Origin: an uncultured bacterium
GTDB taxonomy: Bacteria; Patescibacteriota; Microgenomatia; UBA1400; CG1-02-47-37
Length of the DNA: 64,000 nt
Direction: 5' to 3'
Assembly: GCA_963980215.1 (NCBI GenBank)
Contig: CAXBYZ010000001.1
Location: 7,370 to 71,369, forward strand
The notes under the pieces: model-generated
The model's input: the letters and a program-made list of their open reading frames with translations, nothing else
What the model was told of the DNA's origin: nothing
The model's database searches: none
Made by a program: the position numbers and the translations under genes
In this document: piece by piece, positions 1-64,000 of the stretch
Numbering within the stretch: the stretch's first letter is position 1
How the letters are laid out: each line of letters begins with the position of its first letter

Positions 1-1142
1 TTTGGATATAACTCTGGCTGAGTAATGAAGTAGGAGACGAGGTCTTTTACTTGAGATAAATGTTCAATTCTTTGGCTAATCAATGGCCATATTTTTTTGA
101 GTTTTTCTTTGGTTAGTTCTTTTGGGGTGAATTTTTCTAGTCTTTTTAGGATATCTTCTGGTGGTAGTTTTCTTATCCACTGAGAATTAAACCAGTTTAG
201 TTTGTCGATATCTGCAATTGGACCTTGGATGTGCATCTTTTTAAAAGTAAAGTGTTTGATAAATTCTTTTAGGTCAAAGATTTCTTTACCCTGAGGATGA
301 TTCCAAACTCTTGTGGCTAGAAAGTTGATAATTGCTTCTTTTAGGTAACCCTTGTCTTGATACCACTCAACAGAAGCGTGACCGTGACGTTTTGATAACT
401 TTGATTTATCTGGATTTCTTAGTAATGGAGTGTGAATAAATTTGGGTGGTTCCCAGTTGAAGTATTGGTAAAGTAAGACATGTTTGGGAGCTGAACTGAT
501 CCATTCCTCTCCCCTTAGCATATGAGTAATTTCCATTAAGTGGTCATCGATAACCACGGCTAGATGATAAGTGGGAAAGCCATCTGATTTTAGAATAACT
601 TGATCGTCGATAGTGTTTGAGTCGAACTTAATTTCTCCTCTAACCAAGTCTTTAACTGTGATAGTTTTATTTGTTGGAATTTTAAGTCTAGTAACATAAG
701 ACTCTGTTTTAATTTTTTCTTGGATTTCTTTTTTGGATAGGTTACGACAGTGTTTATCGTACATTGGCGGCTGACCTTTTTTCTGAAGATCTTTTCTAAC
801 TTGATCTAGTCTTTCTGGTGAGCAAAAGCAGTAGTAGGCGTGGCCTTTGTCGATTAACTGTTTTGAGTATTTTTGGTAAAGATCTAGTCTTTCTGATTGA
901 CGGTAGGGACCAAAATCTCCTTTTTTTAAGGGACTTTCGTCTGGAGAAAGATCAAACCACTCAAGAGTATTAAAGATAACTTCTTCGGAACCTTCGACTT
1001 GCCTTTTTTTATCGGTGTCTTCAATTCGAAGAATGAATTTGCCTTGATTTTGTTTGGCGTAGGCAAAATCTAGTAAAGCTTGAAGGATGGTAGCTATATG
1101 AGGATTACCTGTTGGTGACGGGGCAAGTCTAGTTCTAATCAT
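1..1142 (-). CDS. gltX: glutamate--tRNA ligase, N-terminal/catalytic part (3' end lies beyond the window start)
   Basis: Reverse-strand translation from ATG (complement of 1140-1142) gives MIRTRLAPSPTGNPHIATIL...GKFILRIEDTDKKR..., the class I GluRS/GlnRS core with PSPTG, HIG-like and RIEDTD motifs. No stop before the window edge, hence absent from the ORF track. Confidence 0.8.
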   Translation of the reverse strand, partial: MIRTRLAPSPTGNPHIATILQALLDFAYAKQNQGKFILRIEDTDKKRQVEGSEEVIFNTLEWFDLSPDESPLKKGDFGPYRQSERLDLYQKYSKQLIDKGHAYYCFCSPERLDQVRKDLQKKGQPPMYDKHCRNLSKKEIQEKIKTESYVTRLKIPTNKTITVKDLVRGEIKFDSNTIDDQVILKSDGFPTYHLAVVIDDHLMEITHMLRGEEWISSAPKHVLLYQYFNWEPPKFIHTPLLRNPDKSKLSKRHGHASVEWYQDKGYLKEAIINFLATRVWNHPQGKEIFDLKEFIKHFTFKKMHIQGPIADIDKLNWFNSQWIRKLPPEDILKRLEKFTPKELTKEKLKKIWPLISQRIEHLSQVKDLVSYFITQPELYP

Positions 1143-1182
1143 TTGCTTGAATTGTAACAGAGAAAACAGCTATACTCAAAGT

Positions 1183-2256
1183 ATGGCAACCTTAACGGAA
1201 ACAGCGGCGGCGGCAAGGAAAATAATTAAGGTGGGGGGATTGTTGTTGGGTGTGTTTCTATTTGTAAAATTTTCTTGGTTTATTTATGTTAATTACATCA
1301 TGGCAATTAAGCCTCCCCCAAAAGAACCGCCGACGGTGGCTTTTGGTAAACTGCCAACGATTGAGTTTCCTGAAAAACTACATCCGGAGTTAACTTTAAG
1401 ACTAGAAACACCCTCTGGTGGAACTCCCAACTTGGGTGATAGAGGCACAGTTTACTTGATGCCGACTTTCCGATCGAGTTTTCTGGCCTTACAACAAGCA
1501 AATGAGTTGGTGTCTAAAATTAATTTCTTAAAAACACCTAAAGAAATTACAGAGCGTAGATATCGCTGGGAAAATGATGAATTTTTGCCAAGTATTTTGG
1601 AGATGGATATTATTGATGGCTCTTTTACTCTAAAACGAAATTGGCAGTCTGACCCAACGATTTTATCTGAAAAACAATTGCCAGGAAAAGAGCAAGTGGT
1701 GGTGGAGACAAAAAACTTTTTGAGACAAATTGGTTTGTATACTGAAGATTTAAACGAAGCTCGAATTGAAGTGACGTATCTAACTTTTTCGGCTGGTCAG
1801 TACATTAAAGCAGTTAGTTTATCTGAAGCAGATTTTGTTCAGGCTGATTTGTATCGGCCAGATGTTGAAGAGATGGTGTCTATGCCCCAAGACCCGAATA
1901 AGGGAATTATAAGAATAATTTTTTCTGGAGCAAGAGAAGCTGAGAAAAGAATTGTAGAAGCTGAGTATAATTATTTTCCGGTTAACCTAGAACAGGAAGC
2001 TACCTACCCGATTAAGACCGCTAGTCAAGCATGGAGGGAGTTACAGACAAGACAAGGATACATCGCTAGTATTGGAGAAAACACTAGTGAAGTGATTACG
2101 ATTCGAAGAATTTATTTGGGATATTTTGATGCTGAATCTTCATCTGGATTTTTACAACCGATTATTATCTTTGAGGGTGATAATGATTTTTTTGGATATG
2201 TTCAAGCAATCTCTAGTGAGTGGCTAGAGGAACCTCTAACCAATGGTGGTTATTAA
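1183..2256 (+). CDS. hypothetical membrane-anchored protein (N-terminal TM helix)
   Basis: ORF track 1147..2256. The first ATG with a plausible upstream TTGAAT-18nt-TATACT is at 1183 (MATLTETAAAARKIIKVGGLLLGVFLF...). No recognisable family. Confidence 0.5.
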   Translation: MATLTETAAAARKIIKVGGLLLGVFLFVKFSWFIYVNYIMAIKPPPKEPPTVAFGKLPTIEFPEKLHPELTLRLETPSGGTPNLGDRGTVYLMPTFRSSFLALQQANELVSKINFLKTPKEITERRYRWENDEFLPSILEMDIIDGSFTLKRNWQSDPTILSEKQLPGKEQVVVETKNFLRQIGLYTEDLNEARIEVTYLTFSAGQYIKAVSLSEADFVQADLYRPDVEEMVSMPQDPNKGIIRIIFSGAREAEKRIVEAEYNYFPVNLEQEATYPIKTASQAWRELQTRQGYIASIGENTSEVITIRRIYLGYFDAESSSGFLQPIIIFEGDNDFFGYVQAISSEWLEEPLTNGGY

Positions 2257-3166
2257 AAGCCCACTCAATTAATTGAGTTGACTCTCCAAAACGGTCTTGA
2301 CTACCTAAAATAACGGTAATAATTTCTTGATTACCTCTTTTGGTGTAAGTGACCAAACACTCACCTGCTAACTCTGTCCAACCGGTTTTAACTCCGATTA
2401 AACCATCAAGGTTGCCCAAAAGTTCGTTAATGGTTTCTAAATCGTGAGTGATAGTATTGGTGGTGTCGCTAACCGAAATGGTTTTAGTGTTAACCATTTT
2501 TTTAAAAGTGGGGTTATCCATAGCAATGGCGGCTAGAATGGCAATATCATGAACGGTGCTGTAGTGGCCGTAAGAGTCTAGACCGGCAGGGTTTTGAAAT
2601 TGAGTATCTTTTAAGTTTAGTTCTCTAGTTTTGTCGTTCATGGCTTTAACAAAACCATTTTCTCCCTCTTTGTGAAAGTTGGCTAAAGCTGAAGCAGCGT
2701 CGTTACCCGACTGAACCAAAAGACCATAAAGCAAGTTTTTTACGGTGATTTCTTCTCCAGGTTCTAGCTCCATAATTTGACCGATGTTTTCTGGCGTGTT
2801 GATTGTGATTACTTGATCTAGTTGGTAGTTGTCTAAGACAACTAAGGCAGTCATGATCTTGGTGATTGATGCTAGGGGGAGTTTTAGATCAGGATTTTTT
2901 TGGTGCATAATTGCTTTTGAGTTTTGATCGATAACGATGATTGATTTAGCGGTTAGATATGGGGCATTGATGTTGGTGTAGTTAACTGGATAATCTGAGA
3001 TAGATAAAAATTGATGATTGGATGGTCTGACTATTGGATTGTCTTGAGATAAATTTAATGAATAGTAGTAGTTTCTGGCTGGAAGAAGAGAAAGGAAAAT
3101 AAGCCCAAGAATAAAGTTAGTTTTTAGCTTTGGAGAGGATTTAATAAACTTGAGAAAAGTCTTCAT
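2213..3166 (-). CDS. D-alanyl-D-alanine carboxypeptidase (PBP5/6, serine-type)
   Basis: Signal peptide, then SxxK (SITKIMTALVVLD), SGN (SGND) and KTG (KTGWT) active-site motifs. Confidence 0.8.
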   Translation of the reverse strand: MKTFLKFIKSSPKLKTNFILGLIFLSLLPARNYYYSLNLSQDNPIVRPSNHQFLSISDYPVNYTNINAPYLTAKSIIVIDQNSKAIMHQKNPDLKLPLASITKIMTALVVLDNYQLDQVITINTPENIGQIMELEPGEEITVKNLLYGLLVQSGNDAASALANFHKEGENGFVKAMNDKTRELNLKDTQFQNPAGLDSYGHYSTVHDIAILAAIAMDNPTFKKMVNTKTISVSDTTNTITHDLETINELLGNLDGLIGVKTGWTELAGECLVTYTKRGNQEIITVILGSQDRFGESTQLIEWAFNNHHWLEVPLATH

Positions 3167-4554
3167 TTGATAGATTTAAGGTGAAGTTCCTTTAATTGCT
3201 CTGGGGTTGGGATAGAAGGAGCATTTAGAACTGCAGTTTGGCCAGAAGAAATAGTTGGAAATGCCATGACTTCCCTTAGGTTTGGCTCACCGTATAGGAC
3301 CATTAAGAGTCTGTCTATTCCTGGAGCAATACCTCCGTGTGGAGGAACACCGTACTGGAAAGCGGTGAGCATGTGAGTAAATTCTTGTTTTTGTTCTTTG
3401 GTAAAACCAATTAGTTCAAAGATTTTTTCTTGAACTTTTGAATCGTGAATTCTAATAGATCCCCCGCCAACCTCAAAACCATTTAAAACTAAGTCATGCT
3501 GAAGGCCCCTAACTTTTAGAGGATCTTTGTCTAGCAGGTGAACGTCGTCTGGGTGAGGTGAAGTAAACATGTGATGACTGGGGGCAAATTGAGCATTACC
3601 TGAACCATGGAAGTAGTCTTCCTTTGATTGTTTGTTGAATAGAGGAAAGTCGAGTGTCCAAGCAAAAGCTAGTTCGTTTGGATCTTTTTTGTCCTTTCTT
3701 AAGTCAGGTTTATCTGAGCCGTATTTTTTTTGAGCCTCTGAGTGAGAAATTCTTGGCCAAGGTGTTTGTTGGATCTTTTTTTCTGGAAATATCTCTTTGA
3801 CTAAAGAGGTAAACATTTTTTCGGTGAGTTGGAGAATGTCTTCTTGAGTGACAAATGACATCTCGATATCTAGCTGAGTGAATTCTCCGTAGGCTCGATC
3901 GGCACGAGGGTCTTCGTCTCTAAAACATTTAGCAAATTGAAAGTAGCGCTCGAAACCGGCAACCATTAGAAGTTGTTTGTATTGTTGAGGGCTTTGAGGT
4001 AAAGCATAAAACTTACCTGCTTGAAGCCGAGATGGAACGAGAAAATCTCTGGCACCTTCTGGTGTGGTTTTGGTAAGAATAGGGGTTTCTATTTCGACAA
4101 AATCATGATTGGTTAAGTAGTCTCTGATGAACTTTACTGTCTTAGATCTGGTCTTGATGTTTCTATTCATGCGGGGTCTTCGAAGATCTAGGTAGCGATA
4201 CTTCATACGCATCTCTTCATTGATGTCGTGACCGTCTCCAGTAACGGGAATTGGTAGTTCTTTTGATTGGGTGATGATGTCTATTTTTTTGGCTTGGATT
4301 TCTACCTGACCGGTTTCTAGTTTGTCATTGGCTAATTTTCCGGGTCTTTTAACTACCTTGCCGGTAACGGCGATGACATATTCTGGTTTTAAAACAACAT
4401 CTAGGTTTTCGGCGATGACCTGAACTAGACCACTTCTATCTCGAAGGTCAAAGAAAACTAGCTTGCCATGACCCCTGACTGAGTTAACCCAACCTTTGAG
4501 TAAGATAGACTTACCGACATTTTCTGGAGTGGAAATGACTAAGGTTCTTTTCAT
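3163..4554 (-). CDS. aspS: aspartate--tRNA ligase (short archaeal/non-discriminating-type length)
   Basis: Class II aaRS motifs (FRDEDPRADR, QSPQQYKQLLMVAGFERYFQ, GGGSIRIHD). True ATG at complement 4552-4554 (MKRTLVIS); the track's longer ORF begins upstream at a non-conserved extension. Confidence 0.85.
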   Translation of the reverse strand: MKRTLVISTPENVGKSILLKGWVNSVRGHGKLVFFDLRDRSGLVQVIAENLDVVLKPEYVIAVTGKVVKRPGKLANDKLETGQVEIQAKKIDIITQSKELPIPVTGDGHDINEEMRMKYRYLDLRRPRMNRNIKTRSKTVKFIRDYLTNHDFVEIETPILTKTTPEGARDFLVPSRLQAGKFYALPQSPQQYKQLLMVAGFERYFQFAKCFRDEDPRADRAYGEFTQLDIEMSFVTQEDILQLTEKMFTSLVKEIFPEKKIQQTPWPRISHSEAQKKYGSDKPDLRKDKKDPNELAFAWTLDFPLFNKQSKEDYFHGSGNAQFAPSHHMFTSPHPDDVHLLDKDPLKVRGLQHDLVLNGFEVGGGSIRIHDSKVQEKIFELIGFTKEQKQEFTHMLTAFQYGVPPHGGIAPGIDRLLMVLYGEPNLREVMAFPTISSGQTAVLNAPSIPTPEQLKELHLKSIK

Positions 4555-4582
4555 AAAGTGATTGTATCTGTAAATCTGGTGG

Positions 4583-4617
4583 TTGACAAGAAAGAATGAT
4601 TTGCTATGATAGCAAAG
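4583..4617 (+). promoter_or_regulatory. sigma70-like promoter (TTGACA-17nt-TATGAT) facing the Cys-rich ORF at 4774
   Basis: TTGACA at 4583-4588, 17-nt spacer, TATGAT; read directly from the sequence. Confidence 0.4.
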
Positions 4618-4709
4618 AATTAATATGACAGTAAATCGAGTTTTTAACCACCTTACTATTAAGATCCGCGTTGCGGGGGCCAATTCTTGGCTCTTTATTA
4701 ACGCAGATC

Positions 4710-4766
4710 AGGAGGTGGCTTAGAAAGCTAATAAATAATTTATTAACACCTCCTTAAATAAGGAGG
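4710..4766 (+). promoter_or_regulatory. structured 5' leader with anti-SD/SD alternative pairing
   Basis: AGGAGGTG (4710-4717) ... palindrome TAATAAATAATTTATTA (4729-4745) ... CACCTCCT (4747-4754) ... SD AAGGAGG (4760-4766), ATG at 4774. CACCTCCT can pair perfectly with the upstream AGGAGGTG or 7/8 with the SD. Confidence 0.3.
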
Positions 4767-4773
4767 TTTTTTT

Positions 4774-5283
4774 ATGGTTGAATCGCAATCACGAGCAGTG
4801 TTGGTTAACCGGCAAAGAGCAACGTTAGTATCTGTGTTTGATCTAGTTGCTGATGTTGCTGGGAGTGTTGATGATCATTTAAAAGCAAGAAGTGATCCAA
4901 GAAAAAAACTTTTTATTAGAAAATGTTTTTCGGATCCATATTCCTGTAGATCTTCACTTATACAAACAAATGAATGTGGTAGGCATGGTGAGAAAAAAGT
5001 GGTGTGCCACCCAGATATAGGACCTAGAGAAATTCCAGAAATAATCGTTGAAAAACAAAGTAATGTGGTAGTATACCAAGCGACTGGGTGTCAAAATCCT
5101 CCCATTGAATGTATATATAACAAAAAAACTCCGAATTTAGGTTCAACTTGTAATCATCCAAGAATTAGAACCCCCCAGTCAGGAACACATATTATTCGAT
5201 GCACTGATCATAACGATAAAAAGCAATATTTTTCATTACAAAAGGATGGCTTAGGAGCAACAATCGATGCAATTAATAAGTAA
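4774..5283 (+). CDS. hypothetical cysteine-rich small protein (169 aa, about 8 Cys, no signal peptide)
   Basis: ORF with strong SD (AAGGAGG, 7 nt before ATG) and upstream promoter. No family recognised. Confidence 0.45.
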   Translation: MVESQSRAVLVNRQRATLVSVFDLVADVAGSVDDHLKARSDPRKKLFIRKCFSDPYSCRSSLIQTNECGRHGEKKVVCHPDIGPREIPEIIVEKQSNVVVYQATGCQNPPIECIYNKKTPNLGSTCNHPRIRTPQSGTHIIRCTDHNDKKQYFSLQKDGLGATIDAINK

Positions 5284-5341
5284 AAAATGAGTTAGAGTTG
5301 AGTTATAATTAGTTGGTATCAGCTAAGTGTTTATAGACTTT

Positions 5342-5494
5342 ATTTTTAGCTGTAAGGTTTTGTTGCCGTTCCACTCGTTTTTATCGATAGTGTAGATAAT
5401 ATCTATTTTTTGACCTGATTTTAACTTGGTGGCTTTGGCGCCGAGATTAAAAGCGATGGCGGGCAGGTTGTCCTGCAGGGAGAGTCCTTGCAGG
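5342..5494. repeat. 153-bp perfect direct repeat, copy A (orphan copy of the recJ 3' coding end)
   Basis: Identical over 153 nt to 6056-6208 by direct comparison. About 12 nt further left shows degraded similarity (9/12). Confidence 0.9.
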
Positions 5495-5737
5495 TTAGTG
5501 ATAGGCGGATTGGCGGTGGGCGATGGAAAAAATGGTGATGGTTGAGCTTTTAATTGAGTAAATTATTCGGTAAGGCCAAGCTCTGACTGAGTATAAATCT
5601 TTTAATTCACCTCTTAAAATTTTGCCGGCTTTAGGGTCGTTGGTTAGGGCTTCTAGTTTTCTGACTATTTTTTTCTTTTCAACTAAAGGAAGTTTTTTGA
5701 GTTGTTTAATTACTTGAGGTTTATAAACAATCTTCAT
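5495..5737 (-). CDS. type II toxin, RelE/ParE superfamily
   Basis: 80 aa: KIVYKPQVIKQLKKLP...DPKAGKILRGELKDLYSVRAWPYRIIYSI...IFSIAHRQSAYH. Overlaps the upstream antitoxin by 4 nt (ATGA). Confidence 0.8.
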   Translation of the reverse strand: MKIVYKPQVIKQLKKLPLVEKKKIVRKLEALTNDPKAGKILRGELKDLYSVRAWPYRIIYSIKSSTITIFSIAHRQSAYH

Positions 5738-6006
5738 GGAGTTAAACCAATGGCTTTGAGCATGTCTGAGTGAGAGATAGTATTTGTTTCTTTTTTACTT
5801 TGACGTATAGCGGATAACTCTTTTTTGTTTTGTAAGATATCGAGAGTTTCTTGCCAAGACTCAAGCTCTTTTTTACTAATTAACACTACTGGTTCCGAAC
5901 CCCTCAATTTAATAACAAAACTTTTCAAGCCAAGACTGGCTGACTTGATGATTGAGTAAAGATTTTCCCTAGTTTCGCTTGCTGTAAGAGTTGCTGAATA
6001 ATTCAT
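5734..6006 (-). CDS. type II antitoxin, Phd/YefM family
   Basis: 90 aa: ...RENLYSIIKSASLGLKSFVIKLRGSEPVVLISKKELESWQETLDIL... Upstream of and translationally coupled to the RelE-like gene. Confidence 0.75.
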   Translation of the reverse strand: MNYSATLTASETRENLYSIIKSASLGLKSFVIKLRGSEPVVLISKKELESWQETLDILQNKKELSAIRQSKKETNTISHSDMLKAIGLTP

Positions 6007-6014
6007 ATTAACAT

Positions 6015-6043
6015 ATCGTACTATTACTCGTACTAGTTGTCAA
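6015..6043 (-). promoter_or_regulatory. promoter of the phd-relE cassette (TTGACA-17nt-TACGAT on the minus strand) with CGTACT direct repeats
   Basis: Minus-strand reading: TTGACAactagtacgagtaatagTACGAT. Repeated CGTACTA motifs form a likely operator. Confidence 0.4.
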
Positions 6044-7710
6044 GTAATAGATTTGATTTTTAGCTGTAAGGTTTTGTTGCCGTTCCACTCGTTTTTATCG
6101 ATAGTGTAGATAATATCTATTTTTTGACCTGATTTTAACTTGGTGGCTTTGGCGCCGAGATTAAAAGCGATGGCGGGCAGGTTGTCCTGCAGGGAGAGTC
6201 CTTGCAGGGTGAGTTTTAAGTGTTTTTGGTCTTGGCCAACGGTACGAAAATCTACAAGCTCAACCTTTTTACTAATAAAGAGGGGTGGTTTGTTGCCAAA
6301 ACCGCTTGGTTCTAGTTTTTCTAGTTCTTCAAATAATTCCCAGTTAATATCTGAAAGGTTTAGCTGACAGTCTATGTTTATGGTTGGGGTAAGTTGGTCT
6401 TTGGTAAGTTCTTTTTCTGCTAAATCTTCTAGCCTCTTTTGAACTTCTGGTAAGTTAACGTTTTTAACAGTAAAGCCGGCGGCCATTTGGTGACCACCGT
6501 GTTCTAAGATTATGTCTTCCATGCTTCTAATAGCTTTTAAAACATTAAAACCTTTGATGGATCTAGCTGAGGCTTTTGAAAATGTTTCTCCCATGGAGAC
6601 GACAAAGGCTGGTTTGTAGTATTTTTCTACTAAACGGCTGGCAACTAGACCAACAATACCTTCATGGTAAGACTGGTGTTGAACAAAATTTAGTTTCTTC
6701 TTTGATTGGTTGTGCTCGATTATTTGATTGTTGGCATGAAAGTACATCTTCATGGTTTTGTCTTGTCTTTCTAGGTTGGTTTGGTTTAGGTTGTTGGCTA
6801 GTTTGTTGGCTTTTTCTAGACTGGTGGTGCAGAGAAGTCTTAGAGAATCTAGAGCGTGTTCGAGTCTGGCCATGGCGTTTAACCTGGGACCAATCATATA
6901 GCCAATTTGGTAAGTGGCGATGGTTGGTAACTCTATCTTTGAAACTGAAGCGAGGGCATTTAAACCAATTCTTTTGGATTGTTTTAGTGACTCTAGGCCA
7001 AATTTAACTAAGGAGCGATTGGCTTTGGTAAGAGGAACCATGTCTGCGATAGTACCAATGGCAACTAGTTCTAGTGAAGTTTCTAGGTCTTTTAACTCTC
7101 TTGCTAAAAACCAAGAAACACCAACACCAGCTAACTTTGTGGTGTGAACAACACTAACTACTTTTGGGTAGTAGGGTTTTTTGTTTTTTACTTTTGGTTG
7201 GTGGTGGTCGGTGATGATGACATCGATACCCTTTTTGGCGGCATACTCAGAGCCTTTGAAAGCTGAGATGCCGTTATCTACAGTGATGATTAACTGACAG
7301 GGTCCATCCTTGTCAGAGAGAATTTGGTCGATGCCATCTGGAGATAGACCACGGATAGTGTCGCCTCTTCCGGGAATGTAGGGCATGACCTTGGCTTTTA
7401 AAGCGTGAAGAGATTCCCATAAGACTGCTGTAGAAGTGATGCCGTCGGCATCGTAGTCTCCGTAGATATAGATTAGCTCTTTATTCTTGATGGCTTTTTT
7501 GATACGAGTGACGGCTTTTTTTAGTTGAACTTTGTTAATACCCACATCCTCTGGTTTAATTTTTTCTGGATCGATAGGGTTTAGAAAATCTTTTTGGTCT
7601 GCTTTGGTTTTTATGCCTCGATTAATTAAGATAGCAGAGATAATTTTATCTCGTCTTTTTTTGAGATCAGTATCTTTTATTTTTGATTTGATTTTTATTA
7701 TCTTATCCAT
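6040..7710 (-). CDS. recJ: single-stranded-DNA-specific exonuclease RecJ
   Basis: DHH motifs (IYIYGDYDADGITSTAVL; VIITDHHQP) and DHHA1-like region. Start taken as ATG for MDKIIKIK (7710); the track ORF extends to 7836 with alternative starts 7725/7836. Confidence 0.85.
   Translation of the reverse strand: MDKIIKIKSKIKDTDLKKRRDKIISAILINRGIKTKADQKDFLNPIDPEKIKPEDVGINKVQLKKAVTRIKKAIKNKELIYIYGDYDADGITSTAVLWESLHALKAKVMPYIPGRGDTIRGLSPDGIDQILSDKDGPCQLIITVDNGISAFKGSEYAAKKGIDVIITDHHQPKVKNKKPYYPKVVSVVHTTKLAGVGVSWFLARELKDLETSLELVAIGTIADMVPLTKANRSLVKFGLESLKQSKRIGLNALASVSKIELPTIATYQIGYMIGPRLNAMARLEHALDSLRLLCTTSLEKANKLANNLNQTNLERQDKTMKMYFHANNQIIEHNQSKKKLNFVQHQSYHEGIVGLVASRLVEKYYKPAFVVSMGETFSKASARSIKGFNVLKAIRSMEDIILEHGGHQMAAGFTVKNVNLPEVQKRLEDLAEKELTKDQLTPTINIDCQLNLSDINWELFEELEKLEPSGFGNKPPLFISKKVELVDFRTVGQDQKHLKLTLQGLSLQDNLPAIAFNLGAKATKLKSGQKIDIIYTIDKNEWNGNKTLQLKIKSIT
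6056..6208. repeat. 153-bp perfect direct repeat, copy B (functional 3' end of recJ)
   Basis: Identical to 5342-5494. Encodes the last ~51 codons of RecJ (minus the final 4 codons). Confidence 0.9.
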
Positions 7711-7730
7711 AACGGTTATAATCATAACAT

Positions 7731-9074
7731 ATGGAAGTTTTGCTACCGAAACTAGTCGTAAAAGTGATGGGGGTGCTGGAAAAGGCCGGATTTGAAGTAT
7801 ATGTGGTAGGAGGAGCGGTGAGAGATTTGCTTTCAAAAAAGAAAGTTTATGATTGGGATTTTACTACTAATGCAAAGCCTGAAGAAATTACTAAACTTTT
7901 TGAAGATAGTTTTTATGATAATGCTTTTGGAACAGTTGGAGTAGCTGAAAAACATTTGGGTGGTGATGGTGATGGTGTTTTTGAGATAACTACTTTTAGA
8001 AGTGAGGGAAAGTATAGTGATAAACGCCGACCAGATAAAGTGGTTTGGGGGAAGAGTTTGGATGAAGATTTAAAGAGAAGAGATTTTACTATTAATGCGA
8101 TGGCGATTGATAAGAATCTAAAGATTATTGATCCATTTGATGGCCAGAAAGACTTGAAAGCTAAGATTGTAAAGGCGGTGGGTGCAGCTGATGTACGATT
8201 TAATGAGGATGCATTAAGAATGATGAGAGCTATTCGAATTGCTGCTCAACTAGGATTTATTATTGAAGAAAAAACCTTGAAAGCTATTAGCAAGAACTCA
8301 AAACTGATTAATAAAATTGCACTTGAGAGAGTGAGAGATGAGTTTTTAAAGATTATTGCTTCTGACTACCCAAAAGATGGGGTTTTGATGTTGTTTAGTA
8401 GTGGTTTACTTGAACTTATTATTCCTGAGTTGATTGAGATGCGTGGAGTTGATCAAGCTGGGCACCACACAAAAGATGTGTGGAACCATAGTTTGGATGC
8501 ACTTGAAGCCTGTCCATCTAGTAATGTGATTGTGCGGCTTGCTACCCTACTTCATGATGTAGGTAAGCCAAAAGCCAATATGGATCGAGGGGTGGGTAAA
8601 GAGATTACTTTTTATAACCATGAGGTGATTGGAGCCAGAATGGTGAAGAAGATTGCCAGAAGACTTAAGATGAGCAAAAAACAGATTGATTTACTCTGGC
8701 TACTGGTACGCTGGCATATGTTTGCATATGATAGCCACATGACAGATAAATCAATTCGAAGATTTATTAAAAGAGTGGGGGTAGAGAATATTTCTAAAAT
8801 GATGGATTTGAGGGTTGGTGATCGAGTCGGGGGTGGAACTAAGGCAACTAGCTGGAGACTGGAAGAGTTGAAAAAAAGAATTGTGGAAGTTCAAAAAACG
8901 CCAATGCAAGTGAAAGACTTGAAAGTATCTGGCCATGATGTGATGGAGATTTTAGAGATTAAGGGTGGGAAAAAAGTGGGTGAGGTTTTAAATATCTTAT
9001 TTGAGGAAGTGATGGAAGATAGCGAGAAAAATGAGAGGGAGTACTTGTTAAAGAGGGTTAAGGAAGTTAAATAA
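7731..9074 (+). CDS. cca: CCA-adding tRNA nucleotidyltransferase (class II NTase head + HD domain)
   Basis: GGAVRDLL head motif; HD domain (HHTKDVWNHSLD...LLHDVGKP). Alternative start at 7767 (MGVLEKAGFEVYVVGG). Confidence 0.85.
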   Translation: MEVLLPKLVVKVMGVLEKAGFEVYVVGGAVRDLLSKKKVYDWDFTTNAKPEEITKLFEDSFYDNAFGTVGVAEKHLGGDGDGVFEITTFRSEGKYSDKRRPDKVVWGKSLDEDLKRRDFTINAMAIDKNLKIIDPFDGQKDLKAKIVKAVGAADVRFNEDALRMMRAIRIAAQLGFIIEEKTLKAISKNSKLINKIALERVRDEFLKIIASDYPKDGVLMLFSSGLLELIIPELIEMRGVDQAGHHTKDVWNHSLDALEACPSSNVIVRLATLLHDVGKPKANMDRGVGKEITFYNHEVIGARMVKKIARRLKMSKKQIDLLWLLVRWHMFAYDSHMTDKSIRRFIKRVGVENISKMMDLRVGDRVGGGTKATSWRLEELKKRIVEVQKTPMQVKDLKVSGHDVMEILEIKGGKKVGEVLNILFEEVMEDSEKNEREYLLKRVKEVK

Positions 9075-9088
9075 GACAATTACCTCTA

Positions 9089-9107
9089 TCACACCTTAGA
9101 GGTGTGA
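9089..9107. repeat. REP-like hairpin, family A (TCACACCT-TAG-AGGTGTGA)
   Basis: 8-bp stem/3-nt loop within the 21-mer ATCACACCTTAGAGGTGTGAT. Identical copies at 9819, 34731 and 47216. Confidence 0.7.
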
Positions 9108-9110
9108 TTT

Positions 9111-9785
9111 TTATTCTTCGAAGTCGAGCATGACTTTTTTGATGTTTTGAAGATTTCTTTGATGGTCGGCGTGATCGTAAACAAAATTTCGATATGAATT
9201 TTTTTGCTTAAAGTAACTTAGAACAATATCTTTTTGACAGTAGTTGGTATTGGTTAGATGTAGGTATTCAGGTAAAGATGAGTATTGATACTTATCTAAC
9301 TGATTAATATTTTCCGCCAAACCGGCACTGTAGGGATTTAAGTGGATGTAGCGAGAGAGATGTAGTAATTGTGACTCTGTCTCAACTAAAACAGATTTAA
9401 ATTTACCTTGAAAAATGGGGCCAATTCTTTTATTTTTTGTATTAAAATATCGAGTATAACTATTGGCAAATTTACTCATAAAATTAGAGATGCCGTTGTC
9501 AACTGATTGCTCTAACAGTAAGTGAAAATGGTTCGGCATAAAACAATAACTAATTATTTTTACTAAATGCTGTTTAGGTTTGTTGGGCTTTTTATCTTTA
9601 TCGAGGAATTGTTGACGAGAAAAATAGGAAAATCTAATTTTTGGAGATTCTTCTTGATAATAAAGCAGGGTATCTAGGCAGCGCCAATAGTGTCTTTCGT
9701 CTAAGAAAATTGGCATTGAAGCAACTCCGCGGTTAAAGATGTGATAAATGCTGTCTGTAATTAGAGGAGTTTTTCTCCCAGGCAT
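9111..9785 (-). mobile_element. REP-associated tyrosine transposase (RAYT; IS200/IS605-like HuH Y1 transposase), copy 1
   Basis: 224 aa with HuH motif (MPNHFHLLL) and catalytic-Tyr region (SRYIHLNPY). No tnpB partner; family-A REP hairpins sit 3 nt from its stop and 33 nt from its start. Confidence 0.8.
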
Positions 9786-9818
9786 ATTTTTATTATAACA
9801 TTCATCTACCTACCCCCA

Positions 9819-9837
9819 TCACACCTTAGAGGTGTGA
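9819..9837. repeat. REP-like hairpin, family A
   Basis: TCACACCTTAGAGGTGTGA. Overlaps the last 6 codons and the stop of secF. Confidence 0.7.
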
Positions 9838-10712
9838 TGTTTGGCCTTGAGATCCTCCCAGAGGACAAGGAGGGGGGCAGCGGTGAAGGTGGATGAGTAG
9901 GTGCCTGAGATAGTACCAATAAGTAGAGCAAAGACGAACCACTTGGTGGTGTCGCCACCCAAAAGATAGAGGGCAAGCAACATGAATATAATTGTTAAGG
10001 AGTTGTTGACTGATCGACCAAGAGTCTCGGTGACAGCTTTGTTGACTAGGTCTGTGTAGGACAGCCTGGGGTAAAGTTTGATGGATTCTCGGATACGATC
10101 GTAGACGACGATGGTGTCGTGAACTGAGAAAGAGAGAATGGTAAGGATGGCGGTGACAAAGAGAGCATCGACTTCAACTCCCCTAGTGACACCTAGGTAA
10201 CTAAAGATACCAACAGTAATAAAAGTGTCGTGAAGCATGGCCAAGATTGCACAGATACCGTACTTTTTATCTTTAAATCTAGTGGCTACGAAAACTAGGA
10301 TAAAACCGGCAGCGATAAAGACACCGATGAGAGTTTTTTTGATTAACTCTTTACCCATGGTTGGACCGACTGTCTCGAAACGAGTTTCTTCTACCTCCCC
10401 TAGCTGGTCTTCTAGGGTTTGTTTTATGGCTTGATTGGTTTCTTGATCGAACTGCTGAGCTTTAATGACAAAAATGTTGTTTTCTTGTTGTATAGCTTGA
10501 TTTAAGATAACGGTATCTTCAACAAGATTGGTAATTTTATCTAGTGACAACTCTTGGTCTTCTTTTGGAGTGATTGATATCTCTAAGATAGTTCCCCCAG
10601 TAAAGTCGACTGCTGGTTTTAGCCCGTGCTTGATTAGAAAAAAACTACTGGGAATCAGAAATAGTAAGGAGAAGAGAAAATAAAGTGTTTTGTACTTCAT
10701 GAAGTTGATCAT
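9819..10712 (-). CDS. secF: protein-export membrane protein SecF
   Basis: FTGGTILEISI and VHDTIVVYDRIRE motifs with 6 TM helices. The C-terminal HHTSKV and the stop are encoded by the REP hairpin. Confidence 0.85.
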   Translation of the reverse strand: MINFMKYKTLYFLFSLLFLIPSSFFLIKHGLKPAVDFTGGTILEISITPKEDQELSLDKITNLVEDTVILNQAIQQENNIFVIKAQQFDQETNQAIKQTLEDQLGEVEETRFETVGPTMGKELIKKTLIGVFIAAGFILVFVATRFKDKKYGICAILAMLHDTFITVGIFSYLGVTRGVEVDALFVTAILTILSFSVHDTIVVYDRIRESIKLYPRLSYTDLVNKAVTETLGRSVNNSLTIIFMLLALYLLGGDTTKWFVFALLIGTISGTYSSTFTAAPLLVLWEDLKAKHHTSKV

Positions 10713-10718
10713 AGTAGT

Positions 10719-12092
10719 TTAGGTTCGGAACCTAATTCTCCTCATTAAGGTTCTGGTGACAATAATACCGGTGAATAAACTGATAATAACTCCAACTAAT
10801 AAAGTAATGGCAAAGCCTCGAACCATTCCGGAGGTATTTAGAAAACTAAAGTTAAATGGATTAATTAAAACTAGACTAGTAATGATAGTGGCTATGTTGG
10901 CGTCTTTGATTGAGTCCCAAGCTCGACCAAAACCCAACTCTAGGGCAACTGCAAAAGGACGACCGCTTCTTAACTCTTCTTTGAGTCTCTCAAAGATTAA
11001 AATATTACTATCGACAGCCATGCCAACAGATAGAATGAAACCGGCAATACCTGGAAGTGTTAGGGTGACAGGGATGAGCTTGTAGATAGATAGGGTGATA
11101 AGACCGTAGATAAGAAGAGCAATGTTGGCCAGCAAACCATTGAGACCATATAGAAGAACCATAAATAACATAACTAGACCTAATCCAACTGAACCAGCGA
11201 TGATACTTTTTTGAATTGAGTTTTGGCCAAGAGTGGCGGAGATGTTTTTTTGTTCGATAATCTTAATTGGAACCGGAAGAGCTCCGGCGTTTAGTTGGAT
11301 GGATAGTTCTGAAGCGGCCTCTGGAGTGAAGTTACCGGAAATGACGGCTCGACCGTCTTTGATTTCTTCGTTGACAGTAGGAGCGGTGACTAACTGGTTG
11401 TCTAGAAATATGGCTACTGGTCTATTAATATTTCGTGAAGTGATGTCGGCAAATTTTTCTGAACCTTCTTTGGTAAACTCTAAGCCAACTACCGGCTGGT
11501 TAGCAGCTCCCTGACCACTAGAAAATGAGACAAGGGATTTTTTTAGATCTTTACCGGTAAGACCGGTGGACTCGAATGAAAAAACACGGGCAAAGGCTGA
11601 TGGACTAGCGTAGTTGACTTCATTGGCGTCTTGGCTAGTGTCTTCTCTAAAGTCTAGCTGAGCAGTTTGACCAATTAAATTGATAGCTTGTTCAACTTCT
11701 TGAACCCCCGGGAGTTCGACGATGATTCGATAAGAGTCTTTTACTAAAGAAGTTTTGACGATTGATTCACTAACACCGTAAAGGTCGACTCTTCTGGTAA
11801 TAATTTCTTTGGCTGATTCTAGAGCATTGGCTTTATCTAGTTCTTCGATTAGGCTCATATCTGTTTCTAAAACTAAGTGAGTGCCACCTTGAAGATCTAA
11901 GCCCTTTTTTAGGTTTAGATCCCGAGTAAAAGTTGATGAACCTAACTTTAGATTAATGCTTGGATGTGAGATGGTGGTGGAGAAATTTTTGTTGAATATG
12001 TTGATATTTATGGGGATGTTTGGAAGGTTTATGTAGATACAAATTAAAACCAATAGAAAAATTTGGAAGAGACGATTTTTGAGTAACTTCAT
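10719..12092 (-). CDS. secD: protein-export membrane protein SecD
   Basis: LDLQGGTHLVLE periplasmic-domain motif; C-terminal TM bundle. Confidence 0.85.
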   Translation of the reverse strand: MKLLKNRLFQIFLLVLICIYINLPNIPININIFNKNFSTTISHPSINLKLGSSTFTRDLNLKKGLDLQGGTHLVLETDMSLIEELDKANALESAKEIITRRVDLYGVSESIVKTSLVKDSYRIIVELPGVQEVEQAINLIGQTAQLDFREDTSQDANEVNYASPSAFARVFSFESTGLTGKDLKKSLVSFSSGQGAANQPVVGLEFTKEGSEKFADITSRNINRPVAIFLDNQLVTAPTVNEEIKDGRAVISGNFTPEAASELSIQLNAGALPVPIKIIEQKNISATLGQNSIQKSIIAGSVGLGLVMLFMVLLYGLNGLLANIALLIYGLITLSIYKLIPVTLTLPGIAGFILSVGMAVDSNILIFERLKEELRSGRPFAVALELGFGRAWDSIKDANIATIITSLVLINPFNFSFLNTSGMVRGFAITLLVGVIISLFTGIIVTRTLMRRIRFRT

Positions 12093-12277
12093 AATGTTTG
12101 AATGTTGCTTTCGATAGAAAGTTGTTTGGCACCCTTGAAGGTGTAGATAACTTGGCCAGTTTCTAGAATGGTTTTAACTTTGACTTGGTCTCCAGTTTTG
12201 ACACCAACTGATTTAACAAATTTTGAGGGAATAGTAACCCCGATACTGTTGCCGACTTTCATGACTTGTTGTTTCAT
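12089..12277 (-). CDS. AbrB/MazE/SpoVT-family small DNA-binding protein
   Basis: 62 aa with the swapped-hairpin signature MKVGNSIGVTIPSKFVK. Overlaps the secD start by 4 nt. Confidence 0.6.
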   Translation of the reverse strand: MKQQVMKVGNSIGVTIPSKFVKSVGVKTGDQVKVKTILETGQVIYTFKGAKQLSIESNIQTL

Positions 12278-12282
12278 GTGGC

Positions 12283-12867
12283 TTAACTAACCATTTCTTC
12301 TTCGTCACCGATTAACATGACTCGGCCACTTGATAGAATATTTTGGATAAAAGGATCGCGACGGGATTTTCTAAATTGAAATTCATCTATAGCCATGGGG
12401 GCGTAGTTGATTTCTTTTTCTCTAACTGATTCTGACTTTCTAACTAACTTATTTAACTCGGCCATATTGACAGCACCAACCACCAAGAGATCAATATCTT
12501 CCTCTGACTTTCTGGGCATTTGTCTAGCGTAACGACCAGAGAGCATGGCAAACTTAATGTTGCCAATTTTGTTTTTGTGCTTGATGATGTCTGCGCCTAA
12601 ACCAACAGTTTTAGCTGTCAAGCTAATTAGCTCTTGGTAGAAAGGATAGGTTTTGACAAAGAAGTAGTAAAGGCGATTACCTCGAGGTTCTTTTTTTACT
12701 AAACCTCTTTCTTCCATTCTAGCTAGTTCTCTTCGAACGGCATTGATCTCTTCATTGGTGCTTCTAACTAATTGACGAACATAGAACATTTCTGAAGGAT
12801 CTTTAAGAAAAGTTTGAATTAACTTTACTCTTACCTTTGAGACAAATAAATCTTTAAGGTTGGCCAT
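12283..12867 (-). CDS. hypothetical protein: N-terminal winged-helix domain plus nucleotidyltransferase-fold domain
   Basis: wHTH-like YVRQLVRSTNEEINAVRRELARMEERGLV; NTase-like GRYARQ...EDIDLLVVG. Confidence 0.45.
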   Translation of the reverse strand: MANLKDLFVSKVRVKLIQTFLKDPSEMFYVRQLVRSTNEEINAVRRELARMEERGLVKKEPRGNRLYYFFVKTYPFYQELISLTAKTVGLGADIIKHKNKIGNIKFAMLSGRYARQMPRKSEEDIDLLVVGAVNMAELNKLVRKSESVREKEINYAPMAIDEFQFRKSRRDPFIQNILSSGRVMLIGDEEEMVS

Positions 12868-12893
12868 GGGCCTCCTTTGTCGAGCAGATGTTA

Positions 12894-14081
12894 TTAATAA
12901 TCAACTTTTGTACCGACTGGTAGGGCGGATATCCAGATACGCCCTGGATTAAACTTAATCTCTTTACCTTTTTCGTCAAAGAAAGTAGTTCTCTTGAGAC
13001 GACTGGCTTTGGCCCATGTGCCTTCAATTAGATCACCGTCTTTGACGATGTAGGCTTTACCTTTTCCGGTAGTACCAAGTAGTAAGTGAACGTTACCTGG
13101 GTAGCCGTCGTTGGCTTTTCTTTCGGTAACAAACTGGAGAACGAGGTTTTTGGTGGAGAGTTGTTCATCTAGATTGATATCCATATGAGGCTTGGCTCCA
13201 TTGGTTCTTTTATAGGTGTTGGTTTCTTGATCATATTTCCAAGAAACGGCGTAGTTTTCGTCTTCCCAAAAGTTGTAGTCAATCGTGGTAATGGGACCGG
13301 TTTCACTTGACTCTTCTTTAACAAAGCTCCATGGTAGGTAGTCGTCTGCCCACTCTTCCTTGTCTTCGTTAATGTTAGTGTAGCCACGTTTTTCTCCGAT
13401 AGCCCAGAGTTTTTCGGTAGTGCTGTACATGGTGTGTTCGGTGGCCACGGTACGACCAAGTCTTTCGTAGTCACGCCAAAAAGTGGGGTAACCAATAGAG
13501 AATTGGTTCATATCTGTGGCTCCACCCCAACCATAAGTGTTGATCTGACCTAAAGCGTTGGCTGGTCCGGGGGTGTTGGCTCCACCGACGTGAGCGTAGA
13601 GGGGGAAGTTGTATTCTGAAGCCCAGTCTAGAAAATATGTGCGAGCACTTCTGATTGGACCTAGAATGGAGTCATAAGCTGAAGCTTGGCAGTAAAAAAC
13701 TGCCATAAATCTGGTGATACCACCCTCGGCAACGGCTTCATAAATTATGTCTGCATCGGATAAACCAGATTGAGGCCTGGACTCTAGATGGTTTTCGATC
13801 ATGACGGCTAGTGGTCTTCTTGATTCCCAGACTTTTTGTTCTGCTTTGGTGTAGCTAGCTCCATTTAGAGGACAAGTGGCTGACTTTGAACCGGAGATAT
13901 CAAAGAGGGATTTTCTGGAGGAGTTTGCCTCTTGTTCTTCACTACCAATTCCGTCTGGCAAAGGGGAGGTAAAGATAGAGCCTGATTTTGAGAGGTAGGT
14001 AAATGTAGCGTATGAGAAACCGGTTGAGAGTAAGTAAATTCCAAGACCGAGGAAGATTGCTAATGATTTTTTCTTGTTCAT
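12894..14081 (-). CDS. secreted DUF3048-family (YerB-like) protein
   Basis: Signal peptide/lipobox-like N-terminus; AVMIENH...ADIIYEAVAEGGITRF resembles the DUF3048 N-domain. Confidence 0.55.
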   Translation of the reverse strand: MNKKKSLAIFLGLGIYLLSTGFSYATFTYLSKSGSIFTSPLPDGIGSEEQEANSSRKSLFDISGSKSATCPLNGASYTKAEQKVWESRRPLAVMIENHLESRPQSGLSDADIIYEAVAEGGITRFMAVFYCQASAYDSILGPIRSARTYFLDWASEYNFPLYAHVGGANTPGPANALGQINTYGWGGATDMNQFSIGYPTFWRDYERLGRTVATEHTMYSTTEKLWAIGEKRGYTNINEDKEEWADDYLPWSFVKEESSETGPITTIDYNFWEDENYAVSWKYDQETNTYKRTNGAKPHMDINLDEQLSTKNLVLQFVTERKANDGYPGNVHLLLGTTGKGKAYIVKDGDLIEGTWAKASRLKRTTFFDEKGKEIKFNPGRIWISALPVGTKVDY

Positions 14082-14095
14082 AATAATACTTTCCT

Positions 14096-14557
14096 TTACT
14101 TTGCAGTTTGGATGGCCTTCTTCTCTTCGCTGGAGAGCTTAAAGCCATCTGATTTGCCATTTTTAATTGTTTTTGCGTAAAACCTAGTGGCATCACGCGA
14201 GTGTAGTGAGCTTAACACAAAACCGGTGTCTTTTTCATCTAGTAAACTTAGACAAAAACTTTGATCGCCTCCAGTTTGAGGGAATGGGTTAAAACGAATG
14301 AAACCAATTTTTTGGATGTGAGACTTCATCTTGGTTCTAGCAAGACTTAGTGACTTGGTTAGGGATTCTATTTCTTTTTGATTTAAGTTGGTTTGATTTA
14401 ATATTCCTGATAAAACAGTTTTTAAGTCTTTTTTGGTAATGTTCTTGGTGAGTTTATTGTAGTGGTAGATAGATCTGATTGAAAAGACAGTTAGAGTAAC
14501 GAGCCAAACAAAGAGGCCTAAAATGATCCATTGTAAGATGTAGGTTTCGAGTACCAT
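14096..14557 (-). CDS. DUF4446-like membrane-anchored protein
   Basis: N-terminal TM helix; FNPF...GGDQSF motif region. Confidence 0.5.
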   Translation of the reverse strand: MVLETYILQWIILGLFVWLVTLTVFSIRSIYHYNKLTKNITKKDLKTVLSGILNQTNLNQKEIESLTKSLSLARTKMKSHIQKIGFIRFNPFPQTGGDQSFCLSLLDEKDTGFVLSSLHSRDATRFYAKTIKNGKSDGFKLSSEEKKAIQTAK

Positions 14558-14621
14558 ATGTAATCGATTTTGAGGCTTGCAAGTAAATTTGTCAACGAGA
14601 AGATAATATAGTGATATAATT

Positions 14622-14873
14622 TTGGAGATGGCAAAAAGACGAACGAAAAAACAAAAACAAAAAATTCAAAAAAGACAAAATGAAGAAAAGGTAGTGGTAA
14701 ATAAGTATAAGTTTGAAGTGGAAAAGAGTAAAAAAAGATTGGCAACTGAAGTGAGAGAAAAGACGGAAGGGTTGGCTGATAAGAACTTGATTGTGAGAGA
14801 TTTATTAAAATCGATGATAATCTCGATAGTGATTTTGGGATTATTGGCTGGAATTTATTTTTTATTAAACTAG
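14622..14873 (+). CDS. hypothetical small basic protein with C-terminal TM anchor
   Basis: 83 aa; Lys-rich N-half, hydrophobic C-terminal helix. Extended -10 TGATATAAT upstream. Confidence 0.3.
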   Translation: MEMAKRRTKKQKQKIQKRQNEEKVVVNKYKFEVEKSKKRLATEVREKTEGLADKNLIVRDLLKSMIISIVILGLLAGIYFLLN

Positions 14874-15938
14874 AAGCTTACCGTTTGCTAGAATTGGTTT
14901 GCCGTTGACTAAAACTTTTGATTCTTTTGAAGTCATGGATTTAACTAGATCCCAGTGAATAGCTGATTTGTTGATGCCTCCCCCGTCTTTATCTTGGTAA
15001 GCACTACCTAAAGCCATGTGAATAGTGCCACCAATTTTTTCGTCAAATAGGGTGTTTAGCATTGGTTTTTTGATACCGTAATTGGTGCCGATAGCAAACT
15101 CACCTAAACGCTTGGCGCCTTTGTCTGTGTTAAGAGCGGCGTCTAGGTATTTATTGCCTTTTTTGGCTGAGGCTTTAACGACTTTACCTTTACTAAACTC
15201 AAGAGTGACCCCTTCAACGATATTGCCTGATCTTAATGATGGTAAGTCAAAGTAGACTTGACCTTCTGTTTTGTCATCTAGAGGTGCTCCAAAGACTTCT
15301 CCATCTGGCATGTTGTACTTACCGTCGGCTTTTTGAAATGTTCTATCAGTAAAACTTAAAGTGAGGTGGGTTTTTTCACCAATGACTTCTATTTTTTTGG
15401 CGTTATCGAGTTTTGCTTTTAGTTTGGTTAAAGTCTTGCCGATTTTACTCCAATCTTGGAGACAAGCTTTAAAGTAGATGTCTTCAAGTTCATCTAGAGA
15501 GATACCGGCTGATTGGGCCATGCTTTGACTAGGAAACTCGGTTAAAATCCAAGGTTTTTTGAGCATGATTTTTTTGATGGGTTCACTGGACTTGGCTGTG
15601 ATCATTAATTTCTTTGGGTCGATATTTGATAAAGACCTGCTGTTGTTGGCTGAGTAAAGTCTGATGAATTTATCTGCCCAGTTGGCTAGAAATAGAGAGA
15701 TTTCTGGCTTTTTTTGAAGCTGAGCTTGGGAGGCATTTTTGTAAAAAAAATAGTCTAGGTCTCCCGGTGAATAAACGGTGTGAGGAAAGGCGCCTTTTTT
15801 TAAACAAAGCTTGTAGACTTCTTTGGCTAAAATCCAAGCATCTTGATTGGCTGAAATTAAAACTTTATCGCCTTTTTTGACGTTGACTGAGTAGTCGGTC
15901 AAGATACTTGCTAGTTTGGAAACTTTTTTGTCTACCAT
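14865..15938 (-). CDS. aminopeptidase, M29 (AmpS/PepS, aminopeptidase T) family
   Basis: 357 aa; global similarity to thermophilic metalloprotease M29 members, judged from the whole-protein pattern rather than a single motif. Confidence 0.7.
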   Translation of the reverse strand: MVDKKVSKLASILTDYSVNVKKGDKVLISANQDAWILAKEVYKLCLKKGAFPHTVYSPGDLDYFFYKNASQAQLQKKPEISLFLANWADKFIRLYSANNSRSLSNIDPKKLMITAKSSEPIKKIMLKKPWILTEFPSQSMAQSAGISLDELEDIYFKACLQDWSKIGKTLTKLKAKLDNAKKIEVIGEKTHLTLSFTDRTFQKADGKYNMPDGEVFGAPLDDKTEGQVYFDLPSLRSGNIVEGVTLEFSKGKVVKASAKKGNKYLDAALNTDKGAKRLGEFAIGTNYGIKKPMLNTLFDEKIGGTIHMALGSAYQDKDGGGINKSAIHWDLVKSMTSKESKVLVNGKPILANGKLLV

Positions 15939-15955
15939 GGTTTGTATGGTACCAC

Positions 15956-16723
15956 TTAAAACCAGTTAAGAGAAGATATTTCTTCTGTTATTAACCTAGC
16001 TATTAATTGATGACCCAACTCACTGGGGTGAATGTGGTCTTGAGCACTGATGTATTTGAGATTACCGTCTTGGAAATTTAAACTTTGCTCGTAGGCATTT
16101 ACTAACGGAAGTTTTGAGGCAGAGACATACTTTAAAGTATTTTGGAGATACTTCTCGATTTTGTCTGCATGAAAAAGGCGTGTTTGGTTATCCCAAAAGG
16201 CTTGATTTTGGCCGAGACCAAATTTTTGTTTATTGGGAGCGATGGTGGCTAGCAAGATAATCCTAATGTTGTTTTGGGTAGCTAGTGTAGTTATTTGATT
16301 AAAGAGCTCCCACTGATGATCTAGACCCTCATCTATATCTAGATTGAAGGGATTGTAAGCAAAAGAACCGATAACAAGAATGTCTGGAGCTAGAGAGAGA
16401 ATGCTTTTGTAGGTTTTGTCTTTGTAGGTGTAGTCGTTGGTCATCCTAAAAAAACCGTAATCCATGTCAGTGGAACTAACACCATAGTTTAAAAGTGTAA
16501 ATTCTATGTGAGGGAAATTCTCTTGTAGTTCTTTTTTTAAGTATGGCAAATCTTGGCCCATGGTATCTACCATTGAGTCTCCTAGAATAGCGATGGTTAC
16601 TTTTTTTGGAATCTCTGAAGGTGGAGCGGGGTCTGGTTTATGTTGCAAAAATCGATAGAAAAAAGTTAGAGTGCTAAGTACAACTAGAAGAAAGAAGAAA
16701 AAATTAATTTTTTTTAGATTCAT
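15956..16723 (-). CDS. SGNH/GDSL-family hydrolase (secreted)
   Basis: Signal peptide; GDS block (IAILGDSMVD); C-terminal DxxH. Confidence 0.65.
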   Translation of the reverse strand: MNLKKINFFFFLLVVLSTLTFFYRFLQHKPDPAPPSEIPKKVTIAILGDSMVDTMGQDLPYLKKELQENFPHIEFTLLNYGVSSTDMDYGFFRMTNDYTYKDKTYKSILSLAPDILVIGSFAYNPFNLDIDEGLDHQWELFNQITTLATQNNIRIILLATIAPNKQKFGLGQNQAFWDNQTRLFHADKIEKYLQNTLKYVSASKLPLVNAYEQSLNFQDGNLKYISAQDHIHPSELGHQLIARLITEEISSLNWF

Positions 16724-17318
16724 CTTTATTTAATTTTTGTAAATATTTTTTTAGTTTAAACACAGCTTTAGATCTATGGCTAACTTTGTTTTTTTCTTCA
16801 TCTTTCGATTCGGCGTAAGTTTTTTTTAAGTCTAAGCTATAGAAAATAGGATCATAACCGAAGCCATTATTACCAATTTCTGTTTTAGTGATAAGACCGT
16901 GAGATTCACCGGTGAAGGTTTTTACTGTCTTGATTTTAGGGTCAAATAGAGCAATAGTGCAAACGAATTTAGCAGCTCTTTTGTGTTTTGAAACATTTTT
17001 TAGATACTTTAAGATTTTAAAGCGGGCGGATTTAAAGTCTCCTTGGGCGAAACGCCCAGAGTAAACACCAAGCTGTCCCTTTAGTTGATCTATTTCTAGA
17101 CCTGAGTCATCGGCAATGGTTAATATATTAGCTTTTTTACCGTATTGAGTGGCTTTTAAAATGGCATTTTCTTGGTAAGATTTACCTGTTTCTTCAACGT
17201 CAAAGTTTTTGTCTATAGTAGGAACGTCATTAAGACCAATTAGTTTGATTGGCAAGGTTTCAAGAATTTGTCTGTATTCTTTTAGTTTGCCTTGGTTTCT
17301 GGTGGCAAGAAGTATCAT
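16704..17318 (-). CDS. rdgB: non-canonical purine NTP pyrophosphatase (RdgB/HAM1)
   Basis: MILLATRNQGKLKEYRQIL; FGYDPIF motif. Confidence 0.8.
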   Translation of the reverse strand: MILLATRNQGKLKEYRQILETLPIKLIGLNDVPTIDKNFDVEETGKSYQENAILKATQYGKKANILTIADDSGLEIDQLKGQLGVYSGRFAQGDFKSARFKILKYLKNVSKHKRAAKFVCTIALFDPKIKTVKTFTGESHGLITKTEIGNNGFGYDPIFYSLDLKKTYAESKDEEKNKVSHRSKAVFKLKKYLQKLNKDESKKN

Positions 17319-17319
17319 A

Positions 17320-18063
17320 TTACTTTAAATAACTAAAGAATTGAGGATTGAGACCAACCATTAAACTCCAGATAATGTAGGTGACTGAGCCTGAAAGAGA
17401 AATAATAACTGACATTAAAGTCCATGGTCTTTTGGTTAATGATAGTTGATGTTTTTTAATTAACCACAAGATAATTACTAAGAAAATAATCATGGTTGGA
17501 AGACTGGTGAAGATAGAAAGATTACCTTCGCTCAAGTTTAAACCCCAAAAAACTCCAATGATTAGATTAATAATAAACATGATGTTTATTTCTAGTTTTT
17601 TTATTGCTTTTGATAGTGGTCTTTCTATCTCAAGTAGTGACATGATGAAAAATGAAGAAATGGTTGAAAGAAAGAGAAAGATGTGTGAGATGGTTTCGTC
17701 TAGTAAGTCTGCAAACTGGTAGATATCTAACCAATTAAAAGGTAAAAATAACTTAATAGAATCAAAAATTAAGTGAGCGATGACAGATAGCCAACCGAAA
17801 AATAAGACAATGTAAAGGCTAAGTTTTAGCTTTGAACCATTAATGATAGTGGGGCCTGTTTTTTTATTTTTTCTAGCAGCATTGAAAAATGTGTAGCTTA
17901 AGATAAATAAAGCGAGGAGTAGAAATGTGTCTTTGATGACATTGCCAAAGTATATTTCTTGAAAAACATTTAGAGAGATATCTGAAATACCGATAAAACG
18001 GATTAAGATGTAGCAAGAAAAAGTAAAAAGTAAAGCTATCTGTGATTTAAAGGTAGAGCTCAT
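17320..18063 (-). CDS. hypothetical polytopic membrane protein
   Basis: 247 aa with about 7 predicted TM helices; overlaps the next gene by 4 nt. Confidence 0.45.
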   Translation of the reverse strand: MSSTFKSQIALLFTFSCYILIRFIGISDISLNVFQEIYFGNVIKDTFLLLALFILSYTFFNAARKNKKTGPTIINGSKLKLSLYIVLFFGWLSVIAHLIFDSIKLFLPFNWLDIYQFADLLDETISHIFLFLSTISSFFIMSLLEIERPLSKAIKKLEINIMFIINLIIGVFWGLNLSEGNLSIFTSLPTMIIFLVIILWLIKKHQLSLTKRPWTLMSVIISLSGSVTYIIWSLMVGLNPQFFSYLK

Positions 18064-19190
18064 TTCTTTAATTTCTTGAGAGAGTTTTTAGCTAATAAAG
18101 TGATGGCTCCAAGGCCGTTTAGAAAGAGGATGAAGTAAGTCAGCCAGCCAATAATGGGGATTAGTTTTAAGGCAGTGATGATAACTAAACCTAATGATAA
18201 ATTTTTATAAGGAGTTGTCAGCTTGCTATCTTTAAGGATTTTGGTGCCAAGACTTAAAGAAATAACTAACTTGGAAGCGTAAACGGCTAAGCTAAAAATA
18301 AGAAAAACTAAAACTCCAACTGGAATGCCAATGAGGGTGAGTAGAAACATAACTCCGATAACTGGAGTAAGTAGTAGATTTAAGAAGCCCCAACCTAAAG
18401 CTAAGCCTGGATCTTTTTGACTAAGAGTGTTTAGTTGTTTGGCAACTTTGGGGAATAAGATGATTAATAGACAGCCAACGAGAATTTCTATTATAAGGAC
18501 AGTGAGTTGTTGAAGGAAAATTAGTAGAGTAAATTTATTTAATGGTTTTATTTTTTGAAAAATAGTTTGATTATTTGAGTTAACTTCTTTTTGCATCTTA
18601 GTAGTGATGAGGTCCCCACTAATAGTAGATTGGTCACTAATGTTGGAGTGGGTGTAGTAGTTAAGTTCCAAGTTTTTGGAAACTTTTGCGTTTTTACCAA
18701 TAGTGACTTTGTTGGTGGTGATAAAAACATTGTCTTCAGCTTGACCATTTAAGTAGATGTTGTCTCCCAAGATAGTTGTTTTACCTGAGGCAGTTCCACT
18801 GAAGTCTAGGATTTTGGCAACGGCAGTTAAGCTATTTTTTATTAAGGTGTCTTTGTGGATTTTCAGCTGACCGGAGACCATAGTAACGTCGTCATTGATG
18901 ATTGAGTTAATATCGGCTCGACCTGATAAAACTCGCAAGTCACCTCCTATGGTGCCTTTGATATCTGTTTGGCCGGCTATGATTATAAGATCGCCACTAA
19001 TGGTGGCGTCGACAGTAACTTCTCCTCCGACTAAAAAGACATCACCATCAATAGTGTCAGTAAAAGTGATAGATTCATCGACTTTAAAAATTGGACCAGA
19101 AATTGAGACACTTTCTTCTTGTGGTTTGGTAAAACCAGTTAGGAAAAGAAGTGAAGTTATAATTAAAGTTGTTGGTATGAATTTTTTCAT
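18060..19190 (-). CDS. hypothetical protein with signal peptide, bactofilin-like beta-helix repeats and C-terminal multi-TM domain
   Basis: Repetitive GDxxxxG beta-helical pattern (VTVDATISGDLIIIAGQTDIKGTIGGDLRVLSGRADI...) followed by 4-5 TM helices. Confidence 0.5.
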   Translation of the reverse strand: MKKFIPTTLIITSLLFLTGFTKPQEESVSISGPIFKVDESITFTDTIDGDVFLVGGEVTVDATISGDLIIIAGQTDIKGTIGGDLRVLSGRADINSIINDDVTMVSGQLKIHKDTLIKNSLTAVAKILDFSGTASGKTTILGDNIYLNGQAEDNVFITTNKVTIGKNAKVSKNLELNYYTHSNISDQSTISGDLITTKMQKEVNSNNQTIFQKIKPLNKFTLLIFLQQLTVLIIEILVGCLLIILFPKVAKQLNTLSQKDPGLALGWGFLNLLLTPVIGVMFLLTLIGIPVGVLVFLIFSLAVYASKLVISLSLGTKILKDSKLTTPYKNLSLGLVIITALKLIPIIGWLTYFILFLNGLGAITLLAKNSLKKLKK

Positions 19191-19269
19191 GATTTTTTAG
19201 GGGTAAGAATCTAGGGAGAGGTTATCAAATGTTTATCCAAAGGGCAAGTTTATATATAATAGATAAAGT

Positions 19270-19845
19270 ATGAATCATGATCACTGGAAAGCAATTGCAG
19301 TCTTTAAGATTATTTCGATTGGAATGGTGGTGGTGGTTTCTATTTTGTTGTTCTCAACTTATCGAAAAAATGCTCAAGTGAATCAACTGAATTCAAAAAC
19401 GGGATTTTCAAGTTTGATTAACCAAGGAGTTGACGGAACTATATTGTCTATCCCTTATGAACAAACTTTGTATAAGCATTTTGGAAATGCAATTAATCCT
19501 CAAGTAAAGTTGCCGGTAAAAACAATAACTGGGTATGAAGAGTATCAATTCTTGATTGATAGTGGTGCGGTGGTTTCGGCTGTGCCAAAGACTTTGGCTT
19601 ATGATTTGGGGGCTGATTTAAATGATTTACCAAGAATTACGATTGAGGGATTTGCTGGACAAAAAACATTTGCTTATAAAGGAGAGTTTGTGATTAAGAT
19701 TGGGCGTGAGGAAGTGGCTATACCGGTGGTGTTTAGTGAAAATTCTGGGGCAAATAATATTTTGGGGAGAATTGGTTTTTTTGATGAATTTAATATAAAA
19801 TTTGATGCTAGTTTACAAAAAATTATAATTAGCTATAAGGGGTAA
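19270..19845 (+). CDS. retropepsin-like aspartic protease, membrane-anchored
   Basis: N-terminal TM helix; FLIDSGAVVS aspartyl-protease (clan AA) motif. Confidence 0.55.
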   Translation: MNHDHWKAIAVFKIISIGMVVVVSILLFSTYRKNAQVNQLNSKTGFSSLINQGVDGTILSIPYEQTLYKHFGNAINPQVKLPVKTITGYEEYQFLIDSGAVVSAVPKTLAYDLGADLNDLPRITIEGFAGQKTFAYKGEFVIKIGREEVAIPVVFSENSGANNILGRIGFFDEFNIKFDASLQKIIISYKG

Positions 19846-19846
19846 T

Positions 19847-20671
19847 ATGCTAAAAAAACGAACAAAAATTTTACACTGGTTTTATAAGCTATCATGGAAA
19901 AAGATGGTTGGTTTTTCGATGTTTTTGTTGATTCTTGGGGCGATGCCTTTAGCCCGTGAGGCGGCAGTTAACCCGACAAGAACTAGATCTGAGGCGGCTT
20001 TGTTGACCCCAAAACCACAAGAGATAACAACTGAGTTTGAAACTCCAAAAGGTCCGCCTAAAATTTACTTGGTTGATCACTTTTTTGGAAGAGTTGGAGA
20101 TGCCGTTTTGATACATGGAGAAAATTTGGGAGGATTTCATCAAAGTAGCTGGGTAAATTTGGGAGGAAAGAAGGTTACCAAAGATGATATTGTAGCTTGG
20201 ACTGGGAACTATATTGAGTTTAAAGTGCCGGTAACAGCCACTTCTGGAATTGTAGAAGTGAGTATTTTAGGTCAAAGAACTAGCTCACCTGTAATGTTTT
20301 TTGTGACAGATGAGAATACTGAGACTGAACTAAGATTGGTCGAAGGACAACTAAAAGCGAAGAATTTGGGTCAAGGGAAAGAGTTGTTGGTCTGGTTTAT
20401 TAAAGTTAGGGGTGAGGGTGAGTTGAGTGTTTCTGGGGTGAGCGGGGTTGGCACAACTTTAAAGCAAATAGATACGCCGATTGGCAAGATTTATGAAGCA
20501 AAGATTCAGATAACTCCGAGTATGGCTTCTCAATCTGAAGTTGAGTTGGCTAGTTTGCTTAACTTAAGTAAACCTGAAGATCTGACTGTGGGTATTGCTA
20601 GAGGAGAACTAAGCACGAATACAAACACCCTAATCCCCCTTCAAGCCCACCCGCTTTACGTTAGTTTTTAA
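19847..20671 (+). CDS. hypothetical secreted/membrane-anchored protein, IPT/TIG-like fold
   Basis: N-terminal TM helix; Ig-like region (YIEFKVPVTATSGIVEVSI). Probably co-transcribed with 19270..19845. Confidence 0.4.
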   Translation: MLKKRTKILHWFYKLSWKKMVGFSMFLLILGAMPLAREAAVNPTRTRSEAALLTPKPQEITTEFETPKGPPKIYLVDHFFGRVGDAVLIHGENLGGFHQSSWVNLGGKKVTKDDIVAWTGNYIEFKVPVTATSGIVEVSILGQRTSSPVMFFVTDENTETELRLVEGQLKAKNLGQGKELLVWFIKVRGEGELSVSGVSGVGTTLKQIDTPIGKIYEAKIQITPSMASQSEVELASLLNLSKPEDLTVGIARGELSTNTNTLIPLQAHPLYVSF

Positions 20672-20690
20672 ATTAGTCCTTGAATGGTCC

Positions 20691-20719
20691 TTGACAAAGG
20701 TCATATTATGGACTAATAT
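20691..20719 (+). promoter_or_regulatory. promoter TTGACA-17nt-TAATAT within the palindrome CCTTGACAAAGG, upstream of the TA pair
   Basis: Read directly: TTGACA at 20691-20696, TAATAT at 20714-20719. Confidence 0.45.
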
Positions 20720-20727
20720 GTAAATAT

Positions 20728-20976
20728 ATGATGTCTACTCAATTGAAAGTGACTTTGCCACTAAACTTATTTGACTATCTTCAAGCTAAAACTGAAAAAT
20801 TTGGCTTAAGTATGTCTGCTTATTTAAAACACCTTGTTATTGAAGATGTTAAAGATATGGAGACTCCAGAATTTAAGATGAGTGATTCTACTGAAAAAAT
20901 AGGACTTAAAGCTCTTGAAGATTTTAGATCTGGCAATCTAAAAAAAGTTAAATCTATTGATGAGTTATTTGAATGA
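20728..20976 (+). CDS. ribbon-helix-helix antitoxin (RelB/ParD-like)
   Basis: KVTLPLNLFDYLQAKTEKFGLSMSAYLKHLV is an RHH pattern. Overlaps the downstream toxin by 4 nt. Confidence 0.65.
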   Translation: MMSTQLKVTLPLNLFDYLQAKTEKFGLSMSAYLKHLVIEDVKDMETPEFKMSDSTEKIGLKALEDFRSGNLKKVKSIDELFE

Positions 20977-21233
20977 ACCTATACCCCACCACCCATTTTA
21001 AACGACAACTAAAACAAAAAGCTAAGAAAAATTTCACATTAAAAAATTTAATTAAAAATAAATTAAATCTTCTCTTAGATGATTCTCGCCATCCTTCTTT
21101 AAGGTTACATAAATTAAAGGGTAAGAAAATTGATCAATACTCTATCTGGATAGAGTCTAATTTGAGAATAATTTTCTTAAAAGAAAAGGATAGCTACATT
21201 CTTACAGATTTGATAAATCACGATCAATATTAA
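20973..21233 (+). CDS. type II toxin, RelE/StbE family
   Basis: HPSLRLHKLKGKKIDQYSIWIESNLRIIFLKEKDSYILTDLINHDQY matches the RelE/StbE consensus. Confidence 0.7.
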   Translation: MNLYPTTHFKRQLKQKAKKNFTLKNLIKNKLNLLLDDSRHPSLRLHKLKGKKIDQYSIWIESNLRIIFLKEKDSYILTDLINHDQY

Positions 21234-21976
21234 AGAGATAGTAAGATTGTGAAGCCGAGGGTAAAGCAGTAGTAGCCAAAGAAGTGGAGTTTGCCGCATA
21301 CGACAAAACGTTTGAGGAGTTTTAGGGCGAAAACTCCTGAGAGAAGAGCGGTGAGGAAGCCAATAGCAAGAACGGGAAATTCTTTTGGAGATAAGCTTCC
21401 TAGTTTATTTAATTGAAGTAGTTGAGCTCCGGCAATAGCGGGAAGAGAGATGAGAAAAGAAAAATTGAAAGCGTCTTTTGGAGTTAAGCCTTGATGCAAA
21501 CCAGCAGTGATGGTGCTTCCTGATCTAGAGATACCAGGAAAGATGGCCAGGGCTTGGGCTAGGCCGATTAGAAATGAGTTTTTGGGGTTTAGCTTGGGTG
21601 TCAAGGTGTATCCCTGACGGATCTTTTTGGTTGAGAACAAGATTAAGCCAGTAAAAATTAAACTAAAACCAACTAACTTTAAAGAACCAAAGAGTTCTTC
21701 TATTTTTTGATTTAGTAGAATACCAAAAACTCCGGCTGGGATACTGGCTATTAGAATAAGCTTTATTTGATCTAGATTAATATTCTTTAGAGTTTCTCGT
21801 ATAACAATAACTACAGCTAAAGCAGTAGCTAAGTGAACAAAGACGTCAAAAACTACTGGGGGTTCTGTTAGTTTAAGTAGATTTTGAGCAATAACCAGGT
21901 GACCGGAACTACTTACCGGCAAAAATTCAGTAAGGCCTTGGATAAGACCTAATATTAATCCTTGAATTGGCGTCAT
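21230..21976 (-). CDS. uppP: undecaprenyl-diphosphatase
   Basis: GLTEFLPVSSSGHL and SRSGSTI motifs; 8 TM helices. Confidence 0.85.
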   Translation of the reverse strand: MTPIQGLILGLIQGLTEFLPVSSSGHLVIAQNLLKLTEPPVVFDVFVHLATALAVVIVIRETLKNINLDQIKLILIASIPAGVFGILLNQKIEELFGSLKLVGFSLIFTGLILFSTKKIRQGYTLTPKLNPKNSFLIGLAQALAIFPGISRSGSTITAGLHQGLTPKDAFNFSFLISLPAIAGAQLLQLNKLGSLSPKEFPVLAIGFLTALLSGVFALKLLKRFVVCGKLHFFGYYCFTLGFTILLSL

Positions 21977-21979
21977 GAT

Positions 21980-22684
21980 TTACTTTCCTTTTTTCTTAAA
22001 GTCAGTATACCAGTCAAGTAAGATTTTTGAGACGATATCCTTACCTCCAAGACCAATACTTAAACCAATGCCTAAAGTTAGAGTAGCAACTACTCCAATA
22101 AATAGGGTGTTGATAAGCGCTTGAGCGATACCTAGCTCGTTGATAGCTGCTAGAGTAGCAACAGTAACAACTAGGTAGCTAGCAATTTTGCTTAGCAATC
22201 TACTGGTTTTTGGTTCGACTTGGTTAACAGTACCTTTGACAAAGTTTTCAATTAAACCGGCAAGAAGAACTCCTGCGGTAAGAATCAAAACTGAAGAAAG
22301 AATATTTGGTAAATAACCTAAAATATTGCTTAAGACCTCGGATACTGTGGTTAAACCCAAGACGTTTACACTGGCAATAAAGAAGACAATGGTAATAAGC
22401 CAGCGAACAATTTCTCCTAGGAATGTTGAAGCTTTTTGTTTGACTTCGGCTTTAACTAAGAAAGGTTCAAGACCGCTTTTACTTAAAAGCTTATCGAATT
22501 TAATTAGGTTTAAGATTTTAACAATAAGGGCTTTACCCCATTTGGCTAAAATTAAACCAAAGATAAAGATAACAATGGCTCCAAACAGACTAGGAAGAAA
22601 AGCAAAGAATTGACTAAGTACGTTTGCTCCTGCCAATAAAATAGCTTCTTGCCAGTTTGAGATGGCGTTTAGTGAGTTTGACAT
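21980..22684 (-). CDS. hypothetical membrane protein (TM-helix-repeat type)
   Basis: 234 aa; repeated amphipathic TM segments. Confidence 0.45.
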   Translation of the reverse strand: MSNSLNAISNWQEAILLAGANVLSQFFAFLPSLFGAIVIFIFGLILAKWGKALIVKILNLIKFDKLLSKSGLEPFLVKAEVKQKASTFLGEIVRWLITIVFFIASVNVLGLTTVSEVLSNILGYLPNILSSVLILTAGVLLAGLIENFVKGTVNQVEPKTSRLLSKIASYLVVTVATLAAINELGIAQALINTLFIGVVATLTLGIGLSIGLGGKDIVSKILLDWYTDFKKKGK

Positions 22685-22776
22685 ATTATATTTTCACCTC
22701 CTTAGATTTATTCTTTAATTATGGGAAGAATAGTATAGAAAGTCAATTGAGTAGACTTTGTTTGGTATAATACAGA

Positions 22777-23117
22777 GGCTAGGAAGTGTGGTGATGCCCT
22801 GACTTTATGTCAGGGAGGAAAGTCCAGACTGCAGAAAACAGGGTGCCCAACGTAAGTTGGGGCTTGAGTAGACTTAGCTACCCAAGCCAGTGAAGCCACA
22901 GAGACGAGTTCTTTGTAAGTTAATTACTTATAAAAGAAGTGAAACGTCCTAAACCACAGTTGGTTTAGGAACTACTTTAACCTTTGGTTGAAGAGTGGTA
23001 ATTCTCCTCGCAGCAACTTCCGATCGATCCATTATGAGGATGTTTTCCCTAGGATCAAAGATTGAAGGCATTAGATAGATATCACCTTAAACAGAATCTG
23101 GCTTACTGCTTCCTAGC
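22777..23117 (+). ncRNA. rnpB: RNase P RNA (bacterial type)
   Basis: P4 halves GGAGGAAAGTCCAGAC (22815-22830) and AACAGAATCTGGCTTAC (23090-23106). P1 pairing GCTAGGAAG (22778-22786) with CTTCCTAGC (23109-23117). TATAAT at 22766-22771; T-run after the 3' end. Confidence 0.7.
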
Positions 23118-24113
23118 ACTTTTTTTAGGCTTAATTTTTAAAATTAAAATTGAGATGGCAATAACAAGCAGATAGCTTAATAAAGTTGGGGCGACCGGAA
23201 CGAGAGATAAATCAAATTTAAGTAAATGAAGTGGCATGGGGTGAGCTAGGTAAATAAGATAAGAGTTTTGGCCAAACCAAGCTAAGTATTTATTTTTAAG
23301 TAATTTAGAGGTATTGGTAAGAAAAAAGCCAATCAGACCAATTGCATAAATGAAGTTTGGTAATTTTGCAAAGCGAATAGCTTGAATAATATCCCCGCTT
23401 GAACTAACTATTTTTGAGGCTTCAAAAACTGATAAAAATAAACCTATAAATATTAGAGTGATTGAACTTCTCTTTGAGATAAACTTATCTTGACTGGCAA
23501 GGTAGATACCTAAGATGAAGTAGCCAGTCCAAACTAAAATATTACTGTGTTGAAGCTGATCTGGGATAAAAGGAATTTTTAGAGTGAAGTAGGAGTACAG
23601 ACCTAGCTTTATAACTAGAGCTAAGGAGAGAAGGGGTAGTAATAGTTTTTTGGGTAGTTTTTTTAGTAAGGCAAAGACTAGATAGAGTTTGAAGATAACC
23701 GGAACAAAGTAAAGATGGTAGTCGGCCCGACCGTTGAATATGATTTGAGAAGCTGACCAGCCACTTAAAACCTTCCACCAAGGTTTGATAAAAATTGACA
23801 AAGCTATGTAGTAGGCTGACCAAAGAATGTATAGAGGCAGGGTGGTGAAGCTTCTTTTTTTGATAAAAGATTTGAAGACAAAAGGTTTTTGTTGATAACT
23901 TAAACTTAGACCAAAACCAGACAGAAAGATAAAGATTGGGACGCAGAAACGCATGACTTGATCTAGAGATAGAAAGATTAAGTTTTGAGGGTGAGTGGTA
24001 AACTGTTCTTGAGTGGCGAGGGTAAGAAGGTGAATAGAAACAACAGCAAGAATAGATAGACCTTTGGCGGAGTTGACGGTGAGCCTGTCTTTATTAATTA
24101 AGGCGACAGACAT
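23103..24113 (-). CDS. acyltransferase family 3 (OafA-like) membrane protein
   Basis: 10-TM acyl_transf_3 architecture. 3' end overlaps rnpB by about 15 nt, antiparallel. Confidence 0.7.
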   Translation of the reverse strand: MSVALINKDRLTVNSAKGLSILAVVSIHLLTLATQEQFTTHPQNLIFLSLDQVMRFCVPIFIFLSGFGLSLSYQQKPFVFKSFIKKRSFTTLPLYILWSAYYIALSIFIKPWWKVLSGWSASQIIFNGRADYHLYFVPVIFKLYLVFALLKKLPKKLLLPLLSLALVIKLGLYSYFTLKIPFIPDQLQHSNILVWTGYFILGIYLASQDKFISKRSSITLIFIGLFLSVFEASKIVSSSGDIIQAIRFAKLPNFIYAIGLIGFFLTNTSKLLKNKYLAWFGQNSYLIYLAHPMPLHLLKFDLSLVPVAPTLLSYLLVIAISILILKIKPKKSARKQ

Positions 24114-25094
24114 TTATTGTTTTTTAAGATGAGTCTTGTAGAGGTCGTTGATGAGGATTTCTAGGAATAAAACTGTGGGGAGAGAAAGAATGGCTCCGGT
24201 AGCCCCAGCAACCCTAAAACCGATCATTAAAGAAATGATGACCACGAGCGGACTAACACCGACGGCTTTGGAAAATATCTTGGGGACAATGAGGTTGTTT
24301 TCTAGTTGTTGGATAACAAAGTAGAGAGCAAAGACTGCTAAGCCTAAAATTGGAGAAGTACCAAGAGCAACTAAAATAGCTGGAACCATAGAAAGAGTGG
24401 GGCCGATGTTGGGAATTATTTCAAGTAAACCTGCGATGAAAGCAAGTGGGACGGCAAACTCAACTCCAAGGAAAGTAAGACCAATGTATGACATAAGACC
24501 AACAATTAGCATGAGGGCTAGTTGACCACGAACCCAACTACCTAGTTTTAGTTCTAGTTTGGTGATGAATTGTTCGGCATGCTTTTCTTTATCTCCTGTC
24601 CCAAAAAGAAAGGTTAGGTATTTTTTTAGATTTTTTCTTTCAATTATTAAGTAAAAGACAACCACCATAAGGGTGAAGATTTGGATAACGTTGTTGAAAG
24701 TGCTGACAACTATCTTAAGTATTTGTTGTGGTAGAGTGGCAAAGTGTGACTCGAATACGGAGAAGTCAAACCTTCCTTGACTGAGCTGAGCTACGTCTTG
24801 GGGAAGTCTGGAAATAAACTTGGATGATTGTTCGACTAGAGGTGGAACTAGAGAGGCAACACCAAAACTGATAATTAACCACATTAGAATAAAGAAAACA
24901 GTGGTGCTTAGACCACGGGGAATTTTTCTTTTCTCTAGCTTATCGACCATGGGAGATAGAGCTGACATAAAGATGATGGCGATAAAGATGAATAAAATGA
25001 TGTGGCGAATTTGAAATAAAAACCAGATAAAGATTAAAAATAAGATGGTGAAGATGATGGTTTTGTGAGATATCTCGACTTTGGCTGGTTTCAT
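24114..25094 (-). CDS. AI-2E family transporter (PerM/YhhT-like)
   Basis: 326 aa, 8 TM helices with the UPF0118 pattern. Confidence 0.75.
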   Translation of the reverse strand: MKPAKVEISHKTIIFTILFLIFIWFLFQIRHIILFIFIAIIFMSALSPMVDKLEKRKIPRGLSTTVFFILMWLIISFGVASLVPPLVEQSSKFISRLPQDVAQLSQGRFDFSVFESHFATLPQQILKIVVSTFNNVIQIFTLMVVVFYLIIERKNLKKYLTFLFGTGDKEKHAEQFITKLELKLGSWVRGQLALMLIVGLMSYIGLTFLGVEFAVPLAFIAGLLEIIPNIGPTLSMVPAILVALGTSPILGLAVFALYFVIQQLENNLIVPKIFSKAVGVSPLVVIISLMIGFRVAGATGAILSLPTVLFLEILINDLYKTHLKKQ

Positions 25095-25095
25095 A

Positions 25096-26028
25096 TTACT
25101 TAGTATACCAAGTAGCTACTTGATTGACTATATGTTGGTAGTAATCTGGCTTGGAGATATCAAACCAGTTGATATTTTTTTGTTTATTGAACCAAGTTAG
25201 TTGACGACGAAGATATTGTTTTTCAGCTAAATTCCAAGTTTGTTCAAGTTCTTTTGTAGCTATTTCTTTATCGAAAAATAATCGCCATTGCTTGTAACCC
25301 ATGGCTGACATGGAGGGTAGATTAAAAGAGTAACCTTTTTTTATTAATGACTCTACTTCTTTTTGTGAACCGAATTTGATTCGCTTAATAACTCTTGCCT
25401 TTATATTAGCATCTAGAATTTTTTTATCTGCAGTGAGGCCGAGCCAGAGAGAATCTAGTTTTAAAGATTTTGGTTTTAATGATTTCTGGTTGTGGATAGC
25501 TACTTCGATAGCCCGTATGAGGCGACGAGGATTTAGGCTATCTGAGTTATTCAGGGAGTTAAATTTATCTGGATTTATTTTTTTTAAAGTATTTGCTAGT
25601 TTAGTTCGTGATAGTTTTTCTAGTTTTTTTCTTAGAGATGGATTGGGGGGAATGTTGATGGTGTCTATGCTTCCAGTTACGGCTTTTAAGTAAAGGCCGG
25701 TGCCACCGACTAGAATTGGGAGTTGATTTTGATGGTGAATTTTTTTGATTAATGGTTTGGTAAATTTAATAAAGTGGCCGACGGAAAAATCTTGGTTGGG
25801 ATTGATTAGATCGTAGCCCCAAACTTTTATCCCTTTAATTAAGTAGTGGCCATCTTTTTGTTGTTTGGCATTTAATGGCAAATCTTTACCGGTACCGATA
25901 TCCATACCTTTGTAGACTTGCCTGGAGTCGGCTGAGATAATTTGGCCGTTGTATTTTTTGGCTAACTTTAAACCTAAGCTAGTTTTGCCAGTAGCAGTAG
26001 GGCCGCAGATGACGAGTGCTTTTTTCAT
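25096..26028 (-). CDS. miaA: tRNA dimethylallyltransferase
   Basis: P-loop ICGPTATGKT; ...ISADSRQVYKGMDIGTGK. Confidence 0.85.
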   Translation of the reverse strand: MKKALVICGPTATGKTSLGLKLAKKYNGQIISADSRQVYKGMDIGTGKDLPLNAKQQKDGHYLIKGIKVWGYDLINPNQDFSVGHFIKFTKPLIKKIHHQNQLPILVGGTGLYLKAVTGSIDTINIPPNPSLRKKLEKLSRTKLANTLKKINPDKFNSLNNSDSLNPRRLIRAIEVAIHNQKSLKPKSLKLDSLWLGLTADKKILDANIKARVIKRIKFGSQKEVESLIKKGYSFNLPSMSAMGYKQWRLFFDKEIATKELEQTWNLAEKQYLRRQLTWFNKQKNINWFDISKPDYYQHIVNQVATWYTK

Positions 26029-27209
26029 TTAATAACTATTGGTCTTGTCTTTAGGTGGGGTTTGTTGATTAATCTCTCCAGGATTAGCCAACGATGTTTT
26101 TTTTCTTTGGGGGGGATTATGTCTTTGAATAGCTTGTCTGAAGCGGTGTTGGGCCGAGGTGAGTATTGAGCTACGAAAGCAACTTTGAAGCCTACTTTTT
26201 TGGCTAGATCGATAGTGTCATTGAAGTCTTTTTTGGTTTCTCCGGGAAAACCGACGATAATATCTGTGCCAAGTTGTATATCTGGAATTGATTTTTTTAA
26301 TTTTTTGATTAAACTCAAGTAGTCTTCTCTGGTGTATCCCCTGTTCATTTTCTTTAAAATTTTGTTTGAGCCTGATTGAACTGGAAGGTGAATGTATCGA
26401 TCGATTTTTTTGTGATCTTTAATACACTTGATTAAATGGTCTGAAAAATCCCAAGGATTGGGAGTGAGGAATCTAACTATTTTGATTTGATCGTACTGAC
26501 AAATTTTTTCTAGTAACTTAACGAAAGGTGGTTTGCCGGTAGTTTTTTTGTATTGTGATTGGTTGGTGGGAAGAGTGATATTTTTCGGGTCGTGCATTAG
26601 GAGTTTTCTTATGTTAATGCCAAGCTTTTCAAGACCGTAGGAGTTAACGTTTTGACCGACTAGAGTAATTTGGGTGTAGCCATTTTTAACTAGGTCATCG
26701 ATTTCTTTTAAAATATCTTTGATGGGACGAGATTTTTCTCGACCACGGGAAAAAGGAACAATACAGTAGGTACAAAATGAGTTGCAACCACTAGAGATAG
26801 AGATCCATGCATGTTTTTTGTCTCTTCTAATGGTGGGGAGGTTGAAACCAACTTCCATGATGGGGAGAATTTCATCTACAAACGGAAGCATTTTTAAAAG
26901 CTTTTCCTCGCCGTGGTGAATCATGCAGCCGGTGAGAATGATTTTGGGCCCCACTTTGCCAAGGCTTCGCGGGGTAAATTTTTTTTCTTGATTTTTATAT
27001 TTTTGGGAGAGATTGTAGATGAGACCGACGACGCGATCTTCGGCTCGTTGGCGAACAGCACAAGAGTTGATGATGATTTCGTCGGCTTGATTGACGGTTT
27101 TGGCGGGTTTAAATCCCCTAGCTTGATAATCACCGGCAATTCTTTCGGAGTCGGATTTATTTGCCTGACAACCGAAAGTATAGATGTAGTAAGTCTTGGT
27201 GTGAACCAT
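26025..27209 (-). CDS. miaB: tRNA methylthiotransferase, radical SAM (MiaB-like)
   Basis: N-terminal MTTase Cys triad (FGCQAN..., C...C) and radical-SAM CNSFCTYC. Adjacent to miaA. Confidence 0.8.
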   Translation of the reverse strand: MVHTKTYYIYTFGCQANKSDSERIAGDYQARGFKPAKTVNQADEIIINSCAVRQRAEDRVVGLIYNLSQKYKNQEKKFTPRSLGKVGPKIILTGCMIHHGEEKLLKMLPFVDEILPIMEVGFNLPTIRRDKKHAWISISSGCNSFCTYCIVPFSRGREKSRPIKDILKEIDDLVKNGYTQITLVGQNVNSYGLEKLGINIRKLLMHDPKNITLPTNQSQYKKTTGKPPFVKLLEKICQYDQIKIVRFLTPNPWDFSDHLIKCIKDHKKIDRYIHLPVQSGSNKILKKMNRGYTREDYLSLIKKLKKSIPDIQLGTDIIVGFPGETKKDFNDTIDLAKKVGFKVAFVAQYSPRPNTASDKLFKDIIPPKEKKHRWLILERLINKPHLKTRPIVIK

Positions 27210-27237
27210 GAAGGTATTTTAACAGATGTTTCTTTGT

Positions 27238-28023
27238 TTAACTTGAAGCTGAGGAGTATTTGGTTAGGGAGAAATGCCAGAATTTAAAAGAGAGAAAATA
27301 GACAGTTAGGGAGATGGCGAGAGCGATGAAGATGGTTGGAGAAGGAATGAGGCCATAAAGAGACTTGGCTGGGAAAGTAAAGATAACAGCAATGGGGACA
27401 ATGTAGGTAAGAAAAGTGCGGATAAATTCGACGTAGATGTCTATAGGAACTTTGGCCATTTCTGAAAGATCTCTAAAGATCCACATAGTGTGATCAACTT
27501 CGGTGGTCATGACTCCAATTGAGGCGATAACAATGTGAAGGGAAGTTAAGATAATTAGAGAGGCTAAACTTAAAATGCCAAAATGAAGAAGTTCTATTGG
27601 AGAAACTTGAGGGAATCTTTTGACTAAAAAGGTAATAACCAAAACAAGTAAAGGTAAATCTAGAAAGTCGGTGTGCTTGGTCATGATTTGAAATAAAGGG
27701 CTGATAGGTTTTAGTAAGCGGTAGTCAAAGTTACCTGAAATAATTTCTGACCTAAACCAGTAGATGCCTCGGTATAAAAATTGGCCAAGGAGGTCGAATA
27801 AGTTAAAGATTAGAAAAAAAGTGATTAGTTGGTCTATTGAGTAACCAGCGACTAGTTGGATTTTGTCTTTTAAGACTAGCAGAAAGATGATGTATAAAAA
27901 GAAACGGGCGAACTTCCCGGTAATAAATAGAATTGAAGATAGTCTGGTGGCAACCAAGGAAACGAGAGTTAACTCGCTTGATTTAATCCAGTAGTACCAG
28001 TAAGTTTTTAGTTTAGCGACCAT
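27238..28023 (-). CDS. ABC-2 type transporter permease
   Basis: 6-TM permease, overlaps the upstream permease. Confidence 0.55.
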   Translation of the reverse strand: MVAKLKTYWYYWIKSSELTLVSLVATRLSSILFITGKFARFFLYIIFLLVLKDKIQLVAGYSIDQLITFFLIFNLFDLLGQFLYRGIYWFRSEIISGNFDYRLLKPISPLFQIMTKHTDFLDLPLLVLVITFLVKRFPQVSPIELLHFGILSLASLIILTSLHIVIASIGVMTTEVDHTMWIFRDLSEMAKVPIDIYVEFIRTFLTYIVPIAVIFTFPAKSLYGLIPSPTIFIALAISLTVYFLSFKFWHFSLTKYSSASS

Positions 28024-28813
28024 AGGCTCCGTAGACTTTTAGTCCTTTTTTAAAGACTGCTGTAGATATTTTGTACAAGATAAAGACCCAAGCTAGCATG
28101 ATGATAATTGTTAGTCCGACTTGATTAGCTGGAATCCTACCTAAGTATATTTGCATGGGGTAAAACATAAAGTAACCGAAGGGTAGAATCTTGAAGATAG
28201 TTTGAGCAACTGCCGGAAAGATGTCTAGTGGAAAAGTGTCTCCTGCTAGAAAACCAATGATCATAAAGACTATGAATCTTAGAGGCCAACCATTGTGCTC
28301 GGGATACCAAAATGTAAAACAACTAACTAAGAAGCTAAAGAAGAAGTACATAAGAGTGGCTATTAATGCTGCTACTATAAAAGCAACAAAGTACCATGGG
28401 TTATTGGGAAAGATAAATGGAGGTTTGATAACTAGAAAAATAATTACCATTTCTGGGATAAAGAAAGCTAAATTCAGGGCTTTGTCGGCTATGTCACGGG
28501 CTAACCAGTTTTTTAAGTAGTTTATTGGCTTAACTAGATAGTTGTTTAAATCTCCATTGGCGATTTCCATGCCAGCTGAAACACTTCTGGAGCTTAAGAC
28601 TAAAGACCTTAGGAATGAAGTACCAATAACGTAAGTTAATAAGGTTTGAGAGTCATAGTTAAAGACCTGATCGTTTTGAGAAAGGATGGCAACCCAAAAG
28701 TAGTAGATGGTAAAAAACCAGATAATGGTTCTGACTCGCCACATAATGAAGTTGAGACGATAGACAAAACCATTAGACCAGCTAGTCTTGGTAATTTGCC
28801 AGTATTTTTTCAT
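28013..28813 (-). CDS. ABC-2 type transporter permease
   Basis: 6-TM permease. Confidence 0.55.
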   Translation of the reverse strand: MKKYWQITKTSWSNGFVYRLNFIMWRVRTIIWFFTIYYFWVAILSQNDQVFNYDSQTLLTYVIGTSFLRSLVLSSRSVSAGMEIANGDLNNYLVKPINYLKNWLARDIADKALNLAFFIPEMVIIFLVIKPPFIFPNNPWYFVAFIVAALIATLMYFFFSFLVSCFTFWYPEHNGWPLRFIVFMIIGFLAGDTFPLDIFPAVAQTIFKILPFGYFMFYPMQIYLGRIPANQVGLTIIIMLAWVFILYKISTAVFKKGLKVYGAYGR

Positions 28814-28814
28814 T

Positions 28815-29804
28815 TCAGGAAAGATCGCGACCGGTAAAAACTTCTCTGATGATGTCTTCTATTGATGATTCTAAAATATTTAAGTCAGCGACGGGGAAGC
28901 TCTCTAGTAATTTGGCAGCGACAGAGTTGGCTGATTTTCTTTTGACCGAGAAAGTGACACGAGGGGGGTCAAATTTTTTGATCTTGGCGGCTCTAATAGT
29001 TTTAAAATCTTTTTTCTCTATTGGTTTTGAGAAAGTGACTTCTAGAATCTTTCGATCGGCGTATTTTTTGATGATTTCATCTAGCAAGCCGTCGAAGAAA
29101 ACTGTGCCTTTGTCGATGATGATAACTCGGTCGCATAACTCTTTGACGTCGTCCATGTAGTGGGAGGTAAGAATTATAGTGGCTTGGTATTTTTGGTTGT
29201 ATTCTTTTAGGAACTCTCTGATTTTTTGTTGCATGACAACGTCTAAGCCAATGGTTGGTTCGTCTAAAAATAATACTTTTGGGGAATGTAGGAGAGCGGC
29301 GACAAGCTCGCACTTCATTCTTTGACCTAGGGATAGTTTTCTAACTTGGATTTTTAGAATGTCTTTTAGGTCTAACATTTTGGTTAGGTCATCTAGGGTT
29401 TTTTTAAATTGTTTTTTGTCGATCTCGTAAATTTCGCGGTTTAAAATGAACGAGTCTAGGGCTGGTAGGTCCCACCAGAGCTGATTTTTTTGACCCATGA
29501 TGAGGGAAAATTGTTTTTGGAAGGCTGGTTTTCTATCAAAGGGGGTGAAACCCAGAACACTAACGTCTCCGGCGGTGGGGTAAAGTAGTCCTGATAAAAC
29601 CTTTAGGGTGGTGGTTTTGCCAGCACCGTTTGGGCCAATGAATCCGACCAACTCACCTTCTTTGATGGAAAAAGATATGTCGTTGACGGCTTTGACACTT
29701 TGATACTCTCTTTTAAATAAAGATTTTACAGAACCTTTTAAACCCGGTTCTTTTTGGTGAACTTTGTAGTATTTCTTTAGGTTTTTGACTTTAATAACTG
29801 ACAT
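28815..29804 (-). CDS. ABC transporter ATP-binding protein
   Basis: Walker A GPNGAGKTT, signature LSLGQRMK, Walker B LFLDEP. Confidence 0.8.
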   Translation of the reverse strand: MSVIKVKNLKKYYKVHQKEPGLKGSVKSLFKREYQSVKAVNDISFSIKEGELVGFIGPNGAGKTTTLKVLSGLLYPTAGDVSVLGFTPFDRKPAFQKQFSLIMGQKNQLWWDLPALDSFILNREIYEIDKKQFKKTLDDLTKMLDLKDILKIQVRKLSLGQRMKCELVAALLHSPKVLFLDEPTIGLDVVMQQKIREFLKEYNQKYQATIILTSHYMDDVKELCDRVIIIDKGTVFFDGLLDEIIKKYADRKILEVTFSKPIEKKDFKTIRAAKIKKFDPPRVTFSVKRKSANSVAAKLLESFPVADLNILESSIEDIIREVFTGRDLS

Positions 29805-29871
29805 ATTTTTATTCTATCACGATGAAGCGGAGGTGTAGTGTTTTAAAGCAAAAAGGTAGAAGGGTGGAGAT

Positions 29872-30147
29872 TTATTTTTTAACTAATCTTTTGAGGGTTT
29901 TGCCGACCAGGAAGCGGACAACGCGGTGAGATTTGATGATTAGATCTTCTCCTGTTTGAGGATTGCGTCCTTTTTTGTCTTTAACTTTACTAACTTTGAA
30001 AGTGCCAAAACCTGAAAGAACAATTTTTTCACCTTTGTTGATTTGTCTAACAATTTCGTCTAGGAAAGCGTCGACACATTCGTGAGCGGCTTTTTTTGTA
30101 AGGTGAGATTTTTTGGCAACTATCTCTATCAATTCTGCTTTAGTCAT
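29872..30147 (-). CDS. hup: DNA-binding protein HU
   Basis: 91 aa: MTKAELIEIVA...GFGTFKVSKVKDKKGRNPQTGE. Confidence 0.85.
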   Translation of the reverse strand: MTKAELIEIVAKKSHLTKKAAHECVDAFLDEIVRQINKGEKIVLSGFGTFKVSKVKDKKGRNPQTGEDLIIKSHRVVRFLVGKTLKRLVKK

Positions 30148-30212
30148 ATAGCTAGTATATTAGCTGATATATCAGCCTGAATCAAGCGGTAATTTAAATG
30201 ATTAAAGTCTGA

Positions 30213-31748
30213 TTATGTGGTTGCTTCGGTTTTGGTTTCTCTGGTAACTGATACTTTGATCTGGCCTGGAAAATCTTTGACATCTTCTTTGATTTTATCT
30301 CTGATGTCGTTGGCTAGTTTGGTTGCCCCATCGTCATCTAACTCTTGCGGGTTAGCTATGACTCTAACTTCTCGACCGGCTTGAATAGCAAAAGCTGATT
30401 TAACCCCGTTAAAAGATTTGGCAATGTCTTCTAGCTCTGTCATTCTTTGAATGTAACCATCGTGATCTTCATATCTTGCCCCTGGCCTTGAACCGGAGAT
30501 AGCATCTGAGATGTAGACCAAGACTGATTCTGTCGAGGAAAATGGCTTGTCTTCATGGTGTTCGGCTACACAGTCGATAACTGCCTGAGGAAGCCGATGT
30601 TTCTTTAGAAACTTAACTCCAAGCTCAACGTGAGTACCTTCTTCATCGTTGATAACTTTACCAATGTCGTGAAGAAGACAAGCTAACCTGACAATGTTGA
30701 CATCTGCACCAACCTCGTGAGCTAACTTGATACCAATTTTAGTCTCTTCTAGGGTGTGAGTGATCATACTTTGACCATAAGAGAAGCGGTATTTGAAGCG
30801 ACCAAGCATGTCGATAACGGGAATTGGGAGGTTATAGACTTTGACAGCATGACAAAGCTTTTCACCTTCTTGGTGCATTAATCTTTCTAGATCTTTTTTG
30901 ACTCTTTGATAAACCTCTTCAATACGAGAAGGCTGGATTCTGCCGTCGGCTAAAAGTTTTTCTAGAGTTACTCTAGCGATTTCTCTTCTGATCGAGTCAA
31001 AGCAAGAAAGCCTGATAACTCCGGCTTCATCTAGATCGACCTCGACACCAGTAACTTTTTCAAAGGTTCTAATATTTCTACCTTCCCTACCAATAACCCG
31101 ACCCTTTATCTCTTCATCTTTGACTTTGATGAGTGAGACGGTGTACTCGGCTACATAGTCAGTGGCTCCGTGACGCATAGCTTCAACTAAAAGTTCTTTT
31201 GATTTGACTTCAGCCTCAGCTTTGGCTTTTTTCTCTGCTCCAGTAATGATCTCGGCAATATCTCTGGTCATTCTATTTTCGTAGGCCTTGATAATTAATT
31301 CTTGAGCTTCTTCTTTTTTAAGCTTGGCGATTTTTTCTAGTTTTTCAAGTTGTTTTTTCTTGGTTGCGTCAATACTTTCAAGTTTTTTGGTTATAACTTG
31401 TTCCTGACTGGAAACTGATTTTTCTCGGTGTTCAATGGCTCCTAGTTTGTGTTCTAGTTCAGCTCGTTGCCTTAAAGCTTCTTCTTTTAGTTTGCCAGCA
31501 TCTTGAACCATTCTTTGAGCATTGGCGTCGGCTTGACGCTTGATGTCAAAAGCTTTGTCTTTGGCTTCTATGATAAGCTCTCTAGCTTTGTTTTCTATCT
31601 CGGCTAAGTTGATGGTTGATTGAGGAGTTGGTTTTGCGTTTGGAGTTTTAGTTTTGGGTGGTTTTTGAGGTTTTGCTTGAGGCTTACCGGCTGATTTTTG
31701 AGCGGGTTGATTACTAACAATTTTGGTAAAGCGTGAAAAAAATGACAT
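30213..31748 (-). CDS. rny: ribonuclease Y
   Basis: Coiled-coil N-half, KH domain (GREGRNIRTFEKVTGV), HD domain (LLHDIGK). Confidence 0.85.
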   Translation of the reverse strand: MSFFSRFTKIVSNQPAQKSAGKPQAKPQKPPKTKTPNAKPTPQSTINLAEIENKARELIIEAKDKAFDIKRQADANAQRMVQDAGKLKEEALRQRAELEHKLGAIEHREKSVSSQEQVITKKLESIDATKKKQLEKLEKIAKLKKEEAQELIIKAYENRMTRDIAEIITGAEKKAKAEAEVKSKELLVEAMRHGATDYVAEYTVSLIKVKDEEIKGRVIGREGRNIRTFEKVTGVEVDLDEAGVIRLSCFDSIRREIARVTLEKLLADGRIQPSRIEEVYQRVKKDLERLMHQEGEKLCHAVKVYNLPIPVIDMLGRFKYRFSYGQSMITHTLEETKIGIKLAHEVGADVNIVRLACLLHDIGKVINDEEGTHVELGVKFLKKHRLPQAVIDCVAEHHEDKPFSSTESVLVYISDAISGSRPGARYEDHDGYIQRMTELEDIAKSFNGVKSAFAIQAGREVRVIANPQELDDDGATKLANDIRDKIKEDVKDFPGQIKVSVTRETKTEATT

Positions 31749-31972
31749 ATTTATCCTTTATTAAGAGCAGGTTACGAACCTATTTGAAGTTCCTAACAAC
31801 TGCAAGCTATATTTAGTTTTTGGATAAATGGCGAAGGAAAAACTAATTCCGATACGGACCCGGCAGTTAAGCGGGGGTTGAGGTAAAGACTGATTTAGAT
31901 TGATACAACAACATTTTTAGTTAATAATAATCGCTATTTATCGATAAGAGTATTCTACTCTTTTATACCTAG

Positions 31973-32383
31973 TCAGTCAATGCTATTAAAGGTAAATCCT
32001 CGGGAGTAGAGATATTTATATGCTTTTTGTTTGTCGGTGATTTTTTTGGATTTTAATAGCTTTTTTGCTAAGTCTTTTTCTTGCTCTGATGAGAGTAGAA
32101 CTGAATCGATAATAGATTGATCAACACCTTTTTGAAATAGTTCGCTTTTTAGAGCTATGTTACCCTTTGGTCTATGAGTGGTTCTTTGTTCAACCCACCA
32201 AGAGGCAAACTTTTGATCATCTAGCAAGCTTGCGTTGATAAAATAATCCAGAGTTTGAGTGATTAAATCTGGAGTAGCGTACTTTAATCTTGATAGCTTT
32301 TGCTTGATCTCGAAAATACTTCTAGGACGATAAGATAGTAACCTTAAGGTTTTATTTTTTAATCGCTCTAAGTCTTTTTCCAT
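31973..32383 (-). CDS. recX: recombination regulator RecX
   Basis: 136 aa with a three-helical-repeat pattern, immediately downstream of recA. Confidence 0.75.
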   Translation of the reverse strand: MEKDLERLKNKTLRLLSYRPRSIFEIKQKLSRLKYATPDLITQTLDYFINASLLDDQKFASWWVEQRTTHRPKGNIALKSELFQKGVDQSIIDSVLLSSEQEKDLAKKLLKSKKITDKQKAYKYLYSRGFTFNSID

Positions 32384-32386
32384 TGA

Positions 32387-33418
32387 TTATTTTTTGGCAG
32401 GTCGACCACGCTTCTTGGTTTCTACTTGGTCGCCTTTTACAGCTTTCCAAACTAGACCTTCAATCTCTTTGGCAACTTTTTGAGTTTCGTTTAGGTACAT
32501 ACGGACAGCTTCTTTGCCTTGACCGACTACTTCTCCTTTGTATTTGTAGAAACTACCAGATTTCTCGATGATGTTGTGCTCAACGGCTAGATCAATTAGT
32601 CCACCCATCTTGGAAATACCATCGGTATTTAAGATGTCTACTTCGGCAAGTCTAAAAGGAGGGGCAACTTTGTTTTTGACAACCTTAAAACGATGACGAG
32701 AGCCAACGATAACTTCCCTATCTTGGATGTTGCCGATTTTTCTACAATCTAATCTAACTGATGAGTAGAACTTTAATGCCTTACCACCTGGAGTAGTTTC
32801 TGGATTACCAAACATGACTCCGATCTTCATACGGAGTTGGTTGGTAAAGATAACTACTGTTTTTGACTTGGCAATGGCACTGGTGAGTTTTCTCATGGCT
32901 TGACTCATAAGTCTTGCCTGAAGACCAATAATGGAGTCACCCATCTCTCCTTCGATTTCTGCTTTTGGTACAAGAGCGGCGACGGAGTCGATACAGATAA
33001 TGTCTACAGCTCCAGAGCGGATTAAAGTTTCGGTGATTTCTAGGGCTTGTTCGCCAGTATCTGGCTGAGAAATAATAAGGTCGTCTAGCTTAACACCAAT
33101 AGCTTCGGCTCTTTGAGGGTCTAGGGCATGCTCGGCGTCTATAAAAGCGGCGGTGCCTCCAATTTTTTGAGCTTCGGCAATGACATGTAAACAAAGTGTA
33201 GTTTTACCTGAAGCTTCTGGTCCATAAATTTCAGTGATACGAGATCGAGGTAAACCACCAACACCAAGAGCGATGTCTAGAGTAATTGAACCGGTGGGAA
33301 TAACGGCAACTTCTAGGTGCTGTTTGTCACCTAGTTTCATGATTGAACCTTGGCCATATTCTTTTTGAATCTGTTCCATCGCCACTTTAATTGCTTGAAG
33401 TTTTGGATCTTGTGCCAT
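32387..33418 (-). CDS. recA: recombinase RecA
   Basis: Walker [10 protein letters not shown]; [11 protein letters not shown]; canonical RecA throughout. Confidence 0.95.
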
Positions 33419-33449
33419 GTTTTCTCCTTTTGTGATGAGCAGGTTTATT

Positions 33450-33479
33450 ATCTTAACTCATTAAACAAACTTTTACCGA
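33450..33479 (-). promoter_or_regulatory. recA promoter (TTGACA-18nt-TTTAAT on the minus strand) with downstream SD AAAAGGAG
   Basis: Read from the reverse complement of 33450-33479. Confidence 0.35.
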
Positions 33480-33505
33480 AACTGTCAATGGGTGGATTGC
33501 CAAAC

Positions 33506-33781
33506 CTAAAGACCACTAAAGCTAATCTTTAATTCTCCACCAAATGTATTTGCTAATCGTTTTAGAAAAGAGACTGAAGTTGTAGTTTGGGCGTTTTCAA
33601 TGCGAGAGATAACTGATTGTTTGGTTTTAAGTTTTTTAGCTAATTGCTCTTGAGTGAGCTGATGTTTGACTCTAGCCTTGATGACTGTTCTGGCAATTTC
33701 ATATTCAAGACAACTCTTTTTGAGAGCTTCTTTGAACTTTGGATTTTTTAACAGTTGTTTTTTGTGTGTTTGCCAGTCCAT
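33506..33781 (-). CDS. HTH XRE-family antitoxin (HigA-like)
   Basis: LTQEQLAKKLKTKQSVISRIEN is an XRE HTH. Downstream partner of the HigB-like toxin. Confidence 0.65.
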   Translation of the reverse strand: MDWQTHKKQLLKNPKFKEALKKSCLEYEIARTVIKARVKHQLTQEQLAKKLKTKQSVISRIENAQTTTSVSFLKRLANTFGGELKISFSGL

Positions 33782-33811
33782 ATGTTTTTATAATATCACA
33801 ATATTGTGATA

Positions 33812-34153
33812 TTAGTCAAGTGAGTTTTTTAATCTTTGCAAGGCTATCTTGATTTCTTTTTTAGGAGTTTTTTGAGATTTTTTGATAAAAGCATGGAGAA
33901 ATAAAAATATTTTATTTTTTTTAGTAAAGTAAAAAAACCGTATAGATTTCTTGCCAATAAGCCTTAATTCCCATAATGGCGTACCCTTAAGTTTCTTGAT
34001 ATAAGGTCTACCTAGCTTGAGGTTAAATTCTATTAACAATTCGAATGTATCGTGAACTTTTGCCTGAGAAGTTTCTGGCAAATTATTAATAAAGTCTTTA
34101 ACTGGAATTTTACCTGATGATTTAGTGTAGTATTTTATTTTCCATTTGGGCAT
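33812..34153 (-). CDS. type II toxin, HigB/Gp49 (RelE superfamily) family
   Basis: ...GTPLWELRLIGKKSIRFFYF...IFLFLHAFIKKSQKTPKKEI; toxin-first gene order typical of higBA. Confidence 0.65.
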   Translation of the reverse strand: MPKWKIKYYTKSSGKIPVKDFINNLPETSQAKVHDTFELLIEFNLKLGRPYIKKLKGTPLWELRLIGKKSIRFFYFTKKNKIFLFLHAFIKKSQKTPKKEIKIALQRLKNSLD

Positions 34154-34220
34154 TAGTTCATTAAATCAAATAAAACCCGAAGGTGTCAAGTGGGAGTTGA
34201 CGTGATAAAATAAATAAAAA

Positions 34221-34291
34221 CGGGGATTGGTTTAACGGTAGAATGCGCGGCTGGGGGTCGTGCGGCGACAGTTCAATTCTGTCATCCCCGA
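34221..34291 (+). tRNA. tRNA-Pro (anticodon GGG), no encoded CCA
   Basis: Cloverleaf built by hand. Acceptor CGGGGAT/ATCCCCG (C1:G72), discriminator A73, U8, A14, D-loop GG. Anticodon loop CUGGGGG (U33, G37). T-arm GACAG-TTCAATT-CTGTC. Confidence 0.8.
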
Positions 34292-34297
34292 CTATTT

Positions 34298-34315
34298 AGA
34301 TTGATATATCAATCT
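34298..34315 (+). terminator. perfect 18-bp palindrome AGATTGATATATCAATCT followed by TTTAT (tRNA terminator or operator)
   Basis: Self-complementary by inspection. Shares the TGATATATCA core with a palindrome at 30157-30175. Confidence 0.35.
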
Positions 34316-34318
34316 TTA

Positions 34319-34337
34319 TCACACTCCAGGAGTGTGA
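34319..34337. repeat. REP-like hairpin, family A variant (TCACACTCCAGGAGTGTGA)
   Basis: Same ATCACAC...GTGTGAT arms as the canonical copies, different centre. Confidence 0.65.
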
Positions 34338-34348
34338 TATTATAAACA

Positions 34349-34729
34349 ATGAAAATAATAAAGAAATTAATTGAACCGAAGTATAGAAAGGAAGGTGGAT
34401 TGTGGATGTTGGATATTGATAAGATTGAAGTGGGGTTTGAGGTAAAACAACGATCTATAGTACATATTCCTCCTGGCCAACTAGGAGGCAATCACAAACA
34501 CCCCAGGACTGAAGCGTTTATTGGAATTGGTAGAGAGTTAGAGTTGGTGTGGAAAGAAAATGAGAAGCTAATAAAAGAGATGATGAATCCAGGGGGACAG
34601 CTAGTATTGTTTACTATTCCTCCACAAGTGGAGCATGCGGTGAAAAATAAGTCTGAAGCTGAAAACGGGATGTTGATTGAGTTGGCTGATGCTGAACAAG
34701 ATCTGGTAGAAGTTTGTAAATTAATCTAG
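34349..34729 (+). CDS. cupin-domain protein
   Basis: Cupin motif 1 GGNHKHPRTEAFIGIG (G-x-H-x-H-x3-E-x6-G) and motif 2 PPQVEHAVKN (P-x-x-x-H-x3-N). Confidence 0.65.
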   Translation: MKIIKKLIEPKYRKEGGLWMLDIDKIEVGFEVKQRSIVHIPPGQLGGNHKHPRTEAFIGIGRELELVWKENEKLIKEMMNPGGQLVLFTIPPQVEHAVKNKSEAENGMLIELADAEQDLVEVCKLI

Positions 34730-34730
34730 A

Positions 34731-34749
34731 TCACACCTTAGAGGTGTGA
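34731..34749. repeat. REP-like hairpin, family A
   Basis: TCACACCTTAGAGGTGTGA. Sits 1 nt after the cupin stop and supplies the stop plus HTSKV to the convergent phosphoribosyltransferase gene. Confidence 0.7.
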
Positions 34750-35279
34750 TTTTGGAAATATTTGACTTGTTCGGGGGAGAAATTAAGGGATTTGAGGGAG
34801 TCGAGTTTGCCTAGTTTTTTAAGGTCGTCTATGGTCTCTCTAACATCGTAAGCAAAAACTACCCACTTGTCTGTTTTGATTTGCCAGTAATCTGGCAAGG
34901 GTTTACTCCAAGGTTTGATAATGGGAGTGAAAGTGGTAATTTTTTTGGGTTTTAGGGGCTTTAAATAATTAAAGGCGGCTTTTAGAGTAGTACCTTTATC
35001 TGTAATTTCGTCGACTAGTAAAATTGACTCGCCTTTGATATCAACAGCTAATTTTTCAACAATTTTGGGCTCGCCGGAATTGCCAACACTGGCGTAGGAA
35101 ACGAGAGTGAAATTGGATATAGGTAGCTTTAGAAAATCTGAGAGAATGCGAGAGATGACTAAACCGCCACGAGAGATACAAACAATGCGATCGAACTTTA
35201 TTTTTTTGTCGATAACCGTTTTTGAAAATTGAAAGCAGTGGTCTTGGATTTGATCCCAAGAAATGTATTGAAATTTCAT
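34731..35279 (-). CDS. phosphoribosyltransferase (type I PRTase fold)
   Basis: PRPP-binding motif ILLVDEITDKGTTL. The C-terminal NHTSKV and the stop are REP-encoded. Confidence 0.7.
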   Translation of the reverse strand: MKFQYISWDQIQDHCFQFSKTVIDKKIKFDRIVCISRGGLVISRILSDFLKLPISNFTLVSYASVGNSGEPKIVEKLAVDIKGESILLVDEITDKGTTLKAAFNYLKPLKPKKITTFTPIIKPWSKPLPDYWQIKTDKWVVFAYDVRETIDDLKKLGKLDSLKSLNFSPEQVKYFQNHTSKV

Positions 35280-35291
35280 AGGTTTACTCTA

Positions 35292-35310
35292 TCACGCTCC
35301 AGGAGTGTGA
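35292..35310. repeat. REP-like hairpin, family A variant (TCACGCTCCAGGAGTGTGA)
   Basis: One mismatch in the stem relative to the 34319 copy. Confidence 0.6.
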
Positions 35311-35327
35311 TTGGGTGGTGTATTGGC

Positions 35328-35906
35328 TTATTCGATTATTATATCAAGATTATTAAGAAGAGATAAAACTTCAGGCTGGGAAAACTTGACTTTGGTGAGC
35401 TTGTTGGTGGTTGGATCGATAGTGTAGTTGGTGGCTTTGGTAAAATTTGCCTTGGTGAGATTTGAGTTTTGGAAAACGCTTCGATTGAGATCGGAGTTGG
35501 AAAAGTTTGAACTAGTTAAATCGGTATCGATAAAAAAAGTGTCTCTGATGATACATTCTTGAAAAGAAGTATTTCTTAGGTCTAGTTTTGAGAAACTACA
35601 TTTATCTAGTAAGCATTTGCTGAAACTAATGGTAAGTAAAAAGGGGTTTAATTGAGAAAAATCTATGTCCGTTAGCTTGCAGTCTTTTAGACTAATATCT
35701 TTAAAACTAGTGGATTCTATGGAAACTTGACTAAGCTCACAATTGGTAAATTGACAGTCGGAAAAATCGGCATTGGTAAAGTTGGTTTTGGTAAAAATAC
35801 ATTTGGTAAATTGAGAGTCTAAAAATTCTTTGGCAGAAAAATCTTGATTGGAAAAATTTAAATTTTTAAAATTTTGATTTTCGTAACTTTGATGATTAAG
35901 GTTCAT
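35328..35906 (-). CDS. pentapeptide-repeat protein
   Basis: Tandem A(D/N)LxX-type pentapeptides (NFSNQDFSAKEFLDSQFTKCIFTKTNFTNADFSDCQFTNCELS...). Confidence 0.8.
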   Translation of the reverse strand: MNLNHQSYENQNFKNLNFSNQDFSAKEFLDSQFTKCIFTKTNFTNADFSDCQFTNCELSQVSIESTSFKDISLKDCKLTDIDFSQLNPFLLTISFSKCLLDKCSFSKLDLRNTSFQECIIRDTFFIDTDLTSSNFSNSDLNRSVFQNSNLTKANFTKATNYTIDPTTNKLTKVKFSQPEVLSLLNNLDIIIE

Positions 35907-35909
35907 ATT

Positions 35910-36668
35910 TTAATAGCAAAAATAACTACCAATAGGAGAAAATTCTTTGATGTAGGTTTGGGGGGTATAGAAAGCCGAGGCGGAACCGCCATCTAAATTG
36001 ATGGCCACATCAAAATCTTGATTAATTTTTTGGCCGATAATTTCTAGAACTTGTGGGGTTTCGGCTAGTAGGGGTCCGTTAAACTCCGAGTCTTTAGAAA
36101 CAATGGTGATAAATATTAGTTGATTTTGAGGGGTGAGAGTGGCGATGACTCTTCGCCTACCTTCGTCGTTGATAATTTTTAAGGGCATTAAGGCTTGATC
36201 TTTGATTAACAAGGGGCCTGACTGGAGACCAAAGTCGGCATTTGCTATTGGAGTGGTGGTGATAGAAAATTGATTGTCTTTTGAATAAATAAAGCCATTA
36301 AATAAACGGCTGGTGATTTCTCTTGACTTTTCTATTTTGTTTTCTACAAACCAACCTAAAGGTTGATTGTTTTGATCATAAAATCCACCATTGGTAAGAA
36401 ATGTACAGTTATGTTTTTTGATTAAGTCTGTGGATGAATCTGATTGAGGGAGGTTTAAAAATAATTGTAAGTTTTTTGAGTTAGGGACTAGATAGTAAGC
36501 AAAAGGGTAGGTGTGTTGGTGGTAGTTGACGGAATTGAGGGTATCGACTAATGACGGGAGTTTAACTTCTTGAGGTAAAGGTGTGACCCCTGGAGTTTTT
36601 TGGGGAGAGTTTTTGAAAAAGAGAAGATAGAGGCTGAGGATTAGGAGAAGAAAAAAGATTTTTTTCAT
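35910..36668 (-). CDS. secreted phosphodiester glycosidase-family protein (DUF2233/NAGPA-like)
   Basis: Signal peptide; NGGFY...GWFVEN and AINLDGGSAS motifs. Confidence 0.6.
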   Translation of the reverse strand: MKKIFFLLLILSLYLLFFKNSPQKTPGVTPLPQEVKLPSLVDTLNSVNYHQHTYPFAYYLVPNSKNLQLFLNLPQSDSSTDLIKKHNCTFLTNGGFYDQNNQPLGWFVENKIEKSREITSRLFNGFIYSKDNQFSITTTPIANADFGLQSGPLLIKDQALMPLKIINDEGRRRVIATLTPQNQLIFITIVSKDSEFNGPLLAETPQVLEIIGQKINQDFDVAINLDGGSASAFYTPQTYIKEFSPIGSYFCY

Positions 36669-37621
36669 AAGTTGGCGGTGACGATGGTTTGGAGTTGTTC
36701 TCTAGTGGTGGTGGCCATGAGTTGTTGGCGGAGATTTAGGGCATTAGGAAAGTCGTTGATGTAAACTTTGATAAATCTTTTTAAGACATGAATAGGTTTT
36801 TTATCTCCCCAATTTTTGATAAAGATGTTTAAGTGGTCATCTAATAATTTAAATTTTTCTTGAGGAGATAAATCTTTGATGGATTTTTGGGGATTGAAGA
36901 TAAAGGGATCGTGAAAGACTCCCCGACCGATCATGACGCCATCAACTTGATACTTTTTAACTTTTTGGTGAGCGTCTACTAATGAAGTAACGTCGCCATT
37001 GCCGATGATTAGAGTATTAGGGCTGATTTTGTCTCTTAGCTTAACCGCTTTTCCAATCTCATCCCAATGAGTGGGAACGTCGGATAATTCTTTAGTGGTG
37101 CGACCGTGAATGGTAAGGGCTGAGGGTTTGAATTTTAGTAAAAAGCTGATCCAGATTTCAGTTTGGATAGTTTTAAAACCAATTCTGGTTTTGATAGAGA
37201 CTGGGATTTTGTTGTTGGCACCTTTTATAGTAGCGGTGATAATTTTTTCGGCTAAGGAATGATTGTTGATCAAAGCAGAACAGGCACCTTTTTTGATGAC
37301 GGTTTTTTCTGGACAGCCAAAATTCAGGTCAACTCCGTTAAAACCTAAGTTATAAACTAGATCAGCTGAAGCTTCAAAAAGCTCGGGAACTAGACCCCAA
37401 AGTTGGGCGATTAAGGGTTTTTCTTTTGGGGTGTGATTTAAATATTGAAGATAGCTTGATTGATCGTGAGAAAAGATGGATTGAACGTTAACAAATTCGG
37501 TAAACATTAAGTCTGGTTTTCCGATATTAACCAACAATTGCCGAAAGGCCATGTCGGTGACCCCCTCCATGGGAGCTAAGCAAATGATGGGCTTTTTTAG
37601 GATTTGCCAAATATTTACCAT
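36665..37621 (-). CDS. dus: tRNA-dihydrouridine synthase
   Basis: ICLAPMEGVTDMAFRQL; TIM-barrel FMN site; catalytic Cys region NFGCP. Confidence 0.8.
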   Translation of the reverse strand: MVNIWQILKKPIICLAPMEGVTDMAFRQLLVNIGKPDLMFTEFVNVQSIFSHDQSSYLQYLNHTPKEKPLIAQLWGLVPELFEASADLVYNLGFNGVDLNFGCPEKTVIKKGACSALINNHSLAEKIITATIKGANNKIPVSIKTRIGFKTIQTEIWISFLLKFKPSALTIHGRTTKELSDVPTHWDEIGKAVKLRDKISPNTLIIGNGDVTSLVDAHQKVKKYQVDGVMIGRGVFHDPFIFNPQKSIKDLSPQEKFKLLDDHLNIFIKNWGDKKPIHVLKRFIKVYINDFPNALNLRQQLMATTTREQLQTIVTANL

Positions 37622-37638
37622 AGTGAGATGATTATACT

Positions 37639-38502
37639 ATGACTAAAGATAAGTACTCGGCTACTTGGGTTTCTCATTCTTCGATTAGTGATTGGTTGGC
37701 TTGTCCTCGAGCTTACTTTTTGAAAAATGTGTATAAAGATCCAAAAACTGGGCATAAAATTTCTTTAATGAGTCCACCACTAGCTTTGGGGTCGGCGGTA
37801 CATGAAGTGGTGGAGGGGTTGTCTGTGTTGCCAACCGATAAAAGATTTGATGAGTCGTTGATTAAAAAATTTGATAAAGTCTGGGGGAAATTTAGTGGTA
37901 AGAAGGGTGGGTTTGGGGATGAAGCTGAGGAGGGCCGGTATAAAGAGAGAGGAAAAAAGATGTTGAGGCGAGTGATGAAGTATCCGGGGCCTTTGAAAAA
38001 TTTGGCGGTGAAGATTCAGATGGATTTGCCTAATTATTGGCTAAGTGAAGAAGATAATATAATTCTTTGTGGAAAGATTGATTGGCTTGAATATTTGAAA
38101 GACGAGGACATGGTCCATATTATTGACTTTAAAACCGGAAAAAGGGCGGAGCAAAAGGGTTCGTTGCAACTACCGATTTATTATTTATTGGTAACTAATA
38201 CTCAAAAACGGGCGGTAAAAAAGGCAAGTTATTGGCATATTGATTTGGCCGATGAGCCGATGGAACAAAAGTTACCGGATATTAAAAAAGCTAATGAGAA
38301 GATTTTAAAAATTGCTAAGGAGATAAAGCTGGCGAGAACTTTGGAGAGGTTTAAGTGCCCGAATGATGGCTGTCGAGCTTGTAAACCAATGGAGAAAATT
38401 ATTAAAGGCGAAGGTGAGTTTGTGGGGGTGGATGAGATTCGGCGGGATATTTATATTCTACCTAGAACGAAAGAGGATAAGCCTGAGGGTAAGATATTGT
38501 GA
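37639..38502 (+). CDS. PD-(D/E)XK nuclease, Cas4/RecB-like, with 4-Cys cluster
   Basis: N-terminal Cys (WLACPRAYF), IIDFKTGKR (D...K) core, C-terminal FKCPNDGCRACKP Cys triad. Confidence 0.6.
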   Translation: MTKDKYSATWVSHSSISDWLACPRAYFLKNVYKDPKTGHKISLMSPPLALGSAVHEVVEGLSVLPTDKRFDESLIKKFDKVWGKFSGKKGGFGDEAEEGRYKERGKKMLRRVMKYPGPLKNLAVKIQMDLPNYWLSEEDNIILCGKIDWLEYLKDEDMVHIIDFKTGKRAEQKGSLQLPIYYLLVTNTQKRAVKKASYWHIDLADEPMEQKLPDIKKANEKILKIAKEIKLARTLERFKCPNDGCRACKPMEKIIKGEGEFVGVDEIRRDIYILPRTKEDKPEGKIL

Positions 38503-38513
38503 GTGAGTAAAAT

Positions 38514-39581
38514 ATGAAGAAAGTGAAATCAAAACAAATTGACGATGGTTTGAGAGAAATCATACTCTATAGAACAGCTAGTGATCAGGTTAGGGTGGAG
38601 GTTTTTTTAATCAATGAAACTTTGTGGCTGACTCAAGAGAGGATAGCTAAAGTTTTTGGGGTTCAAAGGCCGGCCATTACCAAGCATTTAAGAAATATAT
38701 TTGCTAGTGGTGAGTTAGACGAAAAAGGGGTTAGTTCCATTTTGGAACACACCACTAAGCATGGGGCTATCAAGGGAAAATCTCAGGTTGGCAAAGTTAA
38801 GTATTATAATCTTGATGTGATTATTGCCGTAGGATATAGGGTTAATAGTAAGCGTGCGACTCAATTTAGAATTTGGGCTACTAGTGTATTAAAAGAGTAT
38901 GTGGTTAAGGGTTTTGCTATGGATGATAATAGGCTTAAAGATCCTAAATATTTTTTTGGTAAAGATTACTTTGAGGAGCAGTTAGCCAGAATTAGAGATA
39001 TTCGCTCGAGCGAGCGTAGGTTTTATCAAAAAATTACTGATATCTACGCCGAGTGTAGTGCGGATTATGATTCAGATGAAGAAATAACTAGAGAATTTTT
39101 TGCCACGGTGCAAAATAAGCTTCACTTTGCCGTCTCTGGGCAAACAGCTGCCGAGATTATTAATGCTAGAGTGTCTAGTAGAAAACCCAATATGGGATTA
39201 ACTACTTGGAAAAATTCCCCTAAAGGTAAAGTTAGAGAGGCTGATGTGGAAATTGCTAAAAATTATTTAAGTGAAAAGGAATTAGACCATCTCAATAGAA
39301 TCGTATCTATGTATCTCGATTATGCTGAGCTTCAAGCAAAAAGGGGGCGAGTCATGTATATGAAGGATTGGGTAAAAAAACTTGATGCTTTTTTACATTT
39401 TAATGATCAGGATATTTTGCAAGGAAAAGGTGAGGTCAGCCATGAAGTGGCAGTGGCGCTGGCAAAAAAAGAGTATAAGGCTTTTTGTATTAAACAAGAT
39501 AAAAATTACTTGTCAGATTTTGATAAGTTTAGTGGACAATATTTGGAGCAGCTGGATAAGAAAACTAATGACAAACTGTAA
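38514..39581 (+). CDS. RhuM-family protein (virulence protein RhuM family)
   Basis: Strong similarity to the RhuM pattern from memory: IILYRT...VRVEVFLINETLWLTQERIAKVF...YYNLDVIIAVGYRVNSKRATQFRIWAT...LKEY..KGF..DD.RLK...YF.E...RIRDIRSSERRFYQKITDIYA...DY. Confidence 0.65.
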   Translation: MKKVKSKQIDDGLREIILYRTASDQVRVEVFLINETLWLTQERIAKVFGVQRPAITKHLRNIFASGELDEKGVSSILEHTTKHGAIKGKSQVGKVKYYNLDVIIAVGYRVNSKRATQFRIWATSVLKEYVVKGFAMDDNRLKDPKYFFGKDYFEEQLARIRDIRSSERRFYQKITDIYAECSADYDSDEEITREFFATVQNKLHFAVSGQTAAEIINARVSSRKPNMGLTTWKNSPKGKVREADVEIAKNYLSEKELDHLNRIVSMYLDYAELQAKRGRVMYMKDWVKKLDAFLHFNDQDILQGKGEVSHEVAVALAKKEYKAFCIKQDKNYLSDFDKFSGQYLEQLDKKTNDKL

Positions 39582-39876
39582 AGATAAAGCTTTAAAGTGG
39601 GTGGGTAAAATTCCCAAAGGGAAAGTGGCAACTTATGGGCAAATTGCTAAGTTGGCGGGAATGAAAGGGGCCAGGCCGGTGGGAAATTGGCTTCATACTC
39701 ACGGACAACCAATCACCATAGTTCCCTGCCACCGGGTGGTAAATAGTAAGGGTGGGTTGGCGAAAAATTTTGGAGCCAAAGGGAAGATTCAAACCCAAAA
39801 AAAGCGATTGGAGTCCGAGGGGGTGAAGGTTAAAAACTATAATGTTGATTTGGATAAATTTTTATGGAAGGGGTAG
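39568..39876 (+). CDS. MGMT-family DNA-binding-domain protein (retains the -PCHRV- Cys)
   Basis: 102 aa from ATG 39568 (MTNCKDKALKWVGKIPKGKVATYGQIAKLAG...IVPCHRVV). Overlaps the RhuM end by 14 nt in another frame; the track ORF 39382.. is an upstream alt-start extension. Confidence 0.65.
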   Translation: MTNCKDKALKWVGKIPKGKVATYGQIAKLAGMKGARPVGNWLHTHGQPITIVPCHRVVNSKGGLAKNFGAKGKIQTQKKRLESEGVKVKNYNVDLDKFLWKG

Positions 39877-39902
39877 CCCTACAAGGATAAACCCTGTAGA
39901 TG
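39877..39902. repeat. REP-like element, family B variant (CCCTACAAGGATAAACCCTGTAGATG)
   Basis: CTACA-AGG...CCCTGTAG imperfect inverted repeat with the GTAG/CTAC signature. Confidence 0.5.
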
Positions 39903-39912
39903 AAAATACAAA

Positions 39913-39931
39913 TCACACTCCCGGAGTGTGA
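39913..39931. repeat. REP-like hairpin, family A variant (TCACACTCCCGGAGTGTGA)
   Basis: Contains the CACTCCCGGAGTG core found in the rplM/rplQ insertions. Confidence 0.65.
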
Positions 39932-39936
39932 TTTGG

Positions 39937-40785
39937 CTAACTGTTTTTGCCGTGTTCGAGGACTTCCCCGCGACGGACAGTAAAGTTATAGTTTTTTAAT
40001 AACTTTTGAATTGTCTGGCTAAGGTCTGCTTTGTATTGGTCATTTTTGGCTTGATAGAATTTCTTGATAACTTGATCTTTTTGGCCGGAAAGTTTTTTTA
40101 ATAATCTATCTTTGATGTAGGAGGAAAGATTTAAGTGCTCTAAATAAATTTCGGTGGTGCCGGTGTTTTTGATGGCATCAAAGATACCGGTTAAGTTTCT
40201 GGGATTAGCAGAAAAATGAGGCAGTAAAGGACCAATAAAGGCGTAGGTTTTAATGCCCTCTTGATTTAGTTTTTTTAGAGCTTTTAATCTTAATGATACC
40301 GGCGGGGCGGATTTTTCTAAAAATTGACTAACCTTATCTTTGGTGGTGGTAATGGTTAAACCAACTTCAATTTTTTGGAGTTGGTTGAAAAGATCAATGT
40401 CTCGGGTGACTAAACTGGACTTGGTTAAGATACTGATTTGGCCTGGCCAATTATGCTTTATTAATAACTTTAAAACTCCTCTAGAAAGCTGGTATTTGGT
40501 CTCGATACCTTGGTAGGGGTCAGTAACCGAACTTAAAAAAATGGTTTTGGTTTTATCTTTGATTTTAGCTAATTGCTGGTCTAAAACTTCAAGGAGATTA
40601 ACTTTAACAAAGACGTAGTTACCTCAATCGTTGATACTTTTGCCAACAAAGCGACCCATAAAACTGGCATAACAATAACTACAACCAAAGGCACAACCGG
40701 TATAGGGATTGATGACGTAGTCGGCGTCTGGTAATTTGGAAGCGACTAAAGCAGTTTTGACTTTTATTTCTTTGACGATGTTCAT
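39937..40785 (-). pseudogene. radical SAM protein, SplB/spore-photoproduct-lyase-like, interrupted by one in-frame TGA
   Basis: Manual translation: [65 protein letters not shown]...EHGKNS. CxxxCxxC radical-SAM motif; TGA at complement 40624-40626; no Met downstream of the stop. Not in the ORF track. Confidence 0.6.
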
Positions 40786-40812
40786 TTTGGGTAAATTATA
40801 GCAAAGAAAGTG

Positions 40813-40839
40813 CCTACAGGGTCGGACCCTGAAGGTTGG
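40813..40839. repeat. REP-like element, family B (CCTACAGGGTCGGACCCTGAAGGTTGG)
   Basis: CTAC + palindrome CAGGGTC-G-GACCCTG + GAAGGT. Confidence 0.6.
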
Positions 40840-40885
40840 CTTGACGGTGGAGAGAATTTGGGAGAAGATTTGAATAGTAGGTTTT

Positions 40886-41563
40886 ATGAAGAAACTAAAG
40901 AAAAAGTTGTTGATATCAAAGTGGTTGGGATTAGGATTGCTGATCCCCTCTTTATTGCTGAATGCCTACTTTGTTAGTCGGCCAAAAAGTGATTATGGAA
41001 TTGAAGTGATGGAGGTGTTGGATGGAGATACTTTGCTATTGGAAGGGAAAACTCGATTGAGGTTACGGCAAGTGGATATGCCGGAACTTGATAATTGTTA
41101 TGGACAGGAAGCTAAACAATTATTGGAAGAGATGGTAAAGGGAAAGAAAATTACTATTCAAGATAAAATCTTGGATCAGCGAGGTCGAGCCATGGCTTTG
41201 GTCTATTTGGGAGATAGATTAGTCAACTTGGAGTTATTAAAGAATGGTATGGGACGGTATCATTCGGACAAAACTCGAGCGACTGAGGAGTTGAAAGCGG
41301 CCGGAGCCAAAGCGAAGGCAGAAAATTTGGGAGTGTACTCGCCGGAGTGTTACCAACAAGAAAAAAATTTGGAAAAACCGGAGTGTATTATTAAGGGAAA
41401 TATCGATTTAAATAATCAAAGTATTAAGAGATATTACTACCCGGGTTGTGCCCAGTATAAATTCGTGATTGTGGAGAAAGATAAAGGTGAAGATTGGTTT
41501 TGTAGTGAAGCGGAGGCTGAGGTGGCAGGGTATGTGAAGGCTAAATCCTGCCCGGAGGGATGA
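40886..41563 (+). CDS. secreted staphylococcal-nuclease (SNase/thermonuclease) family nuclease with C-terminal Cys-containing domain
   Basis: Signal/TM N-terminus; SNase motifs [36 protein letters not shown]-terminal KGNI...YYYPGCAQY...[13 protein letters not shown] module. Confidence 0.75.
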
Positions 41564-41581
41564 AGTTTTAAGAGAAGGTTG

Positions 41582-41604
41582 CCTACAAGGTTGGACCCTG
41601 AAGG
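41582..41604. repeat. REP-like element, family B (CCTACAAGGTTGGACCCTGAAGG)
   Basis: Same CTACA-GG...CCCTGAAGG framework as the 40813 copy. Confidence 0.6.
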
Positions 41605-41625
41605 AAAAAGATCATGGTAAAATAG

Positions 41626-42270
41626 ATGAATATGAAAAAGCGAATGTTTTTTGCGTCAAGCATAGATAGAGTGGCAAGTCATATAGTTGGGAAAATTGAA
41701 GGAGGAGTGGATGGACTAAAGTCGGTGTTTATTAATACAGCTGCGGAAGCGGAGGAAGGTGATAAAAGTTGGATGGAAATTGATAGAACTGGATTAAATG
41801 AAGCTGGAATTAAAACTTTTGATTATACTATTACCGGTAAAACTAAAAGTGATTTGGAACGAGATTTAGGTGATTGTGAGTGGATCCATGTAAATGGCGG
41901 AAATGCTTTTTATTTACTACTCCAAATGCGAAAGTCGGGGTTTGACCAATTTATTAAGAGGCAGATTAATAAAGGGGTTATTTATTCCGGTTCAAGTGCT
42001 GGCTCGATAGTGGCGGCACCGGATATTGAAATTACTAAATGTATTGAGAGTAAAGACTTTGAAAAAGAGCTTGGAAGTTTTGAAGGATTAGGATTAGTAG
42101 ATTTTATTACTCTACCTCATTGGGGTGGTGATGATTTTAGAGAATTATATTTAAATCAAAAAATTAAGTCTGCTTATAGAAAAGGGAATAAAATCATTTT
42201 GTTGAATGATGATCAGTATGTGGAAGTGGTGGATGGAAATTATAAAATTGTGGATGTAACGAAAGATTAA
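41626..42270 (+). CDS. peptidase S51 (dipeptidase E-like)
   Basis: GGNAFYLL and GSSAGSIV (Ser nucleophile) motifs. Confidence 0.7.
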   Translation: MNMKKRMFFASSIDRVASHIVGKIEGGVDGLKSVFINTAAEAEEGDKSWMEIDRTGLNEAGIKTFDYTITGKTKSDLERDLGDCEWIHVNGGNAFYLLLQMRKSGFDQFIKRQINKGVIYSGSSAGSIVAAPDIEITKCIESKDFEKELGSFEGLGLVDFITLPHWGGDDFRELYLNQKIKSAYRKGNKIILLNDDQYVEVVDGNYKIVDVTKD

Positions 42271-42273
42271 AAG

Positions 42274-42298
42274 ACCTTCAAGGACTGTCCTTGAAGGT
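42274..42298. repeat. REP-like element, family B, perfect 12-bp-arm palindrome (ACCTTCAAGGAC-T-GTCCTTGAAGGT)
   Basis: Perfect inverted repeat by inspection. Confidence 0.6.
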
Positions 42299-42351
42299 GC
42301 GGGAAAATAGTTTTCTCAAGAGAATTTTATTTGTGAATAAATTATAGGGTT

Positions 42352-42375
42352 ATACAGGGACTGTCCTTGAAGGTG
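42352..42375. repeat. REP-like element, family B (TACAGGGACTGTCCTTGAAGGTGG)
   Basis: CAGGGAC-T-GTCCTTG with one mismatch. Confidence 0.55.
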
Positions 42376-42392
42376 GAGGGCTAGAGTTTTGA

Positions 42393-42791
42393 TTAACGTT
42401 TGGGGGATTGGCGCTTACGCCTGGCGGAGCCACCCATGCCGGCTTTGCGTCGTTCTCTTTTTCGTGGGTCTCTAGTAACTAGACCTTTTTTCTTTAGAAT
42501 TGGTTTGAATTTCTCTTCATTGACTTTGATTAAGGTTCGTGCAATTCCGTGAATAGTGGCATCTAGTTGACTGGATTTGCCTGAACCTAAAACTTTGACG
42601 GTAACGTAGTATTTTTCTAGAACGTTGCAGATTTTGAATGGCTCTAGGAATAAACCTTGGTTGACTGAACCAGGAAAGTACTTACTAACTGGCAGATCAT
42701 TGACTTCGTGGTCACCTTTTCCAGTGAATAGTCTAACTCGAGCGATGGCTCTTTTTCTTCTTCCGGTTGCGTAAACGTATTTTTTTGACAT
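42393..42791 (-). CDS. rpsI: 30S ribosomal protein S9
   Basis: YATGRRKRAIARVRL...GGSARRKRQSPKR. Confidence 0.93.
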   Translation of the reverse strand: MSKKYVYATGRRKRAIARVRLFTGKGDHEVNDLPVSKYFPGSVNQGLFLEPFKICNVLEKYYVTVKVLGSGKSSQLDATIHGIARTLIKVNEEKFKPILKKKGLVTRDPRKRERRKAGMGGSARRKRQSPKR

Positions 42792-42793
42792 AT

Positions 42794-43279
42794 TTATTTA
42801 TCCTTTTTTAATTTCTTAACAGACACTCCTGGAGTGGGAACTTCTTTCACTCCGGGAGTGAGAGATTTCTTTAATTTATCAGCATAAATGTGGGTTTCTG
42901 TTTTAAATATTTTTAATCTCTTTAACCTTGGACTTCTTAGCTTGTTTTTTGGCAACATGCTGGAAACTGCTCTAGTAATAATTTTTCTTGAATCTTTTTC
43001 TAACTGACGGTCAAAGGTGATTTGTTTTAAGCCATTTGGAAAGTTGGTGTGGCGGTAGTAAATTTTATTTTGTTCTTTTCTACCAGTTACTTTGACGTCG
43101 TTGCTGTTTATGACTACTACATAGTCTCCACAATCTAGGTGGGAAGTGAAGTAGGGTTTGGTCTTGCCGATTAATTTTTGGGCAATTTGAGTAGCGACTC
43201 GACCCAAAACTTGGTCTTTGACATCTACTAGATGCCAATCTCTTTTTATATCTGATTGTTTGGTTGCGTATGTGTCCAT
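42794..43279 (-). CDS. rplM: 50S ribosomal protein L13 with REP-encoded C-terminal extension
   Basis: L13 core; after ...IYADKLKK comes SLTPGVKEVPTPGV (encoded by the 42824-42860 element) then SVKKLKKDK. Confidence 0.9.
   Translation of the reverse strand: MDTYATKQSDIKRDWHLVDVKDQVLGRVATQIAQKLIGKTKPYFTSHLDCGDYVVVINSNDVKVTGRKEQNKIYYRHTNFPNGLKQITFDRQLEKDSRKIITRAVSSMLPKNKLRSPRLKRLKIFKTETHIYADKLKKSLTPGVKEVPTPGVSVKKLKKDK
42824..42860. repeat. BIME-like inverted pair of family-A hairpins (CACTCCTGGAGTG-GGAACTTCTTT-CACTCCGGGAGTG), in frame inside the rplM 3' end
   Basis: 36/37 identical to 43297-43333. The two hairpins are reverse complements of each other. Translated on the minus strand as LTPGVKEVPTPGV. 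Confidence 0.7.
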
Positions 43280-43281
43280 AA

Positions 43282-43701
43282 TTATTTCTCCACTTTCACT
43301 CCCGGAGTGGGAACTTCTTTCACTCCGGGAGTGAGTGAAGATTCTATTTTATCGACGAATTCGATTTTGGCCATCATGGTGTTGTCTCCCCTTCTTTGAC
43401 CTAGTCTAACTATTCTAGTAAAACCAGAGTTTCTTTTTTTAGCTCTAGGAGCGATAACGTCAAAAAGATGATTGGCAGCTTTCTTGTGTGAGAGAAAAGC
43501 CATAACTTGGCGACGACAAGACAGAGAACCCTGCCTAGCTTTAGTCATTAATTTGTCAATTAATGGCTTTATTGCTTTGGCTTTGGCCTCGGTAGTCTTG
43601 ATCTGCTCTTTGAAGATCAAGTTAGTGAGCAAGCTTTTAAATAAAGCTTTTCTCTGTTTGATGTTTCTACCAAGTTTCTTGGATTTGACTCTGTGTCTCA
43701 C
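43282..43701 (-). CDS. rplQ: 50S ribosomal protein L17 with REP-encoded C-terminal extension
   Basis: L17 core (...FTRIVRLGQRRGDN); tail SLTPGVKEVPTPGVKVEK. Confidence 0.9.
   Translation of the reverse strand: MRHRVKSKKLGRNIKQRKALFKSLLTNLIFKEQIKTTEAKAKAIKPLIDKLMTKARQGSLSCRRQVMAFLSHKKAANHLFDVIAPRAKKRNSGFTRIVRLGQRRGDNTMMAKIEFVDKIESSLTPGVKEVPTPGVKVEK
43297..43333. repeat. BIME-like inverted pair of family-A hairpins, in frame inside the rplQ 3' end
   Basis: CACTCCCGGAGTGGGAACTTCTTTCACTCCGGGAGTG. Confidence 0.7.
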
Positions 43702-43703
43702 AA

Positions 43704-44621
43704 TTACTCCTTGACGATAACGTCTTTTTCTTTGAGTTTATCGATAATAATATCTATGGATTTGCCACCGAGATTTTTAACTTTAGTAATATCTGATCGA
43801 GTAGCCTTAGATAACTCCTTGACTGTAGAGTAACCACCATTGCGTAGAGCGTTGGCGATACGAGTGGGAAGATCTAACTCTTCGACTGATAGTTTTAAGG
43901 ATTCGTTTTCATCGACTGCTTCTGTCTCTTCTTCTACTTGGACTTCAAATGTTGGGTCGACAATTTGAGTGAAGGAAGAGATTAAGATAGAGGCGGCTTG
44001 CTCTAAAGCTTTTGATGGCTTGATGGTACCGTCGGTGTAGATTTCCATGACTAGTTTGTCTAGGTCAATCTTTCTACCAACGCGGGCAACCTCGACATTG
44101 TAGTTGACTCTAACAACTGGAGAGAATGATGCGTCTAGAACCATCTGGCCAAGTTTCTGGGCTTGACGATTTCTGGCTGGCAAGTAACCGTGGCCAGTTT
44201 CGACTTCCATTTTTACATCTAGTTTTGAGTTTTTGTCTGAAAGAGTGGCTAAAACTAAATCCTTGTTGGCAATCTTGACGTTGGCTGGAGTTTTGATGTC
44301 TCCGGCTTTGACTTCTCCTGGACCAACTGCGTTTAGACTTAACTCTAGAGGTTTTTCACCGGTGTAGCTTAGTCTAACTTGCTTTAGGTTTAAGAGTAGT
44401 TCAACAATATCTTCTTTGACTCCTGAAAGAGAAGTGAATTGGTGGGTAACTCCGTCTATAGATGCGTTGGTGATAGCGGCTCCAGTTAGACTTGAAAGAA
44501 GAACTCTTCTTAAAGCGTTACCGATAGTTTGACCATAACCCTTTTCTAGTGGAGTTAGTTCGAATTTACCGAAGTCTTCTGTCTCGGCAATGGCAGTTGT
44601 TTTAAAGTTTGGTTTGATCAT
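43704..44621 (-). CDS. rpoA: DNA-directed RNA polymerase subunit alpha
   Basis: N-terminal dimerisation domain plus alpha-CTD; full-length similarity. Confidence 0.92.
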   Translation of the reverse strand: MIKPNFKTTAIAETEDFGKFELTPLEKGYGQTIGNALRRVLLSSLTGAAITNASIDGVTHQFTSLSGVKEDIVELLLNLKQVRLSYTGEKPLELSLNAVGPGEVKAGDIKTPANVKIANKDLVLATLSDKNSKLDVKMEVETGHGYLPARNRQAQKLGQMVLDASFSPVVRVNYNVEVARVGRKIDLDKLVMEIYTDGTIKPSKALEQAASILISSFTQIVDPTFEVQVEEETEAVDENESLKLSVEELDLPTRIANALRNGGYSTVKELSKATRSDITKVKNLGGKSIDIIIDKLKEKDVIVKE

Positions 44622-44635
44622 AAAAATAATCTCCT

Positions 44636-45250
44636 TTATCTTGAGTAGAACTCAACGATGAGCTGCTCTTGAATATTAATATCTATTTCTTCACGTTCTG
44701 GCAGTCTTTCTAGTTTAGCAGCAACCGCTTTTCTTTTGAGCCACTTGGGAATGACCATGTCTTTTTTTGCTTTTGCTAAAAGAGCGGCTACATCTGGAAT
44801 CTTTTGACCTTTGGCGTCTAGGCTGATGACTTGGCCGATCTTGACTAGGTACGATGGAATGCTTAGTTTTTTGCCGTCTACCATGACATGGCCATGGGAA
44901 ACTAGCTGACGAGCGGCTGGCCTAGTGGCGGCAAATCCGGCTCGATAGACTAAGTTATCTAGACGAGACTCTAGGATCTGGAGAAGCTTTTCTCCGGTAG
45001 CACTTTGAGTCTTTCTAGCTACTTTGTAGTATCTTCTGAATTGTCTCTCTAGAACCCCGTAGGCAGTTTTTAGTTTCTGTTTTTCTTTTAGCTGTGAGCC
45101 GTAATCTGATAGCCTTCTTTTGAGTTTTTTACCGTGAAATCCTGGTGGATGAGGTTTTTTGGCTAGAAGTTTGTCAAACTTGGGAGAACCAAAGATGTTC
45201 TCTCCAAATTTTCTAACTAGCTTACCTCTTTTGGTTGAAACTTTTGCCAT
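44636..45250 (-). CDS. rpsD: 30S ribosomal protein S4
   Basis: Full-length similarity. Confidence 0.92.
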   Translation of the reverse strand: MAKVSTKRGKLVRKFGENIFGSPKFDKLLAKKPHPPGFHGKKLKRRLSDYGSQLKEKQKLKTAYGVLERQFRRYYKVARKTQSATGEKLLQILESRLDNLVYRAGFAATRPAARQLVSHGHVMVDGKKLSIPSYLVKIGQVISLDAKGQKIPDVAALLAKAKKDMVIPKWLKRKAVAAKLERLPEREEIDINIQEQLIVEFYSR

Positions 45251-45252
45251 AT

Positions 45253-45633
45253 TTATCCTCTACGCCTCTTTTTGGGACGACAACCATTGTGGGGAATGGG
45301 TGTAATATCTGATATTTGAGTAACTTTTACTCCACTAGATCTGATGACACCAAGAACTGCGTCTCTGCCTGAACCTGGGCCCTTGATAAAGACTTGAACG
45401 GTGGTGAGACCACGATCTTTGGCTTTGGCAAGAACGGCCTCAATAGCTGTAGAGGCGGCAAATGGAGTGGATTTTCTTGAACCCTTGAAACCTGAAGCTC
45501 CAGTGGAACCCCAAGTGATAACATTACCTTTTATGTCCGTGATGGAAATTAGGGTGTTGTTGAAGGTAGCGGTAATAAAAATTTTACCGGTGGTGATTTT
45601 GGTAGTGGATGTGGTTGGTTTATCGTTTTTCAT
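45253..45633 (-). CDS. rpsK: 30S ribosomal protein S11
   Basis: Full-length similarity. Confidence 0.92.
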   Translation of the reverse strand: MKNDKPTTSTTKITTGKIFITATFNNTLISITDIKGNVITWGSTGASGFKGSRKSTPFAASTAIEAVLAKAKDRGLTTVQVFIKGPGSGRDAVLGVIRSSGVKVTQISDITPIPHNGCRPKKRRRG

Positions 45634-46028
45634 TTTTTAGCTGCCTCCATTTTTGCGGCATCTTCTTTCTTTAGAGCTCCGACGGTCATTCTGCGACCAC
45701 GCCTGGTTCTGGCGTTGTGTCTTGTTCTTTGGCCTCGTGATGGTAACTTAGCAGCATGACGCATGCCTCTGTAGGTGCCGATTTGCCTAAGTCTTTTGAT
45801 GTTTTCGGTGATTATTTTTCGGAGTGAACCTTCGGTGGGAAGAGTTTCTAAGGACTTTTGAATTCTAACAACTTCTTCTGAGGTGAGATCTTTGGCTCTC
45901 TTATCTGGGTCGACATTGGCAAGCTTTAAAACTTTTTTGACATTTTCTCGGCCAATACCGTAGAGATAGGTTAAGGCGATGCCTGTTTTTTTGTTTTGAG
46001 GTAGGTCGATTCCTGATATTCTTGGCAT
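45630..46028 (-). CDS. rpsM: 30S ribosomal protein S13
   Basis: MPRISGIDLP...GIG. Confidence 0.92.
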   Translation of the reverse strand: MPRISGIDLPQNKKTGIALTYLYGIGRENVKKVLKLANVDPDKRAKDLTSEEVVRIQKSLETLPTEGSLRKIITENIKRLRQIGTYRGMRHAAKLPSRGQRTRHNARTRRGRRMTVGALKKEDAAKMEAAKK

Positions 46029-46032
46029 AAAT

Positions 46033-46126
46033 TATCCTTGACGCTGTTTATGGCGAGGATTCTCACAAATAACGTAGACAACCCCCTTGCGACGGACTGT
46101 CTTGCATTTTATACATCTTTTTTTGA
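46033..46126 (-). CDS. rpmJ: 50S ribosomal protein L36
   Basis: Manual translation [37 protein letters not shown]. Too short for the ORF track. Confidence 0.85.
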
Positions 46127-46198
46127 CTGATGCTTGTACTTTCATAAAAAAATCTCAAAACCATTTTATTTAAAATAGCAGGTTTTGAGGTTATTTAG

Positions 46199-46420
46199 TT
46201 ATTTTAATCTGTAAACGATGCGACCCTTGTCTTCATCGTAAGGGGATTGCTCCACTTTGACTTTATCTCCAGGAAGGACACGAATTCTGTACATTCGCAT
46301 TTTTCCACCGAGATGACAAAAAATTGTTTTGTCTGAGTTGTCAACTTTTACTTTGAAGGTGGCATTGGGAAGATTCTCAATGACTACTCCTTCTACTTCT
46401 ATAATGTCTTTCTGACTCAT
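46199..46420 (-). CDS. infA: translation initiation factor IF-1
   Basis: S1-like fold; full-length similarity. Confidence 0.92.
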
Positions 46421-46466
46421 TATTGTCCTTATTATATCAGATAATTAATAATTTTTCTATAATTTA

Positions 46467-47204
46467 CTAGGTTAGAATAACTGGGCCGTTTTTGGTGACG
46501 GCGACAGTGTGTTCAAACATGCCAGCTAGCTTACCGTCTTTGGTGGCAATTGTCCAACCGTCTTTTTTATCGGTGATGGTGTCGCTTGAACCTTGCATGT
46601 AGATAATTTCGATAGCTATGGTTAGCCCTTCTTCAATTACTGGAGTAGATTTGACGTCTTCCTCAAGGTAACAAGGAATCATGGGCTGGTGATGAAGAGT
46701 GGTGCTGATGCCATGGCCAGTTAAATTCCTAGCAACATTGTAGCCTTCTTTTTCAACAGTTTCTTGCATGGCTCTTGAGATGTGGCCAATGTGTTTGCCA
46801 ACTTTGGCTTGCTTGATAGCTAGATTTAAGGCTTTTTCTCCGGTTTCGAGAAATTTTTTCTTTTCTTGGTAGTCATCTGGTTTACCGATAATGAAAGTAA
46901 ATGAGGTGTCTGTGTGATAACCTTTAAAATAAATACCGACGTCTATAGAGACGACGTCCCCGTCTTTAATAACTTTGTCATCTGGAATGCCGTGAACTAA
47001 CCCAGAGTTTAAGTTTATACAAGTGGCCCAAGAGTAACCGGGAACCATGGCAAAGCTGGCTTGACCGCCGGCCTCTTTGATTAACTTTTGAGCTTCGGCT
47101 TCGATTTGGCTTAATTTCATCCCCACTTTAGTTGTTTGAATTAGGGTTTTTTTTATCTCTTTTAACTTAGCTCCACCGATGGCCATTATTTTGACTTTAT
47201 CCAT
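46467..47204 (-). CDS. map: methionine aminopeptidase
   Basis: Pita-bread fold metal ligands. Start taken at ATG 47204 (MDKVKIMAIG...). The track ORF start 47219 is a GTG inside the REP hairpin. Confidence 0.85.
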   Translation of the reverse strand: MDKVKIMAIGGAKLKEIKKTLIQTTKVGMKLSQIEAEAQKLIKEAGGQASFAMVPGYSWATCINLNSGLVHGIPDDKVIKDGDVVSIDVGIYFKGYHTDTSFTFIIGKPDDYQEKKKFLETGEKALNLAIKQAKVGKHIGHISRAMQETVEKEGYNVARNLTGHGISTTLHHQPMIPCYLEEDVKSTPVIEEGLTIAIEIIYMQGSSDTITDKKDGWTIATKDGKLAGMFEHTVAVTKNGPVILT

Positions 47205-47215
47205 AGTTACCTCTA

Positions 47216-47234
47216 TCACACCTTAGAGGTGTGA
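47216..47234. repeat. REP-like hairpin, family A
   Basis: TCACACCTTAGAGGTGTGA. Supplies the stop and HTSKV to cmk. Confidence 0.7.
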
Positions 47235-47938
47235 TTGATTAATTTGAGGTGGAGGAGTTTTTTGATGATTGCTTCTACAACTTGGTTGATTGTTAGTTTT
47301 GTGGTTTTTAGTAACCAAGCTCCTGGAACAATTTTAAGTGGATCTGCTTCTCTACCAGAATCTTGTTGGTCTCTTTTTTTTGTTTGTTTTAGAGTGGCTG
47401 GAAATGATTGTTTGGTTCCTTTTTTTGATAACTCAATGTGTCTACGTTTGGCTCTTGATTCAACTGAAGCTGTCATGAATATTTTAATGTCTGCCTTGGG
47501 AAGAACAACTGAAGTGATGTCCCTGCCCTCCATAACAACGCTTTGTTTTTTTGCCATTGTTTTTTGAAGATTGACCAAGTGTTTTCTTACCCTTGGAAGA
47601 GTAGCTACCGAAGAAGCTCCCCAACTGATTTTCTCTGATCGAAGTTCTTTGGTGACATCTTTGTTGTCTAACATAACAGTGCAGAAGCGACTGTTGTTTT
47701 TGGGTGGATAGAGCGAGATTTTTGATTTTTTTAGTAAAGGAATTAATTCTTTTTCATTGGTAAATTCAATTGAATTTCTTTGAGCTATTAGAGCGACTGT
47801 CCGATACATTGAACCGGTGTCGATGTAGGTAATGCTTAGTTGTTTAGATAGTAAGCGAGCGATGGTGCTTTTTCCCGCTCCAGCTGGACCGTCGATGGCA
47901 ATTTGAATATTCTTGGTAGGTTTATACTTTGGCTTCAT
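47216..47938 (-). CDS. cmk: cytidylate kinase
   Basis: IAIDGPAGAGKST P-loop and CMP-binding region. The C-terminal HTSKV and stop are REP-encoded. Confidence 0.8.
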   Translation of the reverse strand: MKPKYKPTKNIQIAIDGPAGAGKSTIARLLSKQLSITYIDTGSMYRTVALIAQRNSIEFTNEKELIPLLKKSKISLYPPKNNSRFCTVMLDNKDVTKELRSEKISWGASSVATLPRVRKHLVNLQKTMAKKQSVVMEGRDITSVVLPKADIKIFMTASVESRAKRRHIELSKKGTKQSFPATLKQTKKRDQQDSGREADPLKIVPGAWLLKTTKLTINQVVEAIIKKLLHLKLINHTSKV

Positions 47939-48503
47939 TTACTGTTTTCATAACATCTTGGTGAATGTCTTCTATGGACTGCTCGCCGTTGATGGTTTTT
48001 AGTAAACCTTCTTCTTTGTAGTACTTTAGAACATCGGCTTCTTGCCTGTGATAGATGTCTAGTCTTGATTTAACTTTTTGTTCGGAGTCGTGAAGAGAGC
48101 CATCTGGGCTTTTTCTGCCTCTTTTTAGCAATCTTTTGACTGACTCTTCATTGCTAACATCGAGGTGAAAAACAAAGTTAACTTTTTTGCCGTACTTGTC
48201 TAGTTTATCAGCTAAAAATAGAGCTTGGGTGTGGTTTCTGGGAAAACCGTCGATAACAAAACCGTCTTTGACGTCATCTTCTTTGAGTCGATATTTCCAG
48301 AGAACAAACATTTCTGAGTCAGCAACGTAGTGACCTAGAGTTAAACAATCTCGACAAACGTCGCCCATGATGCCTTGGTCTTCTTTGGCAAATTTTCTAA
48401 CTAGATCCCCTGAACCCAAGTAAGGAACGCCAATTTTTTCGGCTAACATCTTGGCTTGAGTGGATTTTCCTGAGCCTTCTGGCCCGTAAAAAATTATAAA
48501 CAT
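47922..48503 (-). CDS. adk: adenylate kinase
   Basis: MFIIFYGPEGSGKSTQAKML; LID region. Confidence 0.9.
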   Translation of the reverse strand: MFIIFYGPEGSGKSTQAKMLAEKIGVPYLGSGDLVRKFAKEDQGIMGDVCRDCLTLGHYVADSEMFVLWKYRLKEDDVKDGFVIDGFPRNHTQALFLADKLDKYGKKVNFVFHLDVSNEESVKRLLKRGRKSPDGSLHDSEQKVKSRLDIYHRQEADVLKYYKEEGLLKTINGEQSIEDIHQDVMKTVNEAKV

Positions 48504-48504
48504 T

Positions 48505-49779
48505 TTAGAGGAAACTTTCGTAGTTTCGCATAATTAATTGAGATTCAAAGTTTTTGCTGGTTTCTAGAATAACTGAGACGACGATGAGAATTCCAGTACC
48601 ACCGATAGTCATGGTGGTAATACCGGTGATGTATCTAGCAATAGATGGCAAGATAGCTATCAATCCCAAGAATAGAGCCCCGGCTAGAGTGATTCTATTA
48701 AGAACGTAAGACAGGTAGTCGGCAGTAGGTCGACCTGGCCTAATACCGGGAATAAAGCCTCCGTATTTTTTGATGTCTTCGGCAATTTTATCTGGATTAA
48801 AGGTAACGGCGGTGTAGAAGTAGGTAAAGGCAACTACTAGAAATAAATAAATAATGTGGTAGGGAGCTTTATTGGGGTCAAATAGATCGGTAACTTTAGT
48901 GGCAAAGGAGGCAACGGCTGGGTTGCTAACCCCTGATAAAAATCTACCAACTACTGATGGCATGAGGACTAGAGAAACTGCAAAGATTATAGGAATAACT
49001 CCAGCTTGATTGACTCTTAGAGGTAAGTGAGTTGATTGACCTGGCTGAGTACGACCAGAAACTCTTCTGGCATAGCGAACCTTGATTTGACGAGTGGCTT
49101 CGTTGACGTAGATGATGCCGGAGATAACTAATAAACTTAGGGCAGCAAAAGTGATGATACCAACAAAGTTTAGAGTTTGACTAATTGAAGAGGTTTGGAG
49201 AAGAGAAACAGGGAGACGACCAACGATACCTGCAAAGATAAGTAGAGAGATACCGTTGCCGATACCGTACTCTGTTAGTAACTCCCCGAGCCACATTAGC
49301 AAGACTGTGCCGGCAACCATGGTGACAACGGTGCTAACTGCAAAGAGTGGGTTTGAGATAGAGATAATCTGTTGGTTTTTTAGGAGAGCGACCATGCCAA
49401 TACTTTGAAGTGTGGCTAGGGGAATGGATAATAATCTAGTCCATTGGTTGATTTTTTCTCGACCATACTCGCCTTCTTTGCTGATCTCTTCTAGTTTGGG
49501 GAAGATGATGGTGAGCAGATTAAAGACGATTGAGGCATTAATGTAGGGACCTAAACCTAGAGCCATGATAGAGAAGTTGGCTAGGGTGCCCCCTGAAAAA
49601 ATGTCTAGAAGTCCTAGTAGTTGGTTTGAACCAAAAAGTTGTTTTAAGGCGTTGACATCAACACCTGGAACTGGAATGTGAGCAACAAAACGAAAAATGA
49701 CAAAGATAAAAAATGTTATTAATATCTTTTTTCTTAAATCTTTTATTTTAAATATATTTAAGATTGGTTTTAAGTTCAT
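48505..49779 (-). CDS. secY: preprotein translocase subunit SecY
   Basis: 10-TM SecY; full-length similarity. Confidence 0.92.
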
Positions 49780-50291
49780 TTAGTCTTAGGAGCAGCTTTT
49801 TTTGGTTTAGCTACTTTTTTAGTGGCTGGTTTTGTTTTTGGTTTGGCCTCAACTACTTTTCCACCGGCCTTTTTTATTTTAACAGCTGCGGCTTTAGAAA
49901 CTGGTAGCTTGATGGTTAAGGCTACTTTTAGGTCTCCGTCTCCTAAAACTTTCACTTTTAAGTCTTTGGCACTGGCTGGTAGAACCTTGTTTTTGATTAA
50001 AGTATCTACTGAAACTGTAGCCCCTTTCTTAAAACTTTCAAGATGTTTTAGGTTGATGATTAAGGGTTTGACCCCAACTGGTTTGTTTTTTAGTTTTCCA
50101 CGTAACATAGGAACTCTCCTTATTAATGTTTTTCTCATTGGCGCACCTTCAAAGTAGAGTGGGACTTTGCTTCTGGCCTTTTGACCTTTGGCTCCACGAC
50201 CGGAGGTGTGACCACCTTTGCCGGATCCATAACCACGACCAACTCTTTTTTTTGGTTTGTCTTTGATTTTTGTAAGTGTGTTTAGTGTCAT
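49776..50291 (-). CDS. rplO: 50S ribosomal protein L15 with Lys/Ala-rich C-terminal tail
   Basis: [24 protein letters not shown]. No L30 gene between rpsE and rplO. Confidence 0.92.
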
Positions 50292-50794
50292 TTTGTCTCC
50301 TTTTGGAGTTTAGTGTAGTTTTGAAGTTGTTTTAGAGCTTTGATAGTACAGTAGACGTTTGAAGCTTTGTTTCTGGTTCCAAGAACTTTGCTGGAGATGT
50401 TTTTGACTCCAGCGGCCTCCATAACTGATCTAACTGCTCCACCAGCAATAATACCACTACCTTTTGGAGCTGGTTTAAGCATGACTTTGGCGGCACCAAA
50501 TTTTACCAAAACATCGTAAGGAATGGTGTCTTTTTTCATGGGAACGGTGATGAGGTTTTTCTTGGCTTTTCTGATTCCTTTTTTGATTGAGGAAAGAACA
50601 TCTGGGGCTTTTCCTAGACCGACACCGACGCGACCCTTTTTGTCTCCAACCACCATTAGGACTGAGAAGCCGATTTGGTTGCCGCCTTTGGTTTTTTTGG
50701 AGACACGACTGACTTGAATGACTTTCTCGTCGAATTCTTTGTCTTGTTGGTATCTACCTTGATTTCTATTGTTGTTTTTTGGTGGTTGATTCAT
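50288..50794 (-). CDS. rpsE: 30S ribosomal protein S5
   Basis: Full-length similarity. Confidence 0.92.
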   Translation of the reverse strand: MNQPPKNNNRNQGRYQQDKEFDEKVIQVSRVSKKTKGGNQIGFSVLMVVGDKKGRVGVGLGKAPDVLSSIKKGIRKAKKNLITVPMKKDTIPYDVLVKFGAAKVMLKPAPKGSGIIAGGAVRSVMEAAGVKNISSKVLGTRNKASNVYCTIKALKQLQNYTKLQKETK

Positions 50795-50796
50795 AT

Positions 50797-51147
50797 TTAT
50801 ATTTTTAGACCAGCTTTTCTGGCTGCATCTGCTAGAGCTTTGACTCGGCCGTGGTACTTGTAGGGACCACGATCGAAAACTACTTGTTTAATTTTTTTAA
50901 GTTTGGCTTTTTTGGCGATAGCTTCACCCAAAGCAATAGCTTGGTCTAGCTTGGTTTTGGCTTTGGTGTCTAGTTTTTTGGTAGTAGCTGAAACTAGAGT
51001 AACTCCTTTGGTGTCGTCTATGATTTGAGCTGAAGTGTATTTATTTGACCTAAAGACAGTTAGTCTTGGCCTATCCTTGCTTGTGGTTAAGCTTGCTCTA
51101 GTTCTGATTTGTCTTTTGGTTTTTTTGTTTTTGTATCTATTGATCAT
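50797..51147 (-). CDS. rplR: 50S ribosomal protein L18
   Basis: Full-length similarity. Confidence 0.92.
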
Positions 51148-51149
51148 GT

Positions 51150-51698
51150 TTATGCTTCGGCTGCTTTGGCGGCTTTACCTGGTTTTAATTTAACAACTTC
51201 GCCTTGATACCTAACACCCTTACCTTTGTAAGAGTCGGGTTTTTTAAATTCTCTAATTTTGGCGGCTACTTGACCAACTAACTGTTTATCTGCCCCGGAG
51301 ACAACGATAGTTTTGTTGTCTTTGACTTCGACTTTGATTGATTCTGGTGCCTGGTAAACAACTGGGTGAGAAAACCCGAGAGAAAGTTCGATGGCTTTAC
51401 CCTTGGCTTCGACTCTAAAACCGGTGCCTTCTAGCTCTAGAGTTTTGGAGTAGCCTTTGGTAACACCTTCAACCATGTTGAAAAGAAGACTTCTGACTAG
51501 ACCGTGATAGGCTTTGGTTTGGTTTGAAGTAGTGGTAGTGGTAACTGTAGCTAGCTTATCTTTGACTTCAATGGCTATACCCTCAGGGATTTTTTGAGTA
51601 AGAGAAATGCCCTTGGAAGAGACTTTCATCTGATTGTCTTTTACCTCTAGAGTAACTTCTTCTGGGATGGTGACTGGTTGTTTTCCGATTCTAGACAT
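51150..51698 (-). CDS. rplF: 50S ribosomal protein L6
   Basis: Full-length similarity. Confidence 0.92.
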
Positions 51699-51700
51699 AT

Positions 51701-52093
51701 TTAGCTAACTTTGAGAAGAACTTCTCCTCCTAAATTTTTTTCTTGAGCTTGACGAGCACCCATAACGCCTTTTGAAGTAGAGATAATGACATAGCCTCGA
51801 CCCCTCATGTACTTGGCTAACTCTTTGACGGTGGCGTAAGTTCTGACACCTGGCTTTGAGATTCTTTTTAGTTGGCCTATGGCTGGCATTCTATCTTTGT
51901 ACTTGAGGGTAAGTTTTAAGGTTTTTAAGGGGACTTTGCCTTCAACTGAGTAGTCTTTGATGTAGCCTTTATTCTTGAGAATTCTAACTATGTCTTCTTT
52001 TAAGATAGAGTGAGGGATAGAAACGGTTTTGTGGTTAACTGATTTGGCGTTTCTAATTCTGGTGAGTAAGTCTGCAATAGGGTCTGATAGCAT
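51701..52093 (-). CDS. rpsH: 30S ribosomal protein S8
   Basis: Full-length similarity. Confidence 0.92.
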   Translation of the reverse strand: MLSDPIADLLTRIRNAKSVNHKTVSIPHSILKEDIVRILKNKGYIKDYSVEGKVPLKTLKLTLKYKDRMPAIGQLKRISKPGVRTYATVKELAKYMRGRGYVIISTSKGVMGARQAQEKNLGGEVLLKVS

Positions 52094-52102
52094 ATATATA
52101 GT

Positions 52103-52288
52103 TTACCAACTGGCTTTGGTAACTCCTGGTAATTCTCCGTTTTGGGCTAGTTTTCTAAAGCAAAGTCTGCAGATGCCAAAGAGTCTAATAAAAGCTCTTG
52201 GACGACCACAGAGTTGGCAACGATTTTTTTGCCTGGAGCTGTATTTTGGTTTTCTGGCTTGTTTTGCAAAGTATTTTATTTTTGCCAT
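52103..52288 (-). CDS. rpsZ: 30S ribosomal protein S14, zinc-binding type Z
   Basis: 61 aa with CxxC...CxxC. Confidence 0.9.
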
Positions 52289-52319
52289 AGTTTGTTAGGT
52301 TAAAGTTCAAAACTTTATG

Positions 52320-52874
52320 TTATTTTTTTGTCTCCAATTTTTCAAAAGGCATACCGAGGAGTTCTAGTAATCTTAAGGCCAGTTTGTTTTCACCAGCTGA
52401 AGTCACAAAGTTTATTTGTAATCCACGGACAGCGTCGATTGTATCATAATCTACCTCATGAAAAACAGTCTGTTCTTTTAAACCGATGGAGTAGTTGCCC
52501 CGACCGTCGAAAGATTTCCTGGCAACTCCTTGAAAGTCCCTTACTCTTGGGAGAACAATGGAGACAAATTTGTCGAAAAATTCGTACATTCTTTCGTTTC
52601 TTAGAGTAACCATGACGCCGATTGGGTCGTTTTTTCTAATTTTAAAGGCGGCTTCGGCAACACGAGCTCGGGTGATGATGGCTTTTTGACCGGCAATAAG
52701 GCTGATGTAGTCGGAAACTTTTTTGACTACGCCTTTGTCTCCAGCGCCCTCTTTGAGCCCAACGTTGATAATAATTTTTTGTAACTTGGGGACAGCTAGG
52801 TCGTTACCGAGCTTAAACTCTTCTTTTAGAGTTTTTAGGATTTCTGTTTGGTATTTTTCTTTTAGTCTATTCAT
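52320..52874 (-). CDS. rplE: 50S ribosomal protein L5
   Basis: Full-length similarity. Confidence 0.92.
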   Translation of the reverse strand: MNRLKEKYQTEILKTLKEEFKLGNDLAVPKLQKIIINVGLKEGAGDKGVVKKVSDYISLIAGQKAIITRARVAEAAFKIRKNDPIGVMVTLRNERMYEFFDKFVSIVLPRVRDFQGVARKSFDGRGNYSIGLKEQTVFHEVDYDTIDAVRGLQINFVTSAGENKLALRLLELLGMPFEKLETKK

Positions 52875-52903
52875 AGTTAATTATAAGGTTAAAGTTCGTA
52901 ACC

Positions 52904-53209
52904 TTATATTATTTTTAAGCATTTTTTACAGATTCTAACTTTCTTTTTGCCAACACCCTGGTAACCAACTCTGGTGATTTTTTTGCATTTGGGACATATT
53001 AAAGCTACTTTGGAGACGTACATTGGCTTGGTGATATCTACAATACCGCCTGGCTGAGACTCTCCTTGTGACTTTATGTGTTTTTTGTACATGTTGATGC
53101 CGTTAACTAAAACCATGTTTTTTCGTGGAAAAACTTTTTCGATTTTTCCAGTTTTACCATTGTCTTTACCTAGAGTAACTTTGACGGTGTCGTTGATTTT
53201 TAATTTCAT
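52904..53209 (-). CDS. rplX: 50S ribosomal protein L24 with C-terminal zinc-ribbon (CPKC...CKKC)
   Basis: KOW motif N-half; C4 ribbon extension. Confidence 0.9.
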
Positions 53210-53580
53210 AGTACCTCTGGTGCTTGGGAGGCAATTTTGTTGTACCCAAGTTCTTTAATTTCTCGAGCAATGGGACCAAAAATTCTGGTGCCTTTTGGCT
53301 CTTTATTTTTGACGTTTTCTAGAATAACGGCGGCGTTGTCGTCGAAACGAACGAATGAGCCGTCTTTTCTACCGGTTTCTTTTCTGGTGCGAACAATAAC
53401 AGCTTTAACAACCTCACCGGCTTTAACCTGAGCGTGAGGGTGAGCTTGGATAACGGCGGCGGTGATGATGTCTCCGATGTGACCGAAACGTTTCCTTGAA
53501 CCACCGTGCACTAGAATAGTTCTTAGTTTTTTACCTCCAGAGTTATCAGCTACCTTTAGGGTTGATCTTAGTTGAATCAT
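53206..53580 (-). CDS. rplN: 50S ribosomal protein L14
   Basis: Start at ATG 53580 ([18 protein letters not shown]); the track ORF is extended upstream into rpsQ. Confidence 0.92.
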
Positions 53581-53807
53581 ACTTTGCTCTCCACTTGCCA
53601 ACGCTTTTTCTTGCTGATTGGCTTAGTTTCCTGAATGATGACTTTGTCTCCTGGTTTTAAGTCGAATTTCTCGTTGTGGACTAGGTAGTTTCTTCTTTTG
53701 CTGATAGTTTTTTTGTAGACAGGGTGGGTCCATCTACGGACGACTTGAACCTTGGCTGATTTTTCCATCTTGGCACTGATAACGATAGCGGTTAGTTGTT
53801 TTTTCAT
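53577..53807 (-). CDS. rpsQ: 30S ribosomal protein S17
   Basis: Full-length similarity; ATGA overlap with rplN. Confidence 0.92.
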
Positions 53808-53809
53808 AT

Positions 53810-54007
53810 TTATTTAGCCTTAGATTGGATAATTGTTTTGATAAGAGCAATTTGATATCTAGTTTTTTTAATAAGAGAGGTGTCTTTTAGGGAACCTGTC
53901 TTTAACTTTAATTTTTGATCAATTAAATCTTTTTTGGATTTAATTAAATCTTGGTTTAGTTCTTTGGTGGTTTTAGCTTGAAAAGCTTTTTTGTCTTTTG
54001 ATTTCAT
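53810..54007 (-). CDS. rpmC: 50S ribosomal protein L29
   Basis: 65 aa; assigned by its position between rpsQ and rplP in the conserved operon order. Confidence 0.9.
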   Translation of the reverse strand: MKSKDKKAFQAKTTKELNQDLIKSKKDLIDQKLKLKTGSLKDTSLIKKTRYQIALIKTIIQSKAK

Positions 54008-54008
54008 G

Positions 54009-54416
54009 TTAAATTCTTTTTACAAATCTAGTTTTCATAGGTAGTTTTTGGGTAGCTAGTCTGAATGACTCTCTGGCAATACTTTCCTCTACTCCGGCTA
54101 ACTCAAATATAACTCGACCTGGCTTGATAACACAAACGTAACCCTCTATCTCCCCCTTACCGTTACCCATGCGAACACCGGCACCTTTTTTGGTGTAGGT
54201 TTTGTCTGGAAAGACTCGAATCCATAGCTTGCCAGCTCTTTTGGTGTGGTGAGTAATGGTTTTTCTGGCGGCTTCTATCTGTCTGTTGGTCATCCAGCCT
54301 CTATCCATGGCTTTTAGGCCATACTCGCCAAAAGATACTTTTGAGCCAACGTTAGCGTTTCCGTTCATAGAACCTCTAAAGTGCTTGCGGTATTTCATTC
54401 TTTTTGGTTGTAGCAT
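54009..54416 (-). CDS. rplP: 50S ribosomal protein L16
   Basis: Full-length similarity. Confidence 0.92.
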
Positions 54417-54437
54417 AATTAAGTTCGTAACCTTAGG

Positions 54438-55094
54438 TTATTTTAAGTCTTTTTCTCCTTTGTATACCCAGACCTTGATACCAACGTAGCCAAATTTGGT
54501 TAGAACTGGGTTCTCGAAGTAATCAATATCTGATCTAATGGTGCTTAGGGGAACGCTGCCCTGTGAGTATTTTTCGGTTCGACTAATTTCGGCGCCATTG
54601 ATACGACCGGCTAGAACAATCTTGACACCCTTGGCACCGGAAGTCATAGCTCTTTCTAGGGCTTGGGAGATAGCTCTTCGGTGAGGGTAGCGCTTGAGGA
54701 TTTGGTCGGCAATTCTTAGGCCAATTAATCTGGCGGAGATGTCTGGTTTTTTAACCTCTACAACTTCTAGTTCGAACTTTGGAGCTTTGCCGTCTTTTTT
54801 GTTAAAGTCTAGTTTTTTGGAAATAATCTTTTTTAGTTCCTCGATGCCTGAGCCACCGCGACCAATAACCACACCTGGCCTGGAGACGTGAAGAATAAAT
54901 TTAATGGTATTAATAGAACGTTCTATTTTGACATCGGTGATACCGGCTAAAGCAAGTTTTTCAAACAAGAACTTTCTTAGTTGAAGGTCTTGAATTAAGA
55001 ATTTTCTGTAGTCTGATTTGGTAGCAAACCAGTTACTTGACCAAGTGTATAGTGGTCCGATTCTAAATGATTTTGGATTTACTTTTTGTCCCAT
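54438..55094 (-). CDS. rpsC: 30S ribosomal protein S3
   Basis: KH domain plus S3-C domain. Confidence 0.92.
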   Translation of the reverse strand: MGQKVNPKSFRIGPLYTWSSNWFATKSDYRKFLIQDLQLRKFLFEKLALAGITDVKIERSINTIKFILHVSRPGVVIGRGGSGIEELKKIISKKLDFNKKDGKAPKFELEVVEVKKPDISARLIGLRIADQILKRYPHRRAISQALERAMTSGAKGVKIVLAGRINGAEISRTEKYSQGSVPLSTIRSDIDYFENPVLTKFGYVGIKVWVYKGEKDLK

Positions 55095-55095
55095 A

Positions 55096-55518
55096 TTACT
55101 CGCCTCGCTTTTGCTTCATCGAAGCAGATTTTTTCTTAGTAGCAACTTTTTTTGCTGATTTTTTGGTGGTTGGCTTTGGTTTTTCTTCTTGGCTTTTTAG
55201 TATAACTTTGATGTGGCTGGTTCTCTTTAGTATTGAATGGGCACGACCACGAGAAACTGGATTCCAGCGCTTGTAGGTAGAGCCTTCGTTGATTTCAATT
55301 GATTGAATTTTGAGTGAGTCTTTGGGTAAGTTTAGGTTGTTGACTGCGTTGGCAACCGCTTGTTTTAGGGTTTTTAATAGAGGAGTGGAAGCTCTTTTTC
55401 TTAAGTGAGTTAGAGTAGTTAAGGCTTCGTTTAAGCTCATGTTTCTAACTAGATTAGCAACTAATCTAATTTTTCTTGGGCTAGTTCTGATGAATTTTGA
55501 TTCTGCTTTGATTAACAT
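55096..55518 (-). CDS. rplV: 50S ribosomal protein L22
   Basis: Start at ATG 55518 (MLIKAESKFIRTSPRK); the track ORF is extended into rpsS. Confidence 0.9.
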   Translation of the reverse strand: MLIKAESKFIRTSPRKIRLVANLVRNMSLNEALTTLTHLRKRASTPLLKTLKQAVANAVNNLNLPKDSLKIQSIEINEGSTYKRWNPVSRGRAHSILKRTSHIKVILKSQEEKPKPTTKKSAKKVATKKKSASMKQKRGE

Positions 55519-55522
55519 AAGA

Positions 55523-55807
55523 TTAGGTTTTAGTAATAGTTCTCTTAACCATTTTTCCGTGACCTCTAAAGGTTCTGGTGGGGGCAAACTCCCCTAATCG
55601 ATGGCCAACCATGGATTCGTTGACGAAAACTTCTATAAATTTATTGCCGTTGTGAACAAGAAAAGTGTGGCTAACAAATTCTGGCGAGATTTGACTTGAA
55701 CGAGACCAGGTTTTGATTGGCTCTTTTTTGCCCTCGGCTTTCATTTTGTCGATCTTTTTTGATAATCTTGGATCGACGTATGGTCCTTTTTTGTTTGATC
55801 TAGACAT
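55523..55807 (-). CDS. rpsS: 30S ribosomal protein S19
   Basis: Full-length similarity. Confidence 0.92.
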
Positions 55808-56634
55808 TACTTTCTCCTGTCTTTGATAATAAATTTGGTTGAGTATTTCCTTGGTTTTCTGGTTTTCTTACCAAGAGTCTTTTTACCCCAAGGGCTTAAA
55901 GGGGATGGCATACCAATACCACTACGACCCTCACCGCCACCGTGTGGGTGTGAGCCGGGGTGTTGAGCAGTACCACGAACAGTTGGCCTGACTCCCAGGT
56001 GTCGTTTTCTTCCGGCTTTACCAAGTTTTATGTTCTTTACATCTTGGTTTCCAACCTCGCCGATTGTAGCATAACACTCCAAAGAAATTAAACGGACTTC
56101 TCCAGACGGAAGTTTGACGATGGCTTTTTTGTCTTTTCCTTGAAGAGTAGCGGCGGTACCTGCTGATCTAACCATCTGGCCACCTTTTCCTGGGGTGATT
56201 TCAAGATTGTGGATTAAACTACCAACCGGGATTGATCTTAATGGACAGGCGTTTCCGGGTTTGATTGGAGCTTTTTCACCGGAAATGATTGGTTGGTTTA
56301 CTTTTAATCCTTTGGGGGCAAGAATGTATCTTTTGGCCCCATCGATGTAGTGAAGAAGGGCAATGTTGGCACTTCTGTTTGGATCGTACTCGATGGTAGC
56401 GACTTTGGCGACGATGTCTCTTTTGTCTCTTTTAAAGTCGATAAGACGATATTGTCTTTTGTGGCGACCACCGTGATGACGAACAGAAATTTTACCTGAA
56501 CTGTCTCGGCCAGCCTTGTACTTGATAACCTTGGTGAGGCTTTTTTCTGGTTTGGTGGTGGTGATTTCATCGAAAGTAATGTCTCTTCGATGCCTTCGAC
56601 CCGGGGTGGTGGGTTTGTATGTTCTAATTGCCAT
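55807..56634 (-). CDS. rplB: 50S ribosomal protein L2
   Basis: Full-length similarity. Confidence 0.93.
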
Positions 56635-56636
56635 AT

Positions 56637-57047
56637 TTATTTATCTTGAGTCCTTTTTTCTTGTCTTTTACCTAAACCTAGTAAGCCTCTCTTTTTTGGG
56701 GCAGATTTTGGAGTGGGTTTAGCGGTTTTGGTGATAGATTTTTTTTGGGTTGATTTTTCTTCTGGAAGCTTGAAGTACTCGATCATTTGACCTGTTTTTA
56801 GAGTGACGATGGCCTTTTTTTGATCGGCGGTTCTTTTTGATATTCTGCTTTTGCCTGATCTTTTAACTTTGCCGGCTTTTTTGACAGTTTTAACCATAAT
56901 CACATCTACTTTGAAAAGCTCTTCAATAGCCTGGGCAATAGCTGGCTTAGTAGCAGTTTTTTTAACAAAAAAGGTAAACTGGCTGTTTTGAGCTAGTTGG
57001 AATGATTTTTCGGTGATTGATGGTCTTAGAATGATATCAAGAGACAT
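56637..57047 (-). CDS. rplW: 50S ribosomal protein L23 with basic C-terminal extension
   Basis: L23 core over the first ~95 aa plus a Lys-rich tail. Confidence 0.9.
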
Positions 57048-57663
57048 AGTGCTCCTCTAAGTTTTTTAAGGATTCTTTGGTAAAGATTATTTGATTGGCG
57101 TTTAGGGCGTGGTAGGTGTTTAGGCTTTTTGCTGAAGTGGTGTTGATGTAGTTTAAGTTTTTGGTAGCTCTCTTGACAGAAAGCTGACTGGTGACTAGAA
57201 GAATCTTTTTTGGCTCTTTGTTTAGAGTTGTAAAGACTTGGTTGAATTTTTTGGTTTTTGGATCTAGTTTTTCTAGACCTGAAATAGCTATGATGTTTTC
57301 GTTTTTATACTGCTTTGAGAGAGCGCTGAAGAGGCTGGCTTTTTTCATTTTTTTAGCCATTGAGAGTTTGAAGTGTTGCTCTCCGGTTGGACCATGAGCC
57401 TTGGCACCACCAACAAAGATAGGGGCATTTCGACTCCCGTGACGAGCTCGACCAGTACCTTTTTGTCTCCAAACTTTTTGTTTGGTGACTTTAACTTCTC
57501 CTCTTGATTTGGTTTTGGCTGGAGATTGGCGTTGATTGGATAGATAAACCTTGATAGCTTGAGCCATTAGTGGCTCGTTGATTTTAGCCTCAAAGATTTT
57601 TTTCTTTAGAGTAATTTTGGTGTTTTTTTTGGTGCTGATGGTGTAGAGATTTATGGATGACAT
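57037..57663 (-). CDS. rplD: 50S ribosomal protein L4
   Basis: Full-length similarity. Confidence 0.92.
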   Translation of the reverse strand: MSSINLYTISTKKNTKITLKKKIFEAKINEPLMAQAIKVYLSNQRQSPAKTKSRGEVKVTKQKVWRQKGTGRARHGSRNAPIFVGGAKAHGPTGEQHFKLSMAKKMKKASLFSALSKQYKNENIIAISGLEKLDPKTKKFNQVFTTLNKEPKKILLVTSQLSVKRATKNLNYINTTSAKSLNTYHALNANQIIFTKESLKNLEEHYVS

Positions 57664-58313
57664 ATTGTTGGGTTTTTGATTTTCTTTGATTTGGTGATTT
57701 CTAGTAAGCTAGAGTTGAAGCTAGGAACGGTACCCTTGATGGTAATGATGTTTTCTTGATCGTTAACTTCTAAGATTTGAAGGTTGGTGACGGTAACTCT
57801 GTCTGTACCCATGTGGCCTGGCATTTTTTTACCCTTCCAAACACGACCAGGGTCTGATCTTTGACCGATGGAGCCGATTGATCTTGGTCTATCTGATTGA
57901 CCGTGAGTTCTTGGTCCACCTTTAAAGCCCCAACGCTTCATGCCACCGGCAAAACCACGTCCTTTTGAGGTACCGGCAACTTTGACTCCGTCGCCAGCCT
58001 TGAAAACGTCTGAAGCTTTGATTTGGTCACCGACTTTTAGAGTAGGTTCTTCTTTGGTTCTGATTTCTTTGATAAATTTTGGAGGATTTTTTAGTTTAGA
58101 TTTTTTTAGGTGTTTTAGAAGAGGTTTGGAGAAAGATTTTTTGGATTTTTTACCAAGAGCGCATTGAATTGACCAATAACCGTCTTTTTCAAGAGATTTC
58201 ACTTGAGTGACAGTTAGGGGGGTGGCTTTGGCTTGGGTAACTACCAAACGATTACCTTTGTCATCAAAGGCTTGGGCAGTCTTTAGTTTGGTAGCAAAAA
58301 ATGTATTAATCAT
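57651..58313 (-). CDS. rplC: 50S ribosomal protein L3
   Basis: Full-length similarity. Confidence 0.92.
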   Translation of the reverse strand: MINTFFATKLKTAQAFDDKGNRLVVTQAKATPLTVTQVKSLEKDGYWSIQCALGKKSKKSFSKPLLKHLKKSKLKNPPKFIKEIRTKEEPTLKVGDQIKASDVFKAGDGVKVAGTSKGRGFAGGMKRWGFKGGPRTHGQSDRPRSIGSIGQRSDPGRVWKGKKMPGHMGTDRVTVTNLQILEVNDQENIITIKGTVPSFNSSLLEITKSKKIKNPTICHP

Positions 58314-58322
58314 GGGAATTTG

Positions 58323-58631
58323 TTACATTCGAATTTCAATACCAACTCCGGCGGGCAACTCCAGATGCATTAAACTATCGATAGTTTTGTCTGTTGAGTC
58401 CATTATGTCTACAAGTCTTTTGTGGGTGAGTAGCTGAAAGTGCTCTCTGGCGTCTTCATCGACATGTGGGCTGGTGTTGACACATACTAGTTTTCTTCTG
58501 GTAGGCAGAGGGATTGGGCCAATGACTTTAGCTCCTGTTGAAAGAGCAGTGTCTAGTATTTTTTGGCAACACTCATCTATGATCCTGTGATCATATGATT
58601 TTAGCCTGATTCTGATTCTACCTTTTGGCAT
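58323..58631 (-). CDS. rpsJ: 30S ribosomal protein S10
   Basis: Start at ATG 58631 (MPKGRIRIRL); the track start 58637 is a TTG. Confidence 0.92.
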   Translation of the reverse strand: MPKGRIRIRLKSYDHRIIDECCQKILDTALSTGAKVIGPIPLPTRRKLVCVNTSPHVDEDAREHFQLLTHKRLVDIMDSTDKTIDSLMHLELPAGVGIEIRM

Positions 58632-58641
58632 AAACAATGAT

Positions 58642-58679
58642 AAGGTTCCGAACTCGAACTTCTCAAAGTTCGGAACCTT
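58642..58679 (-). terminator. 13-bp-arm inverted repeat (AAGGTTCCGAACT...AGTTCGGAACCTT) between tuf and rpsJ: terminator/attenuator or processing hairpin
   Basis: Perfect arms by inspection, 11 nt upstream of the rpsJ ATG. Member of the GTTCGNAACCT hairpin family. Confidence 0.4.
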
Positions 58680-58702
58680 ATGTTAGATTTAATTTTAAAT
58701 TA

Positions 58703-59881
58703 TTACTTAATAATCTTGGTAATAACACCAGCTCCTACGGTAAGTCCACCTTCGCGGATAGCGAAACGAAGACCTTCTTCTAGGGCAACTGGTTGAATTA
58801 GCTTGGCAGACATATTCGCTTTGTCTCCAGGCATTACCATCTCGACTCCTTTTGGCAAGGTAACATCTCCAGTGACATCAGTAGTTCTGATGTAGAACTG
58901 AGGTTTGTACCCGGTAAAGAATGGTGTGTGGCGTCCACCTTCTTCTTTGGAAAGAATGTAGATTTCGGCTTCAAATTCTGTAAAGGCTTTTACAGAACCT
59001 GGTTTAGCAAGAACTTGACCTCTTTCGACGTCATCTTTTTCGACTCCTCGAAGCAAGATACCAACGTTATCACCGGCTTGACCGTCTTCGAGTTGTTTTC
59101 TGAACATCTCGACTCCAGTAACAGTGGTTTTTCTGGTGTCTTTTAGACCGATGACTTCGATTTCCTCACCGACGGTGATTTTACCGCGGTCGATTCTACC
59201 AGTAACAACTGTGCCTCTCCCTTTAATAGAAAAGACGTCTTCGACAGCCATTAGGAACGGTTTGTCTAGAGGTCTTTCTGGGGCGGGAATGTATTCATCT
59301 AGGGCTTTCATGAGCTCTTCGATGGATTTACCAGCTTCGGCGTCTCCCTCTAAAGCTTTTAGAGCACTGCCTCTAATTATTGGGACGTCTTTACCTGGAA
59401 AGTCGTACTTGGTTAGTAGTTCTCTAACTTCCTCTTCAACTAAGTCAATCATTTCTTTGTCATCGACCATGTCGACTTTGTTAAGAAAGACTACTAAAGC
59501 TGGAACGTTAACCTGCTTGGCCAAGAGTAGATGCTCTCTGGTTTGAGGCATTGGGCCATCGGTTGCGGCAACAACTAAAATAGCACCGTCCATTTGAGCG
59601 GCACCAGTAATCATGTTCTTGATGTAGTCTTTGTGTCCTGGACAGTCGATGTGGGCGTAGTGGCGTTTGTCTGTTTCGTACTCTAAGTGAGAGATAGAAA
59701 TAGTAATACCACGCTCTTTTTCTTCTGGAGATTTATCAATCTCGTCAAATTTTAGAGCTTGGGCTTGGTTTTTACTTGCCAAGTATTGAGTAATTGCGGC
59801 AGACAAAGTTGTCTTGCCGTGATCGACATGACCAATGGTCCCGACGTTTAGATGGGGCTTGGTTCTGTTGAATGTTGCCAT
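58703..59881 (-). CDS. tuf: elongation factor Tu
   Basis: [19 protein letters not shown] motifs. Confidence 0.97.
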
Positions 59882-59943
59882 ATGGCCTCCTTTTATTTAT
59901 TAGCTAGTTAATTGTTTTTCTAGCGTTTTGTATTTTATCATAA

Positions 59944-62100
59944 TCAACCCCCTTTTTCAGAGGTGGATGGATTTTGCTTTTTTATGATAGTTTCGGTGAT
60001 GTTTTGTGGAACTTCTTCGTAGTGAGATGGCTCCATGTAGAAGCTGGCTCGACCTTGAGTCATGGACCTTAAAATGGTAACGTATTGGGTCAACTCTGCT
60101 AGGGGTACAAGGGCGGTAATGATGGTGACTTTGCCTCGGCTAGTTGTGCCTTGAACTTGAGCTCTTTTGGCTGATAAGTCACCGATAATTTCTCCCATAA
60201 ATTCTTCTGGGGTAGAAACTTCGACCTTCATGATAGGCTCTAGTAAAATTGGATCGGCTTTTTTAACGGCAGTTTGTAGAGCCATGGAACCGGCAATTTT
60301 GAAGGCAATTTCTGAAGAGTCGACATCGTGATAAGAGCCGTCGTAGACGATGGCTTTGACGTCGACCATTGGGTAACCGGCAATACAGCCATTTTCTAAA
60401 GCTTCTTTGACACCCTTGCCGACGGCTGGAATAAATTCTTTGGGAATACGACCACCAACAACTTCTGAGACGAACTCGAAACCTTCGCCAGAATCTCTTG
60501 GCTCTATCCTTAATAAACAGTGACCGTATTGACCGCGACCGCCTGACTGTTTGATGTATTTGCCTTCGGCTTCGGCTTTCTTTTTAATGGTTTCTTTGTA
60601 AGCAACTTGAGGTTGACCAGTATTGGCTTCTACATTAAATTCTCTTTTCATACGATCGACTAAGATTTCTAGATGAAGTTCGCCCATTCCGGAAATGATG
60701 GTTTGGCCGGTTTCGGGATTACTCTTGATAGTAAAGGTTGGATCTTCTTCTGAAAGTCTGTTTAGGGCGTAACCCATTTTTTCTTGGTCGGCTTTGGTTT
60801 TTGGCTCGATAGCAAGAGAGATAACTGGGTCGGTAAAGGTAATTCCTTCTAGGACAATGGGGTGGTCTGGATCACAAAGAGTGTCTCCGGTAGTGGTTTT
60901 CTTGAGCCCAACTATAGCGACGATCTCACCTGCAAAGGCTTCTGTAATTTCCTCTCTGGTGTTGGCGTGCATTAAGAGAAGTCTGCCAGCACGCTCTTTT
61001 TCTCCTTTAGTGGAGTTGGCAATGTAACTGCCTGATTGAAGAGTGCCAGAGTAAACACGGACATAGGTAAGACGACCAACGTGTGGGTCGGTTTGAACTT
61101 TGAAAGCTAGGGCTGAGAAAGGGGCTTCTTTTTGGTTGGGTCTAATTTCTTCGGCTTCTGTCTTTGGATGAGTACCCTTAATGTCTTTGACATCGACTGG
61201 ACTTGGAAGGTAGTCGACAACTCCGTCAAGAAGTGGCTGAACACCTTTGTTTCTTAAAGATGAGCCAGCGTAAGTGGGAACTAGTTTGTAGGCAAGAGTG
61301 GCTTTTCTTAAGGCAGTTTTAAGCTCGTCTAGAGTGGGCTCTTCTCCTTCTAGAAATTTTTCTAGGAGTTTGTCGTCGTGTTCACTAATTTGCTCAATAA
61401 GGAGTTTTCGGTATTTTTCGACATCTTCTTTCATGTCTTCGGGGATACCTACGGCTTCGTACTCGGCTCCAGTTTCGTCTGATTTCCAGACCAAAGCCTT
61501 TTCATCTAGAAGAAGGACTATTCCTTTGAAAGCATTTTCAGCTCCGATTGGGAGAGTCATGATAGCTGGGTTGGCTCCTAGGCGGTCTTTGATGTCTTGA
61601 ACGGTGGCTAAAAAGTCGGCTCCTAGTTTGTCCATTTTATTGATGAAACATAGACGAGGAACGTTGTATTTATCGGCTTGATGCCAGACAGTTTCTGATT
61701 GAGATTGAACTCCTTCTTCGGCGTCTAGTACAGTAATCCCCCCATCTAAAACTCGGAGGGATCTTTCTACTTCGGCGGTGAAGTCAACGTGTCCAGGAGT
61801 GTCGATAATGTTAACACGGTGTTCAACTTGATCAACAGCTCCCTTCATTGTTGGGGTCCAGAAAGCAGTGGTGGCGGCTGACATGATAGTGATGCCTCGC
61901 TCTTTTTCCTGCTCCATCCAGTCCATCTGGGTATCGCCATCGTCAATATTGCCTATCTTGTAAGACTTGCCGGTGTAGAACAAAATACGCTCGGTAGTGG
62001 TAGTCTTACCGGCGTCGATGTGGGCAATAATGCCAATGTTCCTGATTTTATCAAGAGGCATCTTTCGCTTATTGGTGGTGTCTGTTTGTTTGTCTGCCAT
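59944..62100 (-). CDS. fusA: elongation factor G
   Basis: [24 protein letters not shown] motifs; domains II-V. Confidence 0.97.
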
Positions 62101-62106
62101 AAGGCA

Positions 62107-62134
62107 ATAAAAAAATCGCTCACAATAGGCGATT
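62107..62134 (-). promoter_or_regulatory. hairpin AATCGC-N9-GCGATT followed by U7 on the minus strand, in the fusA leader (attenuator/terminator-like)
   Basis: Stem 62114-62119/62129-62134; A-run 62107-62113 on the plus strand, which is a T/U-run on the minus strand, directly before the fusA ATG. Confidence 0.4.
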
Positions 62135-62171
62135 GCTTTGTGAAAATAGCTTTTTATAAATTAGTAGAGGT

Positions 62172-62200
62172 ATTATAGACAAGAAATGTGATTTTGTCTA
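62172..62200 (-). promoter_or_regulatory. near-consensus promoter for fusA-tuf (TAGACA-17nt-TATAAT on the minus strand)
   Basis: Complement of TGTCTA (62195-62200) and ATTATA (62172-62177). Confidence 0.45.
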
Positions 62201-62224
62201 GAGAAAGAGTGTGTGGATTGTATA

Positions 62225-62248
62225 CCTACAGGGATCATCCTTGAAGGT
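62225..62248. repeat. REP-like element, family B (CCTACAGGGATCATCCTTGAAGGT)
   Basis: CTAC + hairpin CAGGGAT-C-ATCCTTG (one G.T) + AAGGT. Sits 15 nt upstream of the RAYT-2 start. Confidence 0.65.
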
Positions 62249-62412
62249 ATATAATGATTATAGATGCCTCCCAAGAATGCTGTAAAAAAATATAAACCAA
62301 GGTCTATTTATCATGTTTATAATAGAGGTGCTGGAAAACAAAATATTTTTAAAGATGAAGAGGATTACAAAACATTATTAGGTTATTTTAAATTTTATTT
62401 AACTCCCATAGA

Positions 62413-62436
62413 CCTACAGGGATCATCCTTGAAGGT
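62413..62436. repeat. REP-like element, family B, in frame inside the RAYT-2 CDS
   Basis: CCTACAGGGATCATCCTTGAAGGT translated as (D)LQGSSLKV, in frame +2 relative to the repeat. Confidence 0.65.
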
Positions 62437-62716
62437 GGCTCCATCTAGGGTATTAAAGAATCATGCTCTAAAAATTGAGTTGATTGCCTACTGCTTAATG
62501 TCAAATCACTTCCATTTAATTCTCTATCAGGAGGAGATTGATTCAATAAATAGTTTTTTGAGGTCAGTTGCAACTAAGTATGCAATGTATTTTAACCGTA
62601 AATACAAGAGAACTGGTCATTTATTTGAAGGTATATATAAGGCTGTTTTAATGAAAACTGAAGAACAGTTATTACACTTATCTAAATATATTCATAGGAA
62701 TCCTCTAGAGATTTTA

Positions 62717-62740
62717 CCTACAGGGATGATCCTTGAAGGT
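62717..62740. repeat. REP-like element, family B, in frame inside the RAYT-2 CDS
   Basis: CCTACAGGGATGATCCTTGAAGGT translated as PTGMILEG, in frame 0. This differs from the frame of the 62413 copy. Confidence 0.65.
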
Positions 62741-62914
62741 TATAAATATTCGAGTTACGGGAATTATTTAAAACAATTTACGCAAACCTGGGTGAAATCT
62801 GAAAAGGTTATGAGTGTGTTTAACAGAGTTGATCATGAATATTCATCATATAAAGAATTTGTTGAAAAAAATGAAGAAATTATAAAATTTAAAGAAGTTT
62901 TATTGGATTATTAG

Positions 62915-62938
62915 CCTACAAGGATGATCCTTGAAGGT
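62915..62938. repeat. REP-like element, family B
   Basis: CCTACAAGGATGATCCTTGAAGGT. Sits exactly between the RAYT-2 stop (62912-62914) and the rpsG stop (62939-62941). Confidence 0.65.
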
Positions 62939-63418
62939 TTACCACCTAAAGTGGGAGAAGGCTTTGTTGCTCTCGGCAACTTTGTGGGCTTGAGTTTTTC
63001 TATCGATAGCTCCACCTTGATTCTTGAGGGCGTCTGTTAGTTCAGCGGCTAGTTTTTGGTAGAAGTGATGGTACTCTGAGTTTGATCTTTTTCTGGCAGC
63101 ATCGATAATCCAGCGAATAGCTAGGGACTCTCTTCTATCTCCCCTAACAGGCATAGGGACCTGATAAGCGGCTCCGCCGACTCTTCTGGATCTAACTTCC
63201 ATGGTGGGTTTGACGTTATCTATAGCTTGATTTAAAGCAACTATTGGATCTTCTTTGGTTTGGGTTTTTACAATCTCTAGAGCTTTGTAAACATGTTTTT
63301 GGGCGATAGATTTTTTACCACTTAACATGATTTTGTTGATTATTTTAGCTACTAGCCTATTTTCGTAGACTGAATCTGGCTTGGTAACTCTTTTGGTAAC
63401 TTTTCCTGTTCTTGGCAT
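62939..63418 (-). CDS. rpsG: 30S ribosomal protein S7
   Basis: Full-length similarity. Confidence 0.93.
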   Translation of the reverse strand: MPRTGKVTKRVTKPDSVYENRLVAKIINKIMLSGKKSIAQKHVYKALEIVKTQTKEDPIVALNQAIDNVKPTMEVRSRRVGGAAYQVPMPVRGDRRESLAIRWIIDAARKRSNSEYHHFYQKLAAELTDALKNQGGAIDRKTQAHKVAESNKAFSHFRW

Positions 63419-63423
63419 AGATA

Positions 63424-63900
63424 TTATTCTGCTGGTTTGTCGTCTGCAGGTGCGTCACTTGCACTTGAAGATGATCCGGTTGATGATTTGACTCCACCTG
63501 ATTTGGTGCCGTACTTTGATCTTGAAGATTTTCTATTTGCAACTCCTGAAGAGTCGTATTTGCCTCTAATGATGTGGTACTTAACACCGGGTAAGTCTTT
63601 GACTCTCCCCCCTCTAACTAAAACAATAGAGTGTTCGGCTAAGTCGTGACCTTCTCCTGGAATGTAGGCAGTAACTTCTTGTTTATTGCTTAGTCTAACC
63701 CTAGCAACTTTACGAAGAGCTGAGTTTGGCTTTTTTGGAGTCATGGTTTTTACAACTGTACAAACACCTCTTTTTTGAGGATTGGTGGTTGGGGTAACTC
63801 TCCTGGTGTTTAAGTTGAGAGATTTTCTTAATGCAGTGGCCTTGATCTTTTTTGGCTTAGATCTTCTTTTGTTTCTGACGAGTTGATTTATTGTTGGCAT
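63424..63900 (-). CDS. rpsL: 30S ribosomal protein S12 with ~30-aa Ser/Gly-rich acidic C-terminal extension
   Basis: [18 protein letters not shown]...; [13 protein letters not shown]; tail ...[23 protein letters not shown]. Confidence 0.93.
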
Positions 63901-63901
63901 G

Positions 63902-64000
63902 TTATTCTTTTATTTCAGCTCTTTCTTCGCTGGTGGGAATTAAACGACCGATTATAACATTTTCTTTTAGACCTAGTAAGTTGTCTACTTTTCCTTGAGC
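63902..64000 (-). CDS. rpoC: DNA-directed RNA polymerase subunit beta-prime, C-terminal end (gene continues beyond the window end)
   Basis: Manual translation ...[32 protein letters not shown]-stop, matching the conserved rpoC C-terminus (KENVIIG[KR]LIP). Confidence 0.75.

What the first reader, a model, noticed from the sequence alone, without database searches (positions are those of the whole stretch)
5342..6208. RelE/Phd toxin-antitoxin cassette at the recJ 3' end bracketed by a perfect 153-bp direct repeat of recJ coding sequence
- Positions 5342-5494 and 6056-6208 are identical over 153 nt.
- Copy B is the functional C-terminal coding end of recJ.
- Copy A is an orphan lying just downstream of the relE stop.
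- The 561 bp between them hold exactly one promoter-phd-relE module.
- Beyond the left edge of copy A the similarity to the recJ terminus continues in degraded form (about 9/12 matches).

This is the signature of Campbell-type single-crossover integration of a small circular element carrying the TA pair plus a recJ 3' fragment, or of a duplication-mediated cassette capture. The exact identity implies the event is recent or homogenised.

TA cassettes are rarely caught with such a clean junction.
Basis: seen in the sequence. Interest (0 to 1): 0.7.

Follow-up and report, generated by a model that had tools for sequence, protein, structure and literature searches.

The report
Toxin-antitoxin cassette between duplicated recJ ends
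A small toxin-antitoxin gene pair sits directly after the DNA-repair gene recJ of an uncultured Patescibacteria bacterium, between two identical 153-base copies of the end of recJ; two contigs from the same population lack it, so host recombination can probably cut it out precisely, which is a known kind of arrangement seen here in a new group with unusually readable junctions.

Summary
Positions 5342-5494 and 6056-6208 are identical (153 nt; 162 nt with 2 mismatches), and the 561 nt between them hold one promoter-phd-relE module.

- **Reproducibility:** Eight independent assemblies span both repeat copies, and at least six more contain one junction.
- **Empty site:** Two contigs of the same population (over 99.9% identical) have recJ, one repeat copy and the downstream gene, exactly 714 bp shorter.
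- **Age of the cassette:** It is not a newcomer. Orthologous phd-relE pairs sit at the same spot in relatives whose RecJ is only 59-73% identical. In each, phd starts 33 nt after the recJ stop and the TGA lies inside the cassette's -35 box. Toxin-antitoxin DNA identity between lineages is only 71-77%. No plasmid, phage or viral copy was found.
- **Inner repeat edge:** It coincides exactly with a REP-like palindrome. This palindrome belongs to a dispersed hairpin family linked to RAYT-like Y1 transposase genes in the same window.

Best reading: a long-resident chromosomal addiction cassette with a "long target duplication". Host recombination at the REP-like hairpin and the recJ terminus made it and keeps it homogeneous, which makes the cassette precisely excisable. 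The event that created the duplication is not resolved. I file it as a new member of a known kind, of moderate interest.

The parts
6056..6208 (-). Repeat copy B: a 153-nt perfect repeat that forms part of the functional recJ 3' coding end (codons LQGLSLQ...LQLKI).
5342..5494 (-). Repeat copy A: an orphan copy of the same 153 nt, starting immediately after the relE stop codon.
5323..5341 (-). Displaced 'native' recJ terminus attached to copy A (ATA AAG TCT ATA AAC ACT TAG = IKSINT*). It differs from the copy-B terminus by 3 synonymous changes, one extra codon and a different stop codon. It is the terminus used by the empty-site allele.
6040..6055 (-). Cassette-linked recJ terminus (ATC AAA TCT ATT ACT TGA = IKSIT*). 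The sequence ATTACTTGACAA is shared with relative L036.
6040..7710 (-). recJ, the single-stranded-DNA exonuclease gene (556 aa from MDKIIK; an alternative ATG at 7725 gives 561 aa).
6015..6043 (-). Cassette promoter: -35 TTGACA (6038-6043, containing the recJ stop TGA), a 17-nt spacer, and -10 TACGAT (6015-6020). The phd ATG lies 8 nt downstream of the -10, so the transcript is leaderless or nearly so. Operator-like direct repeats AGTACGA sit at 6028-6034 and 6016-6022, and the motif is conserved in relatives.
5734..6006 (-). phd/yefM-family antitoxin gene (90 aa).
5495..5737 (-). relE-like toxin gene (80 aa, RelE/ParE superfamily). It overlaps phd by 4 nt (ATGA).
5472..5494 (-). REP-like palindrome CCTGCAAGGACTCTCCCTGCAGG at the start of copy A, directly after the relE stop TAA. 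It forms the 3' hairpin of the toxin-antitoxin transcript.
6186..6208 (-). The same REP-like palindrome inside recJ (codons LQGLSLQ, in a variable loop of the OB domain), at the start of copy B.
4774..5283 (+). ORF169, a Cys-rich ORF with no family match, convergent with recJ. It is the native downstream neighbour in both the occupied and the empty alleles and is absent from all relatives.

Best explanation
**What it is.** This is a long-resident chromosomal type II addiction cassette (own promoter, Phd/YefM antitoxin, RelE-like toxin). It has been anchored immediately 3' of recJ in a small Microgenomates-like clade of Patescibacteria. The cassette supplies recJ's last codons, and the recJ stop codon lies inside the cassette's -35 box.

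**What is special in this population.** The cassette is bracketed by a long target duplication of the recJ 3' end. The upstream copy completes recJ. The downstream copy carries the terminus that recJ uses when the cassette is absent.

**How the duplication arose (inferred).** No dedicated integrase made it. Host homologous or short-homology recombination between a cassette-bearing and a cassette-free recJ allele did. This is equivalent to Campbell or ends-in integration of a recJ-end-plus-cassette segment.
- One joint lies at the REP-type hairpin that normally follows the relE stop codon, paired with its REP-like paralogue embedded in recJ.
- The other joint lies in the last few recJ codons.
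- The interior was copied from, or converted to, the resident recJ, which explains 153 of 153 identical bases.

**Consequences.**
- recJ stays intact.
- The hairpin serves as the 3' end of the toxin-antitoxin transcript.
- The 153-nt repeats let ordinary recombination delete the cassette precisely. This yields exactly the empty allele seen in the population, and the cassette can be restored by recombination with cassette-bearing DNA.

**Shown:** anatomy, conservation of position in relatives, presence and absence contigs, and the hairpin family. **Inferred:** the recombination route, the direction of the present polymorphism (most simply deletion), and toxin activity.
For: 1. **The repeat is real and reproducible.** establish it. 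Both copies at 714-nt spacing appear in contigs from 8 independent assemblies, including paired-end SPAdes assemblies and a JGI assembly. Single junctions appear in at least 6 more.
2. **An empty allele exists.** RecJ P0123 (562 aa, ending KSINT*) is on L034 and L035. These align to window 9939-6047 and then 5494-4625 (L034), and 8086-6047 and then 5494-3471 (L035). That is exactly one repeat copy plus the cassette removed, with otherwise over 99.9% identity.
3. **The cassette is old at this locus.**
   - phd-relE follows recJ with the same 33-nt gap and the same TGA-in-TTGACA overlap in L036-L041 (RecJ 59%, Phd 84%, RelE 78%), L042 (RecJ 73%, Phd 75%) and L085/L086 (RecJ 62%, Phd 84%). L043 (Phd 75%) shows the same TGA-in-TTGACA junction at its contig start.
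   - Toxin-antitoxin DNA identity between lineages is 71-77%.
   - More distant homologues (55-65%) are not next to recJ.
4. **Both recJ termini evolved as coding sequence.** The copy-A and copy-B termini differ by 3 synonymous changes plus one codon, right after 153 identical bases. L085 has, after relE, the last 14 codons of a recJ allele. They differ from its own recJ end by 4 synonymous and 3 conservative changes. This indicates displaced termini of once-functional cassette-free alleles and a mosaic history.
5. **The inner joint is at a REP-like palindrome.**
   - Eleven family members occur in the window against about 0.02 expected, mostly just after stop codons.
   - The same hairpin type follows the relE stop in L043 and L036, and the recJ stop in the cassette-free L028.
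6. **No recombinase gene lies in or beside the cassette**.
7. **Precedents for integrase-free insertion with long target duplication exist** (PMC2853133, PMC7935541). Transformation-driven alternative pairing of short repeats that creates duplications has been validated experimentally (PMC3784515).
Against: - The empty-site contigs are few. L034 has low coverage (3.4x per its record name) and coverage of L035 is not known. An assembler can skip a repeat-cassette-repeat loop, so without reads their reality is likely but not proven.
- No sequence records the creating event. No donor, no hybrid hairpin and no mismatch inside the 153 nt were found. Ends-in integration, one-sided illegitimate joining, and an ancient duplication kept identical by gene conversion therefore cannot be separated.
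- The closest sampled relatives (L028 and L030, RecJ 78-80%) lack the cassette. Vertical inheritance therefore needs at least one or two losses. Alternatively the cassette was transferred long ago.
- Toxicity, antitoxin neutralisation, promoter activity and recombination proficiency of this uncultured organism are untested.
Confidence: 0.55

Rival explanations
1. The duplication is ancient and has undergone concerted evolution. Under this reading it arose once, when the cassette first inserted in the clade's ancestor. The downstream copy decayed in most lineages, but in this lineage gene conversion with the functional recJ end keeps it identical. Empty alleles would be recent deletion products only.
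For: - The left junction is shared in all cassette-bearing lineages.
- Identity is perfect in the interior and divergent only at the repeat edge, as expected for conversion tracts.
- L036's post-relE hairpin also matches its own recJ for 4 of the 5 bases upstream of the stem.
- L085 keeps a terminal recJ remnant.
- The occupied and empty alleles differ by nothing except the 714-bp indel.
Against: - The copy-A terminus differs from the copy-B terminus by synonymous changes only. L085's remnant differs from its own recJ end by mostly synonymous or conservative changes. This is hard to reconcile with a never-used relic.
- L043's hairpin matches the dispersed REP consensus (1 mismatch) and not the recJ hairpin of its close relative L042, so it need not be a recJ remnant.
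- The L085 junction lies at a different recJ position (45 nt from the end, against 165 nt here).
Confidence: 0.22
2. The arrangement results from enzyme-driven recombination at hairpins. A RAYT-like HUH (Y1) transposase encoded in the genome would cut single-stranded DNA at REP-type hairpins. It would have joined the hairpin after relE to the REP-like hairpin in recJ, and it may excise the segment between the two identical hairpins as a circle.
For: - The repeat starts exactly at the foot of the palindrome in both copies.
- Two Y1_Tnp/RAYT-like genes are in the window. Each is flanked by its own palindrome type, and one of those types is the family to which the recJ hairpin belongs.
- Hairpins of this family are found in-frame in coding sequence, in recJ and in the RAYT-2 gene.
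Against: - The recJ hairpin has 5 mismatches to the 23-nt consensus. It has GCAG where the family has GTAG.
- IS200/IS605-type reactions do not create long duplications.
- The RAYT-like proteins score below the NCBIfam RAYT cut-off (53 and 34.5 bits against 80).
- The closely related occupied and empty alleles are fully explained by RecA-type recombination between 153-nt repeats.
Confidence: 0.1
3. The arrangement is an assembly artefact or an episome. The real molecules would be a cassette-free chromosome plus a 714-bp circle (or a strain mixture). These give the same assembly graph as an integrated repeat-cassette-repeat.
For: - The 153-nt repeat exceeds the k-mer sizes used, and many contigs break inside it.
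- Both arrangements appear among contigs of one population.
Against: - Eight assemblies from different samples and assemblers traverse both copies in the same order.
- Relatives without any long repeat have the cassette integrated at the same chromosomal spot.
- A 714-bp circle has no replication function.
- No free, plasmid or viral form was found.
Confidence: 0.06
4. This is a remnant of an integrase-type integrative element (island or prophage). Such an element targets the 3' end of a gene and carries a replacement 3' end, with the repeats being attL and attR.
For: It shows direct repeats of a gene's 3' end with the gene kept intact, as for elements that target tRNA, tmRNA or protein genes (established knowledge; also discussed in PMC2853133).
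Against: - There is no integrase or other recombinase between the repeats or next to them. The insert is only 561 nt and fully occupied by promoter, phd and relE.
- The repeat is far longer than typical att cores.
- There are no phage or plasmid matches.
Confidence: 0.03

Closest known systems
'Insertion with long target duplication' of restriction-modification gene units (Nobusato et al. 2000, from memory; Furuta, Abe & Kobayashi 2010, PMC2853133)
   Same: - A small addiction-type gene unit with no transposase or integrase.
- It is flanked by long direct repeats (over 30 bp, up to hundreds of bp).
- The repeats correspond to a single copy in a conspecific genome lacking the insert, sometimes overlapping a gene's 3' end.
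- The mechanism is unknown and is suspected to involve host recombination in naturally competent bacteria.
   Different: - The cargo here is a toxin-antitoxin pair, not restriction-modification genes.
- The host is a Patescibacteria lineage.
- The cassette is orthologous at the same site in diverged relatives, so it is long resident rather than a recent insertion.
- One joint sits on a REP-like palindrome.
- The duplication preserves a complete host gene, with a cassette-encoded terminus.
ParE/ParD-like module of Microcystis aeruginosa PCC 7806, flanked by identical 152-bp direct repeats containing a 16-bp inverted repeat (PMC7935541)
   Same: A type II toxin-antitoxin pair lies directly downstream of a host gene. 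It is fenced by two identical direct repeats of about 150 bp, each of which holds a short palindrome.
   Different: - In Microcystis the repeats are intergenic, not a duplicated coding 3' end.
- In the parts of that paper I read, no empty-site allele or orthologous placement in relatives was reported.
Integrative elements that insert into the 3' end of tRNA, tmRNA or protein genes and restore it (established knowledge)
   Same: The target gene's 3' end is duplicated. The element-proximal copy completes the gene, and the displaced native end lies at the far junction.
   Different: There is no integrase. The insert is 561 nt, and the repeat (153 nt) is used as plain homology.
REP/RAYT (REPIN) systems (PMC2817692, PMC3116915, PMC3337134)
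   Same: Short palindromes are dispersed mostly after genes. Y1 (HUH) transposase genes are flanked by their cognate palindromes, and two such pairs occur in this window.
   Different: - The proteins score below the curated RAYT cut-off.
- The flanking palindromes are in direct, not inverted, orientation.
- Copies are embedded in-frame in coding sequence.
- Involvement in the duplication is only positional.
Transformation-triggered duplications by alternative pairing of a short repeat (Johnston et al. 2013, PMC3784515)
   Same: A donor fragment whose repeat pairs with a paralogous copy creates a duplication bordered by that repeat, using only host recombination.
   Different: - The pneumococcal cases are 100-900 kb tandem duplications bordered by insertion-sequence fragments.
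- Here 153 nt is duplicated around a cassette.
- Competence of this organism was not examined.

Membership tests
Type II toxin-antitoxin, Phd/YefM-RelE | Antitoxin gene upstream of and overlapping a small toxin gene, in one operon. | tested here: met
   phd 5734-6006 and relE 5495-5737 overlap by 4 nt (ATGA), on the same strand.
Type II toxin-antitoxin, Phd/YefM-RelE | The antitoxin matches the Phd/YefM family above the curated cut-off. | tested here: met
   PF02604 scores 41.4 bits against 29.8. TIGR01552 scores 20.8 against 20.8.
Type II toxin-antitoxin, Phd/YefM-RelE | The toxin belongs to the RelE/ParE superfamily, and specifically to RelE. | tested here: inconclusive
   - The superfamily is met: PF05016 scores 42 bits against 23.
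- The RelE_StbE subfamily scores 22.7, below the 27.9 cut-off.
- The best solved-structure matches are all RelE proteins, but weak (E = 2e-4 to 0.2).
Type II toxin-antitoxin, Phd/YefM-RelE | Toxicity, neutralisation by the antitoxin, and autoregulation. | not testable with these tools
   Only a promoter-like site with conserved direct repeats AGTACGA-N5-AGTACGA is seen.
Insertion with long target duplication (criteria of PMC2853133) | The insert is flanked by direct repeats longer than 30 bp. | tested here: met
   153 nt perfect, or 162 nt at 99%.
Insertion with long target duplication (criteria of PMC2853133) | The repeat is present once, with no insert, in a conspecific genome. | tested here: met
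   L034 and L035. Caveat: these are two short metagenomic contigs with no read-level check.
Insertion with long target duplication (criteria of PMC2853133) | No other mobile-element genes in the insert, and an insert shorter than 20 kb. | tested here: met
   The 561-nt spacer holds only the promoter, phd, relE and the recJ terminus.
Insertion with long target duplication (criteria of PMC2853133) | The cargo is a restriction-modification system. | tested here: not met
   The cargo is a toxin-antitoxin pair. It is therefore the same kind of rearrangement with a different addiction module.
Campbell-type integration of a circular element | A free circular or plasmid form carrying the cassette plus the recJ fragment. 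| tested here: not met
   There is no match in plasmids, phages or viral contigs. All looked-up contigs show chromosomal context. Reads could not be examined.
Integrase-mediated integrative element | A tyrosine or serine recombinase gene within or adjacent to the element. | tested here: not met
   The neighbours are recJ, ORF169, aspS and the CCA-adding enzyme gene.
REP/RAYT system | A Y1 (HUH) transposase-fold protein. | tested here: met
   PF01797 scores 36.6 and 33 bits against a cut-off of 23 for 9111-9785(-) and 62264-62914(+). NF047646 scores only 53 and 34.5 against 80.
REP/RAYT system | The gene is flanked by its cognate palindromes, which are also dispersed in the genome. | tested here: met
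   - ATCACACCTTAGAGGTGTGAT occurs at 9088 and 9818, flanking gene 1, and also at 34730 and 47215.
- The CCTTCAAGGATCATCCCTGTAGG family occurs at 62225 and 62915, flanking gene 2, plus 7 further sites and the two recJ copies.
REP/RAYT system | The transposase acts on the recJ hairpin and caused the duplication. | not testable with these tools
   There is only positional coincidence of the repeat edge with the palindrome.

The most novel reading that the evidence does not exclude
The 714-bp unit (recJ end plus promoter-phd-relE) may be a minimal, recombinase-free mobile cassette. It would use a REP-like hairpin embedded in an essential-type host gene, plus that gene's 3' end, as its attachment site. 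It would cycle between integrated, excised-circle and re-integrated states in a naturally DNA-scavenging Patescibacteria population. The genome's RAYT-like HUH enzymes might cut at the two identical hairpins. The addiction module would thereby enforce its own retention.
Probability: 0.12. Interest if true: 0.7.

Novelty: new member of a known kind. Interest (0 to 1): 0.4.

Why it matters
It gives a clean natural example, apparently with both occupied and empty alleles in one near-clonal population, of how an addiction module can sit in a chromosome without any recombinase of its own. The host gene is kept intact by a long duplication, and that duplication doubles as the substrate for precise loss and regain by ordinary recombination.

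It extends 'insertion with long target duplication' in two ways: from restriction-modification systems to a toxin-antitoxin pair, and to the reduced genomes of Patescibacteria.

It also points to REP-type hairpins, including copies living inside coding sequence, as recombination joints. The read sets behind the assemblies named here could be used to measure excision directly, which would make the proposed cycle testable.

Tried and rejected
1. **Hairpins in relatives as recJ remnants.** I first read the hairpin after relE in L043 and L036, and after recJ in L028, as degraded remnants of the recJ duplication. 'LQGSSLKVN...' resembles RecJ. I withdrew this for L043 and L028 once the palindrome proved to be a dispersed REP-like family. 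Translated, the family gives the same peptide, and it also occurs inside the RAYT-2 gene. L036 remains ambiguous.
2. **Recent horizontal arrival of the cassette.** Rejected. The nearest non-conspecific Phd is 84% identical at protein level and 77% at DNA level, and it sits at the same locus.
3. **Metagenome scan for the conserved promoter/operator.** It added nothing.
4. **GTDB genome scan with the Phd alignment.** It found no homologue closer than 65%, and none of the 55-65% homologues (L044-L049) lies next to recJ.
5. **Plasmid, phage and viral searches.** All negative.
6. **Four mismatches at the start of contig L005,** two of them in copy B. They are scattered non-synonymous changes within the first 52 nt of a MEGAHIT contig. 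I treated them as tip errors, not as evidence of diverged copies.
7. **Tandem duplication by hairpin-hairpin exchange within one chromosome.** Rejected. It would give two cassette copies, and the downstream copy would carry the cassette-type terminus, which is not observed.
8. **Rfam.** The only hit is weak: isrI at 27.7 bits against a gathering score of 45. I do not regard it as real.
9. **My first AspRS translation** was out of frame, so those AspRS identities are not used.


Full report
**Observation.** The window contains one long direct repeat, 5333-5494 vs 6047-6208 (162 nt, 99%).
- Identity is perfect over 5342-5494 = 6056-6208 (153 nt), followed by 7 of 9 matches and then nothing.
- No shuffle of the window gives such a match. 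The only other direct repeat of 40 nt or more in 64 kb is an unrelated 70-nt pair.

All relevant genes are on the minus strand:
- recJ, 6040-7710 (DHH, DHHA1, RecJ_OB).
- A Phd/YefM antitoxin gene, 5734-6006.
- A RelE/ParE-superfamily toxin gene, 5495-5737, overlapping phd by ATGA.

The toxin's best solved-structure matches are RelE proteins. It misses the RelE_StbE subfamily cut-off.

Copy B encodes the last part of RecJ. Copy A begins immediately after the relE stop codon and still reads LQGLSLQ...KIKSINT*.

The cassette has a good sigma-70-like promoter whose -35 TTGACA (6038-6043) contains the recJ stop codon TGA. The -10 lies 8 nt before the phd ATG. Two AGTACGA direct repeats lie between the hexamers. 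The cassette therefore supplies the last codons of the working recJ.

**Is it an assembly quirk?**
- Exact look-ups of the toxin, the antitoxin and the downstream ORF169 returned contigs from many samples: ENA SPAdes and MEGAHIT assemblies, and JGI records whose names indicate Saanich Inlet (my reading). All are at least 99.7% identical to the window.
- Eight assemblies span both repeat copies with the same order and 714-nt spacing, and at least six more contain one junction.
- Many contigs break inside the repeat, as expected for a 153-nt repeat.
- Relatives that have no long repeat carry the same cassette at the same chromosomal position (below). An episome-plus-empty-chromosome reading is therefore unlikely.

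**Empty site.** The 90% cluster of this RecJ contains a 562-aa member ending KSINT, one residue longer than the window's protein.
- It is encoded on two contigs from other samples (L034 and L035), where recJ is followed directly by ORF169.
- The contigs align to the window up to the end of copy B's register and resume at 5494. They equal the window minus one repeat copy and the cassette (714 bp) and use copy A's terminus.
- L034 carries two private SNPs on either side of the site.
- Caveat: the contigs are short. L034 has low coverage (3.4x per its record name), and coverage of L035 is not known. A loop-skipping assembler could produce them, so reads are needed.

**The cassette is old at this locus.** Phd homologues are very few (7 hits).
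- **Same placement in diverged relatives.**
  - Where the contig reaches recJ, every homologue of 75% or more lies 33 nt after a recJ stop codon embedded in TTGACA, with the same operator-like motif.
  - This holds for L036-L041 (RecJ 59%, CCA-adding enzyme 74%, Phd 84%, RelE 78%), L042 (RecJ 73%, Phd 75%) and L085/L086 (RecJ 62%, Phd 84%).
  - L043 (Phd 75%) begins at the recJ stop and shows the same TGA-in-TTGACA junction.
- **Divergence.** Toxin-antitoxin DNA identity between lineages is only 71-77%, comparable with recJ itself.
- **Closest relatives lack it.** L028 and L030 (RecJ 78-80%) go straight from recJ to aspS.
- **More distant homologues are elsewhere.** Those at 55-65% lie at other loci.
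- **No mobile form.** No plasmid, phage or viral copy exists in the collections searched.

The cassette is therefore a long-standing, patchily retained resident of the recJ 3' end, not a recent immigrant.

**The junctions.**
- **Outer junction.**
  - After 153 identical bases the two copies differ abruptly: ATC AAA TCT ATT ACT TGA against ATA AAG TCT ATA AAC ACT TAG.
  - The three substitutions are synonymous.
  - Both termini therefore look as if they evolved under coding constraint, as expected if cassette-free alleles have been in use.
  - The cassette-side terminus ATTACTTGACAA is shared with L036.
- **A second case.** In L085, relE is followed by a different hairpin and then by the last 14 codons of a recJ allele (GQKTLQLKVKEILT*). 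It differs from that organism's own recJ end by 4 synonymous and 3 conservative changes. This is a second, differently placed displaced recJ terminus.
- **Inner junction.**
  - The repeat starts exactly at the foot of the palindrome CCTGCAAGGACTCTCCCTGCAGG.
  - This is one of 11 members of a palindrome family in the window (consensus CCTTCAAGGATCATCCCTGTAGG), against a chance expectation of about 0.02.
  - Most members lie just after stop codons.
  - The same hairpin type follows the relE stop in L043 and L036, and the recJ stop in the cassette-free L028.
  - It is therefore the usual 3' hairpin in these genomes.
- **The hairpin inside recJ.** In recJ the hairpin occupies a variable loop of the OB domain that is absent from more distant RecJ proteins.
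- **Link to transposase genes.**
  - Four family members flank or lie inside a Y1 (IS200-like, RAYT-like) transposase gene inserted between rpsG and fusA.
  - A second such gene at 9111-9785 is flanked by another palindrome that has four identical copies in the window.

**Mechanism.** What is shown is a repeat-cassette-repeat arrangement, an apparent empty allele equal to the product of recombination between the repeats, an old cassette, and a REP-like joint.
- **Favoured reading (confidence about 0.55).**
  - Host recombination between cassette-bearing and cassette-free recJ alleles made the duplication.
  - The REP hairpin that ends the toxin-antitoxin operon paired with its paralogue inside recJ. 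The second joint lay in the recJ terminus or in the downstream homology.
  - The interior came from the resident recJ by gap repair or gene conversion, which explains the perfect identity. (Ends-in integration with gap repair is established yeast and bacterial genetics, cited from my own knowledge.)
  - Alternative pairing of short repeats during transformation is shown in PMC3784515.
- **Present polymorphism.** In a near-clonal population it is most simply explained by RecA-type deletion between the 153-nt repeats. The reverse step needs only recombination with cassette-bearing DNA.
- **Rivals.**
  - One ancient duplication kept uniform by gene conversion (0.22).
  - A RAYT-catalysed reaction at the hairpins (0.10).
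  - An assembly artefact or episome (0.06).
  - A decayed integrase-type element (0.03).
- The data cannot say which event created the duplication.

**Comparison with known systems.**
- The rearrangement meets the published criteria for 'insertion with long target duplication', apart from the cargo. The criteria are a repeat over 30 bp, a single copy in a conspecific genome, and no mobility genes. That class was described for restriction-modification units (PMC2853133).
- A ParE/ParD-like pair fenced by identical 152-bp repeats containing a palindrome is described in Microcystis (PMC7935541).
- It resembles integrase-type elements that restore a target gene's 3' end, but it fails the defining test because there is no recombinase.

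I therefore class it as a new member of a known kind. The new points are the host group, the toxin-antitoxin cargo with a cassette-encoded recJ terminus, orthologous placement across diverged relatives, and the REP-like joint.

**Verdict.** Interest is moderate (0.4). The most novel reading still open is a recombinase-free or RAYT-assisted cycling mini-element, to which I give about 0.12 probability.

Noticed in passing
window 62225-62937 (gene 62264-62914, + strand): A RAYT-like Y1 (IS200-like) transposase gene is inserted between rpsG and fusA on the opposite strand. Palindromes of the CCTTCAAGGATCATCCCTGTAGG family flank it at 62225 and 62915, and two more lie inside its coding sequence at 62413 and 62717. 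All four are in the same orientation.
   Followed up: partly
window 9088-9108, 9818-9838, 34730-34750, 47215-47235; gene 9111-9785 (- strand): A second RAYT-like Y1 gene is flanked on both sides by a different palindrome, ATCACACCTTAGAGGTGTGAT. Four identical copies occur in the window. The genome therefore appears to hold two separate REP/RAYT-like pairs. My two-of-three-term literature search on RAYTs listed no paper that mentions Patescibacteria.
   Followed up: partly
window 6186-6208 (recJ), 62413-62435 and 62717-62739 (RAYT-like gene); RecJ homologues P0007 and P0008: REP-like palindromes sit in-frame inside protein-coding sequence. They encode LQGLSLQ in a variable loop of the RecJ OB domain, and DLQGSSLKV and PTGMILEGY in the transposase. 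RecJ P0008 carries the exact consensus translation LQGSSLKV. More distant RecJ proteins lack this loop segment.
   Followed up: partly
window 4583-4770 (+ strand); L036 5783-5945 (-); L085 1747-1907 (-): A strong promoter (TTGACA-16-TATGAT) is followed by a structured stretch of about 150 nt with a conserved long-range helix (ACCACCTT / AGGAGGTGG) and a hairpin plus T-run terminator. The element is conserved in three lineages, although the small ORFs downstream (169, 69 and 61 aa) are unrelated. It is a candidate small RNA or leader. There is no Rfam family above threshold (isrI 27.7 bits against 45).
   Followed up: partly
window 4774-5283 (+ strand): ORF169 is Cys-rich and matches no Pfam or NCBIfam family. 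It is present in both the occupied and the empty alleles and absent from all relatives. Its ATG directly follows a terminator T-run, so its expression is doubtful. The slot between recJ or the cassette and aspS is hypervariable among lineages.
   Followed up: partly
L028 7669-7693: In the cassette-free relative, a REP-family hairpin (ACCTTCAAGGACTCTCCTTGTAGGT) lies one base after the recJ stop codon. It is closer to this window's recJ-internal hairpin (20 of 25) than to L028's own recJ hairpin (16 of 25). It could be an ordinary REP or a scar of a lost cassette.
   Followed up: no
L085 1468-1540: After relE there is a perfect hairpin with a stem of at least 10 bp (CATTTAAAGTTCCGAACTTTAAATG, z = -6.5), followed by the last 14 codons of a recJ allele with its own stop codon. 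This is a second, differently positioned displaced recJ terminus in another lineage.
   Followed up: partly
window 42811-42880 and 43284-43353: A 70-nt direct repeat (81%) contains the palindrome CACTCCGGGAGTG twice. One copy lies in the 3' coding end of rplM (encoding TPGVKEVPTPGV) and the other just upstream of its start.
   Followed up: no
protein P0005 (NCBI, partial RecJ, 78% identical): The contig of this relative ends inside the part of recJ that corresponds to the repeat. That could reflect a similar duplication in that genome. No DNA could be fetched.
   Followed up: no

Follow-up and report, generated by a model that had tools for sequence, protein, structure and literature searches.

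A RAYT-like nuclease gene bracketed by copies of a dispersed 21-nt hairpin at the secF-cca locus of a Candidatus Beckwithbacteria genome

Results

The window analysed here, a stretch of 64,000 nt from a genome of Candidatus Beckwithbacteria (Microgenomates, candidate phyla radiation), carries a gene for a RAYT-like HUH/Y1 nuclease, RAYT1, between the genes for the CCA-adding enzyme and SecF. Hairpins of one repeat family, REP-A, lie on both sides of it. The features of the locus are:

7731..9074, plus strand: cca, CCA-adding enzyme gene
9080..9108, plus strand: REP-A at the RAYT1 3' end; tag TTACCTCT at 9080-9087, hairpin ATCACACC-TTAGA-GGTGTGAT at 9088-9108
9111..9785, minus strand: RAYT1, RAYT-like HUH/Y1 nuclease gene, 224 aa
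9786..9817, minus strand: RAYT1 upstream region; extended -10-like TGTTATAAT, given as plus strand 9792-9800, 6 nt before the ATG
9810..9839, plus strand: REP-A upstream of RAYT1; hairpin 9817-9839 with a 10-bp stem, degenerate tag CTACCCCC
9819..10712, minus strand: secF

An earlier note on this DNA had read HuH (HFH) and SRYIHLNP motifs in a 224-aa ORF, and this is borne out by ORF 9111..9785, which Pfam Y1_Tnp matches with an E value of 5.6e-9. The HuH motif is H86-F-H88, inside PNHFHLL, and the catalytic tyrosine, as judged by motif, is Y146 in SRYIHLNP. Together with N150 and P151 these residues are invariant in an alignment of 28 family sequences. Y-x3-NP is the signature of class-2 TnpA-Y1 proteins (Quentin 2018, Table 1, PMC6006769), and RAYT1 carries it as Y146, N150 and P151. 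The sole NCBIfam match of RAYT1 is REP_Tyr_transpos (NF047646), at 53 bits (53.3) and thus below the equivalog cutoff of 80 bits. This model matched all 28 family members tested, with a best E value of only 4e-17, and the IS200 model gave weak matches in just two of the 28; an ordinary IS200 TnpA, the alternative named in the earlier note, is therefore not favoured.

Searches against PDB sequences gave no or weak matches: phmmer with the single RAYT1 sequence found no Y1 protein, and a family profile matched ISDra2 (E 0.006) and 4ER8 (E 0.018). We therefore relied on structure comparison. The AlphaFold2 model of RAYT1 (pLDDT 87.6) has E. coli TnpA-REP (4ER8) as its nearest fold and is nearer to it than to the IS608 and ISDra2 transposases. 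A C-terminal extension of ~65 aa is helical (residues 160-222 in the model), and a Pfam search detected no HTH domain in RAYT1.

The TATAAT-N6-ATG spacing upstream of RAYT1 is also present in a syntenic relative (L012). The element was not called by a consensus promoter scan, because the scan requires both hexamers, and we can therefore only infer that TGTTATAAT acts as the RAYT1 promoter. The RAYT1 mRNA may be leaderless.

With cca and secF as neighbours, no tnpB was found near RAYT1, as the earlier note had stated, and no IS ends either; a second close copy of RAYT1 is absent from the 64-kb window. The placement secF-RAYT1-cca is shared by five or more further Beckwithbacteria assemblies, with 58-64% protein identity. 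In all syntenic loci (L001, L010, L012, L017, L019-21) the gene order from secD to recJ is the same and the secF stop codon lies within a hairpin. This synteny across species fits vertical inheritance.

Two tagged hairpins on one strand that enclose a Y1 gene at a distance of ~730 nt from each other are also the layout of IS200/IS605 ends, and units flanked by the 21-mer occur in other genomic contexts (L004/L028 and L075). The locus could then be a minimal, tnpA-only insertion sequence of the IS200 type with the hairpins as left and right ends, and solo hairpins would be its decayed or miniature derivatives. We consider this improbable: the secF-cca site is fixed in these other assemblies down to 58% protein identity, a near-identical second copy was not encountered, the protein has Y-x3-NP and not Y-x3-Q and is 224 aa long instead of ~150 aa, IS200 profile matches are rare and weak, and the predicted fold is nearer to TnpA-REP. 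Moreover, one of the supposed ends encodes the C terminus of an essential gene, secF, together with its stop codon. RAYT1, probably a domesticated and apparently single-copy HUH/Y1 nuclease, is closer to TnpA-REP than to IS200 transposase.

The exact 21-mer ATCACACCTTAGAGGTGTGAT is present on either side of RAYT1, at 9088-9108 and 9818-9838, separated by 2 nt from the end of the stop codon and by 32 nt from the start codon. Both hairpins have the loop TTAGA on the plus strand. The earlier description of identical flanking hairpins in the same orientation thus holds for the 21-mers and, at this locus, for the loops, but not for the relatives, in which the loop is flipped and the strand of the tag is kept. 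REP-A has a perfect stem of 8-9 bp and a loop of 3-5 nt, and the copies, folded as single-stranded DNA, give -8 to -9.8 kcal/mol (z -5.5 to -7.6). Since a T-run comes next, the copy at 9080..9108 resembles an intrinsic terminator for cca on the plus strand. The copy at 9810..9839 provides, on the minus strand, the last five secF codons and the TGA stop (HTSKV*). Further copies lie elsewhere in the window:

34314..34338, plus strand: variant A' (ATCACACTCCAGGAGTGTGAT), upstream of a cupin-domain ORF
34722..34750, plus strand: solo REP-A, between the convergent cupin-domain ORF and a phosphoribosyltransferase
35287..35311, plus strand: variant A' (ATCACGCTCCAGGAGTGTGAT) with tag TTTACTCT, upstream of the phosphoribosyltransferase ORF
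39908..39932, plus strand: variant A' (ATCACACTCCCGGAGTGTGAT) with a 13-bp stem, downstream of a methyltransferase-domain ORF (39382..39876)
47207..47235, plus strand: solo REP-A with the full TTACCTCT tag, making up the entire cmk-map junction

The window holds four exact REP-A and three variant copies in 64 kb. Of the five additional family-A copies listed earlier, two are exact (34730 and 47215) and three (34318, 35291 and 39912) belong to a variant subfamily; the positions then given were one base off. The variant subfamily A' has the form ATCAC[A/G]CTCC-N-GGAGTGTGAT, with the stem base of REP-A and a different apex.

The hairpins are built into genes. Like secF, the phosphoribosyltransferase ORF (34731..35279) obtains HTSKV* and its stop codon from a REP-A copy, and cmk reads ...HTSKV-TGA on the minus strand, followed by AGAGGTAACT and the ATG of map, so that HTSKV* is the end of three genes in the window and the Shine-Dalgarno-like AGAGG of map comes from the repeat. 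On the gene strand the unit reads ...CAC ACC TCT AAG GTG TGA-T-AGAGGTAA. It offers the preceding gene a stop codon and the following gene a Shine-Dalgarno-like AGAGG, and it contains a hairpin. The copies would thereby serve in termination and ribosome binding. REP-A as plain transcription terminators was rejected, since T-runs follow some copies only.

The exact 21-mer is dispersed. A scan of public genomes returned 16 stretches, including nine exact copies on seven contigs of one Beckwithbacteria MAG, and a metagenome scan returned 60, of which 18 are contigs of one metagenome; taken together, they give 65 distinct flank contexts. Over these contexts TTACCTCT is the consensus 5' flank. Roughly half of the sites have it before the stem (at 31 of 64, six or more of the eight positions agree), and the loop is found in both orientations relative to it. 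This consensus lacks GT[AG]G, the defining tetranucleotide of canonical REPs, and has a CCTCT-type tag instead. At 14 of the 31 strongly tagged sites an ATG follows AGAGG after 3-11 nt. The expectation that the repeat family extends beyond the locus was confirmed elsewhere in the window, in many related genomes and on a contig that carries a REP-A copy without overlap to the window (L022), from a sample that also has contigs 99.9-100% identical to the window.

Solo sites vary by species: copies are present at L003:5148, L011:4694 and L016:6743 and at none of the matching window sites. When the REP site of L038 was compared with window 21060-21380 (filled versus empty), the spacer was too diverged and no clean insertion footprint was visible; the differences between species could therefore partly reflect loss and not gain.

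Each of the 13 family members examined has hairpins on both sides of the gene, with a sequence that varies with the protein lineage. The identical 21-mer brackets genes whose products are 49-64% identical to RAYT1 (L012/L055, L010/L066/L070, L064, L004/L028, L075). In a second Beckwithbacteria clade (L001, L017, L019-21), ATCACACAC-CGG/CCG-GTGTGTGAT is found on both sides. In family members of other lineages, namely L018, annotated as Levybacteria, and L082-L085 (51-55% identity), the stems differ and the apex is that of REP-A: downstream it is ACC-TCTAA-GGT in all five and upstream ACC-TTAGA-GGT in four, L084 having TCTAA on both sides. Half-hairpin partial duplications adjoin full copies in L010, L017, L046 and L076. 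In several of the more distant relatives, the 10-20 kb of DNA fetched showed the flanking pair and no other copies.

One might suspect that common intergenic hairpins merely happen to flank a transposase relic, as intergenic spacers are short and the window holds several other hairpin families. Such a coincidence is scarcely credible, since the four exact copies contrast with none in 100 dinucleotide-preserving shuffles of the window and both sides of the gene are occupied throughout the family by hairpins that track the protein. The two RAYT1-flanking hairpins belong to REP-A, the probable cognate repeat family of this protein.

The source genome has at least two RAYT/REP-like systems, RAYT1 at secF-cca and RAYT2 inside the rpsG-fusA operon. 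RAYT2 has hairpin copies embedded in its own coding sequence; that these are recent insertions was rejected, because their positions are conserved across the family.

Discussion

The RAYT1 locus probably represents a REPtron-like module in a Candidatus Beckwithbacteria genome. A REPtron architecture had been proposed from the sequence, and the flanked genes of all 13 relatives, the dispersed repeat and the syntenic gene agree with it, in a non-canonical form. RAYT1/REP-A is a variant and not a canonical RAYT/REP system, because it lacks the GTAG tag, scores below the cutoff, has the motifs of a subclass reported to be free of REPs, is low in copy number and has its repeats within gene junctions.

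By analogy with TnpA-REP and IS608 TnpA, RAYT1 would bind single-stranded DNA in which the hairpin has folded, replication forks being the probable place, and would read the apex ACC-TTAGA-GGT plus the stem. A metal bound by H86 and H88, together with Y146, would allow one strand to be cut and rejoined beside the foot of the hairpin, and the cut site is plausibly a CT within the CCTCT tag. DNA cleavage, this cut site and a present-day mobility of RAYT1/REP-A are inferred. The outcome would be that REP-A copies are spread, replaced and homogenised in the genome and that in this compact genome they are now working parts of gene junctions.

A different view of the same features is that the Y1 protein has become a fully domesticated hairpin-binding factor, be it a regulator or a factor that processes or resolves hairpins at replication, and that the hairpins are immobile host elements (terminator, module of stop codon and ribosome-binding site, or operator) whose likeness to a REPtron is historical only. 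The flanking pair is ancient and fixed, with the secF stop inside the hairpin in every syntenic species, copies are built into junctions as the HTSKV* ends of three genes and the spacing of ATG after AGAGG suggest, the copy number is low, some relatives are without solo copies in the DNA fetched, and the upstream hairpin adjoins the presumed RAYT1 promoter, which would suit autoregulation. However, the histidine pair and the catalytic tyrosine are invariant in the family, and therefore nuclease or ligase chemistry was kept and not binding alone. Furthermore, the identical 21-mer occurs in 65 contexts at sites that vary between species despite conserved gene order, the half-hairpin duplications suggest repeated events at the DNA level, and a T-run follows only some copies. 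We give this view a minor share of the probability and prefer the REPtron-like module.

The REPtron arrangement as such is already known; the host group appears to be new, and the form here is unusual. The REP/RAYT systems characterised so far come from larger genomes, chiefly of Proteobacteria, Cyanobacteria and Bacteroidetes. A related complete genome has ~1 Mb. Genomes with TnpA-Y1 are significantly larger than those without (Quentin 2018, PMC6006769). The earlier statement that the RAYT family is described mainly in Proteobacteria is contradicted by Quentin 2018 and Bertels 2017, who report RAYT-class proteins in many phyla. No relevant report turned up in a literature search that combined RAYT or REP with Patescibacteria or the candidate phyla radiation; the one joint match concerned an archaeal locus.

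In Microgenomates/Patescibacteria the RAYT-like clade comprises 407 clusters (50% identity, E <= 1e-30). It is tempting to speculate, and we do so with clear reserve, that this large clade, which spans Beckwithbacteria, Levybacteria and further Microgenomates/Patescibacteria, maintains hairpins that are short, lack GTAG and bear a CCTCT tag, that were co-opted as 29-nt junctions of stop codon, hairpin and ribosome-binding site and that evolve in concert in each genome, for RAYT2 including the copies inside its own coding sequence. If this were true, a RAYT subclass thought to be free of REPs would drive repeat families, REP systems would persist even in reduced genomes of ~1 Mb, and the missing enzyme partner of CGTC/CCTC-tagged REPs might be at hand. 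The repeats of both systems form part of essential gene junctions, and HTSKV* gene ends as well as the TPGV tails of ribosomal proteins are repeat-derived sequence. For annotation it matters that such genes in MAGs of the candidate phyla radiation are now labelled merely 'transposase'. With its 21-nt perfect hairpin, 224-aa protein and conserved loop, RAYT1/REP-A is a compact model for DNA recognition of the subclass 2.1 type.

Compared with IS200 (IS200/IS605 family, subclass 1.1), RAYT1 shares a Y1 HUH gene of ~0.7 kb between two subterminal hairpins on one strand, and recognition of single-stranded hairpins is the likely common chemistry. The IS200 transposase has ~150 aa and Y-x3-Q, whereas RAYT1 has 224 aa and the class-2 YIHLNP; multiple near-identical copies of IS200, often with tnpB, occupy sites that vary, whereas RAYT1 is syntenic and divergent between species.

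The CGTC-tagged REPs have 8-9-bp stems starting with A·T, 4-5-nt loops and the tag variants TGTC and CCTC (Di Nocera 2013, PMC3733652). By text description, on which alone the two were compared, the CCTC(T), the AT-start stem and the 5-nt loop of REP-A fit; the CGTC repeats, however, finish with a CCA tail and no transposase is associated with them, and the 3' flank of REP-A mostly begins with T or G and is without CCA. We take a kinship of the two as a lead only.

The E. coli REPtron (TnpA-REP/RayT, 4ER8; Quentin subclass 2.2, i.e. Bertels group 2) likewise has a HUH/Y1 gene between its own hairpins, which are also dispersed extragenically, and the gene is single-copy (in the case of RAYT1 apparently so), class-2 with Y-x3-NP and syntenic across species. 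RAYT1 and E. coli TnpA-REP are only 12-14% identical and differ in length (224 versus 165 aa), the additional helical region at the C terminus being that of RAYT1. The REPs of E. coli are longer, bulged and GTAG-tagged and occur by the hundreds in inverted pairs (BIMEs/REPINs), whereas REP-A, a perfect hairpin of 21 nt, has a CCTCT-type tag and occurs in few, mostly single copies that overlap gene ends. The low copy number, four exact copies in 64 kb here and nine in the related MAG, stands against many tens to hundreds in group 2/3 RAYT systems.

In the REPtron of Stenotrophomonas maltophilia (group 3, subclass 2.5) the REP is an 8-bp perfect palindrome with a 3-nt loop, the loop bases matter for activity and cleavage occurs at a CT dinucleotide (Corneloup 2021, PMC8266576). 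REP-A is of equal size, its loop is strongly conserved, and its tag contains CT dinucleotides. The Stenotrophomonas REPs differ by carrying GTAG and by being very abundant, and the protein belongs to another subclass with the motifs DH[LF]H, WQ and YI[VI]ANP.

On motifs alone, RAYT1 would fit into subclass 2.1 (Bertels group 1; 'TIRYT', Di Nocera 2013). The proteins of this subclass have NH[YF]H, FQ or W[EQ] and Y[IV]HLNP, ~238 aa (range ~220-240 aa) and a C-terminal extension, and no REPs were found for them (Quentin 2018, PMC6006769); RAYT1 has NHFH, FQG and YIHLNP, 224 aa and a C-terminal extension. Since the supplements of that study hold no entries from the candidate phyla radiation, the subclass of RAYT1 is not readable from its tables. 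The C-terminal region of subclass 2.1 is HTH/DnaA_C-like, whereas RAYT1 is without such a Pfam match, and the reported flanks are terminal inverted repeats, GGGG[AT][CG]A[CG], in place of the dispersed hairpins of RAYT1. Structures without GTAG have been accepted as 'atypical' for subclass 2.6 and class 3 (Quentin 2018, PMC6006769). The 16-mers flanking group 1 genes occur ~12 times (Bertels 2017), and this low frequency of the flanking repeat is common to RAYT1 and Bertels group 1.

Results

RAYT1 and its flanking hairpins

RAYT1 lies between the CCA-adding enzyme gene (cca) and secF, with one REP-A hairpin close to either end, and no tnpB is present among the neighbouring genes. ORF, motifs, 21-mer copies and neighbours confirm the earlier note, which had described a RAYT-type ORF with flanking REP-A hairpins and without tnpB. 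It had also listed five additional family-A copies; two of these are exact (34730, 47215), the other three belong to a variant subfamily, A′, and its coordinates were off by one base.

Features of the RAYT1/REP-A system in the window
9111..9785, minus strand: RAYT1 ORF, 224 aa
9088-9108: exact REP-A copy ATCACACCTTAGAGGTGTGAT, 2 nt past the stop end of the RAYT1 ORF
9818-9838: exact REP-A copy ATCACACCTTAGAGGTGTGAT, 32 nt upstream of the RAYT1 start codon
34730 and 47215: further exact REP-A copies ATCACACCTTAGAGGTGTGAT
34318, 35291 and 39912: A′ variant ATCAC[A/G]CTCC-N-GGAGTGTGAT, stem base as in REP-A, apex different

As single-stranded DNA, the REP-A copies form hairpins of 9-10 bp (−8 to −9.8 kcal/mol, z −5.5 to −7.6).

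RAYT1 matches Pfam Y1_Tnp (E 5.6e-9), with PNHFHLL as HuH motif and SRYIHLNP as catalytic Tyr motif. Its sole NCBIfam match is REP_Tyr_transpos, at 53 bits, below the 80-bit equivalog cutoff. This model matches 28/28 family members and the IS200 model two of the 28, weakly; H86, H88, Y146, N150 and P151 are invariant in the 28-member alignment. A search of a 5.8-billion-protein set gave 7007 relatives. Among the best 120 of these, identity is 51-100% throughout, length is 223-248 aa bar two truncated entries, and named entries come from Beckwithbacteria, Levybacteria, Microgenomates or 'Patescibacteria group', labeled simply 'transposase'. Exhaustive search of 50%-identity representatives yielded 407 clusters at E ≤ 1e-30 and 8260 at E ≤ 1e-10. 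Y-x3-NP is the signature of class 2 (TnpA-REP-like) and Y-x3-Q that of IS200 transposases (Quentin 2018, PMC6006769). The NHFH/FQG/YIHLNP set of RAYT1, together with its length, fits Quentin subclass 2.1 (Bertels group 1), an assignment by motifs only.

Orthologues with 58-64% identity to RAYT1 also lie between secF and cca, in the conserved order secD-secF-RAYT-cca-recJ. The secF-RAYT-cca synteny was seen in CP011210 (L001) and in the related loci L010, L012, L017 and L019-21, and proteins beside RAYT1 are 60-88% identical across the syntenic species. The gene is located elsewhere in L018 (annotated Levybacteria) and L082-L085. A fixed position is not the behaviour of an active insertion sequence, which would not keep one position. 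That the RAYT1 unit is an IS200-type element is very improbable, being contradicted by its synteny and by the motif set, length and profile scores of the protein.

In the closest relative with sequence, L012 (3040-4320), cca and the RAYT-proximal hairpin are separated by two additional genes. They encode 190 and 201 aa, the N terminus of the latter (YLARHGE) resembling histidine phosphatases by sequence, and the AGAGG tag of the hairpin sits as their putative ribosome-binding site. The counterpart stretch of the window (9075-9087) retains the tag but has neither gene.

A hairpin was found on each side in 13/13 family members examined, where sequence was available.

Hairpins flanking RAYT1 relatives
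L012/L055, L010/L066/L070, L064, L004/L028, L075 (49-64% identity to RAYT1): identical 21-mer on both sides
L001, L017, L019-21 (second Beckwithbacteria clade, 58-61%): ATCACACAC-CGG/CCG-GTGTGTGAT on both sides
L018 (annotated Levybacteria), L082-L085 (51-55%): different stems (TTCCACC, ACCAACC, CCACC, ...)

Loci of the third group share their apex, with ACC-TTAGA-GGT upstream in 4/5 and ACC-TCTAA-GGT downstream; L084 has TCTAA on both sides. The hairpin changes with the protein lineage while the apex is conserved, the pattern expected if the protein reads the hairpin. Chance adjacency of hairpins and RAYT1 is excluded, since hairpins flank family members across lineages and the exact 21-mer had 0 matches in shuffled sequence. 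A solo copy of the RAYT-flanking hairpin of L018 (CP066685.1), TTTCCACCTTAGAGGTGGAAA, lies at 1010-1030 within a called EPSP synthase gene (447-1604).

REP-A anatomy and gene junctions

Across 65 distinct flank contexts, from genome and metagenome scans combined, a conserved tag with the consensus TTACCTCT precedes the stem on its 5′ side, and GT[AG]G is absent. The tag is matched at ≥6/8 positions in 31/64 scorable sites; relative to it the loop goes both ways (19 TTAGA, 12 TCTAA). In the window, L012, L010 and L001, the two copies flanking RAYT1 share a strand as judged by the tag, even with inverted loops. This is nearer to the ends of IS200/IS605 elements than to the inverted REP pairs of E. 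coli. In the window, all REP-A and A′ copies have the tag on the plus strand. GC skew is strongly positive on that strand throughout (+0.08 to +0.25); despite this, most genes, ribosomal protein operons included, are on the minus strand.

On the opposite strand the unit reads ...CAC ACC TCT AAG GTG TGA-T-AGAGGTAA, which gives gene ends in HTSKV*, TGA stops in the stem and ATGs after AGAGG. A repeat-encoded HTSKV* is the end of secF, of a phosphoribosyltransferase (34731..35279) and of cmk. Over all loci, the TGA in the stem is the stop of 21/39 long ORFs reading into the hairpin, and 14/31 strongly tagged sites have an ATG that begins an open frame 3-11 nt after AGAGG. The copy at 47215 makes up the entire cmk-map junction. 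A T-run follows only some copies, among them that at 9088, which for this reason also looks like a cca terminator.

Dispersal of REP-A

The exact 21-mer occurred in 16 stretches from several species in the genome-collection scan, with nine copies on seven contigs of one Beckwithbacteria MAG, and in 60 stretches in the metagenome scan, 18 of them contigs of one metagenome. Four contigs (L027, L044, L051, L078) match parts of the window at 99.9-100% identity. The sample that yielded three of these also contains L022, a contig with another copy and no overlap with the window; the family very probably extends past these 64 kb. Syntenic relatives have copies at sites empty in the window (L003:5148, L011:4694, L016:6743), with spacers at filled and empty sites too diverged for a clean insertion footprint.

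In some pairs of metagenome contigs (L054:1098/L080:1434, L053:1775/L048:684, L046:277/L065:1281), a REP-A copy separates a shared flank from one that is wholly different; such pairs reflect either rearrangement with its breakpoint at the repeat or chimeric assembly. Partial half-hairpin duplications directly adjoin full copies at L046:277, L076:13676, L010 ~7410 and L017 ~9940, for example ...GGTGTGAT-AGAGGTGTGAT, CTCTATCACACCTT-T-ATCACACC... and, upstream of the secF-end copy, ACATCACAC...ACATCACAC. Recurrent events at a single site may have left these as scars.

RAYT2 and other hairpin families

62264..62914, plus strand: RAYT2, Y1 gene, 216 aa, 37% identical to RAYT1
62217-62941: RAYT2 with flanking family-B hairpins CCTACAGGGATCATCCTTGAAGG
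40811-40835, 41580-41604 and 42274-42298: further family-B variants, CCTACAGGGTCGGACCCTGAAGG and the perfect palindrome CCTTCAAGGACTGTCCTTGAAGG
42811-42880 and 43284-43353: third hairpin type, CACTCC-N-GGAGTG, tandem pairs

RAYT2 is flanked by fusA (EF-G) and rpsG (S7), on the opposite strand, within the rpsL-rpsG-fusA-tuf cluster (59944-63418), a position held in a relative with 59% identity (L086 3660-7179). Two more family-B copies lie inside its coding sequence in different frames (DLQGSSLKV, LPTGMILEG), and both sites are conserved in 20 homologues. In both orthologous loci examined, L086 (5959-6680, CCTGCAAGGAGACTCCTTGCAGG) and L087 (5963-6690, CCTGCAAGGAGACTCCTCGCAGG), all four hairpins changed together, a pattern that resembles concerted evolution. 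For in-frame REPs within tnpA-REP genes, the only earlier report concerns subclass 2.4 (Quentin 2018, PMC6006769).

The further family-B variants flank two ORFs, one with a staphylococcal nuclease domain (40886..41563) and one for a peptidase S51 (41626..42270). Ribosomal proteins L13 (42794..43279) and L17 (43282..43701) have C-terminal tails in which the CACTCC-N-GGAGTG pairs are read in frame, one TPGV per hairpin; the tails run past the Pfam domains, and the orthologue matches in L003 do not extend over them. The 3′ end of recJ is duplicated as a direct repeat of 162 nt (99% identical; 5333-5494, 6047-6208). Between the two repeat copies lie a Phd/YefM antitoxin ORF (5734..6006) and an 80-aa ORF (5495..5737), possibly for the toxin partner, an arrangement that resembles a toxin-antitoxin cassette placed into the end of recJ by insertion.

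Discussion

TnpA-REP and IS608 TnpA bind hairpins in single-stranded DNA. The REPs of S. maltophilia are 8-bp perfect palindromes with 3-nt loops, its TnpA-REP cuts at a CT dinucleotide, and cut-site choice in these systems is guided by a tetranucleotide at the hairpin foot (Corneloup 2021, PMC8266576). In a model built on these enzymes, RAYT1 most likely binds folded REP-A and would cut and rejoin a single strand next to the stem, the CCTCT tag being a plausible location of the cut; copies would thereby be spread and homogenised. Directly observed are the catalytic residues, the predicted fold, the hairpins on both sides and their change with the protein lineage, the synteny and the dispersal. 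We infer that REP-A is cleaved as in this model, and that the copies may be mobile at present and may have regulatory roles. Alternatively, the protein could be a fully domesticated hairpin-binding factor and the hairpins immobile and host-integrated. However, the catalytic triad is conserved and REP-A sites vary, and we consider this unlikely. 

RAYT1/REP-A departs from canonical members in two defining features, since it lacks the GTAG tag and scores below the NCBIfam equivalog cutoff, and its motifs are nearest to a subclass described as REP-free: for subclass 2.1, neither automatic nor manual searches found REPs (Quentin 2018, PMC6006769). Since 'atypical' structures without GTAG are already accepted for subclass 2.6 and class 3 (Quentin 2018, PMC6006769), we take RAYT1/REP-A as a variant of known REP systems. 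Our full-text literature search (RAYT/REP/IS200/REPtron) found no description of such systems in the candidate phyla radiation, and the supplements of Quentin 2018 (PMC6006769) contain no genomes from it. Genomes with TnpA-Y1 genes were reported to be significantly larger than those without (Quentin 2018, PMC6006769), so the presence of two systems in such a genome is notable. By description, REP-A loosely resembles the CGTC-tagged REPs, whose tag varies to CCTC, whose 8-9-bp stems start with A·T pairs and enclose 4-5-nt loops, and whose transposase is not known (Di Nocera 2013, PMC3733652); we regard this as a lead. The RAYT1/REP-A arrangement works like a REPtron.

Follow-up and report, generated by a model that had tools for sequence, protein, structure and literature searches.

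The reference REP/RAYT systems ('REPtrons') are those of Proteobacteria, such as E. coli yafM/TnpArep and the Stenotrophomonas and Pseudomonas RAYTs (PMC2817692; PMC3733652; Bertels and Rainey). In these systems a gene encoding a Y1 HUH enzyme lies between its own short palindromic repeats at a fixed syntenic position, the dispersed solo repeats are far more numerous than the gene, and most of them lie a short way past an ORF, between genes that are unidirectional or convergent. Each RAYT has been described as having its own REP class (Nunvar et al. 2010, PMC2817692), and in-frame intragenic REPs have been described as well, including the Rickettsia palindromic elements (RPE) (Di Nocera 2013, PMC3733652). 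The IS200/IS605 elements (IS608, ISDra2) have the same Y1 HUH catalytic core and subterminal hairpins. Here we describe a 64-kb window (the whole stretch of DNA analysed, 64,000 nucleotides) from a candidate-phylum genome, Patescibacteria and Beckwithbacteria-like, in which the REP/RAYT traits listed above recur, the fixed position as judged from the relatives compared. We consider it probable that a 21-nt hairpin in this window and the Y1 HUH gene at 9111-9785 form a REP/RAYT-type system, with the hairpin as its repeat unit. Such a system represents the known repeats in a compact genome and not a new kind of element, and it extends REP/RAYT biology from the reference Proteobacteria to Patescibacteria; no paper connecting REPs with that group came up in our literature search.

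The preliminary description of this DNA had reported four identical 19-mers. The sequence TCACACCTTAGAGGTGTGA does occur in four exact copies in the window (starts 9089, 9819, 34731 and 47216), each with the loop TAG on the + strand, while shuffling gives an expectation of 0.02 matches, and 8 matches were not reached in any of 100 shuffles. The full repeat is the 21-mer ATCACACCT-TAG-AGGTGTGAT (9088-9108, 9818-9838, 34730-34750 and 47215-47235), with a 9-bp stem, a 3-nt loop and an RNA folding energy of -11.1 kcal/mol. The flank AGAGGTAA, with the consensus AGAGGT[A/G]A (TTACCTCT when read on the opposite strand), usually comes after it on one strand, and hairpin plus flank read TGA-TAG-AGG-TAA in one frame and give TAA in another. 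Only the 3-nt loop and the flank define orientation, and in some copies the two are uncoupled. The unit differs from the classical REP in that it bears this flank and has no GTAG or CGTC head at the hairpin foot, and its copies occur singly and do not form REPIN doublets. The features are listed below, with C-termini written up to the stop codon.

9080-9108, - strand: REP copy 1, hairpin 9088-9108, flank AGAGGTAA at 9080-9087 (- strand reading)
9111-9785, - strand: RAYT-like Y1 (HUH) transposase gene, 224 aa (Pfam Y1_Tnp, E 5.6e-9)
9810-9839, - strand: REP copy 2, hairpin 9818-9838, degenerate flank GGGGGTAG at 9810-9817
9819-10712, - strand: secF, C-terminus ...LKAKHHTSKV (TIGR00966, 265 bits)
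34318-34338, no strand assigned: variant A2 hairpin ATCACACTCC-A-GGAGTGTGAT, upstream of the cupin gene
34349-34729, + strand: cupin gene, its TAG stop abutting REP copy 3
34730-34750, - strand: REP copy 3, a solo hairpin between the convergent phosphoribosyltransferase (PRT) and cupin genes
34731-35279, - strand: PRT gene, C-terminus ...KYFQNHTSKV (PF00156)
35283-35311, - strand: variant A2 hairpin (35291-35311) with flank AGAGTAA, 5 nt ahead of the PRT ATG
39912-39932, no strand assigned: variant A2 hairpin ATCACACTCC-C-GGAGTGTGAT, stem reaching 12 bp over 39909-39935
46467-47204, - strand: map (methionine aminopeptidase), ATG 47204-47202 as probable true start
47207-47235, - strand: REP copy 4, hairpin 47215-47235, flank AGAGGTAA at 47207-47214
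47216-47938, - strand: cmk, C-terminus ...LKLINHTSKV (TIGR00017, 233 bits)

The window thus holds, per RAYT gene, 4 exact and 3 variant family-A copies in 64 kb. At the site orthologous to the A2 hairpin 35291-35311, contig L117 carries the exact A1 21-mer.

The RAYT-like gene, which the preliminary description had missed along with the flank AGAGGTAA, sits between REP copies 1 and 2. Copy 1 lies 2 nt past the RAYT stop and 13 nt past the convergent cca stop; copy 2, whose stem extends to 10 bp (9817-9839), both serves as the upstream REP of the RAYT gene and gives SecF its tail and its stop codon (TGA 9821-9819). The encoded protein matches Pfam Y1_Tnp above the cutoff and carries the HUH motif NHFHLL (H86, H88) and the catalytic tyrosine Y146 within RYIHLNP, these three residues being invariant in an alignment of 15 homologues. 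It differs from the reference RAYTs in reaching only 53.3 bits on the NCBIfam model REP_Tyr_transpos (NF047646), below the curated cutoff of 80. The same hairpin-RAYT-hairpin layout was found in L041, L109, L002, L034, L017, L018, L021 and L120. Moreover, the hairpin adjoins RAYT homologues at more than 12 loci in Beckwithbacteria, WWE3, Omnitrophota, Planctomycetia and others, with lineage-specific loop or stem variants in which the palindrome is kept (ATCACACAC-CGG-GTGTGTGAT in CP011210). Another RAYT paralogue, at 62264-62914 in the window, has a different hairpin family on its flanks, and each paralogue is present in one gene copy in the 64 kb.

The arrangement secD-secF-[hairpin]-RAYT-[hairpin]-cca is kept in the window, L041, L109, L034 and CP011210. 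Synteny in these five lineages suggests that the locus was inherited vertically, yet the stem and the RAYT clade are also present in other phyla; a stem common to several phyla suggests horizontal spread, unlike the situation of classical domesticated RAYTs. At the orthologous secF site the 21-mer is identical across species in which SecF is only 70-81% identical, which indicates that the 21-mer is under constraint or is being homogenised.

Horizontal mobility, suggested by the presence of the unit in unrelated phyla, would also fit an autonomous IS200/IS605-type IS of about 750 bp comprising hairpin, gene and hairpin, with the solo hairpins as end remnants or MITE-like derivatives. By loop and by flank, the hairpin pair is in direct orientation in the window and in L041, as are the left and right ends of IS200/IS605 elements and not as in the inverted pairs of REP/RAYT systems, while the loops are inverted in L017, L018, L021, L034 and L040. 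The unit size (~0.7 kb) and hairpins presumably recognised as single-stranded DNA are further likenesses, and at the PDB level the RAYT-like profile matches ISDra2 TnpA best (E 2e-4), slightly better than E. coli TnpArep. We nonetheless regard this explanation as unlikely, because the RAYT unit occupies its secF/cca position even where SecF is only 60% identical, and because the NCBIfam RAYT model is matched by all 15 aligned homologues (best E 2e-18) against a single one for the IS200 model NF033573 (E 4e-4). The proteins are also too long: IS200/IS605 TnpA measures about 130-155 aa, whereas the homologues here span 215-236 aa and the present protein is some 70 residues longer. Finally, each hairpin family has a single gene copy against 4-7 solo hairpins in 64 kb; the solo hairpins are the abundant population, and multiple full-length copies, as in IS200/IS605, were not seen in the window.

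The three genes had been said to end in HTSKV at the hairpin's own TGA. The translations agree, the gene identities hold by family models, and the view that a REP-type repeat itself encodes HTSKV plus a stop is supported. In secF, PRT and cmk alike the stop is the TGA at hairpin positions 18-20. The final 5-6 codons of SecF (..KAK-HHTSKV) and its stop come from the hairpin, and NHTSKV with the stop is supplied by REP copy 3 to PRT and by REP copy 4 to Cmk. The family models stop 11-23 residues short of the stop codon, which leaves the tail beyond the conserved domain. In close relatives that lack the hairpin none of these proteins ends in HTSKV, contrary to the first of the refuting outcomes named in the preliminary description; the native tails there differ and are shorter, with Cmk ending in ..LKLIT or ..LKLVA, PRT in ..KYFLSK and SecF in ..KSRKK, the native SecF tails being short and K/R-rich. 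On this comparison SecF, PRT and Cmk have each lost 1-4 native codons to the hairpin, as the earlier suggestion of replaced 3' ends had it. Like RPE and other intragenic REPs (PMC3733652), these are short palindromes tolerated in-frame in coding genes, where they add peptide segments; in contrast to RPE, their main effect on coding is to replace the extreme C-terminus and to donate a stop, not to decorate the interior, and the unit is much shorter (21-29 nt).

No fewer than 10 unrelated proteins, from several genomes, have HTSKV as their C-terminus, which might be taken to mean that it is a functional peptide motif, a sorting or degradation signal, to which the DNA palindrome is secondary. This was already disfavoured and is in our view scarcely credible: the other frames and strand of the same 21-mer give the tails SHL, HTLEV and ITP, many copies are non-coding, and the HTSKV proteins differ in cellular compartment and function. 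Furthermore, at the secF-RAYT-cca loci of the window and its relatives SecF ends in HTSKV, TSHL or HHTPGV, a tail that tracks the lineage's own hairpin variant (HTPGV, HTPEV). CCA at these loci sometimes terminates inside the other hairpin.

The preliminary description had also envisaged a terminator hairpin fused to the coding end. This could not be upheld, since a U-tract on the sense strand is absent for secF, PRT and cmk, with no - strand terminator calls for copies 2, 3 and 4, and since copy 4 lies within the secY-adk-cmk-map operon; we reject the hairpin as a canonical intrinsic terminator of these genes. On the + strand copy 1 is followed by TTTTTATT, a T-run, and is therefore terminator-like for cca only. 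More broadly, the hairpin might serve the host as a regulatory signal, favoured by selection at gene ends (a transcription terminator, an mRNA 3'-end stabiliser or a protein-binding site), its link to the transposase being incidental. The stem is stable, copy 1 has its T-run past cca, orthologous sites keep the 21-mer better than neutral change would predict, and REPs stabilise upstream mRNA, an effect discussed in PMC3733652. We judge this explanation very unlikely, given the strict co-location of the hairpin with RAYT homologues across phyla, its variable presence at cmk-map among close relatives, the in-frame copies within coding regions, the missing U-tracts, the copy inside an operon and the lack of any Rfam family match. 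A regulatory role and mobility could be compatible.

Beyond the window, the survey covered at least 93 exact TAG/CTA copies from other contigs, grouped into at least 41 site clusters. An ORF stop lies inside the hairpin at ~39% of sites (about 16 of the 41 listed clusters), against 4.1% of random 21-base windows, and about 10 more of the listed clusters have a stop at most 13 nt upstream of the hairpin. Placement relative to stops is hence non-random, and stop overlap at ~40% of the listed sites distinguishes these repeats from classical REPINs, described as almost exclusively extragenic. Some surveyed copies sit 1-13 nt past a stop; others are in-frame within genes, giving ITPLRCD in a glycosyltransferase and SHLRGVIEV in L097 and L008. 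The HTSKV frame is modestly preferred (10/15, P=0.0085; 13/25 overall, P=0.04), and shared ancestry inflates these figures in part.

If it acts like the characterised Y1 enzymes, the RAYT-like protein would recognise the hairpin in its folded single-stranded form, cut the DNA beside it, and transfer it, or a copy of it, to new sites. As the genome has almost no intergenic space, surviving copies would lie at gene junctions: just past a stop, on the last few codons, or rarely in-frame in a tolerant part. Owing to the TAA in one sense-direction frame and TGA-TAG-AGG-TAA in another, a gene end that is hit would be terminated at once with a tail of 3-6 residues (SHL or HTSKV) and yield no long aberrant product. 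It had been proposed that the element either targets stop-proximal sequence or replaces 3' ends; replacement stands, whereas active targeting is only suggested, by two insertions at cmk-map, and selection in a genome so short of intergenic space could be the source of the stop-proximal pattern. The system shows a REP population in such a genome, where repeats rewrite the C-termini and stops of essential genes (secF, cmk, cca) and of the RAYT gene and sometimes lie in-frame inside genes.

At cmk-map the presence of the hairpin varies among close relatives: empty junctions read ..ACTTAATGACC and filled ones contain the hairpin plus AGAGGTAA. The two filled lineages are not sisters, and insertion offset, loop and reading frame all differ, so that the insertions were apparently independent. 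Across the survey, AGAGGT lies 2-10 nt ahead of a long ORF start in 14 of 38 unique flank-bearing copies (~40%), a position resembling that of a ribosome-binding site, as which it may act. A tentative extension, which we hold to be possible but doubtful, is that the repeat has evolved into a self-contained 'translational punctuation' cassette for operon stop/start overlaps that kills neither neighbour. Its parts may be the stops in two of three frames (the triple TGA-TAG-AGG-TAA in one), the hairpin and the Shine-Dalgarno-like AGAGGT; it would swap TAATG-type translational coupling for SD-based re-initiation in ultra-compact CPR genomes and may prefer overlapping stop/start junctions. This idea draws on the two hits at cmk-map in non-sister lineages, on the spacing of AGAGGT and on the empty cmk-map junctions, which have no SD. 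If the stop-plus-SD reading is true, a selfish repeat has come, in evolution, to carry signals that offset the damage done by its own insertion.

For annotation, recurrent HTSKV, SHL and HTLEV tails and false in-hairpin GTG starts are repeat-derived. The GTG at 47219-47217, within the 47216 copy, had been noted as the map start used by the ORF caller; it is indeed a mechanical ORF start, but an ORF-caller artefact, and the ATG at 47204-47202 is probably the true start. In the cmk frame REP copy 4 reads TGA-TAG-AGG-TAA, and its AGAGGT lies 4 nt ahead of that ATG.

The 19-mer previously described as occurring in four identical copies was indeed found four times in the window, against 0.02 expected from shuffled sequence, with TAG as the plus-strand loop in all four. 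The complete repeat unit is the 21-mer ATCACACCT-TAG-AGGTGTGAT, a hairpin with a 9-bp stem, a 3-nt loop and an RNA folding energy of -11.1 kcal/mol. As the preliminary description had it, the terminal TGA of this hairpin is the stop codon of three minus-strand ORFs, all of which end in HTSKV upon translation.

Family A hairpins of the window and the protein tails read from them by translation (here and below, tails run up to the stop codon)
9088-9108: copy 1
9818-9838: copy 2; minus strand, SecF tail ..KAKHHTSKV
34730-34750: copy 3; minus strand, phosphoribosyltransferase (PRT) tail ..YFQNHTSKV
47215-47235: copy 4; minus strand, Cmk tail ..LINHTSKV

The identities of the three genes were upheld, and the family models stop 11-23 residues short of the stop codons. 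Recoding of TGA was considered and rejected: ORF lengths agree with those of homologues and TGA terminates 18 of the 73 long ORFs, hence it is a genuine stop codon in this organism.

In order to follow up the proposal that the repeat replaced native 3' ends, we compared the C termini with those of relatives, and the hairpin-free relatives of Cmk, PRT and SecF do not have the HTSKV ending. The nearest hairpin-free Cmk proteins end in ..ELKLVA, ..ELKLIT or ..ELNLVA and the PRT relatives in ..KYFLSK, ..FFLKA or ..KYFLDKKD, while one Cmk relative ends in ..LKLISHL, which is the hairpin in another reading frame. Since the native tails differ, SecF, PRT and Cmk of the window each acquired (N/H)HTSKV in place of 1-4 native codons, as proposed.

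At the cmk-map junction, the stop codon of cmk (TAA) overlaps the map start codon (ATG) where the site is empty, in relatives (contigs L061 and L065; ..ACTTAATGACC..). The filled junction of the window reads ..TTAATCA[hairpin-AGAGGTAACT]ATG and that of another contig, L063, ..AAATTAAT[ATCACACCT-TTG-AGGTGTGAT-AGAGGTAAGCTCATAA]ATG. The Cmk protein P0003, from a filled lineage, is nearest to P0004, from an empty one (80% identity), with the window protein as outgroup (74-76%); the filled lineages do not form a sister pair, and insertion offset, loop and reading frame all differ. Judged from these sequences, two independent gains would be more parsimonious than one gain followed by two precise losses, and for this reason the junction may be a preferred insertion site. 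The suggested targeting of stop-proximal sequence receives this hint, and a search for a shared motif at the insertion junctions gave an A/T-rich 5' side, often with TAA plus 1-2 nt, for which no consensus could be defined. The copy at 47216 does contain the GTG that had been used as the map start; this start is an ORF-caller artefact, and an ATG lies at 47204, 4 nt past AGAGGT. The window map protein (46467-47204) begins MDKVKIMAIGG and is about 8 residues shorter at its N terminus than its relatives (MTSINLKTTQEIAVMKEGG; L061, 10705-11466), so the insertion may have shifted the start of map as well.

We then surveyed genome and metagenome contigs, where at least 93 exact copies with a TAG/CTA loop, in 41 site clusters, were present among the matches listed. 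Counting stops of ORFs of at least 80 codons, about 16 of the 41 sites among these matches have a stop within the hairpin (terminal TGA in 11, loop TAA in 3-4, loop TAG in 2), as compared with 4.1% of random 21-nt windows of the same DNA, and the copies are thus placed non-randomly relative to stops. The stop lies at most 13 nt upstream of the hairpin, often as TAA plus 1-2 nt, at about 10 more sites, and five sites have in-frame or read-through copies. Among the in-frame copies, SHLRGVIEV is found in L097 and L008, while a glycosyltransferase carries one (..AFTS-ITPLRCD-LVIAGK..) 435 nt ahead of its stop that is kept in five diverged orthologues (L019 2750, L069 242, L071 471, L078 and L124). 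At two sites (L034 6749 and L070 499) convergent genes, one per strand, end in one common hairpin, which in L034 provides both a CCA enzyme tail, ..HTSKV, and a transposase tail, ..HTLEV. The bias towards frame c, which gives HTSKV, is real but modest: 10/15 sense-strand readers (P=0.0085) and 13/25 on both strands (P=0.04) among the matches listed, values inflated by shared ancestry. Contigs L010, L019, L020, L034 and L044 are labelled as Pseudomonadales or Gammaproteobacteria MAGs; L034 has Beckwithbacteria-like secF-RAYT-cca synteny and a CCA enzyme matching that of the window at E 1e-211, the other four carry the same hairpin, and these labels are probably binning errors.

The window encodes two transposase-like proteins, each beside its own hairpins.

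Transposase-like genes and family B hairpins of the window
9111-9785, minus strand: REP-associated tyrosine transposase (RAYT)-like gene, 224 aa, between copies 1 and 2
62264-62914, plus strand: second RAYT-like paralogue, 216 aa
near 62224-62248 and 62916-62938: distinct family B hairpin, ACCTWCAAGGAT..ATCCTTGAAGGT, flanking the paralogue
42274-42298: further family B hairpin

The first ORF matches Pfam Y1_Tnp, and its top NCBIfam model is the REP-associated tyrosine transposase, at 53 bits under a cutoff of 80. As a single sequence it returned noise in a PDB search; a profile built from 15 RAYT-like sequences was needed and matched ISDra2 TnpA (E 2e-4) and E. coli TnpArep (E 1e-3). All 15 match the RAYT model and one matches IS200, with H86 and H88 (NHFHLL) and Y146 (RYIHLNP) invariant in the alignment. 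The ORF is accordingly annotated here as a predicted Y1 HUH transposase. Homologues lie beside or between same-stem hairpins at more than 12 loci, from lineages that include Beckwithbacteria, WWE3, other Patescibacteria, Omnitrophota and Planctomycetia, and the loop differs by lineage (TAG/CTA, CCG/CGG, ACG/CGT or CCA/TGG); the hairpin of CP011210 is a compensated stem variant, ATCACACAC-CGG-GTGTGTGAT. The paralogue matches the first RAYT at E 6e-33. The family B 12-mer ATCCTTGAAGGT has 8 matches in the window against 0.47 by chance, and two exact copies, one at 62425 and the other at 62729, fall within the coding sequence of the paralogue. Nunvar et al. (PMC2817692) described a separate repeat class for each RAYT, and the window is alike in that each paralogue has its own hairpin family.

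The window, L041/L100, L109, L034/L111/L115 and CP011210 (L002/L116) share the order secD-secF-[hairpin]-RAYT-[hairpin]-cca, in which cca is the convergent gene; SecF identity among them goes down to 60%. The secF-RAYT-cca locus is probably fixed.

Protein tails at the secF-RAYT-cca locus
Window: SecF, HTSKV; CCA enzyme, native end 13 nt before the hairpin
L041: SecF, HTSKV
L109: SecF, HTSKV; CCA enzyme, ITP
L034: SecF, TSHL; CCA enzyme, HTSKV
CP011210: SecF, HHTPGV; CCA enzyme, HTPGV

Roughly 25 of the 120 closest SecF homologues have tails that come from the hairpin, read in different frames and from different variants, and the remainder have short K/R-rich tails (e.g. ..WEEIKSRKK). Because the 21-mer at the secF site is unchanged between species with 70-81% SecF protein identity, it is either constrained or being homogenised. 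SecD of L109 (6207-7469) likewise ends in ..SHSHTSKV, so that secD and secF both terminate in hairpin copies there.

On the CTA-loop strand, most copies are followed by AGAG[G/T]T[A/G]A. This flank (TTACCTCT/AGAGGTAA) also occurs outside SD contexts (copy 1, for example, is in a convergent spacer) and is missing from the empty cmk-map sites, and we thus assign it to the repeat unit; owing to the flank, frame c continues as TGA-TAG-AGG-TAA. It lies 2-10 nt ahead of a long-ORF start in 14 of the 38 unique flank-bearing copies among the matches listed (e.g. map in the window, L023, L031, L058, L107 and L117). SDs of the AGGAG/GAGG type are in use within the window and AGAGGT is a candidate SD; it can also pair with coding sequence upstream or with ACCTCT of the hairpin 5' arm. 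That hairpin, stops and SD-like AGAGGT together form a translational punctuation unit is a more novel but less probable reading. The loop is reversed relative to the AGAGGT/ACCTCT flank in some copies (L019, L034 6749, L075, L077, L091 and others), hence it was inverted inside the palindrome. In L046, L091 and L121 the hairpin 3' arm is partly repeated in tandem (..GTGTGAT-AGAGGTGTGAT).

Variant hairpins, ATCACACTCC-N-GGAGTGTGAT, with the outer stem of family A
34318-34338
35291-35311
39912-39932

One variant precedes the PRT gene start, with AGAGTAAACCT-ATG after it. In contig L117 (1887) the orthologous site has the exact family A 21-mer, so one repeat type has been exchanged for another in place. 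Three hairpins cluster around the PRT and cupin genes, which are missing from syntenic L061, near a tRNA gene (34221-34291, plus strand) located 27 nt upstream of the variant at 34318.

A terminator hairpin had been proposed to be fused to the coding ends of secF, PRT and cmk. For copies 2-4, terminator scans called no terminator-like site on the minus strand; a T-run is present only at copy 1, on the plus strand after cca, and copy 4 lies within the secY-adk-cmk-map operon; this role was rejected. An Rfam search of the entire window at gathering thresholds gave no family at the hairpins, and returned one tRNA and a class A RNase P RNA (22778-23121, plus strand, 103 bits). Long ORFs are mostly on the minus strand (62/73, 85%), yet G steadily exceeds C on the plus strand (the cumulative G-C reaches +4078 across the 64 kb), which runs against the usual relationship of skew to gene orientation; the replication strand was ambiguous from GC skew and was left unused.

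REPs lie mainly directly 3' of ORFs, often within 20 bp, and many are near or overlap coding regions. In-frame intragenic REPs occur in several species, with slightly more than 10% of intragenic REPs at the ORF end (Di Nocera et al., PMC3733652). RAYT genes have been described as single-copy and fixed in locus, REPINs as almost exclusively extragenic (bioRxiv 10.1101/2021.07.10.451892). Our literature search found no paper on REPs in Patescibacteria. The hairpin and transposase of the window fit within the REP/RAYT framework, but differ from known systems in host phylum, in a hairpin unit without the GTAG/CGTC head, in copies that are singlets, in a flanking hairpin pair that is directly oriented and in the high proportion of copies providing a stop codon.
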